Assembly: GCA_031388325.1 (NCBI GenBank)
Contig: JANNEE010000456.1
Coordinates: 1 to 26,082, forward strand
Direction of reading: 5' to 3'
Origin: Deinococcales bacterium
GTDB lineage: Bacteria > Deinococcota > Deinococci > Deinococcales > JAAFIG01
DNA: 26,082 bases
In this document: piece by piece, positions 1 to 26,082 of the stretch
Position numbering within the stretch: position 1 is the stretch's first letter
Layout of the letters: every line of letters starts with the position of its first letter
The notes under the pieces: generated by a model
Told to the model about the DNA's origin: nothing
Databases searched by the model: none
What the model saw: the letters and a program-made list of their open reading frames with translations, nothing else
Position numbers and translations under genes: made by a program

Positions 1-2
1 TG

Positions 3-443
3 GATTTTGTGATTCCTCATTACTGCACAGGTACAGTGATTATCGCTTTGGTTGGCAAAGCACTTGACCCAGAAGGGTTGCGTGGCAAAGTCGTTTCTGC
101 CTCAACAAGCTCTAGCTTTGCCGAGTATGGGCGTAAAATCCCTGGAATTAAACAAGTCAAGACCTTTGCGACCGAATTAGAAGCCTTCAAAGCCATGCAG
201 TCTGGTAAAACCGATGCCTACATCACTGACCGTTTAGCTGCTTTAGCCTTTGCCAAAAAGTACCCTACGCCTCGAGTCAACCTCTCGCCGCTTTTAACCG
301 AAGATAGAATTGCCATGGCAGTCAAAAAAGGCAATCCTGAACTTCTTAAATTGCTCAGTGATTCGGTAGAAGCGATGAAAAAAGATGGTTCAATTAACCG
401 CCTTGCCAGCCGTTACTTCTCGGGCAATGTGGTTTGCGATTAA
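3..443 (+). CDS. Polar amino-acid ABC transporter substrate-binding protein, C-terminal part (5' truncated by window edge)
   Basis: Frame is open from base 3 (DFVIPHYCTGTVII...). Motifs 'LEAFKAMQSGKTDAYITD' and 'IAMAVKKGNPELLKLLSDSVEAMKKDGSINRLASRYF' match the SBP_bac_3 family. Confidence 0.85.
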   Translation, partial: DFVIPHYCTGTVIIALVGKALDPEGLRGKVVSASTSSSFAEYGRKIPGIKQVKTFATELEAFKAMQSGKTDAYITDRLAALAFAKKYPTPRVNLSPLLTEDRIAMAVKKGNPELLKLLSDSVEAMKKDGSINRLASRYFSGNVVCD

Positions 444-446
444 AAA

Positions 447-484
447 TAAAAGTGCTTCCCAAAGACGAAAGGGAAGCACTTTTT
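447..484. terminator. Bidirectional rho-independent terminator
   Basis: Inverted repeat AAAAGTGCTTCCC / GGGAAGCACTTTT with a 10-nt loop and A/T tracts on both sides, lying between convergent genes. Confidence 0.85.
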
Positions 485-492
485 ATAAAGAT

Positions 493-822
493 TTAACTCA
501 GTTTAGAGATGTCGGTGGGTTCTTGGGTGGCAATGTGTCCATCTATTTTCTCGACCAATTGACGCATGGCTTCTTGAATGCCAGCCGCGACTTCTCGAGC
601 CAGGCGAATATCATGCCCCGTGTTTAATTCGGCAACATTGACTTGGAATTGCTCATCAGCCGCCGTGATTTCAAAACCAAAGCAGGGCAACAAACCAGCC
701 GCAACAGCTTGGGCGTTGTTCATATCGGTTGCCATTGCCATCATTGTGCCTTGTTGTAAGGATTTAAGCGGGTTCGTTTGAGTAGGTTGAGACATACGCT
801 TCACAAAATACCGCAAAACCAT
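493..822 (-). CDS. Hypothetical protein (alternative start ATG at 795)
   Basis: 109-codon ORF filling the gap between the toxin gene and the terminator; no recognisable family motif. Confidence 0.55.
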   Translation of the reverse strand: MVLRYFVKRMSQPTQTNPLKSLQQGTMMAMATDMNNAQAVAAGLLPCFGFEITAADEQFQVNVAELNTGHDIRLAREVAAGIQEAMRQLVEKIDGHIATQEPTDISKLS

Positions 823-833
823 GAGGAAAGGGT

Positions 834-1181
834 TTAACGCAATGGTTTATTGAGTAATGCCCCGCGTTTGGTGCTTTGTTCAATATGGACTATCTCGAGA
901 CTATGATTTAATTTACGGTAGTACATGCGGTATGGGCGTTCACCAAAAGAAAAAATATGCGAATGGCGCGGATTTGGTACTGCCAGACCAAGGCTGGGGT
1001 CAGAGACCAAATCTTCAATCACATTGATTAAACGCTGTACCGTTCGGTCTGCCGCATCTATTGAATGCTGCTCGAGGGCATCATAAATTTCTTCAAGGTC
1101 TTGGCGGGCGCGGTCTGCCCATTCAATCCGCAATGAAACACGTTCGCTCGGAATAATTGGGATGTCGGCTTCTTGGGTCAT
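834..1181 (-). CDS. Type II toxin, RelE/ParE family
   Basis: 'RIEWADRARQDLEEIYDAL...AADRTVQRLINVIEDL..P.LG' and 'PYRMYYR...LEIVHI' follow the RelE/ParE pattern. Start overlaps the upstream gene's stop (ATGA). Confidence 0.85.
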   Translation of the reverse strand: MTQEADIPIIPSERVSLRIEWADRARQDLEEIYDALEQHSIDAADRTVQRLINVIEDLVSDPSLGLAVPNPRHSHIFSFGERPYRMYYRKLNHSLEIVHIEQSTKRGALLNKPLR

Positions 1182-1369
1182 GAAAAAGTCTTCTTTCGGA
1201 AATGATTACGAAGTTTTTCGGTGTTCCACACCCGTTGATTCTCGAGGTCTAGTACGCCCTCATCAATGCGTTCAAAGGTTTGGATGGCTCGCTTAAAATC
1301 ATGCCAATTGGCTTCTTCGGGCATTTGCTCGAGAATGGCGAGAAGTTCAGTCTGCACAATTGCCTTCAT
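1178..1369 (-). CDS. Putative cognate antitoxin (about 63 aa)
   Basis: 'LAILEQMPEEANWHDF...FERIDEGVLDLENQRV' resembles short antitoxins found upstream of ParE toxins. Start placed at ATG 1369, 7 nt after a TAGAAT box. Confidence 0.7.
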   Translation of the reverse strand: MKAIVQTELLAILEQMPEEANWHDFKRAIQTFERIDEGVLDLENQRVWNTEKLRNHFRKKTFS

Positions 1370-1445
1370 GACCCTCATTCTACCCAAAAAACCTATTCGT
1401 GTGTAGTTTTTCAAAGGTTGTTAGATAACCCATTCTTGGTTGAGC

Positions 1446-2429
1446 TTACCAATTGCCATGAACATGTTCACGAATCAAGTCATCATAAATACTCTGGACG
1501 GCTTGCATGGTGCTTGGTGTCAGGGCTGCTAAATCGGCGGCGGCAAAGTTCTGTTCGGCTTGCCCTGCATTTTTTGCCCCCGGAATACAACAAGTGACTT
1601 GTGGAAACATCCCAATCCAACGCAAGGCAAATTGGGTTAGGCTCGAGCCACTCGGCACAAGTGGGCGCAAACGCTCAACTGCCTCGAGTCCAACATTGTA
1701 CGGTACACCAGAAAAAGTTTCGCCTTTGTCAAAAGCTTCGCCGTTGCGGTTAAAGGCTCGGTGGTCATCAGTTGCAAAACTCGAGCCAGCACTCATTTTA
1801 CCGGTCAGTAAACCACTGGCAAGCGGCACTCGAGCCAGAATCCCAACTTGTTTTTCGGCGGCTTCTGCAAAGAACAAATCAGTAGGTTTTAAGCGAAACA
1901 TATTAAAAATAATTTGCACACTCTGCACTCCAGAATACTGGATGCCTAGCATGGCTTCCTCGACGGTTTCTACCGAAATCCCATAATGGCGAATCATGCC
2001 GTCTTTTTTCATGTCCTCGAGAATGCCAAAAACCGTGTCTGAGCGGTATAAATCTGTCGGTGGGCAGTGCAGTTGTAGTAAATCTATGGTTTGGAGTTTA
2101 AGGTTATCTAAACTGTCTTTGACCCAAGCGTGTAGGTTTTCTTTGCTGTAGCCGTCTACGGTTTGCTTAGGCAGTCTGCGCCCTGCTTTGGTGGCAACAA
2201 AAAATGGCTCAGAGCGTTCGGAACGCAACTTGGCAATTAAACGCTCGGAGCGCCCATCGCCGTAGACATCGGCGGTATCAATAAAATTGACCCCCAAATC
2301 AATGGCTCTGTGAAGCGCCCCAAGGCTGTCCTCGTCACGCACTTCACCCCAAGTTCCACCGATTGCCCAAGCCCCAAAACTGATGGTTGAAATGTTAAAA
2401 CCTGTACGACCTAATAAGCGATATTCCAT
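1446..2429 (-). CDS. Aldo/keto reductase
   Basis: 'FIDTADVYGDGRSE' (catalytic Asp/Tyr), 'VATKAG' (Lys), 'IDLLQLH', 'ARVPLASGLLTGK', 'IPGAKN'. Confidence 0.95.
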   Translation of the reverse strand: MEYRLLGRTGFNISTISFGAWAIGGTWGEVRDEDSLGALHRAIDLGVNFIDTADVYGDGRSERLIAKLRSERSEPFFVATKAGRRLPKQTVDGYSKENLHAWVKDSLDNLKLQTIDLLQLHCPPTDLYRSDTVFGILEDMKKDGMIRHYGISVETVEEAMLGIQYSGVQSVQIIFNMFRLKPTDLFFAEAAEKQVGILARVPLASGLLTGKMSAGSSFATDDHRAFNRNGEAFDKGETFSGVPYNVGLEAVERLRPLVPSGSSLTQFALRWIGMFPQVTCCIPGAKNAGQAEQNFAAADLAALTPSTMQAVQSIYDDLIREHVHGNW

Positions 2430-2534
2430 AAGGTTATTCTACCTCGAGATAAGCGGGTCTGTGTCAGCAGAACGCAGGCTGTCTATATCAGCTTCTGTGG
2501 TTTTCTCAGGTGCAAATGTTAGCATTCTAATTGT

Positions 2535-3608
2535 ATGCAAACGATTCAACTGACCCGTGGTGTTCCCGCCGATGAATCCTATCCGCTCGAGTTGGTACGC
2601 GAATGCGCTGCCGCCGTAATGCAAGACCCGAAACTGGCACTCGAGGCAATGCGGTACGGTACGGGCTATGGTTTTACACCGCTTCGTGAACTTTTAGCCG
2701 TTCAAAACGGAGTCGGTCCCGACCAAGTGCTGATTGGCAATGGCAGTTTATCGTTTGTGGATTTACTGGGTTTGATTCTGCCCACTGGTGCAACCGTACT
2801 GGTTGAATCGCCAACCTATGACCGTACCCTTACGCTCTTAAAACGCCACGGGGTCAACATTGTTTCTGTCCCACTCGAGAATGACGGGGTAAACCTTGAT
2901 GCCTTCAAAAAAGCCGTGGAAGCCCATAAGCCAAGTCTGGTGTATTTAATTGCCGACTTTCAAAACCCAAGTGGGGCAACCATGAGCCTAGAAAAACGCC
3001 AAGCGGTGCTGGACTTAGCCCAAACCCATGATTTTATGATTCTCGAGGATGCGCCGTACCGCCCCTTGCGCTATAAGGGCATCAATATCCCCAGTTTATT
3101 TGAATTAAACCCGACTCGAGTCATGCAGATGAGTTCATACACCAAACAAATTTCGCCCGGAGTGCGGGTTGGTACATTGGTTGGCGATAAAATTTGGCTA
3201 GCAAAACTTGCCAAAGCCGCCAACGACACCTATATTTCTGGGGCATTCTTAGGGCAAGCCACGGTTTTTGAATTTCTCAGGCGCGGTCATTTAGAACCAC
3301 AACTCGAGCGCTTACGTGCCTTATACGCCCCACGTTTAGATCAAATGGCAAATGCACTTAGAGCCAATGGTCTGACCGATTTTTATGAACCTGAAGGTGG
3401 TTTTTTCTTATCTATTCGTTTGCCAAGCGGCTCGAGCATCAGCGATGTTTTAGCCAAAGCTACAGGTGCGGGCTTAGCACTGACCGACGGACGAGGTTTT
3501 TTTGTCAATCCAGAAGATGGCAATAACTTCTTGCGTTTGCCATTTTGCGCCCTGAGCTTTGAAGAAATAGACCAAGGCATGAAACGCTTGGCGAATGTAC
3601 TTGCTTAA
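2535..3608 (+). CDS. PLP-dependent aminotransferase class I/II (LysN/2-aminoadipate transaminase-like)
   Basis: 'VESPTY', 'DFQNPSG', 'ILEDAPY', 'SSYTKQISPGVRVG' (PLP lysine). Confidence 0.9.
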   Translation: MQTIQLTRGVPADESYPLELVRECAAAVMQDPKLALEAMRYGTGYGFTPLRELLAVQNGVGPDQVLIGNGSLSFVDLLGLILPTGATVLVESPTYDRTLTLLKRHGVNIVSVPLENDGVNLDAFKKAVEAHKPSLVYLIADFQNPSGATMSLEKRQAVLDLAQTHDFMILEDAPYRPLRYKGINIPSLFELNPTRVMQMSSYTKQISPGVRVGTLVGDKIWLAKLAKAANDTYISGAFLGQATVFEFLRRGHLEPQLERLRALYAPRLDQMANALRANGLTDFYEPEGGFFLSIRLPSGSSISDVLAKATGAGLALTDGRGFFVNPEDGNNFLRLPFCALSFEEIDQGMKRLANVLA

Positions 3609-3661
3609 ACCTTGGACATTTGGCGCATGACTTATTCGGCAACAAGGTTAGAATACAAGGC

Positions 3662-4126
3662 GTGACGGAAGTCAAACCTCAAACAGTAGAAAAATTCTTT
3701 GGCGAATATGGCTGGAGCTTTGAAACCATTGGTGATGGTGTCTGGCGCACAGGTTTTAAGGGCGAAAATGGTTTTTTTACCATTTACATGCGCCTGACCG
3801 AGGCGTGGTTGTACATGACAATCTCGCCATTTGTGCCAGCCCCTGAACTCGAGAAAACCCGAGTGCATACCATGGAAGCAATGCTGCATTTTAACCGTGA
3901 AATGAACCTAGCGAAGTTTGTCCTCGACGAAGACGAAGACGTGACCTTAACCGTAGAATTACCAGTTTCGGCACTGCGTTACGAGGTTTTTGCCGAAGGG
4001 CTGACCGCACTGGCTTATTATGCCGATGATATTTACCTTGATATGCTCGAGTTATCCGAAGATGTCAATGCCGTCTCGAGGTTCAGAAGTCTAAGTGGTA
4101 AGACCAGTAAACCAATGGTGGCATGA
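3662..4126 (+). CDS. YbjN domain (type III chaperone-like fold) protein
   Basis: '[27 protein letters not shown]' pattern. GTG at 3662 chosen as start because TAGAAT lies 7 nt upstream. Confidence 0.7.
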
Positions 4127-4995
4127 TGCTCCCACTCAACATTCTCTCCATTCAAAGCTGGGTTGCCTATGGTCATGCGGGCAATGCAGCCGCAGTTTTT
4201 CCGTTGCAACGCCTCGGTTTTGAAGTCTGGGCAATCCATACCGTGCAGTTCAGTAATCACACGGGGTATGGCGCGTGGACGGGGCAAGTGTTTCCAAGTG
4301 AGCAAACCCAAGCCTTGGTTCAGGGCATCGCAGACCGTGGAGTCTTGCCAGATTGCGCGGCGGTGCTTTCTGGGTATATGGGAGCGCCAGATACCGCTAG
4401 TGCAATTATCAAAGCGGTACAAAAAGTTCGTGCCGCCAATCCCAAAGCCCTTTTTTGCTGCGATCCAGTCATGGGCGATGTTGGACGCGGTGTCTTTGTC
4501 CGCCCTGAATTACCAGATTTAATCCGTGAAAATGTTGTCCCCCAAGCCGATATTCTTACGCCGAATCAATTTGAACTCGAGTTATTGACTGGGCAAAAAA
4601 TCCAGACACTCGAGGAGGCGGTTTTTGCAGCCCAAACCCTGCGTTCAAAAATGCCCGAAAATGCAATTGTGCTGGTCACAAGTTTGGAGCGTTTAGAAGA
4701 AAGCATCGAAGTGCTGGTAGTTTCAAGTGATGGTGCATGGTTGCTCGAGACTCCAAAAATCCCGCTTGACCCACCACGCAACGGCACGGGCGATTGTATT
4801 GCGGCGCTTTTTTTAGGGCATTACTTGAAAACAAAAAATGTCAAAACTGCCCTCGAGAAGGCTGGCAGTGCGCTTTATCATTTACTTCTATTAACCCACA
4901 CTTTGGGGACTCGAGAAATTCAACTGATTGCGGCGCAAGACGAATTTGTGCAACCCTCAAAAACATTTGAGGCTACCCGAGTGTCTTTGTCATAA
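4123..4995 (+). CDS. pdxY: Pyridoxal kinase
   Basis: '[26 protein letters not shown]', '[11 protein letters not shown]', 'CDPVMGD', 'TPNQFELE', 'GTGD'. Confidence 0.93.
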
Positions 4996-5428
4996 AAACA
5001 CTGTTGGGGTCATCGAAGTAATCCGCAAAGGCTTGGCTTTCTATAAATCCAAAACCTTTATAAAGTTCTCGAGCAGGCGCAAAGAACGGCATCGAACCCG
5101 TCTCCAAACTGAGTTTGGTGTACTTGCGCCGCGTGGCTTCTTCTATTAAATGACCAAGCATTTTAGCCGCCACGCCTTTTCTTCGGTGGGTCAGGGTAGT
5201 TCGCATAGACTTAATTTCGCCATGTGTACTGCTTAGTTCTTTTAGCGCTCCACAACCTGCTAACCCATCATCCCAGATTGTCCAAAACGTAATTTCGGGT
5301 TGGCGTAAACCATTTAGGTCAAGCGCATGTTTACTTTCGGGTGGCGAAATGCGGCGCATATCGGCAACATGTTCCTCGAGCAGTGCTGCAATTTCTGTAC
5401 CATGTAAATCATCAATTCTAATTTCCAT
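4973..5428 (-). CDS. GNAT N-acetyltransferase (YedL-like)
   Basis: '[26 protein letters not shown]', 'GCGALKEL', 'EIKSMRT...RRKGVA', 'LSLETG'; GAGG RBS upstream. Confidence 0.9.
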
Positions 5429-5435
5429 AAATCCT

Positions 5436-6533
5436 CTAAGCGGCGTATTTCAGAATTTGGAATCTCGAGTTGCGTTGGGCTGCCTTAAAACCTGCGTCCG
5501 AAATATGCCTGATAATTTCTTTTTCGGTGACACGCACACGGTCATGTCCACCAGCTTGTGAAACCACGTTTTCTTCCATCATTGTGCTGCCAAAGTCATT
5601 TGCGCCGTAAAACAAGCCGACTTGTCCAACCTTAAACCCGAGGGTGGGCCAGCTAACTTGGATATTGACGATGTTATCGAGGGCAATTCTCGAGACCGCG
5701 AGGTTTTTGAGGTATTCATGAGCGCTTGCGCCGGGGGCTTTGCCGTGCAGTCGGGTGTGTTCGGTTTGTAATGTCCACATCGCAAAACCACTAAAGCCAT
5801 TGCCGTACTCGAGTAATGCTTTATCTTGTTGAGCGCGAATTTTTAAGAGGTGGTTGACACGGTGCTGCATGGTTTCACCAAAGCCGATTACCATCGTCGA
5901 AATGGTGTACAAGCCGAGGCTCTGGGCAACATTTAAAATTCTAAACCAATCGGCACTGGGAATTCTGGCTGGAGCAGCTTCTAGTCGCACTTCATCCTCG
6001 AGAATTTCACCCCCCGCCCCTGGTAAACCGTCTAAGCCAGCCTCTTTCATTTGGGTAATGATTTCTAGGGCATCCAGACCAGTTATCTTCTCGAGTCCCA
6101 GAATTTCTTCGGGGCTAAAGGCATCAAGTTTAATGCTTGGGTGATGGGTTTTCAAGTACCGTAACATCTCGAGATACCAATCAAATGGCAGGGCGGGATT
6201 GACCCCACCTTGGAGCAGAATCCGAGTTCCGCCGATGGCTTCAAGTTCCGCAACTTTCTCAGAGATTTGTTCAAAACTTAGGGTGTAGGCATCCCCTTGG
6301 CGTGGGGTGCGATAAAACGCACAAAAATTACAACCAACATTGCAAATATTGGTGTAATTGATATTGCGGTCAATCAAATACGTGACGGTATCGCCCAAAG
6401 TGCGTTTCAGGCGTAACTGATGGGCGACACTGGCAAGGTCTGGCAGAGGTGCATCGTACAGTGCCAGCAATTCATGATTCTCGAGACGCAATCCAGTCAG
6501 GGCTTTCTCGAGGGCTTGGTCTGAGGCATTCAT
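5436..6533 (-). CDS. mqnC: Cyclic dehypoxanthinyl futalosine synthase (radical SAM, menaquinone futalosine pathway)
   Basis: 'YLIDRNINYTNICNVGCNFCAFYR' (CX3CX2C), 'LLQGG', 'PGAGGEIL', 'YGANDFGSTMMEENVVSQAG'. Start ATG 6533 lies 6 nt after TACACT. Confidence 0.88.
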   Translation of the reverse strand: MNASDQALEKALTGLRLENHELLALYDAPLPDLASVAHQLRLKRTLGDTVTYLIDRNINYTNICNVGCNFCAFYRTPRQGDAYTLSFEQISEKVAELEAIGGTRILLQGGVNPALPFDWYLEMLRYLKTHHPSIKLDAFSPEEILGLEKITGLDALEIITQMKEAGLDGLPGAGGEILEDEVRLEAAPARIPSADWFRILNVAQSLGLYTISTMVIGFGETMQHRVNHLLKIRAQQDKALLEYGNGFSGFAMWTLQTEHTRLHGKAPGASAHEYLKNLAVSRIALDNIVNIQVSWPTLGFKVGQVGLFYGANDFGSTMMEENVVSQAGGHDRVRVTEKEIIRHISDAGFKAAQRNSRFQILKYAA

Positions 6534-6568
6534 AGACTTAGTGTAATCCTGCACAAGTGGTCAAGATG

Positions 6569-6625
6569 TACCGTACTCGCAACGGGTCATGCTATACCGT
6601 ACTCGCAACGGGTCATGCTATACCG
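6569..6625. repeat. 26-bp perfect tandem duplication (2 copies plus 5 bp)
   Basis: TACCGTACTCGCAACGGGTCATGCTA at 6569-6594 and 6595-6620, followed by TACCG. Confidence 0.95.
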
Positions 6626-6650
6626 ACCATAAAAAGTGTAGACTGCATCT

Positions 6651-6797
6651 GTTTGGTTCTCGAGGTGCGTAATCTCGAGATGAAAATGGGGAAGCTGGTG
6701 CAATTCCAGCGCTGTTCCGCAACGGTAATTGACTGAAGATAGTAATTGACTGGTCATAAGCCCGAATGCCTGCCAAGCTCTGAACCTACGGGGTTCA
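6651..6797 (+). ncRNA. Cobalamin (B12) riboswitch
   Basis: Conserved core GGGAAG-CTGGTG-CAATTCCAGC-GCTGTTCCGCAAC-GGTAA and B12-box AGCCCGAATGCCTGCC. Downstream hairpin TGAACC-TACGG-GGTTCA has a loop (CGG) complementary to the CCG loop of GTT-CCGC-AAC (kissing loop). It sits upstream of btuF/btuC-like genes. Confidence 0.92.
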
Positions 6798-6915
6798 CCT
6801 CTCGAGAGAAAGGGGGCGTTTTTTATGGTAATTGGGGTTTTATAGGTTTGGAATAGCGTTCTGGTGTTTCCAGTGCGTTTTTTATTGCTTTTCGCCTTCG
6901 CCGTCAGAGGTTTTT

Positions 6916-7788
6916 ATGTTGAAGAAATTAGTTGTTTTCCTTGTGGTTTGCTTGTTCTCGTCTGCTCTTGCCAGTTCCTACCCACTTAGCATCACCGATG
7001 ATTTGGGGCGCAGCATCACCTTAAAATCCGAACCAAAACGAATTATTGCGATGCTGCCCAGTCACACCGAAACGATATTTGCACTTGGGGCTGGGGCAAA
7101 ACTCGTAGGCATAGACGAGTACAGCAATTATCCAAAACTCGAGACCAGTAAAATCCAAAAAGTTGGCAATAGTTTTGTGCCGAATCTCGAGGCAATTGCG
7201 GCACTCAAACCCGATTTGGTCTTAGCCGACGAAAGCACCAGTTCTAAATTGGTCCAGAATCTCGAGAAGCTAGGGATTACGGTGTACGGGGCTTCGGCAC
7301 AAACCTACCTCGAGACCTTTGAGAAAATCGCGGTGCTTGGGCGTTTGATCAATCGTGAAGCCAATTCTTTGCGTCTAATTACGGGTATGCGAAGCGAAAT
7401 CAACAGCATTACCGCAAAAATAGCCGGTCGTCCAAGGGTCAGTGCGTACTTTGAAGTTGACCCAACCCCATACGCCGCAGGACCAAGCAGTTTTATTGGC
7501 GAGATGCTGTCTCGAGCCGGTGGGATTAACATTTTGCCAGCTACACTTGGGGCATTTCCAAAAATTAGTCCAGAATTGGTGGTCAGCAGCAACCCCAGTG
7601 TGATTATTGGCGCAAAGCTCGAGGATTTGCTGCTTCGTCCGGGTTGGGCAACTATCGCGGCGGTTAAAAATAACCGTGTTTACCGCGCAACCTCTGAGGA
7701 AAACGATGCGATTGTTCGCCCAGGTCCACGTTTACCTGTGGCGCTCAAAATCCTTGTGCGTTTTTTACATCCAGACATCAAGTTCTAA
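6916..7788 (+). CDS. btuF: Cobalamin ABC transporter substrate-binding protein (BtuF-like)
   Basis: Signal peptide, 'ITDDLGRSITLKSEPKRII', 'PNLEAIAALKPDLVL', 'RPGPRL'. GAGG RBS before ATG 6916; under the B12 riboswitch. Confidence 0.88.
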   Translation: MLKKLVVFLVVCLFSSALASSYPLSITDDLGRSITLKSEPKRIIAMLPSHTETIFALGAGAKLVGIDEYSNYPKLETSKIQKVGNSFVPNLEAIAALKPDLVLADESTSSKLVQNLEKLGITVYGASAQTYLETFEKIAVLGRLINREANSLRLITGMRSEINSITAKIAGRPRVSAYFEVDPTPYAAGPSSFIGEMLSRAGGINILPATLGAFPKISPELVVSSNPSVIIGAKLEDLLLRPGWATIAAVKNNRVYRATSEENDAIVRPGPRLPVALKILVRFLHPDIKF

Positions 7789-8823
7789 ATGAATCACCGC
7801 CCGAGCCTGATTTTTATGGCTGCTTTTGGCTTGCTGCTGCTGGCTGTCTTGTTGGCTGTTTCTAATGGCACACTCGAGATTACCCCAAGCCAGACATGGA
7901 ATGCCATTCAAAAAGGCTTAAGCGGACAGTCACTCGAGGGTTTAGAAGCCATCGTCTGGAATTTACGGCTGCCCCGAGTGGTTTTTGCAATTCTGGTCGG
8001 GGCAGCCCTCGCCGCCAGTGGGGTCGCCATGCAGGGCGTGTTTCAAAATCCATTAGCCGACCCATACCTTGTGGGTGTGGCAAGTGGTGCAGCTTTTGGA
8101 GCGACAGTCGCCATTTTTTTGACCTCGAGTGCTGCCCCCGCCTTTGCTCCTGCGCTTTTTTCGGCAAGGGCGGCGGGCAGTGGGCTAGTGCCAATCTTTG
8201 CTTTTTTTGGGGCAATGTTGGCTGTGACCTTAACCATTTTATTGTCTGGTACAGCCCGAGGTAGCCGTAATGCTTTAATTTTATCGGGCGTGGTGATTGG
8301 CAGCATGATTACTGCCATCACCACTTATATTCAACTTTTTGATGCCGATAGGTTACGCGCCGTGTTTTCTTGGACATTGGGCAATCTGGCATTGGCGGGT
8401 TGGTCTGAAGTGTTGGTGGTGTTGCCAATTGCCTTGTTGGGGCTAGGGCTGCTGCTGCTCTTGGCTAAGCCTTTAGATGCCCTGCAACTCGGTGATGACA
8501 CGGCGCAAACCCTTGGCATTCGGGTCTTGTGGCTTAAAATTGCAGTAATTATTGCGGCTAGTTTAATGACGGCAGCAGCCGTCAGTTTTGCTGGAATTAT
8601 TGGTTTTGTCGGTTTGGTCGCGCCGCACATTATGCGCCGTTTGTGTGGTGCAGCCCACCGCCCGTTAATTATTGCTTCGGCACTGGCTGGCTCGAGTTTA
8701 TTGTTGCTTTCGGATTTAGGGGCAAGAACCTTGATTCGTCCCCAAGAATTACCAGTAGGGATTGTCACAACCCTGCTAGGAGGACCTTTTTTCTTGTGGC
8801 TGATGCGAAAAGGAGGCTTATGA
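7789..8823 (+). CDS. btuC: Cobalamin ABC transporter permease (FecCD/BtuC family)
   Basis: 'NLRLPRVV', 'QGVFQNPLADPYLVGVASGA', 'LGDDTAQTLG', 'GIIGFVGLVAPH', 'ELPVGIVTTLLGGPFFLWL'. Confidence 0.92.
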   Translation: MNHRPSLIFMAAFGLLLLAVLLAVSNGTLEITPSQTWNAIQKGLSGQSLEGLEAIVWNLRLPRVVFAILVGAALAASGVAMQGVFQNPLADPYLVGVASGAAFGATVAIFLTSSAAPAFAPALFSARAAGSGLVPIFAFFGAMLAVTLTILLSGTARGSRNALILSGVVIGSMITAITTYIQLFDADRLRAVFSWTLGNLALAGWSEVLVVLPIALLGLGLLLLLAKPLDALQLGDDTAQTLGIRVLWLKIAVIIAASLMTAAAVSFAGIIGFVGLVAPHIMRRLCGAAHRPLIIASALAGSSLLLLSDLGARTLIRPQELPVGIVTTLLGGPFFLWLMRKGGL

Positions 8824-8864
8824 CATTCAAAGTTAAGACTGTTCGCTTTGGGTACAGAAAATAA
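8820..8864 (+). pseudogene. 14-codon stub, probable remnant of the ABC ATPase gene (btuD-like)
   Basis: GGAGG RBS and ATGA coupling to btu[15 protein letters not shown] resembles the first beta-strand and 'FGY' of FecE/BtuD ATPases. No B12 ATPase gene is present in the locus. Confidence 0.5.
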
Positions 8865-8865
8865 T

Positions 8866-9857
8866 ATGGCTAAAATGCTGATGATTCAAGGTTGTACTTC
8901 CTCGGCGGGTAAATCGTATTTAACTGCCGCCATCTGCCGAATTCTGGCAAACCAAGGCGTGCGGGTTGCACCTTTCAAAGCCCAGAACATGAGCAACAAC
9001 GCAGGTGTCACCAAAGCTGGTCTCGAGATGGGCAGGGCGCAAATCGTTTTCGTGGCGATGCTAATCTCTTAGCCCCAGCCCCAGCTTGGCTCGAGCAACG
9101 CACGGGCGTACCAACACTTGGGGTTGTACCAATGCTAAACATTCCACTGCCCGAAGAAGACGGGATGGCATTTGAAACCTCACAAAGCTCGGGGACAGTG
9201 GCGGTGATTAGCTTGCCGCGTATTGCTAACCTTGATGAATTTGCGCCGCTTGGTGATGTACTTCGGATTGCTCGAGAACCCCACGACCTTGACCAGATTC
9301 GAGCAATTATCATTCCGGGTTCTAAAAGCACCCGAGCAGACCTTGAATGGTTACGAACCACTGGTTTAGCCGCCGCGATTACCCGTGCTGCCAAAGCGGG
9401 CGTGCCAATTCTCGGGATTTGTGGTGGGCTACAAATGCTTGGTCATACCGTCCACGACCCAGAACATATCGAAGGTGGAGGCACAAGCCAAGGACTGGGT
9501 TTACTTGACCTTGAGACCAGCTTTACAATACACAAAATCACTCGAGCCGCCGAATTTACCGATCTTGAATTAAAAACCAAATTACATGGCTATGAAATTC
9601 ATATCGGACGAACTTCCGGTACGGCAAGCATTAGTCTTCAACTGGGCGGCGAAGCCATCGGCTGGCGTAACGGCAATGTACGCGGTGTTTATGCCCACGG
9701 ATTACTCGAGAATCCTGCTTTTTTAGAAGCCTTCTTAAACAGTGCAGGATTAAACTCACCTAAACCACTCGAGGCACTGGATGCACGGCTTGACCGAATC
9801 GCAACTCAAGTCCAAGCCTCGCTTGATTGGACACGAATTGCAGGGTTGATACAATAG
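8866..9857 (+). pseudogene. cobQ: Cobyric acid synthase with an internal deletion and frameshift
   Basis: N-terminus '[12 protein letters not shown]...[10 protein letters not shown]...EMGRAQ' (8866-about 9041) is joined directly, in another frame, to 'NRFRGD...LEQRTGVPTLGVVP...EED...PGSKST...GICGGLQMLG...GYEIH...YAHG'. The intervening CobQ segment is absent. Confidence 0.88.
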
Positions 9858-9877
9858 ATAAGACCAAAGCTCGAGTC

Positions 9878-10618
9878 TTATTCCCTGTTTGCCATCATCC
9901 AAGCTGACATGCTCATTCCAGCACACCACAAAAAATCATAGATTAACTCGCCGTAATACTGTCCACCAATCACAATTGTGGCGATTCTGGCTAAACTGAC
10001 CAATAAAAAAACAATCGAGAGTTGACGCAGGGTGTTGGCTAATCGCCCACGTCCTAAGACCACGGTTTGACTGCCAAAAAGTGCAGTCAGTAAATAGACC
10101 ACAAATTGGAAAATAATTTGACTGATTGCTGATTGTGCCATATTACCAATCGTGGCTTGGGTGATTAAGGTGACAATCACGGTTAGAAAAAGCGCAAAAA
10201 AAACGCTTCCAAGCACCAACCTTAAGGCTTGGGCGCGGGCATATAAACCTTGTCGCTGCATCGCAAACGGAAAAGCAATTGAAGAAATCACCACCACCAG
10301 AGAACCAGCATAATAAAGCGGGTCACGGATAAAACTCGAATCGGCTCGAGGGATTCCAGCAAATAACGAATAGGTCAAAATCGCGTCTCCAAGGGTAATA
10401 AATGCCAAGGCAACCCCCAAACCAAGCACACTTGGGCGCAAGGTTGCAGGCAGTTTGCTTGACAGCCGAATCAGGATAAAAGCGCCTAAAGTATCAAACA
10501 TCAACACCGCCAAGCTACGAAATGGTGTTTGGGTGATTGCCCCAAACACCCAAACCAGCCAGATAGCCCCTGCGAGCATCAGGTACGGCATTTTTTGATA
10601 TGAGAAAATCGTTTGCAT
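9878..10618 (-). CDS. Polytopic membrane protein (about 8 TM), function unknown
   Basis: About 8 hydrophobic segments; TACACT box 7 nt before the ATG. Confidence 0.75.
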   Translation of the reverse strand: MQTIFSYQKMPYLMLAGAIWLVWVFGAITQTPFRSLAVLMFDTLGAFILIRLSSKLPATLRPSVLGLGVALAFITLGDAILTYSLFAGIPRADSSFIRDPLYYAGSLVVVISSIAFPFAMQRQGLYARAQALRLVLGSVFFALFLTVIVTLITQATIGNMAQSAISQIIFQFVVYLLTALFGSQTVVLGRGRLANTLRQLSIVFLLVSLARIATIVIGGQYYGELIYDFLWCAGMSMSAWMMANRE

Positions 10619-10789
10619 TCTTGACAGTGTAACTCAATTCGCTTTTGGATATCGCGTTTTGCACACATTAGGTCTGGGTAAACTTTAGCCTTTTCTCGAG
10701 AAGTTCGCCGAGGCGCGAGTAGACCGAGGACTGTATTGAAATTATTCCAATGAGCGTCTAATGAGCCTAATTTTTATTACAGATGGCGC

Positions 10790-10886
10790 TCAGATTTAGG
10801 GGCAAGAACCCTGATTCGTCTTGGGGAATCACCAGTGTGGATTGTCCCGACCCTGCTTGGAGGAATTTTTTCTTGTGGCTGATGCG
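10790..10886 (+). pseudogene. Degenerate copy of the btuC 3' end
   Basis: Aligns to 8710-8807 with about 15 mismatches and one 1-bp gap (about 84% identity by manual alignment). Confidence 0.85.
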
Positions 10887-10948
10887 CCGAATGCAAACTT
10901 AGTGGGGCGTTTGGCGATGAGCTTTGAAAAAAGCAGTTCCAAAGGTTT

Positions 10949-11956
10949 TCAAAGAAATTCTCGTCCAATCAGGGCAAAGTCTTTTGCCATCTCGAGTTCT
11001 TGATGAGTGGCTGCCAGCCCTGATAAATTTAAGCCTCGTACCCCAGCTAAAGCAAGCATCGCCTGACCGTATTCGATGGCAAATTTAATCCCCTCGAGCC
11101 GAATGTTCTTGGCATTCTCGAGCCGAGTTGCTAAGCCAATTGGCAATTGCAGATTGTAAAAACCGACTGCCCCGTGCAGTGACTCGAGCGAAGTAATCAC
11201 GGGAATACCGACCACAAATGGCACGTCTGCGCCTGCTGATAAAGTTTGCGCTCTAAAGTCTGCCACCAGTTCGGTACTGTGTGGCATATTGACCATACAG
11301 ATATGCGCTCCAGCTTTGACTTTTTGGGCTAATCGTTCGGCACGAAGCTGGGTTGGAATGGCATTTGGCTTTTCGCCGACCGAAACCAGTAACCCTGCGG
11401 CTCGAGCCAAAGCAGCCAAGCGGGTGCTGTCTAAATCAAAAACCGCTTTGGCATCGGCGCGGTGTCCAGATAGGGTATGGTCGCCCGTCACGCAGTTTAC
11501 GCCAGCCACACCAAGATGCGCCAAGGCAACAGCTTCGGACTCGAGGGCAACGCGGTTACGGTCACGGCAATTAAAACCAACCCAAGACTCGAGACCCGCG
11601 TTTTTCATCAGCCAAGCGCGGTAAGCGGGTGGAAATTGAACCCGAGCGCCACCGTGGTCACCGATTAAATAGGCATCGGCACTACCACGAATCTGGTCGG
11701 CAATTTCAAGGATTTTGTCGGCATTTAAGGGAATGGTCGGGATGTCGGTAATAATAATTGGGCGGCAGGTCATGGTTTCAAGGATTGCCAAACCACCACT
11801 TGCCGTAACAGCTTGGCTTGGTACAGCCCCAGACCATTCGGGAACGGTTGCTCGAGCGATAAACGGACACGAAACCCCCGGAATCTCGCACTCGGTATTT
11901 GAGCGCATTCCAGCACACGGTCCGTAAAGCATGTCTTTGGGGCAAGCGTGGGTCAT
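10949..11956 (-). CDS. Methylenetetrahydrofolate reductase-like flavoprotein with an N-terminal MetV/MTHFR_C-type cysteine motif
   Basis: N-terminal 'CPKDMLYGPCAG...CE......CPF', then MetF-like 'NCRDRNRVALES', 'CVTGDH', 'QKVKAGA'. Confidence 0.8.
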   Translation of the reverse strand: MTHACPKDMLYGPCAGMRSNTECEIPGVSCPFIARATVPEWSGAVPSQAVTASGGLAILETMTCRPIIITDIPTIPLNADKILEIADQIRGSADAYLIGDHGGARVQFPPAYRAWLMKNAGLESWVGFNCRDRNRVALESEAVALAHLGVAGVNCVTGDHTLSGHRADAKAVFDLDSTRLAALARAAGLLVSVGEKPNAIPTQLRAERLAQKVKAGAHICMVNMPHSTELVADFRAQTLSAGADVPFVVGIPVITSLESLHGAVGFYNLQLPIGLATRLENAKNIRLEGIKFAIEYGQAMLALAGVRGLNLSGLAATHQELEMAKDFALIGREFL

Positions 11957-13350
11957 GATCTAAACCACGACCCAGCCGTCACGCCTTTTTCGCCAGTCTC
12001 GAGTTGTCTGATTTTACCAGGATTAAGCAACCACTTTGGGTTGAATTTCTTGACCCCTTCAAGCACCGCCTCGCCGCTCCAACGCGGGTCTTGGTCGAGG
12101 TAATAAACGTGCGGATTGGCAATTTGAATCCCGATTTCTTCGCAATAATCAATAATTTCGTAAAGCCGCTCTTTGCTCGAGTAGCGAATCAGTGGCAATG
12201 AAGCCGCCACCAACGTTCCACCAGAACTTAAGTTTTCATGGATAAACTCGAGGTGCATCAGGATTTCAGCTGGAAATTTGGCACTTAACAATTTGCATTG
12301 CTCGAGAACCCGATTCGCCATAAAACGCCCCTGCAAATAGGTGATACCTGGGTCGGCTTTCATAGCCCAAAGGGTGGTGTGATTCCAAGTAAAATCCGAA
12401 ATCGCAAACGAAGACTTATGGTACTTTTCGGGCGGATTATGCCAATCGAGTGTGCCATCAAACTTGGCTGCTAAATCAACTGCCGTTTTGAGAAAGGTGG
12501 CTTCGACTTCTAGCAACGCATTTGCCCGACCAATCTGCACCCCGCCATCGGCGACCAGTGGCGTAAAAAACTCTGGAATACCCGCTTGGTTAATCGCAAG
12601 TTCTCGCTTGGGAATACTGGTATCAAGCGCCAAAGCATGACCAAAGGAAATGGCTGCCTCAAGACTGGGGAAACTCAGCACTGCTTCAGTCCAATTCTGG
12701 GCTTTGGCAAGCGGAATACTCAGTTCAAGTATAATTGCGGTGGTGCCGTAGGCATGAATCACACTGGCGCAATCCCAGCCTTTTAACTCAAGGATTTCGG
12801 GTTCGTCGGTCAGGGTCAGGACTTCGGCTGCCAGCACATTGTTATCCCAGAGTGTGCCGTGGTTAATGCTGCCGACCCCGCCAAAGCCACCGCCGACAAA
12901 ACCACCAATGGTGCAAGTCGCCCAAGTGCTGGGATAAATTTTAAGTTCCCAACCCAATTCGCGCCCTTTGCGTTCCAGCGCCCCCCTTCGTACCCCCGCT
13001 TCGACTCGAGCCACACCAGTTTCTTGGTCTATGGTGATGATGTTGTTCAAGCGGTGCATATTCGCCACAATCCCACCCGAAAGCGGCACGCACTGCCCGT
13101 AATTGCCCGTACCCGCGCCGCGAATGGTCAGTGGGATGTTGTGTTTGACTGCCAAGCACACCACCTCAAGCAATTCGAGTTTGTTGGCTGGGGCAACCAC
13201 CACATCGGCTCGTTTACTGGCAAGCAACTCGAGCAACACAGGCGAATACCAATAATGGTCAAGGCTAAAAATCTCGAGCGACCGAGCATCAGTGAAGACT
13301 TGTTTTTCACCAGAAATGGTTTTTAAGGCAGAAATAATTTCGGGGTTCAT
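11953..13350 (-). CDS. FAD-binding oxidoreductase (FAD_binding_4/VAO-type, GlcD-like)
   Basis: 'RGAGTGNYGQCVPLSGG', 'PST...TIGGFVGGG.GG', 'HAYGT', C-terminal 'FNPKWLLNPGK'. Confidence 0.9.
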   Translation of the reverse strand: MNPEIISALKTISGEKQVFTDARSLEIFSLDHYWYSPVLLELLASKRADVVVAPANKLELLEVVCLAVKHNIPLTIRGAGTGNYGQCVPLSGGIVANMHRLNNIITIDQETGVARVEAGVRRGALERKGRELGWELKIYPSTWATCTIGGFVGGGFGGVGSINHGTLWDNNVLAAEVLTLTDEPEILELKGWDCASVIHAYGTTAIILELSIPLAKAQNWTEAVLSFPSLEAAISFGHALALDTSIPKRELAINQAGIPEFFTPLVADGGVQIGRANALLEVEATFLKTAVDLAAKFDGTLDWHNPPEKYHKSSFAISDFTWNHTTLWAMKADPGITYLQGRFMANRVLEQCKLLSAKFPAEILMHLEFIHENLSSGGTLVAASLPLIRYSSKERLYEIIDYCEEIGIQIANPHVYYLDQDPRWSGEAVLEGVKKFNPKWLLNPGKIRQLETGEKGVTAGSWFRS

Positions 13351-13374
13351 AGATTGACCTCAAAGGGACATTGG

Positions 13375-14610
13375 TTAGAAATGGGTGGTGATTTGACGTT
13401 CGGCTTGGCAGGCGATTTTACCATTCAAAATAACCCATTTCTTCTCGGATTGATTTTTGAGGGCTTCAAACCAGTTTGGGGCATCAAGGACAAGAATATT
13501 GGCTTTACAACCTACAGCTAAGCCGTACTTCTCGAGTCCAATGGCTTTGGCTGGGGTGGTCGTGACCATTTCAAGAACTTGATGGACTTCATCCCCCCAA
13601 GCCACTGGCGCGAGGTGTGCCATAAAATGCGCCACCTCGAGCAGGTCGTTGCGTCCAAAGGGATAGTACGGATTGTTGATGTCGTCTTGGGCGGTGGCAA
13701 CTGGCACACCAGCTTTTAATAACTCAAGAATTGGGGCGTGACCTCGAGCCGCGGGTTGGCAGCGCTGAGCGGTTGTGACCAAAGCAACATGGGCGTTGGA
13801 AAAAATCGTCACTCCCGCTTGTTTGAATAACCGAATCACCCTATCCGCATGGGCTGGGTCATAAAATGCTAAAGCATTACTTTGTGTGCCGCAAACTTGT
13901 CCTTGCATTCCAAGTTCAATCGTTTTGACAGCCACCATCTCGGCGGTGCGCGAAGTGGGGTCGTCGGTATCGTCCAGCACAAAATGGGCTGGAATTTTAT
14001 AGTGCTGGGCTAATCCAAGCACCAAATCAATATGCGCCATTTGCGAGGATTCTGTAGGCTCGAGCCACGGAATCCCACCAATCACATCCGCCCCCATCTC
14101 GAGGGCTTGGGTCAAAAGCTGGGTGGTGCTTTCCTTGGCACTAAAAACCCCATTTTGTGGAAAGGCTGCCACTTGAATCTCGAGCCAACTTGCATAGCGT
14201 TTTTTAAGCTCCAGCAGTGCCTCAAATGCCCGCAGCCCCGCATCGGCATCGACATCGGCAAATAAGCGCAATGCGCCCGTACCATGGCGAATGGCTAAAC
14301 GCACGGTGGCTTCGGCTCGAGCCAGAACTTCGGCTTTTGTGTACTTGCGTTTGACCTCGGCAATTGCCGCAAAGCGATTTTGCCTACTCGAGTAATCAAA
14401 AGTATCGGGCAGCAGCTTGCGCCAATCCGACTTACAGGCATGAAGATGACCATTGACAAAAGTTGGCATGGTTAGGCAATTGGCAACATCTAATTCGAGT
14501 CTTGCTGTCATATTTAGGTTTGGCTCGAGGTGCGCGATAACACCATCCTGAATGGCAATATCCAAAGTTTGACCACTCGAGAGACAGGCATTTTTGAGCA
14601 GGATGTCCAC
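13375..14610 (-). CDS. Cytosine-deaminase-family metal-dependent amidohydrolase with a non-canonical active site
   Basis: 'NGHLH', 'QVAAFPQNG', 'GADVIGGIPW', 'QDDINNPYYPFG', 'GLAVGCKANILVLD'; GTG start. Confidence 0.85.
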   Translation of the reverse strand: MDILLKNACLSSGQTLDIAIQDGVIAHLEPNLNMTARLELDVANCLTMPTFVNGHLHACKSDWRKLLPDTFDYSSRQNRFAAIAEVKRKYTKAEVLARAEATVRLAIRHGTGALRLFADVDADAGLRAFEALLELKKRYASWLEIQVAAFPQNGVFSAKESTTQLLTQALEMGADVIGGIPWLEPTESSQMAHIDLVLGLAQHYKIPAHFVLDDTDDPTSRTAEMVAVKTIELGMQGQVCGTQSNALAFYDPAHADRVIRLFKQAGVTIFSNAHVALVTTAQRCQPAARGHAPILELLKAGVPVATAQDDINNPYYPFGRNDLLEVAHFMAHLAPVAWGDEVHQVLEMVTTTPAKAIGLEKYGLAVGCKANILVLDAPNWFEALKNQSEKKWVILNGKIACQAERQITTHF

Positions 14611-14612
14611 CT

Positions 14613-15615
14613 TTACGCCCCCTCGAGAATTCGCCGTCTGGCAATCGAACGCAAGGCATCTGTGGTGCTTTCTGCCTCGAGTACGACGTTTTTTGTGCTT
14701 AATGGCTCGAGACCAAGGGCAGCTTCGGCGTTACTGGTAATCATCTTAAAAGCTGCCTCGAGACCAGCCTCATGGGTTAAGTGGGTAGCGGTTGCCCCCA
14801 AATGTGCAGCGTAGAGCAAATCATAGTTACACCGGATGAAACGGGTCTTGAACGTTGTCCGAAGCAAAACAAACATTCACGCCAGCTTCAAGTAGTTGCG
14901 CTACCCGTGTAATACCGCGTGGCATTGGGTGAATACCGCGTCCTTGCAAATTGAGGTTACAAGCAGGTAGCGACACAATACTGATTTTTGCAGTGGCTAC
15001 TTTTTCGATCACCCGTGCCGCGTCGGATTCGGGCAGAAAATCAAGGCTACAACAATGTCCAGCCACCACAGGCAGACTAAATCCTGTTTTGATTACCAAA
15101 TCGGCTAGTACCTCGAGAAAATTGCTGTTGTCATTTTCGTCGATGTGCAAATCCACGGGCTTATTAAATTCTGCCGCCAACTCAAGGGCATTTTTAACTT
15201 CAAGCGCACCATCAGGGCGAATCGCCGGGCAGCCACCCACCGCGTCCGCGCCCAATTGCATGGCTTGGCGCATCAGGTGCAGTTCTTGGGATGGATTTCC
15301 CAGTGCCACAATTTGAATCAGGATTTTATCTTTGTACTGCTGGCGTAACTCGAGCATCGCCTCTAAAGCCAGAAAGCCGCTTGCATCAACATCCACATGG
15401 GTTCTAAGGCGGGTCGTGCCAGCCGATAGTGCCATTTTGAGTGCAAGGCTGCCACGGTGCAAATAATCGGCTTTGGTGATGCTTGGTTTATACGCCACCC
15501 ACTTGTAAATGGCTTCCATCAGCGTACCAGACGGATTGCCCACAGCTTTGATACTCAGGGTTTTATCGAGGTGACAATGGCTTTCGGTGAACCCGCCAAA
15601 GATAATTTCATCCAT
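14613..15615 (-). pseudogene. Cytosine-deaminase-family amidohydrolase interrupted by a frameshift near 14830 (pseudogene or sequencing error)
   Basis: 'ESHCHLDK', 'RTHVD', 'DLHIDEND', 'AGHCCSL', 'ASDNVQDPFHP', then stop. The expected continuation 'NYDLLYAAHL...' is in the next frame (ORF 14613-14876). GGAG RBS before ATG 15615. Confidence 0.8.
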
Positions 15616-16381
15616 GTGGCACTCCAAATAGACTCATCTCGAGCAGAACCTTAGCAAGAGCAGTGGTGGCTGCCTCACACCGTACCGCGCCGCGTTCAGG
15701 AGTTGCCAAGGTTGGGTCGCCAAAAACACCACCAGCACTCCAATCGCGGGTTAGCCACGAAGCAGTTGCTGCACCACCTGTTAAACCAACTGAACCATCA
15801 GGAATATCAGGGTAGTGCTGTACGGCTTTGGTCATATCCACCAAATCTGGCTCGAGATACAGCAGCAAACTGGTTTCCCAGTCGTTGGCGTGAATCCCGT
15901 ATTTGGCTTCTATGGCTGGAATTTCTATCGGGTCGGGCGCACCTGCATTGGTGAAGGTATTAAACACCATCAGTCCTGTTGCCACACGGATTTCTCGCGC
16001 CATCATCGCTAAAAGCGCACTGTTGCCACCATGGGCATTAACAAAACACAAACGCTTAAACCCCGAAGCCGCCACGCTCGAGGCAATATCGTGCAGCACC
16101 ATCATCAGGGTTTCTGCCCGCAAAGAAATTGTTCCAGCAAAGCCCAGATGCTCGTTGGATTTGCCATAACTCTGCACGGGAAGCCGCCAAACTTTGGCTT
16201 CTAACGGTAATTTCCCCAGTGCCAGTATCGTCATACGTTCGGCAAGCAGCGCATCGGTCGCGGTTGCTAAGTGTGCGCCGTGCTGCTCGATAGCCCCAAT
16301 CGGTAGCACCACCACCCCTTCGGATTTATCCAAGTCACGAATGGTTGTCCAACTTAAATTGGGTAAGTACCTCGAGTCCAT
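15608..16381 (-). CDS. Creatininase-family amidohydrolase (creatinine amidohydrolase / formamide hydrolase-like)
   Basis: 'PIGAIEQHGAHL..ATD', 'SNEHLGFAGTISL', 'VNAHGGN', 'HANDWETS'. Confidence 0.92.
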   Translation of the reverse strand: MDSRYLPNLSWTTIRDLDKSEGVVVLPIGAIEQHGAHLATATDALLAERMTILALGKLPLEAKVWRLPVQSYGKSNEHLGFAGTISLRAETLMMVLHDIASSVAASGFKRLCFVNAHGGNSALLAMMAREIRVATGLMVFNTFTNAGAPDPIEIPAIEAKYGIHANDWETSLLLYLEPDLVDMTKAVQHYPDIPDGSVGLTGGAATASWLTRDWSAGGVFGDPTLATPERGAVRCEAATTALAKVLLEMSLFGVPHG

Positions 16382-16402
16382 TCAACATCCCCTTTTTTAA
16401 CC

Positions 16403-16430
16403 GTAGGGGCGAGGTATGCCTCGCCCTTAT
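16403..16430 (+). repeat. REP-like palindrome of the GTAG type
   Basis: GTAG followed by stem GGGCGAGG-TATG-CCTCGCCC; intergenic; single copy in the window. Confidence 0.6.
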
Positions 16431-16506
16431 ATGACGATATTTTTTGATTTCCCAATTACCTGTGCTATGGTTTTTGCAAAGCCAGCCGAATTTCACAATC
16501 TCGAGT

Positions 16507-16971
16507 TTACGTGTTTGGCAACAGATGAATCGCCATTAAACTAACCAAATTAGCGGTGAATAAACTGCGGTGCGTTTCCATGATGTTAAATCCGGGTATC
16601 AACCAAGCCAGAAAAAGCTCATCCATGACCATAAAAGCTGCCCAGAGCGCCAGATTGACCATAAATGCCAGATTGACCAGCCGCAAATTATTCGGGTCAA
16701 AGCTACTAAGTGCCGCCCAGAGCAAATAAACTGCCACGATTTCCCAGATAATCGCCGAGACATACATCATCCAAGTCAGCCAATTGGGGGTGTTAAAAAC
16801 CTTGGTTACAGCCTGCATAAACGGATAATTGCCACTGCTAAATTTCCATGTTTCAGGTAAGATTTTAAGATTCTTAGCCACATCTAAAAAGTTCAGCAAC
16901 AACACCAACGATAACCATGTCGCCCAAGATAAAATAATGCCCTGCTTTAAGGTGATTAAATTCAAATCCAT
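16507..16971 (-). CDS. Hypothetical membrane protein (3-4 TM)
   Basis: Hydrophobic segments; GAGG RBS upstream of the ATG; co-oriented within the cluster. Confidence 0.7.
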   Translation of the reverse strand: MDLNLITLKQGIILSWATWLSLVLLLNFLDVAKNLKILPETWKFSSGNYPFMQAVTKVFNTPNWLTWMMYVSAIIWEIVAVYLLWAALSSFDPNNLRLVNLAFMVNLALWAAFMVMDELFLAWLIPGFNIMETHRSLFTANLVSLMAIHLLPNT

Positions 16972-16994
16972 GTTGTGTCCTCGCTAGCTGATTT

Positions 16995-17035
16995 TAAGTA
17001 AAACAGGGACAAAACGGTTTTCGCCCCTGTTTTTT
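16995..17035 (-). terminator. Terminator or stabilising hairpin after the binding-protein gene
   Basis: Minus strand reads CAGGGGCGAAAA-CCG-TTTTGTCCCTG followed by TTTTACTT. Confidence 0.65.
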
Positions 17036-17050
17036 CGAGGTCAAGAGTTC

Positions 17051-18022
17051 TTATTTTGGCTTTTGAATAAACACGGTGCTGAAGGCTTTTTTAATATCTT
17101 GGTCTTTTTTCAGGATACCAACGGCTTTCAGGGCTTTGTAGACTTCAGTCCAACGGCTAAGCTGCATTGTACCAAAACCGAATTTCTTGACTTGTCCGTC
17201 TTTGCCTGTGGCAAATGGAATCACGGCTTTACCGCTCCACGCAAGGAAGGCTGGGTTTAAGTCGCGATTATCCGCCGTTAAAGCATCGCCGTATTTGGCG
17301 GGGTTGGCAATGTACCGATTCCAACCTTCTTGGCTGGCAGACACCACCGCTTCTACGACTTTGCGATTTTTTTGGATGTACTCTTCGGTTGTGCCTAAAA
17401 CCCCATATGGGCTAAATCCAGAATCAGAAACCAGTAAGTAATCAATATCACCACCAGCTTCTTTGATGGTGTACGGTTCGGCAACCGCGTACCCTTGGCT
17501 AACCAGTTTTTTATTATTCAAGAAAGTTGCCACTTGTCCAGTATAATTGACTTGCTGGACCTTGCCTTGCAATTTGTACTTAGCCACGATGTAATCCCAG
17601 TATGGCGCACCTGGGGTAACAGCAACTTGGCGACCAGCTAGGTCAGCAAAGCCCTTAATCGGATTTTCTTTGTGGTACATCAGCACTTGTGGCGAGAGTT
17701 GTAAATCGGCAAAGACACCAACCACTGGTAGCCCCTCTTCTCGAGACTGCAAAATACCGCCTGTGTCCATTTGGGCAAAAGCCGCTTTACCGGTTGCCAC
17801 CAACTGATAGCCAGCTACGTTAGGACCACCGGGAATCAGTTTGACTTTGACTCCTCGAGCCTCATACAAACCATCTTGGACGGCTGCATAGTACCCACCG
17901 TGTGGCGGTTCGGCAAACCAATTAAGAATGATGCTGACTTCTGGCATTTTTTGTGCCGAAACCAAAGAAGCCACACCAACCGTTAAACCAGCGCCAAGCA
18001 GAACCAAACCTAATTTCTTCAT
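17051..18022 (-). CDS. ABC transporter substrate-binding protein, NMT1/THI5-like
   Basis: Signal peptide; 'LNWFAEPPHGGYYAAVQDGLYEARGVKV...GGP', 'LMYHKENPIKGFADLAG', 'QGYAVAEP'. Confidence 0.88.
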   Translation of the reverse strand: MKKLGLVLLGAGLTVGVASLVSAQKMPEVSIILNWFAEPPHGGYYAAVQDGLYEARGVKVKLIPGGPNVAGYQLVATGKAAFAQMDTGGILQSREEGLPVVGVFADLQLSPQVLMYHKENPIKGFADLAGRQVAVTPGAPYWDYIVAKYKLQGKVQQVNYTGQVATFLNNKKLVSQGYAVAEPYTIKEAGGDIDYLLVSDSGFSPYGVLGTTEEYIQKNRKVVEAVVSASQEGWNRYIANPAKYGDALTADNRDLNPAFLAWSGKAVIPFATGKDGQVKKFGFGTMQLSRWTEVYKALKAVGILKKDQDIKKAFSTVFIQKPK

Positions 18023-18069
18023 TATTTCCTCCAGCCCAAGGGGGCAACGTGGTGAGTTTTTTCTCGAGA

Positions 18070-18906
18070 CTAATTCTCATGCTGCACTGCTGATTCGTGC
18101 CAGTTTTTAAGTAACAAATGCCCAAAGAAATTGACCATTAAAAAAAAAGCAATTCCAAGTAAGGCAGCACTCAATGCCGAGGCGAATAAGTAACCGGTTT
18201 GCAGTCGAGCGCTGGTTTCGGCAATGATAATCCCCAGCCCACCCATGCCGCCGCCGCCAGCCCCTGCCATGTACTCACCAACGATTGTGCCAATCACGAC
18301 TTGGGCTGCGGCGATTCGCCAACCTGTGACCATGTAGGGCAGCGCAAACGGCAGGCGCAATTTGAATAGCGTTTGTGGCTTAGAAGCGCCGTAGAGCTTA
18401 AAGAGATTCTGTAAATTGTTTTCGACACTGATTAAACCTTGGGTGGTGTTTGCCACCACTGCAAAAATAGCAATAATTACGCTAATGGTGACAATACTAG
18501 CAAAACCAATATCAAACCAAATAATAATGATTGGCGCAATCGCAATCACGGGGGTGCTTTGCAACATGACCGCATAAGGGTACAAAGCTTTTTCGATAAA
18601 TTTGCTGCTCGAGAGTAAAAACGATAAGGCAGTACCCAGTACCATGACCACCAGAAACGCCACAAACGAAGCCTGAAAAGTAAACCAAGCCGAAGTCACT
18701 AGGCTCTCGCGGTGTTCGATAAAAGCACCAACCACACGAAGTGGACTGGGCAGAATATAAGGCTTAAGGTTGGCAATCGTAATAATACTTTGCCAAATGG
18801 TAATAAAAATTACAAAAGTAACCATTGGCGGGAATATCCGCTCGAGCCAAACAGGGATTTGCGTTTTGTTTTTTTGAACTCGAGCAATCGGTTTGGCTTC
18901 GGTCAT
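18070..18906 (-). CDS. ABC transporter permease (SsuC/TauC-like)
   Basis: 'YILPSP', 'QSTPVIAIAPIIIIWF', EAA-like loop 'LFKLYGASKPQTLFKLRLPFALP', 'GEY...GGLG'; GAGGTG RBS before ATG 18906. Confidence 0.92.
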   Translation of the reverse strand: MTEAKPIARVQKNKTQIPVWLERIFPPMVTFVIFITIWQSIITIANLKPYILPSPLRVVGAFIEHRESLVTSAWFTFQASFVAFLVVMVLGTALSFLLSSSKFIEKALYPYAVMLQSTPVIAIAPIIIIWFDIGFASIVTISVIIAIFAVVANTTQGLISVENNLQNLFKLYGASKPQTLFKLRLPFALPYMVTGWRIAAAQVVIGTIVGEYMAGAGGGGMGGLGIIIAETSARLQTGYLFASALSAALLGIAFFLMVNFFGHLLLKNWHESAVQHEN

Positions 18907-18926
18907 AGGATTCACCTCAAGGGGAG

Positions 18927-19706
18927 TTAATGGGTGTGGGCTAAAAGTTTCATGACCGAGTTTACACCTTGGGCAAATTCTGCTGTACCACGATGCTCAG
19001 ACATTCTTGGGTAAGGCGTGTCGAGCTTAAATTCATCCAAAATTCTGCCCGGACGAACACTCATCACGACAATTCGGCTGGATAAGAAAACCGCTTCAAA
19101 AACATTATGGGTCACAAAAATAATCGTGGCTTTGGTCAATTCGCGGACCTTCATCAGGTCGTCGTTAAGTTTCTGGCGGGTGATTTCATCAAGCGCCCCA
19201 AAGGGTTCATCCATTAAGAGCAAACGCGGTTTAGTGACCAAAGCCCTGGCAATCGAAACCCGCATTTTCATGCCGCCACTCAGTTCCCTTGGGAAGGCAT
19301 TGATAAAACCGCTCAGACCCACCATCTCGAGCGTCTCAGAGACCACAGAATTCCAACTGGCTTTTGGCAGCCGCATCAATTCGAGCGGCAATTCAACATT
19401 CTGGCGTACTGTGCGCCACGGCAAAAGCGTGGCTTCTTGAAAGACAAAACTCGATTGCCCTCGAGCTTGTAAGTCGCCTGGTTGCCGCCCATCAACGCTG
19501 ACCTCGCCAGCCGTGGCATCGCCCAGCCCAGCAATAATTCGCAACAGTGTACTTTTGCCGCAGCCCGAAGGTCCAACCAAGGACACAAACTCGTTCTCTT
19601 TGACCTCGAGACTCACGCCTTCTATCGCAATTGTGCCGTTAGCATATTGTTTATCTACGCCATGCGCCCGCACCAGTATTTTTGTGGGATTGATAATCGC
19701 GGTCAT
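18927..19706 (-). CDS. ABC transporter ATP-binding protein (SsuB/TauB-like)
   Basis: Walker A 'GPSGCGKST', signature 'LSGGMKMR', Walker B 'LLMDEPFGALD', 'FVTH'; AAGGA RBS before ATG 19706. Confidence 0.95.
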   Translation of the reverse strand: MTAIINPTKILVRAHGVDKQYANGTIAIEGVSLEVKENEFVSLVGPSGCGKSTLLRIIAGLGDATAGEVSVDGRQPGDLQARGQSSFVFQEATLLPWRTVRQNVELPLELMRLPKASWNSVVSETLEMVGLSGFINAFPRELSGGMKMRVSIARALVTKPRLLLMDEPFGALDEITRQKLNDDLMKVRELTKATIIFVTHNVFEAVFLSSRIVVMSVRPGRILDEFKLDTPYPRMSEHRGTAEFAQGVNSVMKLLAHTH

Positions 19707-19744
19707 GAATTCCTTTGGGTTAAAGAATAACAAAGATTTAACAA

Positions 19745-19774
19745 AATATAACGTTTTGATTTGCAAACTGTCAA
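19745..19774 (-). promoter_or_regulatory. Sigma70-type promoter for the transport/catabolic cluster
   Basis: Minus strand TTGACA (19774-19769), 18-nt spacer, TATATT (19750-19745), about 40 nt before the ATPase start. Confidence 0.65.
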
Positions 19775-19859
19775 GTAAAAAATTTGCAAATGTAAATGTT
19801 TCAAGGCACAATAGCCGCAAAAATCATATTATTCTCAAAAATTGTTCACCCAAAACTAG

Positions 19860-19888
19860 ACATATGTCAAAAAAACTTTGACATATGT
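19860..19888. promoter_or_regulatory. Perfect 12-5-12 inverted repeat, candidate operator
   Basis: ACATATGTCAAA-AAAAC-TTTGACATATGT in the divergent intergenic region. Confidence 0.6.
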
Positions 19889-19935
19889 TACCTGAGTTAC
19901 TATTTCGCCTATATTGTGCATTGTACAATATAACT

Positions 19936-20220
19936 ATGGTTATCGAATTCTTACGTTTTGAGGTAAGCCTTGAAAAACGAGCCGCTTTTCTAAAAGCCGA
20001 TGCTGCCATCTGGACAGCCGCCCTGAGTACCTACCCCGGGTTTATCAGCAAAGAAGTTTGGATTGACCAAGAAACGGAGCATGTCGTCACCATGATTCGC
20101 TGGGAAAGCCTGGAGCATTGGAAATCTATTCCCCAAGCCGACCTCGAGGCGATAGATGCCAAAATGGGCGAAAATTGGATGCCGATTGTTGAAGCTCGAG
20201 CCTTATTGCCAATTGTTTAG
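19936..20220 (+). CDS. Small dimeric alpha/beta-barrel (ABM-like) protein, TIGR03792-like
   Basis: 'MVIEFLRFEV...FLKADAAIWTAALSTYPGFISKEVW...IRWESLEHWKSIP'; TACAAT 6 nt before ATG 19936. Confidence 0.75.
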   Translation: MVIEFLRFEVSLEKRAAFLKADAAIWTAALSTYPGFISKEVWIDQETEHVVTMIRWESLEHWKSIPQADLEAIDAKMGENWMPIVEARALLPIV

Positions 20221-20535
20221 TTTCGGGCTGGAATTGCCCCTCGAGACTGAATTTTTTTGCAACAAGCGTCACAGTCTGCATTTCTTCTGGGTCAACAACT
20301 TGAGGTCGGTGAGTAGCACATCCACAAAAGGCAAAAGCTCAAGTGCGGCTTCTCGAGCTACACTACCGGCTCTGGTGATTGGAAAAATTTTAACAATTTC
20401 GCAGCCTGAGCTTAGAGCAGTAGGGGGTCTTATCATTTTGATTTCCATATCGAGTTTAACACGTGACTTGACCTCTGCAATTTGGTATACGCAATCGTTT
20501 ATCGGACTACTGTCAGGGTTCTGCTCAAACTCAAG

Positions 20536-22785
20536 CTATACGAGATGCAGATGGCGCTCTAAGACAAACCCAGATTTGGCAGGTAACTCGAGGCTTGCGG
20601 CGGTGATGTGTAGCAGAGTTAGGTCTGCACCGACTGCCAAGCGGATAATTGGCGCAGTCTTACTCGAGGGCAGTACAACCGTCTCGGGCGTATCAGAAAG
20701 ATTGACCAAGGTTATTATCTCGAGCGTGGCATGGCTGCGAATCATGCCAAAAACGTTTTCTGGAATTAATTCATCGGTCAGCCATTGAATGTTCATGCTT
20801 GCCCAGTCTCGAGTTGCGGCTTTTAGGGCATTAAAGTTTTGTAAAACCGTTTCGATACCTGTTTCACCACCAATAAACATCATGTATGGACCTGGCAAAG
20901 ACATAAAAATCAGGGTCAGTAATTGTGTGTGAGCCACGCTAAATTGTTCGCGTCGCCATTTTTGCCCCCAACTGGGCCACCAAAAGGTATCGTGTGAATC
21001 AATATGATGCGCCGTGATTGCGCCCTTTGGTAAAAACGCATCGCGGTCTTGAACCCAACGGGCTAAACCTCGAGCGCTCGAAACACTCCAAGGCTTGGTT
21101 TTAGATGGCTCAGAGATAGCCGTCACCAGCCACTGCTCGTCGTAATTATAATTTAAGTCCATTGAACGGCGCAGTAAAATTCCCGATGGCTCGGTGTACA
21201 TTAAAGCATCGGCTTTTACGGCTTTTAATTCGGGGCGTAAACGCTCAAACAACGGCACACACGCCAAACTCGATAAACTGGCGCGGTGGCGCGACCACTG
21301 CGCCCAGTTGGGAAAATCGTTATAGGTTGGTGCATCAAAACGAAAGCCATCTATCTGTAGTTCAGACAATAAAAACTTCATTGCAGCGATAAAATAATCT
21401 TGCCATTCGGGGTTTCGGGCATCAAAGGCTTTGGTGTAAATACCCGCAATCTTGCCGTTGGAATCCTTAAAAAACCAGTCTGGGTGCTGCTCGATTAAAG
21501 GCGAAATGGCTGGGCTACCGGTTTTCCAAAATGGTTCAAAGTCGATAATGTGCCGCGACCATGCCACCAAATAATCGCTCCACTCGCCAACATCGGCACT
21601 AAAACTGTCGGTGGTTTGGCTCGAGACGAGACCAGCATATGGTCCAGCCCGCACGCCGTCAGCCGCCGCCGCAATCGATTCTTGGTCAAGCACCCCGTGC
21701 AGCAGCACATCCAAAATAATTCGCAGCCCAAGCCGGTGGCACTCGAGAACCAGCGCTTTGATTTCTTGCAGGTTGCCAAACGAGGTCGTAATATCCCAAT
21801 AATCGTGGACGTTATAACTTGGGTAGGGCTGGCGTGGCATTAACTGAATAACGCTAAAACCAAGGGCAGCGATTCGCTCGAGGTCGGCGGTTAAATCGCT
21901 TACTTCTGGGTACGGGGCGTAACGATGATTGGGATAAAAAACCGAGAAACCAATCTGGGCTTCAAAAATACTGGCGCTGGCAATCCAAGTCGGCGGGTTA
22001 TCGGGTGTGCTATGACCGCCTAAGCGCAGCCAAGTCGCAAAGGTCTGGGGGAATGTTGCAAAATCTGGAACACGCCAATCAAAATCAAATAAGTCTATTT
22101 TGGCGTTTTGAACCAAACTTAAATCGGCAGCAAAATTGGTCGCAAGCTCGAGTGAAACTGTGTTTTTAAGGTCAGATTTAACGCGAATATCGGTGACCTC
22201 GAGTTCATGGCGCAACCACAACGCCGCCCTATAATGTCGTCCAGCCATGTGCAGCACTGCACTCGAGCCTCGCAAGCCACCAATTGCTGAGATTCCAGTC
22301 CAGGCGCTGACTGTACCAAAAGCCGTATCTCGAGCCATGCCATTTCCGGGCGCGTTCAGTCGCCAATCGTCGGGTTCAAAGATAAAATCGCCTGCTAGGC
22401 TGATGTTGCGAATCAATTGGGTTGAATTCGCATCGCCAACCACAACCAAGCGCATCGTCAGGGCTGGACCATGCCGCCGAAATAAGCACTCAAAATATGC
22501 AGCCGCCTCGCCAAGGCGAATTGGCACAGCACAAGCGTCTCCTTCAGCACTTGAAGACCAGACGGGCGCACCATTTGCCACCGTACCAGCCAGCGTGATT
22601 GCCGCTTGGTAATCTATCCCACCAGTCGCAGAACGAACTTCTGTGCCATCCAGCAACAAAGAAAGTTGTAGATTCTCGAGCCGTACTCGAGCCAACGGTT
22701 GTTGGCGCAAAAAAATTGCGCTTGGTAAACCCGTCTCTTGGTTCAACTCGAGGGCGTGTTGGTACTCCGGGTGTTGAATAATCAT
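20536..22785 (-). CDS. GH13 (alpha-amylase family) glycoside hydrolase with a long uncharacterised N-terminal region
   Basis: 'LGFSVIQLMP', 'YNVHDY', 'ILDVLLHG', 'DGFRFDAP' (nucleophile), 'YTEP' (acid/base), 'IDSHD'. ATG 22785 is coupled to the upstream stop (ATGA) and has a GAGG RBS. Confidence 0.85.
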   Translation of the reverse strand: MIIQHPEYQHALELNQETGLPSAIFLRQQPLARVRLENLQLSLLLDGTEVRSATGGIDYQAAITLAGTVANGAPVWSSSAEGDACAVPIRLGEAAAYFECLFRRHGPALTMRLVVVGDANSTQLIRNISLAGDFIFEPDDWRLNAPGNGMARDTAFGTVSAWTGISAIGGLRGSSAVLHMAGRHYRAALWLRHELEVTDIRVKSDLKNTVSLELATNFAADLSLVQNAKIDLFDFDWRVPDFATFPQTFATWLRLGGHSTPDNPPTWIASASIFEAQIGFSVFYPNHRYAPYPEVSDLTADLERIAALGFSVIQLMPRQPYPSYNVHDYWDITTSFGNLQEIKALVLECHRLGLRIILDVLLHGVLDQESIAAAADGVRAGPYAGLVSSQTTDSFSADVGEWSDYLVAWSRHIIDFEPFWKTGSPAISPLIEQHPDWFFKDSNGKIAGIYTKAFDARNPEWQDYFIAAMKFLLSELQIDGFRFDAPTYNDFPNWAQWSRHRASLSSLACVPLFERLRPELKAVKADALMYTEPSGILLRRSMDLNYNYDEQWLVTAISEPSKTKPWSVSSARGLARWVQDRDAFLPKGAITAHHIDSHDTFWWPSWGQKWRREQFSVAHTQLLTLIFMSLPGPYMMFIGGETGIETVLQNFNALKAATRDWASMNIQWLTDELIPENVFGMIRSHATLEIITLVNLSDTPETVVLPSSKTAPIIRLAVGADLTLLHITAASLELPAKSGFVLERHLHLV

Positions 22786-23702
22786 GCTGACCTCATAAGT
22801 AAGCGCCGTGCCAACAGACACGCGCCAAGGACGGGCGATAACTCTGGCTCGGTGATTTTGCAGTTTGGTAAGGCTTCTATAATCGCGCTTTGAATAAAAG
22901 GTTTTGCCCAACTGCTCGAGATTCCACCGACCAGCACAACTTCGGCTTGCTCGAGTTCGAGTTTTTTGGCAACCGCCACCACACATTCAGACAGTTGCTG
23001 CCAGCCACGATGTAGTAACTCGAGGGCGACCGTATCGCCTTGTCTGGCAAGCTCGAGGACAGGCGGAGCAAGCGCCGCGATTTCGGCTCGGGTCAAACCA
23101 GTCAGATACAAGCGGTGCAGCATTTGGTCTGGGTGCGTAATACCCAATAAGCCAAGCATCAGGTCGGTCAGCCCAGTTTTTGCCCCACGCCCATCAAAGG
23201 CACGCACTACTGCCATCAGGCTTTGCTTGCCAATGTCGTAGCCACTGCCTTCGTCGGAAATCAGCCACCCCCAGCCACCTGCCCGCCATGTTTGCCCAGC
23301 CGCATTGCGACCATAGCAACTCGAGCCAGTCCCAACAATCAAGACAATGCCTTCCCGCCCAGACAACCCGCCTGCCAAGGCAATGCGGCAATCGTGGTCA
23401 GCTTCGACAATTGGCGCTAAATCAAGGCGCTTGGCAATGCCATAAACCAACTCGCGGTCTTTGGGCGAAACAATACCAGCTAAGCCTAAAAAAGCCGATG
23501 CAAATGGTGCAAGCTCGAGTTGGGCGGCGGCTCGAGCCTCGGCAACAGCTTGGGCAATGTTTTGCCTGGCGGTCTCGATTCCTACGTCATCAATGTTAGA
23601 AGCCCCAGCTTGCCCAGAGCCAAGCACCAAGCCATCTGAATCGCAAATCGTGGCAAGGGTTTTTGTTCCGCCACCATCAATGCCAAGCACGAATTGCTTC
23701 AT
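22782..23702 (-). CDS. BadF/BadG/BcrA/BcrD-type sugar kinase (N-acetylglucosamine kinase-like)
   Basis: 'LGIDGGGTKT', 'FLGLAG', 'HDCRIALAG', 'IVGTGS', 'RAGGWGWLISDEGSGYDIG'. Confidence 0.9.
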   Translation of the reverse strand: MKQFVLGIDGGGTKTLATICDSDGLVLGSGQAGASNIDDVGIETARQNIAQAVAEARAAAQLELAPFASAFLGLAGIVSPKDRELVYGIAKRLDLAPIVEADHDCRIALAGGLSGREGIVLIVGTGSSCYGRNAAGQTWRAGGWGWLISDEGSGYDIGKQSLMAVVRAFDGRGAKTGLTDLMLGLLGITHPDQMLHRLYLTGLTRAEIAALAPPVLELARQGDTVALELLHRGWQQLSECVVAVAKKLELEQAEVVLVGGISSSWAKPFIQSAIIEALPNCKITEPELSPVLGACLLARRLLMRSA

Positions 23703-23724
23703 GCGCCCCCATGCAAGGTCTGGT

Positions 23725-25503
23725 TCATATCGCTGACTCGAGCGGGCGCACAAAAGCCCGAATCACTTTGGCTTCGCCAGCGCCTAGATTGGTTAATCGA
23801 TAAGACGTGGCGGCGGCTGGAATCACAAATGTTTCGGCATAATTAAAATGCTGGTGCAGACCATTTGCGGTCTCGAGCCGCACTGACGAGCCTTCAACCA
23901 AACACAGCACATGACAAGAATTTTCGGTCAATACCTCGAGGCTGCTGGTAAACTCGAGCCGTTCAATGTCGTAGAAATGGTTTGGATGGGTCGGTAGATG
24001 GATAATTCGCCAATTCAGACCCTCTTTAGCCACAACTGGTTTGGAAATCAGGGTTTGCGGCACGACTTCACCGCGCCGTGTAAAGTCAAGGTTTTCAAAA
24101 GCTCGAGCGATATTTAACGGTCTTGGTTTTCCGTCTAAATCTAAACGCAACCAGTCGTACATCTTAAAGGTAAAAATATAAGGTGTGGCACTGATTTCAA
24201 GTACGACGCTGCCCTCGCCAGAACAATGAATTGTACCATGTGGAATCAAAAATAAATCGTGTTTTTTGGCGGTATGGCGCTGTACAAATTTTTCGACTTC
24301 GAGTAGTGTGTTCTGCGCTTGGCTCTGCTCGAGGGCAACGCGAAACTCAAGTGGGTCAAGGTCGGCTTGGAAACCCAAGTAGACGGTCGCATTGTTATTT
24401 GCCTCGAGTATATAGTAGGTTTCGTCTTGAGTGAAGGTTTCGCCAAAATGCTGCTTGGCATAGCTTGGGCTAGGATGAACTTGCAGCGATAAATTGCCGC
24501 CCTGAACCGTGTCCAGCCAGTCAAAGCGAATTGGGAATTCAAAACCAAAACGGGCTGCCGCTTGCCCCAGCACTGCTTGGTGATTAAAAAACATTAAAAA
24601 ATCAAAAGAAACCTCGAGCATCACGCCGTTTGACTCGAACATCAGACCATTTTCTGGGGTAATTAATTCAAAGCTCCAAGCATAATTGGGCGCATCTTGA
24701 GGCAAATCTGGGACTTGTTTTTTAATCCACTGCCCGCCCCATGGACCTGGTTCAAACCAAGGGCGAACCCGAAAAAAATTGTGGGTCATGGTCTCGAGTG
24801 CTGCCCGAAAATCTGCGCCCTGCATTAACACGGGTTGGTCTGGACGCTGAGCATCAACGATTAGATTTAAGCTCGAAAGTAATTTAGCTTTATGCCGATT
24901 AAGCGCAATCCAATCAACAAAATACATTCGCTTATAGATGCTTTTGGCATCCTCGGTCAGACTCGAGCCAAGGTTAGAGACCCGTCCTGATCGAGCGCGA
25001 AATTGAATCTCATTTTTTGGTACATCCAAATAGACCAATAGCCCAGTCCAAGCCGCAAGTGCCGCCCCACAGCCATAAATCAGATTAAACCCAGCGCTTG
25101 GGTCTGGGCGCAAGGCAGACAGCTTGGTCATGTCAAAAAAATCCTCGAGTTGCCCAGTAAAACGCTTACCAAAAATTGGGTCGCTACCACCTAAAAATGG
25201 CTGTACTAAATTTTCAATTAGCTGGCTGTCAAACAAAGCCGTCTCGACGTTAATCCAGTTTGTTTTGATACCTCGAGCCTCGAGTACAGTGTTTAATTGC
25301 CACCGAAAATCCTGCCAGAAAACCCCGCCGTAGCCATCAATGGTCACAACCGAATGTTCTAAAAGCTGGTCGGCAAGCGCTTCAAAACCAAGCTCGATTT
25401 TGCCAGCCCCAAGCGCAAAAGCTGGGTACATATCGTACTGCCCTTTCGGTGTGGCTGGGTGCTGCACAGGCGCGAGTGTTTGCGTGGTTTTGCGCCAATT
25501 CAC
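23725..25503 (-). CDS. Class I mannose-6-phosphate isomerase family, long form with an extra N-terminal domain
   Basis: 'PGPWGG', 'FPIRFDWLDT..GGNLSLQVHP', 'TQDETYY', 'GTIHCSG', 'LEISATP', 'FKMYDW'. Confidence 0.85.
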   Translation of the reverse strand: MNWRKTTQTLAPVQHPATPKGQYDMYPAFALGAGKIELGFEALADQLLEHSVVTIDGYGGVFWQDFRWQLNTVLEARGIKTNWINVETALFDSQLIENLVQPFLGGSDPIFGKRFTGQLEDFFDMTKLSALRPDPSAGFNLIYGCGAALAAWTGLLVYLDVPKNEIQFRARSGRVSNLGSSLTEDAKSIYKRMYFVDWIALNRHKAKLLSSLNLIVDAQRPDQPVLMQGADFRAALETMTHNFFRVRPWFEPGPWGGQWIKKQVPDLPQDAPNYAWSFELITPENGLMFESNGVMLEVSFDFLMFFNHQAVLGQAAARFGFEFPIRFDWLDTVQGGNLSLQVHPSPSYAKQHFGETFTQDETYYILEANNNATVYLGFQADLDPLEFRVALEQSQAQNTLLEVEKFVQRHTAKKHDLFLIPHGTIHCSGEGSVVLEISATPYIFTFKMYDWLRLDLDGKPRPLNIARAFENLDFTRRGEVVPQTLISKPVVAKEGLNWRIIHLPTHPNHFYDIERLEFTSSLEVLTENSCHVLCLVEGSSVRLETANGLHQHFNYAETFVIPAAATSYRLTNLGAGEAKVIRAFVRPLESAI

Positions 25504-25886
25504 GGGTTGTCTCCTCGGGCGTAATCATCGGCAAAACGGGCAATATCGGCTTGCTGCCAATTGCCAAACGCCACCTCGAGAACCCGCACCGTCGCGCCAA
25601 GGCTCGAGAGTCGATGCCGCGCCAGCGCTGGAATCCAAAGTTCATCACCCGCTTTTGGATGCAGCACAGTCTCGTTAATTTGGATTTCTGCGCCGTCATC
25701 TAAAATAATCCAAAGTTCGCTTCGAGCCGTGTGTAATTGTAAACTCAGGCGTTGATTGGGTAGCACCGTCATCAGGCTGACGGTCGTTTCGGCATTGTTG
25801 GCGTACTGCTTAAACGAACCCCAAGGACGGGTAACCAAGGCGATTTCGGGCTGCGTTTCGGGGATTGGTTTAGTGATGTAACTCAT
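25500..25886 (-). CDS. Stand-alone cupin of the type II phosphomannose isomerase (ManC C-terminal) family
   Basis: 'RPWGSF', 'PNQRLSLQLHTARSELWII', 'IPALARHRL', 'VLEVAFG...DIARFADDYAR'. Confidence 0.85.
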   Translation of the reverse strand: MSYITKPIPETQPEIALVTRPWGSFKQYANNAETTVSLMTVLPNQRLSLQLHTARSELWIILDDGAEIQINETVLHPKAGDELWIPALARHRLSSLGATVRVLEVAFGNWQQADIARFADDYARGDNP

Positions 25887-26080
25887 CGGGTTGCTCCTTT
25901 AGACTCGAGCCACGTCTGGCGCAAAACAGTTTGTACTTGTCCAGCTACTTCAACAACGACTTGCCGAAAATTATCTTTGGCAATTGCCGCGTAATCATGT
26001 CCAGCCTTGGCAGGATAAATTCCCAAATACAAAAGCGGACTCGAGCCAGTATTGACGGTGCGGTGCGCTGTATGACCAGG
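25883..26080 (-). CDS. Cupin-type (archaeal-like) glucose-6-phosphate isomerase family protein, C-terminal part (truncated by window edge)
   Basis: Manual translation, not in the ORF track: PGHTAHRTVNTGSSPLLYLGIYPAKAGHDYAAIAKDNFRQVVVEVAG...*. 'AHRTVNTG' and 'AGHDY' are cupin-PGI motifs. Its stop overlaps the next ATG. Confidence 0.8.
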   Translation of the reverse strand, partial: PGHTAHRTVNTGSSPLLYLGIYPAKAGHDYAAIAKDNFRQVVVEVAGQVQTVLRQTWLESKGATR

Positions 26081-26082
26081 TA

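Follow-up and report, generated by a model that had tools for sequence, protein, structure and literature searches.

Background

To our knowledge, HIP1, the highly iterated palindrome (HIP) of cyanobacteria, has been without an explanation for about thirty years. HIP1 is GCGATCGC, and GGCGCC, GCsGC, and rCCGGy are alternate HIPs (Elhai 2015, PMC4390886; Xu, Lawrence and Durand 2018, PMC5861425). A HIP is expected to be accompanied, in every genome rich in it, by a methyltransferase that recognises the word or its core (Elhai 2015, PMC4390886). The density of HIP sites has a large-scale periodicity of 10-90 kb, and such abundance had reportedly not been seen outside cyanobacteria (Xu et al. 2018, PMC5861425).

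The word CTCGAG is known from published methylomes. In Meiothermus ruber, M. chliarophilus, and Marinithermus hydrothermalis, 94-99.5% of CTCGAG sites are m6A-methylated, and no partner nuclease is listed for the CTCGAG enzymes M.Mru1279II, M.Mch9957IV, and M.Mhy14884I. In M. silvanus, CTCGAG methylation was not detectable. Nocardiaceae have an orphan CTCGAG methyltransferase, and in Nocardia the sites cluster at the replication origin (Blow et al. 2016, PMC4752239). In the literature on HIPs, overrepresented palindromes, methyltransferases, Meiothermus, and Deinococcus methylomes, we found no report of CTCGAG iteration.

In the present study, we analyzed a stretch of 26,082 nt from a Deinococcales bacterium (the window), the genome that contains it, and related genomes. 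We found that CTCGAG is a HIP-type highly iterated palindrome and that it is fixed throughout an uncultured Deinococcales family. On balance, we lean towards a HIP-type word that is kept by a force at the DNA level and is probably a methylation-linked mark read by a protein.

Methods

The genome of the window (G000) consists of contigs of at most 26 kb. All genomes of the family are MAGs, 57-94% complete, from metagenomes of glacier-fed streams and similar samples, and one of them (G013) is a single closed contig. Methyltransferases were searched for with the Pfam classes Eco57I/TaqI, beta N4/N6, and C5 across 31 genomes, and with N6_Mtase and D12 in five well-assembled genomes.

Results and discussion

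The window contains exactly 147 CTCGAG sites at a mean spacing of about 177 bp, whereas dinucleotide-preserving shuffles contained 2.8 on average and never more than 7. The count in the initial annotation and its coordinates (271, 594, 894, 1071 ... 25272/25279, 26040) were exact on recount. Its enrichment of more than 20-fold also stands, at a true value of about 50-fold, since the chance expectation of about 6 was slightly high. The features referred to below are as follows.

1-26082, no strand: 147 dispersed CTCGAG sites, in genes of both strands, three phases, and spacers
1446-2429, minus strand: aldo-keto reductase gene, flanking the intergenic site at 2443
2443-2448, no strand: intergenic CTCGAG (other intergenic examples at 10695, 16500, and 18063)
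2535-3608, plus strand: aminotransferase gene, flanking the site at 2443 on the other side
6659-6679, plus strand: two CTCGAG (6659-6664 and 6674-6679), both arms of one conserved cobalamin riboswitch aptamer helix
17854-17859, no strand: site private to the genome of the window, CTCGAG against CTTTGG in both G003 and G004
25272-25284, no strand: back-to-back pair CTCGAGnCTCGAG, distance 7, the shortest arrangement genome-wide

The word is equally abundant beyond the window. In the 3.68-Mb genome, CTCGAG is the commonest hexamer, with 19,236 copies (1 per 191 bp), which is 23.7 times the zero-order expectation and about 70-80 times the site-masked Markov expectation. The reversed word GAGCTC is almost missing (6 copies), and HIP1 itself is not the iterated word, as its core CGATCG occurs only 12 times. 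All 19 genomes of the family, from 5 genera, have 4.3-6.8 CTCGAG per kb. Sampled family loci spanning 44-58% GC have 4.4-6.9 per kb, and the density in the family settles at about 5-7 per kb irrespective of GC content.

Sites occur in every reading phase. In the window, long ORFs of the two strands hold 120 sites (74 as CTC-GAG, 26 as xCT-CGA-G, and 20 as xxC-TCG-AG), and the remaining 27 are outside, at 7.0 per kb compared with 5.4 per kb within ORFs. Thus, the occurrence on both strands and in several phases described by the initial annotation holds, and the sites that it called intergenic (2443, 10695, 16500, 18063, and 20240) do fall outside long ORFs. The overall densities are 5.21 per kb in ORFs and 5.37 per kb outside them. 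Each of the three phases is 9-16 times above nulls that preserve the protein and the codon counts of each gene. Codon or dipeptide bias is ruled out by three nulls and by the non-coding density, as had been anticipated. The enrichment survives control for amino-acid and codon usage, is not confined to the Leu-Glu phase, and extends past the window, so that none of the three outcomes proposed as refuting tests was obtained. The flanks of the sites are random, without consensus, and only CCTCGAGG is avoided; a longer element or a mobile repeat is thereby ruled out. What is under pressure is the exact hexamer in the DNA, and neither codons nor peptides nor a longer element.

This pressure reaches the proteins. 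CTC-GAG spells 60% of the Leu-Glu pairs, whereas CTC makes up 7.9% of the other Leu codons and GAG 20% of the other Glu codons. Leu-Glu is the most over-represented dipeptide (O/E 2.25, against 0.97 for Glu-Leu), and the pressure is strong enough to double the number of Leu-Glu pairs. The ORFs that are free of sites are low-GC accessory genes; judged from these, acquired DNA is without CTCGAG sites.

In summary, CTCGAG is a palindrome whose genome-wide over-representation exceeds the approximately 15-fold that marks the HIP class. As in that class, it is found in every phase as well as in non-coding DNA, is abundant throughout the clade, and has conserved sites. The HIP1-like character proposed for this exact hexamer without flanking consensus is borne out in the genome and in the family.

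Cultured relatives share the enrichment at a lower level. The genome of M. ruber DSM 1279 has 7,570 CTCGAG (2.44 per kb, about 7 times expectation) and that of Marinithermus has 2.96 per kb; in these two genomes the word is 7-9 times above expectation. The CTCGAG richness of Meiothermus mentioned in the initial annotation is thus correct for M. ruber. Other genera of Deinococcota have intermediate levels, and a Deinococcus-like genus (g7) is depleted.

One might suppose that the sites are a relic of a high-GC ancestor, with the CTC-GAG spelling of Leu-Glu preserved during drift towards AT. The high-GC relatives have 0.9-3.4 CTCGAG per kb, and in a Thermus-like genus (g9) the word is mostly explained by codon usage and GAGCTC is equally common. 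However, the family exceeds any high-GC relative in density, GAGCTC is almost absent from the genome of the window, and new CTCGAG sites have been gained. The equal enrichment of the other two phases and of non-coding DNA contradicts such a relic, which we find scarcely credible.

The arrangement of the sites is not independent at short range. The hazard of meeting the next CTCGAG is about 2 per kb below 15 bp, reaches a plateau of 6.1 per kb at 75-400 bp, and then sags. Five other abundant hexamers have no such shadow. The probability that a Leu-Glu pair is spelled CTCGAG climbs from 0.23 to 0.70 with growing distance to the nearest other site, and the suppression of nearby sites persists when the protein is held fixed. 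Thus, one site lowers the advantage of a nearby site; the effect is strong at less than 20 bp and has faded at about 75 bp, and beyond this range the placement is random. With a CV of 0.91, the sites are spaced more evenly than at random. Long gaps did not appear to be actively filled, the hazard being flat at 75-400 bp before it sags. Among the closest pairs genome-wide, 82 are at distance 7 (as at 25272) and 14 at distance 8. Distance 6, at which GAGCTC would arise, does not occur.

Two of the sites lie in a structured RNA. As the initial annotation indicated for the riboswitch region, 6659 and 6674 are inside the cobalamin aptamer (6637-6791; Rfam RF00174, 56.8 bits) and 6801 is just past it. 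The helix is UCUCGAG-loop-CUCGAGA, and the 6-bp stem of the model consists of the two sites. Because CTCGAG is palindromic, CUCGAG is present in every transcript of a site in either direction, and it might act in RNA as a self-pairing module or as a site for a protein or RNase. The pairing of two copies in a conserved helix agrees with this, and so does the avoidance of close pairs within genes, which would be expected if hairpins were costly. Nevertheless, the density outside ORFs equals that within them, no known RNA motif fits, and near-sites able to pair through one G.U showed no sense-strand-specific avoidance near sites in a test of low power. We therefore consider a role in RNA very improbable.

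The sites originate through ordinary point substitutions at any place in the DNA, and once present they are retained. Terminal branches have 4-12 losses, against 21-38 expected from a background matched for base and codon position, and in five trios the losses were 0.2-0.4 of the matched expectation. CTCGAG sites are thus kept 3-5 times longer than comparable hexamers. On the polarised terminal branches of the genome of the window and of G003 (93.6% identical overall), there were 20 losses and 4 gains; therefore, this sub-lineage is at present out of equilibrium with respect to the force. On the branch of the window's genome, two of three gains required 2-3 substitutions inside the hexamer. 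The private site at 17854 we read as such a gain, which would have required three substitutions on a short branch.

The substitution rate shows no drop near the sites. At third positions, the divergence 1-5 bp away from conserved sites is 0.14, as it is at more than 250 bp, and the flat pattern was repeated in comparisons with G001 and G004; local protection of DNA by the sites was thus not seen. None of the one-mismatch neighbours of CTCGAG is depleted, and three transition neighbours are 1.5-2.4 times enriched; TTCGAG and CTTGAG are themselves enriched 1.5-2 times.

These observations bear on the proposal that the word has no function and results from biased mismatch repair, through a very-short-patch or Elhai-type ratchet that resolves mismatches towards (methylated) CTCGAG. 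This mechanism was proposed for the cyanobacterial HIPs (PMC4390886). It would explain the equal coding and non-coding densities, it is compatible with orphan CTCGAG methylation in relatives, and it predicts saturation close to a site, where a short-range shadow is observed. However, no one-mismatch neighbour is depleted, and the three transition neighbours are enriched instead; because the substitution rate is flat with distance, the sites do not direct local repair; and losses now exceed gains. Conservation of sites 3-5 times beyond background also speaks against it, as such conservation has been argued to indicate selection over replenishment (Xu et al. 2018, PMC5861425). No Vsr homologue (PF03852) was found in the genome of the window. 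We judge this explanation quite unlikely. Repair directed by methylation in the style of Vsr or MutH, which the initial annotation had listed, is not supported, because Vsr was not found, the neighbours are undepleted, and the substitution rate is flat. As for the active process in general, the retention of the hexamer is supported by losses 3-5 times slower than background.

We then consider the enzymes. A nuclease of the XhoI family (PF04555) was found neither in the genome of the window nor in the 18 other family genomes, and a TaqI-type nuclease was not found in the genome of the window. The sole XhoI-family match among the 31 genomes is in a sister family (G021), where it adjoins a beta-class methyltransferase without close homologues in the genome of the window.

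The genome of the window has eight methyltransferase genes of the beta, C5, D12, and gamma classes. None of the methyltransferase classes or orthologue groups tested was common to all family genomes, which are incomplete MAGs and in which specificity is not readable from sequence. Strong beta-class matches (E<=1e-20) are absent from the closed genome G013 and from G012, G014, and G002, and C5 methyltransferases are absent from G010 and G002. The TaqI/Eco57I-type, D12, and HsdM-type genes form several patchy, unrelated groups. The N6_Mtase genes of about 500 aa were taken to be ordinary type I subunits, because HsdS-sized ORFs flank them; a Pfam match confirmed HsdS only for the loci of G030 and G019. 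As a family-wide cognate enzyme, we rejected the TaqI-like 499-aa enzyme of G006, the D12 282-aa enzyme of G013, and the XhoI-linked beta enzyme of G021, none of which is common to the family. The enzymes of M. ruber (Mrub_2385) and Marinithermus (M.Mhy14884I, gene Marky_0034) were also rejected, as neither has an orthologue in any family genome, including that of the window. The identity between these two is no more than about 30%, and the relatives' three known CTCGAG enzymes are non-orthologous to one another. The initial annotation had pointed to a cognate methyltransferase: none conserved across the family was found, and the published methylomes of cultured relatives do show orphan m6A at CTCGAG. 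The non-orthology of the relatives' enzymes suggests that keeping CTCGAG methylated matters more than which gene does so.

From these results, we favor CTCGAG as a DNA-level mark recognised by a protein, most likely methylated at N6 of adenine (CTCGm6AG). A benefit or a transmission bias would attach to the marked site, whose footprint would span a few tens of bp, and extra sites inside this footprint would therefore add little. Against this reading speak the absence of any methyltransferase found to track the trait in the family, the undetected CTCGAG methylation in M. silvanus, and the excess of losses over gains on the two terminal branches. A more specific version, which we hold to be doubtful, is a self-marking system. 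Methylated CTCGAG would stand about every 190 bp, the reader would cover tens of bp, and selection would keep both the sites and some CTCGAG methyltransferase, from whatever gene; a possible use would be discrimination of self from non-self in recombination, repair, or uptake.

The sites might instead be a signal for DNA uptake or recombination, so that site-bearing alleles are transmitted more often, a molecular drive without benefit to the cell. Several observations accord with this: the word is family-specific and evenly spread, it occurs in spacers and in every frame, its sites are conserved between species and can change proteins, and foreign-looking genes are without sites. The even spacing is shared with uptake sequences. 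The two gains with 2-3 substitutions could be explained by import of a diverged allele. ComEC (a 772-aa ORF) and DprA are present, which says little because both are nearly universal. On the other hand, known uptake sequences are non-palindromic, 9-12 bp long, and occur about once per kb, and we know of none as short or as dense as CTCGAG. In addition, transformation tracts are much longer than the 20-75 bp over which sites interfere, and no receptor candidate was identified. We regard an uptake signal as unlikely, and a protein-read mark remains our preferred reading.

The question is open to experiment, because cultured thermophilic M. ruber and Marinithermus combine a 7-9-fold enrichment, nearly full m6A methylation, and a known gene. 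Words of this kind distort codon-usage and dipeptide statistics, and CTCGAG could be used to mark the lineage in binning and to recognise foreign DNA.

Comparison with known systems

The Vsr-dependent skew of CCWGG-related words in E. coli is likewise a case of methyltransferase-tied repair that changes word frequencies genome-wide. That skew is small and leaves a depleted neighbour word. In contrast, CTCGAG is enriched about 24-fold or more without a depleted neighbour, in a genome where no Vsr was found.

The uptake sequences DUS (Neisseriaceae) and USS (Pasteurellaceae) resemble CTCGAG as family-specific short words that are present in thousands of copies and evenly spread over genes and spacers. 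Such words can change peptides, and drive can explain them with no benefit to the cell. The uptake sequences differ in being asymmetric, longer (9-12 bp), and sparser (about 1 per kb), and an uptake bias has been demonstrated for them.

The orphan enzymes of Blow et al. (2016, PMC4752239) recognise the same word, three of them in the same phylum, and methylate 94-99.5% of the genomic sites. That study covers methylation, not genome-wide CTCGAG iteration, and its enzymes are without orthologue in the family studied here.

The HIPs are also close to CTCGAG. Both they and CTCGAG are short GC-rich palindromes, 15-300 times over-represented, clade-wide, and unexplained in function. Both occur in all frames and between genes, are conserved between genomes beyond codon effects, and are linked to methyltransferases without a nuclease partner (for CTCGAG, in the cultured relatives only). 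Compared with HIP1, CTCGAG is a hexamer with a TCGA core in the phylum Deinococcota, at 4,300-6,800 per Mb, where HIP1 has 300-2,700 per Mb (no more than 1 per 350 nt). The methylation in its relatives is m6A, whereas that of the HIP1 core CGATCG is m5C/m4C. No family-wide conserved cognate enzyme was found for CTCGAG, and its one-mismatch variants are not biased solely to the outer positions. New in our study are the short-range shadow, the flat substitution rate, the undepleted neighbours, the negative results for nucleases and methyltransferases, and the enrichment in methylating relatives. The shadow, the flat rate, the undepleted neighbours, the GC-independent set-point, and the non-orthologous methyltransferases of equal specificity narrow the mechanisms for any HIP. 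As an independent and denser case in another phylum, CTCGAG indicates that the phenomenon is general, and it provides a second system for comparison with the cyanobacterial HIPs.

Abundance of CTCGAG and independence from coding

The window contains exactly 147 CTCGAG sites, as counted and placed by the initial annotation, while dinucleotide-preserving shuffles gave a mean of 2.8 and a maximum of 7. The window is contig C779 of the G000 assembly (3.68 Mb, 797 contigs, 47.6% GC), and the enrichment that had been noticed in it extends to the whole assembly, where we counted 19,236 sites (one per 191 bp). No hexamer of this genome is commoner than CTCGAG, which reaches 23.7 times the zero-order expectation and about 70-80 times the Markov expectation of a model trained on the site-masked genome. 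The motif is exactly 6 bases long; the flanking positions are near background, and only CCTCGAGG is avoided among the 16 octamer contexts. CTCGAG contains 70% of all TCGA tetramers of G000.

With 3,342 long ORFs standing in for genes, we found 5.21 sites/kb within ORFs and 5.37/kb outside. As the main null, synonymous codons were permuted within each gene, so that each protein and the codon counts of each gene were kept; the remaining nulls predict even fewer sites. The observed numbers were 10,129 (CTC-GAG), 3,111 (xCT-CGA-G), and 3,555 (xxC-TCG-AG), against 1,105, 318, and 223 under the null. The excess is thus 9-16-fold in every phase, and confinement to the Leu-Glu phase is rejected. With this excess and the equal density outside ORFs, codon or dipeptide bias is ruled out as the sole cause, as the initial annotation had supposed. 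Its observation of sites in several phases, on both strands, and in intergenic DNA also holds, since 120 sites of the window lie inside ORFs on both strands (phases 74/26/20) and 27 outside long ORFs.

CTC-GAG encodes 60% of Leu-Glu pairs, whereas elsewhere CTC makes up 7.9% of Leu and GAG 20% of Glu codons; CGA likewise makes up 51% of Arg codons in [SPTA]-R-[VADEG] versus 13% elsewhere. Leu-Glu is the most over-represented dipeptide (observed/expected (O/E) 2.25; Glu-Leu, 0.97). The pressure for CTCGAG makes codon choice context-dependent and has shifted protein sequence.

Distribution in the family and the phylum

All 18 other genomes of the family (uncultured Deinococcales, five genera) contain 21,883-35,442 sites each, or 4.3-6.8/kb. 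Sampled family loci have 4.4-6.9 sites/kb while their GC content spans 44-58%, and this steadiness points to the set-point of a process rather than a composition effect. We also surveyed 140 further genomes of the phylum. CTCGAG is strongly depleted in the Deinococcus-like genus g7 (73 genomes of 2-6 Mb; 26-1,010 copies per genome), neutral in the Thermus-like genus g9 (copies about equal to the reversed word), and present at 1.4-3.4/kb in genera g13-g15; the phylum is thus split over the same word. A literature search found no published account of CTCGAG iteration in the clade, and neither Elhai 2015 (PMC4390886) nor Xu et al. 2018 (PMC5861425) names CTCGAG or Deinococcota.

Spacing of the sites

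Sites in G000 are spaced more evenly than by chance (CV of gaps, 0.91). Below 15 bp, the hazard of encountering the next site is about 2/kb; it reaches a flat plateau of 6.1/kb at 75-400 bp and sags slightly beyond; active filling of long gaps is thereby rejected. No comparable shadow was found for five other abundant hexamers, and in 400 kb of M. ruber it is limited to <20 bp. The shadow persists after conditioning on protein, since the probability that Leu-Glu is spelled CTCGAG depends on the distance to the nearest other site: 0.23 (1-9 nt), 0.36 (10-19), 0.48 (20-29), 0.55 (30-49), 0.62 (50-74), 0.66 (75-99), and 0.69-0.70 (≥100). Each site thus reduces the advantage of another site close by. 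This spatial organisation of the sites is a new observation.

Two places in the window illustrate close pairs:
6659-6679: two CTCGAG forming both arms of one conserved cobalamin riboswitch aptamer helix (UCUCGAG-loop-CUCGAGA)
25272-25284: two CTCGAG at distance 7 (CTCGAGnCTCGAG)

The riboswitch stem is built from the self-complementary CTCGAG, and this pairing would fit an unlikely alternative explanation, a role of the word in RNA; however, a low-power test for a hairpin cost via G.U-tolerant near-sites gave no signal. The distance-7 arrangement recurs at 81 further places in G000, and its total of 82 exceeds the counts at distances 8-13 (14-39) by a factor of 2-6. The flanks are unrelated, so a repeat element is rejected. 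Pairs at distance 6 were never seen because they would generate the avoided GAGCTC.

Gain, loss, and retention

Three contigs of G000 were aligned to the orthologous regions of four family genomes (G003, G001, G005, and G004); identity to G003 is 93.6% over 47 kb. In five trios, 4-12 ancestral sites were lost per terminal branch, whereas background substitution at matching bases and codon positions predicts 21-38. The loss of CTCGAG is thus slowed 3-5-fold relative to comparable hexamers. C-to-T transitions account for most losses. When every available outgroup was used to polarise the changes, 20 losses, 4 gains, and 8 ambiguous cases were counted for G000 and G003 combined; this sub-lineage is slowly shedding sites, consistent with a density of 5.2/kb, below the 6.2-6.8 of most family genomes. 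A force on the DNA hexamer itself, common to the family, retains sites and saturates locally, and the alternative of an ancestral relic is already contradicted.

Two of the three gains on the G000 branch, which has diverged by about 3%, required two or three substitutions inside the hexamer:
Window 17854-17859: CTCGAG private to G000; relatives share CTTTGG (three substitutions)
C653:3953: CTCGAG private to G000; relatives share CTTGAA (two substitutions)

Such gains suggest either that directional pressure is strong or that a diverged allele was imported; the latter would suit an alternative in which an uptake or recombination drive spreads CTCGAG.

Another alternative is a repair ratchet that produces the excess without function. 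Vsr-type repair leaves a sink among neighbor words, but the opposite pattern was seen in G000: none of the one-mismatch neighbors is depleted, and the three transition neighbors are 1.5-2.4 times enriched, a pattern that mutational flux around so large a pool of sites would produce. Third-position divergence is 0.14 both at 1-5 bp from a site and beyond 250 bp, so that sites do not raise local repair fidelity, and the Vsr-like partner envisaged by the initial annotation was not found in G000. These results argue against the ratchet.

Long ORFs free of sites are accessory-looking and several are low-GC (O-antigen ligase, S41 peptidase, patatin, DUF3800, minor pilins); foreign DNA thus appears to enter without sites. 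At C515:1-5700 in G000, a sharply bounded island has 1.05 sites/kb, versus 7.4/kb in the adjoining 4.3 kb. One of its genes encodes a protein of 1,101 aa whose N-terminus is of the PilX_N minor-pilin type (1 site in 3.3 kb, p = 6e-7); a second prepilin-type ORF has zero sites. Some competent bacteria use minor pilins as DNA receptors, but the island may be no more than a locus that is exchanged often.

Restriction-modification genes in the family

In G000, 34 of the 63 other palindromic hexamers have O/E <0.1 (GACGTC, 1 copy; GGGCCC, 2; GAGCTC, 6), as do only 2% of the non-palindromic ones, and the tetramers GGCC (121 copies) and GATC (0.13x) are scarce too, a signature of heavy restriction pressure. 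This avoidance differs among the family genera (GGCC 0.01-0.63, GATC 0.06-1.6) and the CTCGAG excess does not; thus, the two features are decoupled. About 20 genes of G000 encode DNA methyltransferases, among them eight or more of the beta class, three or more full C5, two D12, three N6_Mtase, and two large Eco57I-type enzymes. G000 has neither an XhoI-family nor a TaqI-family nuclease; the XhoI family is absent from all 19 family genomes. The search for a family-conserved CTCGAG methyltransferase found that none of the classes tested is common to all family genomes, and every traced orthologue group was patchy.

Candidate genes were observed at several loci. The small closed genome G021 of a sister family (1.7 CTCGAG/kb) encodes, in convergent orientation, an XhoI-family nuclease of 312 aa and a beta-class N4/N6 methyltransferase of 340 aa at L217 (G021:C1:73699-77256), probably a CTCGAG restriction-modification system. 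Within the family, a TaqI-like methyltransferase of 499-501 aa was found only in G006 and G004 (L113, G006:C11; L129, G004:C92; nearest solved relative M.TaqI, E = 2e-8), immediately preceded by a 307-338-aa ORF whose G006 copy has no Pfam match; the pair may be a TCGA- or CTCGAG-type restriction-modification candidate. At L235 (G013:C1:3274816-3276396), a 527-aa HsdM-like N6 methyltransferase without an adjoining HsdS lies beside a STAND NTPase gene, and shares its annotation type with the M. chliarophilus CTCGAG enzyme.

Comparison with cultured relatives

Type II m6A enzymes for cTcgAg in cultured relatives (Blow et al. 2016, PMC4752239, supplementary tables; partner nuclease, none listed)
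M.Mru1279II: Mrub_2385; 99.5% of sites methylated
M.Mch9957IV: annotated as type I M subunit; 94.1% of sites methylated
M.Mhy14884I: Marky_0034, Eco57I-type; 94.6% of sites methylated

For M. silvanus no such enzyme is listed (PMC4752239). Marinithermus hydrothermalis, in which CTCGAG stands at the published coordinates 38455 and 68555, has 6,708 sites, and M. ruber DSM 1279 has 7,570, about 7-9 times the expectation by zero-order arithmetic; the richness of Meiothermus mentioned in the initial annotation thus holds for M. ruber. Mrub_2385 (L263:17484-19142, 553 aa) was located from how three methyltransferase genes are ordered and spaced, in agreement with published locus tags, and shares about 30% identity with its Marinithermus counterpart. 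No orthologue of either enzyme is present in G000 or any family genome (best, a 574-aa G009 protein, 28%). As the enzymes of the relatives are themselves non-orthologous, the family may methylate CTCGAG even without a universal orthologue. With moderate confidence, we infer that CTCGAG is a mark that would be methylated and then recognised by a reader protein. Three different genes with the same specificity in three genera suggest that what is maintained is the methylated state of CTCGAG.

Follow-up and report, generated by a model that had tools for sequence, protein, structure and literature searches.

A nine-gene operon of a Deinococcales bacterium predicted to import and degrade an amino-substituted N-heterocycle

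Genes and regulatory features of the locus

The stretch of DNA analysed here, referred to as the window, comprises 26,082 nucleotides of a Deinococcales metagenome-assembled genome (MAG; GCA_031388325.1, contig JANNEE010000456.1). Nine minus-strand genes are found at positions 10949-19706, and their families were assigned by Pfam and NCBIfam profile searches. The features, from the 5' side of the gene set to its 3' end, are as follows.

19860..19888, no strand: perfect palindrome, possible operator, in the divergent intergenic region (0 expected by chance)
19745..19774, minus strand: promoter-like site TTGACA-18 nt-TATATT, 5' of the first gene (11/12 consensus match only)
18927..19706, minus strand: ABC transporter ATP-binding subunit, 259 aa (PF00005, E 1e-33)
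18070..18915, minus strand: ABC permease, BPD_transp_1 (PF00528, E 2e-22)
17051..18022, minus strand: predicted secreted NMT1/THI5-type substrate-binding protein (PF09084, E 1.5e-32; signal peptide)
16507..16971, minus strand: small integral membrane protein of about four helices, DUF2165-like (PF09933, 20.8 bits, below the cut-off of 24.9)
15608..16381, minus strand: creatininase-family metal hydrolase (PF02633, E 7e-68, 229 bits)
14613..15615, minus strand: barrel-only CodA-like deaminase, broken in the MAG (frames 14827-15627 and 14613-14876)
13375..14610, minus strand: full-length CodA-like paralogue with H214V, E217D and H246Q (residue comparison with CodA)
11953..13350, minus strand: VAO/PCMH-fold FAD enzyme of the PDB 6V42 type, FAD_binding_4 (PF01565, E 5e-28, 98 bits)
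10949..11956, minus strand: fusion of a MetV motif and a MetF-like barrel (PF02219, E 1e-11; PF12225, 20.3 bits against a cut-off of 23)

The genes, their families, their minus-strand order and their short or overlapping junctions, which range from -8/-20 to 125 nt, are all as the first-pass annotation had described them. The same nine genes, in identical order, occur at four Deinococcales loci (L003, L004, L031 and L032), and dN/dS between L003 and L004 is 0.04-0.11 for all nine, which indicates purifying selection throughout. The arrangement is therefore not due to chance, and the set is a genuine operon. The palindrome was seen elsewhere only in L003, and no regulator gene to go with it was identified. 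The only Rfam match in the window is a cobalamin riboswitch, which is located away from the operon.

Properties of the encoded proteins

The start of the ABC ATPase was set at the ATG at 19706, based on an AAAGGA ribosome-binding site and the position of the promoter-like site. Its nearest NCBIfam models are the SaoA, nitrate and taurine ATPases, all of which score below cut-off. The binding protein belongs to the NMT1/THI5 type, with 113.7 bits to PF09084 (cut-off 20.5), a signal peptide and adjoining permease and ATPase genes. Its closest solved relative is the formylaminopyrimidine-binding protein ThiY (3IX1, E 4e-12). The small membrane protein occupies the same place in the Deinococcota loci L003, L004, L031, L032, L115, L116 and L118.

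This relationship to ThiY might suggest the salvage of thiamine pyrimidines, in which hydroxymethylpyrimidine (HMP) or formylaminopyrimidine would be taken up in a ThiY-like manner, deformylated by the creatininase-family protein and trimmed further, and formamide hydrolases do belong to the creatininase family. The similarity to ThiY is weak, TenA, ThiD and ThiE genes are absent, the window has no TPP riboswitch in Rfam, and the FAD enzyme, the deaminase pair and the MetV-MetF fusion would be left unexplained, so that salvage of this kind is very improbable.

Alignment of the hydrolase with creatininase of the 1J2T type shows that E34, H36, D45, H120, H178 and E183 are kept, while the metal ligand E122 is replaced by Gly. 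The protein is not a creatininase proper, as its score to TIGR04448 is 95.4 bits against a cut-off of 235.

The two CodA-like genes had been described in the first-pass annotation as two cytosine-deaminase-family enzymes. This description needs correction, since one gene is broken in the MAG and the other lacks residues that deaminase chemistry requires. Compared with L003, which is 98% identical and whose copy is an intact frame of 339 aa, the first gene has a deletion of 2 bp between 14831 and 14830. This leaves two readings, a loss of the deaminase step or an assembly error. The window, L003 and L004 are the only loci in which this gene is without the N-terminal β-sandwich segment that its orthologues have. 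The L003 orthologue keeps the HxH pair, H214, E217, H246 and D313, and dN/dS of the barrel-only gene is 0.077. The long paralogue has a dN/dS of 0.113, and its substitutions H214V, E217D and H246Q are common to the Deinococcota and Caldilineales copies, thus to two phyla. A heterodimer model of the short and the full-length proteins scores 0.90, against 0.00 for the best control. From this model, the barrel-only deaminase of this lineage probably forms a dimer with the full-length paralogue encoded next to it, the latter being a candidate non-catalytic partner.

Neither of these genes can be identified as CodA itself: the short one lacks Q156 and the N-terminal domain, the long one carries the three substitutions, and no NCBIfam CodA model reaches its cut-off with either. 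The clade of cluster deaminases keeps every catalytic residue of CodA and not Gln156, which we take to be the contact of CodA to cytosine. Against PRK07583 (cut-off 403 bits), scores of 197 for the intact orthologue in L003 and 172 for that in Agreia are both too low, whereas deaminases of proteobacterial clusters score 692 (Rhizobium) and 607 (Paroceanicella). Despite this gap, the catalytic signature is common to the L003-type and the proteobacterial-cluster deaminases. If the family names were taken literally, the operon would serve the utilisation of creatinine and/or cytosine, as the Pfam creatininase-family match and the CodA-like NCBIfam matches might suggest; the creatininase equivalog score, the Gly at E122, the sub-threshold cytosine deaminase models and the loss of Gln156 in the catalytic paralogue make this highly unlikely, and we know of no role for an FAD oxygenase or an MTHFR-like protein in creatinine or cytosine pathways.

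The FAD enzyme is of the 6V42 type. It has an FAD_binding_4 domain and is homologous over its full length to the 6V42 chain, its closest solved relative (E 2.2e-77 over residues 25-449). Its model has a pLDDT of 91 and has 6V42 as the top fold match, with a TM score of 0.89 and 33% identity; the next-best fold matches are D-lactate dehydrogenases (TM 0.73). The PDB title of 6V42 is "flavin oxygenase ... involved in folate catabolism", and a literature search found no paper behind this title.

The last gene overlaps the stop of the FAD gene with its start by 4 nt (ATGA). Its product has the MTHFR barrel fold, with 44.8 bits to PF02219 (cut-off 24), and the top Foldseek matches are all MTHFR, with target-normalised TM scores of 0.69-0.74. 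C5, C14, C23 and C30 are conserved without exception among 17 relatives, the motif YGPCxG is present, and many relatives carry PF12225. The fusion sequence has no second cysteine cluster with ferredoxin-type [4Fe-4S] motifs. D120, K172 and A175-A177 of MetF are kept, so that the flavin/folate set is only partly retained. The protein is not the MetF equivalog: TIGR00676 gives 33 against a cut-off of 294, E28 is replaced by Asp and Q183 by Asn, and F223 is absent.

Distribution of the cluster and its possible substrate

The NMT1-type ABC importer, a CodA-like deaminase, the FAD enzyme and the creatininase-family hydrolase make up the core of the cluster. The core genes are found together in at least six phyla, including Deinococcota, Chloroflexota, Bacillota, Actinomycetota and Proteobacteria, and in about 50 Actinomycetota loci. 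Among 82 FAD-matched loci of other lineages, 44 have the creatininase-family gene, 39 the ABC ATPase and 24 a CodA-like gene. As the deaminase is missing from many FAD-anchored loci, deamination is not universal. The cluster type is widespread and biochemically undescribed, and the nine-gene form is one lineage's version of it.

The MTHFR-like gene had been singled out beforehand as the unusual component, and this is borne out by its ATGA coupling to the FAD gene and its absence from all 80 other FAD-anchored loci. In four genomes of Deinococcales and about 40 of Actinomycetota, the fusion gene goes with the cluster, and 40 of the 55 loci with full flanks have it close to the FAD gene. It is associated with two cluster versions that have diverged deeply, their FAD enzymes being about 30% identical. 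Its conservation with the cluster, for which a co-occurrence analysis had been proposed, therefore extends to one Deinococcales subclade and Actinomycetota. It also occurs in L033-L035 without the cluster, where it adjoins an amine-oxidase-type flavoprotein gene.

It could be argued that this gene is an ordinary one-carbon enzyme at the end of an operon that is decaying in its host, given its Pfam MTHFR match, the deaminase frameshift in the window and the cluster-free copies. The genome carries another MTHFR-like gene on contig C320, and the low TIGR00676 score, the overlap with the FAD gene, the association with both cluster versions and the low dN/dS of all genes between relatives speak against this explanation, which we regard as improbable. 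The fusion can be read as a predicted lineage-specific redox partner. That it is a new kind of flavoprotein acting outside one-carbon metabolism, as the dedicated electron donor of the VAO-fold oxygenase or as a reductase of the pteridine ring, in an operon that also has an obligate deaminase heterodimer of a barrel-only catalytic subunit and a full-length paralogue devoid of its metal and acid-base residues, is a bolder proposal, which, taken as a whole, we consider rather unlikely.

A pathway can be outlined from these families. The NMT1-type binding protein, with the ABC permease and ATPase, would import the compound. A canonical CodA-like metal deaminase, its residues being those seen in the relatives, would then strip the exocyclic amino group and convert a pterin into a lumazine-type product. 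The 6V42-type FAD enzyme may oxidise or oxygenate the ring, and the creatininase-family hydrolase, from the chemistry of its family, may open a cyclic amide or remove a formamide produced by the FAD step. The MetV-MetF fusion would be the lineage-specific redox component, either donating electrons to the FAD enzyme or reducing the pteridine ring; its position can be likened to the one that an NAD(P)H oxidoreductase gene takes in two alphaproteobacterial clusters.

The first-pass annotation had proposed the uptake and catabolism of a pterin or folate fragment. Uptake and catabolism of an amino-N-heterocycle is well supported at the level of sequence, the core genes travelling together across the phyla listed above; the pterin part of the proposal draws on independent, indirect support, namely the 6V42 title and the literature on the deaminase Arad_3529. 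By analogy with these two sole sources of substrate evidence, the former at 33% identity, a pterin from folate is the best lead for the substrate. Our leading, still tentative, prediction is that the operon imports and degrades an amino-substituted N-heterocycle, most likely of the pterin/lumazine type, such as a folate breakdown product. Several observations weigh against it: the short deaminase does not reach the PRK07583 cut-off, many FAD-anchored loci have no deaminase, the cluster has none of the enzymes of the one published lumazine route, the fusion retains part of the MetF flavin/folate residues and has copies outside the cluster, and the deaminase of the window is broken.

The strongest competitor, which we hold to be somewhat unlikely, keeps the same operon architecture and logic with another amino-N-heterocycle as substrate, either a purine (guanine-like, oxidised or methylated) or a pyrimidine derivative. 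Actinomycetota clusters lie amid guanine deaminase, allantoinase, HIU hydrolase and MobA genes, and the Agreia cluster adjoins the first three of these. The present genome holds, elsewhere, one HIU hydrolase and five Mo-hydroxylase matches. CodA-family enzymes are annotated as deaminating cytosine and isoguanine, AtzC is a close structural relative, and none of the families of the operon is pteridine-specific. On the other hand, folate catabolism is the only functional label on any near relative of the core enzymes, and purine genes are missing from the surroundings of the operon in the window. The neighbours in Agreia are consistent with a product that enters purine-type catabolism, like lumazine in Cupriavidus, and a route from pteridine to xanthine, as in that organism, would predict purine neighbours equally.

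Comparison with known systems

Modules of the 6V42/6V43 type are found in Proteobacteria, for example on plasmid pRCCGE532c of Rhizobium sp. CCGE532, on pD4M1A of Paroceanicella profunda and on a Comamonadaceae plasmid. They share with the window the NMT1-type binding protein, the ATPase, the permease, the creatininase-family hydrolase and a CDA-like deaminase with the GHCCS / SDN-x-x-DPF signature, and their FAD enzymes are 37-39% identical to that of the window. Their deaminase is of full length, above the PRK07583 cut-off in the two alphaproteobacterial loci, and they lack the MetV-MetF fusion, the degenerate second CodA paralogue and the DUF2165-like membrane protein. In all three, an NAD(P)H-dependent (PRK09739-like) oxidoreductase gene is found in place of MetV-MetF. 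It lies directly 3' of the FAD gene, also with a 4-nt overlap, in the two alphaproteobacterial loci L109 and L110, whereas in the Comamonadaceae cluster it sits elsewhere. Some of these modules add a 2OG oxygenase or RidA.

The MetVF-type methylenetetrahydrofolate reductases of acetogens have metV upstream of metF (PMC8515935, PMC8760232). The domain order of the fusion matches metV-metF, and the fusion has the MetF-like barrel and a candidate MTHFR_C-type cysteine motif with GPCxG. It differs in that about 32 MetV residues are left, fused to the barrel, in that the two ferredoxin-type [4Fe-4S] motifs are absent, and in its context of aerobic catabolism, not of the Wood-Ljungdahl pathway.

Arad_3529 of Agrobacterium radiobacter K84 is cited as a CDA-like pterin deaminase that acts on folate and pterins (Fan et al. 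2013, as cited in PMC12391406 and PMC9513972). Compared by this description, the cluster deaminase is also CDA-like and keeps all catalytic residues, whereas the copy in the window is barrel-only and broken. A. radiobacter K84 is not among the matches listed (80 loci) or the listed cluster members.

In Cupriavidus sp. LA-1, lumazine/pterin degradation by cluster I begins at a pterin deaminase and feeds into purine-type catabolism; it relies on a Mo lumazine dehydrogenase, an Amidohydro_2 isomerase and a decarboxylase of the UbiD type (PMC12391406). Its DHLI β/α is a pair of a catalytic and a non-catalytic paralogue (PMC12391406), and the deaminase pair proposed here resembles it. None of the nine genes belongs to the Mo dehydrogenase, Amidohydro_2 isomerase or UbiD decarboxylase families in Pfam and NCBIfam; in their place, the operon encodes an FAD enzyme with the VAO fold and a hydrolase of the creatininase family. 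If true, the proposed roles of the MetV-MetF fusion and of the deaminase heterodimer would represent an undescribed aerobic route for pterins or lumazines, distinct from the molybdenum-dependent one.

Organisation of the operon and its flanks

The source MAG of the window is 85% complete in 797 contigs, of which the window is C779. The ORF listing and the Pfam and NCBIfam scans bear out the nine co-directional minus-strand genes at 10949-19706 that the first-pass annotation had described. From the first gene to the last, they are:

Minus strand, first three genes: ABC ATPase, permease and NMT1/THI5 binding protein with a signal peptide (Pfam/NCBIfam)
Minus strand: four-helix membrane protein, DUF2165-like, below threshold
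Minus strand: creatininase-family hydrolase (Pfam/NCBIfam)
14613-15615 and 13375-14610, minus strand: two CodA-like amidohydrolases (Pfam/NCBIfam)
11953-13350, minus strand: FAD_binding_4 oxidoreductase, the FAD enzyme (Pfam/NCBIfam)
10949-11956, minus strand: MTHFR-like protein, a fusion of a MetV-like motif and a MetF-like barrel, named MetVF (Pfam/NCBIfam)

The gene junctions are short, and the stop codon of the FAD gene and the start codon of the MTHFR-like gene overlap in ATGA. The likeliest start codon of the ATPase is the ATG at 19706, which is preceded by an AAAGGA site. Promoter and terminator scans gave background level only, except for a single strong promoter-like site, TTGACA-18-TATATT (19774-19745), which falls within a longer, TTG-started frame of the ATPase. 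The Rfam search found no element or riboswitch upstream of the operon.

The operon is separated from a divergent gene by a perfect palindrome, ATATGTCAAA-N5-TTTGACATAT (19862-19886), for which 0 occurrences are expected by chance and which is found elsewhere only in locus L003, a Deinococcales relative. This palindrome may be a candidate operator; no regulator gene lies near it. The divergent gene (19885-20220, plus strand) codes for a small protein with an ABM fold, assigned to the uncharacterised family TIGR03792 by a score of 92 bits, which exceeds the cut-off; a relative of this protein (39%) is close to the FAD gene in the cyanobacterial locus L131. Farther on this side, segment 20536-25886 (minus strand) is a sugar operon with an alpha-amylase-family gene (GH13), an ATPase or kinase of the BadF/BadG type and other ORFs related to sugars. 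On the other side, 330 nt downstream of the operon, a 246-aa ORF (9878-10618, minus strand) had no match among Pfam and NCBIfam families. L003 has this ORF with 100% identity, and in L004, another Deinococcales locus, it is missing from that position. It is followed by a CobB/CobQ-type amidotransferase gene (9132-9857) and by the genes of a Peripla_BP_2 binding protein and a FecCD permease (6832-8823), which lie directly 3' of a cobalamin riboswitch (6637-6791, plus strand, 56.8 bits) and are probably a B12 uptake system.

Distribution of the cluster

Four Deinococcales loci (L003, L004, L031 and L032) carry all nine genes in identical order. For wider comparison, neighbour genes were found by tblastn with the reference locus. 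A search anchored on the MTHFR-like protein gave 55 loci flanked by 8 kb or more on either side, most of them from Actinomycetota (Microbacteriaceae, Pseudonocardia, Klenkia, Nocardioides and Nakamurella). Within 10 kb, the FAD enzyme and the ABC ATPase were each found in 40 of the 55 loci, and the creatininase-family and CodA-like genes in 38 each. The FAD-anchored count covered the 80 best loci and two alphaproteobacterial plasmid loci. Of these 82, 44 have the creatininase-family gene beside the FAD gene, 39 the ABC ATPase, 24 a CodA-like gene and none the MTHFR-like gene. The MTHFR-like gene had been singled out as the unusual component, and both counts agree with this. In three other Deinococcota loci (L115, L116 and L118), the membrane protein gene and the two CodA paralogues are present and the MTHFR-like gene is absent. 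Plasmid clusters of Rhizobium, Paroceanicella and Comamonadaceae are annotated with a binding protein, an ATPase, a permease, a 'cytosine deaminase', an FAD-binding oxidoreductase, an NAD(P)H-dependent oxidoreductase and a creatininase family protein, and some additionally carry a 2OG oxygenase or RidA. The FAD-anchored counts and these plasmid versions thus indicate that the core is widespread as a module, with the MTHFR-like gene as a lineage-specific accessory.

Acidobacteria and Verrucomicrobia loci, L132, L138 and L146 among them, combine the FAD enzyme and the creatininase-family gene with a Peptidase_S15 (CocE/NonD-type) hydrolase, without a CodA-like deaminase; L131 and L124 have an isochorismatase-family hydrolase instead.

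Pterins and folate fragments are set free wherever cells die and, to our knowledge, their bacterial breakdown has been worked out for one route only, the molybdenum-dependent route of Cupriavidus. The present cluster type is much more widespread, with relatives of the FAD enzyme in at least 599 species-representative genomes. Our literature search found no paper describing the pathway, and the only functional anchors of the cluster type are one PDB title and one deaminase paper. The version of Deinococcales and Actinomycetota adds an MTHFR-fold protein that may have been drawn into catabolism and a pair of catalytic and degenerate deaminases.

The MetV-MetF fusion and its neighbouring enzymes

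The N-terminus of MetVF has the motif C-x8-C-x8-C-x6-C and a YGPCxG segment, which are invariant in 17 relatives. YGPCxG corresponds to 'NGPCGG', the MTHFR_C signature of acetogen MetV (PMC8515935, PMC8760232). Fused to the cysteine motif is a barrel; its top structural matches are all MTHFRs (target-normalised TM 0.69-0.74). Compared with E. coli MetF, Gly119-Asp120, Lys172 and Ala175-Ala177 are kept, Glu28 is replaced by Asp and Gln183 by Asn, and Phe223 has no counterpart. With the MetF equivalog model the protein reaches a score of 33, against a cut-off of 294, and a second MTHFR-like gene is found on contig C320 of the same genome. Between Deinococcales and Actinomycetota, MetVF is 45-49% identical, while in the same loci the FAD enzyme is about 30% and the other enzymes 35-41% identical; MetVF therefore accompanies two versions of the cluster that have diverged deeply.

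In the two alphaproteobacterial plasmid clusters, L109 and L110, an NAD(P)H-dependent oxidoreductase gene overlaps the FAD gene stop by 4 nt, and MetVF has the same place and the same 4-nt overlap in the window. MetVF is found outside the cluster in three Meiothermus-like loci. In L033 (9170-11877) and L034 (3191-6196), the two loci examined, it adjoins a 550-aa flavoprotein of the amine-oxidase/phytoene-desaturase type with no other cluster gene near, and this flavoprotein is a second recurring partner of MetVF. From its family and the position shared with the plasmid reductase, we therefore infer that MetVF is a redox component. It would most likely pass electrons to the flavin oxygenase; alternatively, it would reduce the pteridine ring. 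The cluster of Agreia pratensis (L053) has a ferredoxin-reductase-type gene (FNR + 2Fe-2S), conserved in 34 loci.

The FAD enzyme matches PDB 6V42 with an E value of 2e-77. Its model (pLDDT 91) superposes on 6V42 with a TM of 0.89 and 33% identity, compared with 0.73 for D-lactate dehydrogenases. The entry is titled 'Crystal structure of the flavin oxygenase with cofactor bound involved in folate catabolism'; a literature search found no paper for 6V42 or for flavin-dependent folate catabolism. The creatininase-family protein keeps creatininase residues E34, H36, D45, H120, H178 and E183, has Gly in place of E122 and scores far under the creatininase equivalog cut-off. By these sequence features it belongs to the family but is not a creatininase. 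The ESM Atlas returned generic family names only.

The proposed deaminase pair and the candidate substrate

Two cytosine-deaminase-family enzymes had been proposed, and both CodA-like genes are indeed there, although the first is in two frames in the window and the second is substituted at His214, Glu217 and His246 (E. coli CodA numbering). Relative to L003, which is from a 98%-identical MAG and has an intact 339-aa frame, the first gene lacks 2 bases between 14831 and 14830, either a recent event or an assembly error. In the window, L003 and L004 it starts about 14 residues ahead of the HxH motif, while the N-terminal beta-sandwich segment is kept in orthologues of other Deinococcota, Chloroflexota and Proteobacteria. 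The second gene is full length, and its substitutions (His214 to Val, Glu217 to Asp, His246 to Gln) are identical in every Deinococcota and Caldilineales copy examined (46-83% identity). Between L003 and L004, dN/dS is 0.04-0.11 across all nine genes, with 0.077 for the truncated deaminase and 0.113 for the degenerate paralogue; both are therefore maintained in the lineage.

In the catalytic clade, every metal and acid-base residue of CodA is conserved but Gln156 is not; a GHCCS / SDN-x-x-DPF signature is common to this clade and the deaminases of the proteobacterial clusters. The PRK07583 model is passed by two alphaproteobacterial deaminases and failed by the Deinococcales, Actinomycetota and Comamonadaceae proteins. 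Complex prediction for the short and long paralogues of L003, from alignments with eight rows per paralogue, gave 0.90, against 0.00 for the best control, with at least 95% of contacts agreeing between runs and a partner pLDDT of at least 92. Among solved complexes, 58 of 80 attain the 0.90 mark, as do 2 of 110 mismatched pairs. This prediction supports binding of the paralogues to each other, but since CodA is a homo-oligomer, the result may mirror the solved homomeric interface and not a specific heterodimer.

The operon very probably serves uptake and breakdown of an N-heterocycle. That the substrate is of the pterin type, with MetVF as a redox partner, is a tentative reading at somewhat under even odds. 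The evidence for a pterin is indirect: the title of 6V42, the literature on CDA-like pterin deaminases, the binding protein, whose nearest solved relative is the aminopyrimidine binder ThiY, and the purine-gene neighbours. The actinobacterial clusters lie amid genes for guanine deaminase, allantoinase and HIU hydrolase, a setting that fits the conversion of lumazine into xanthine known from Cupriavidus (PMC12391406). A purine- or pyrimidine-type substrate in place of a pterin is somewhat less likely. Creatinine or cytosine themselves, and salvage of the thiamine pyrimidine, fit poorly and are rated low. In Agreia pratensis, MobA-like, HIU hydrolase, guanine deaminase, allantoinase and FNR + 2Fe-2S reductase genes flank the cluster (3397-9820 and 19366-20412). 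Should a pterin-type substrate be confirmed, the operon's binding protein and enzymes would make up a complete oxygen-dependent recycling pathway for vitamin B9 or pterins, and the MetF fold would have a new function.

Known systems offer parallels. Arad_3529, a CDA-like protein of Agrobacterium radiobacter, is described as a pterin deaminase with folate and pterins as its substrates (PMC12391406, PMC9513972), and the Rhizobiales and Actinomycetota versions of the lumazine cluster have CDA-like genes instead of a classical pterin deaminase (PMC12391406). The 6,7-dihydroxylumazine isomerase of Cupriavidus is a pair of a catalytic beta and a degenerate alpha subunit (PMC12391406), a precedent for the catalytic and degenerate CodA pair proposed here. 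None of the Cupriavidus lumazine-route enzymes is present in the window cluster, so the cluster would be a different route. The locus is set apart by the MetV-MetF fusion, the pair of a barrel-only and a degenerate deaminase, and the small membrane protein.
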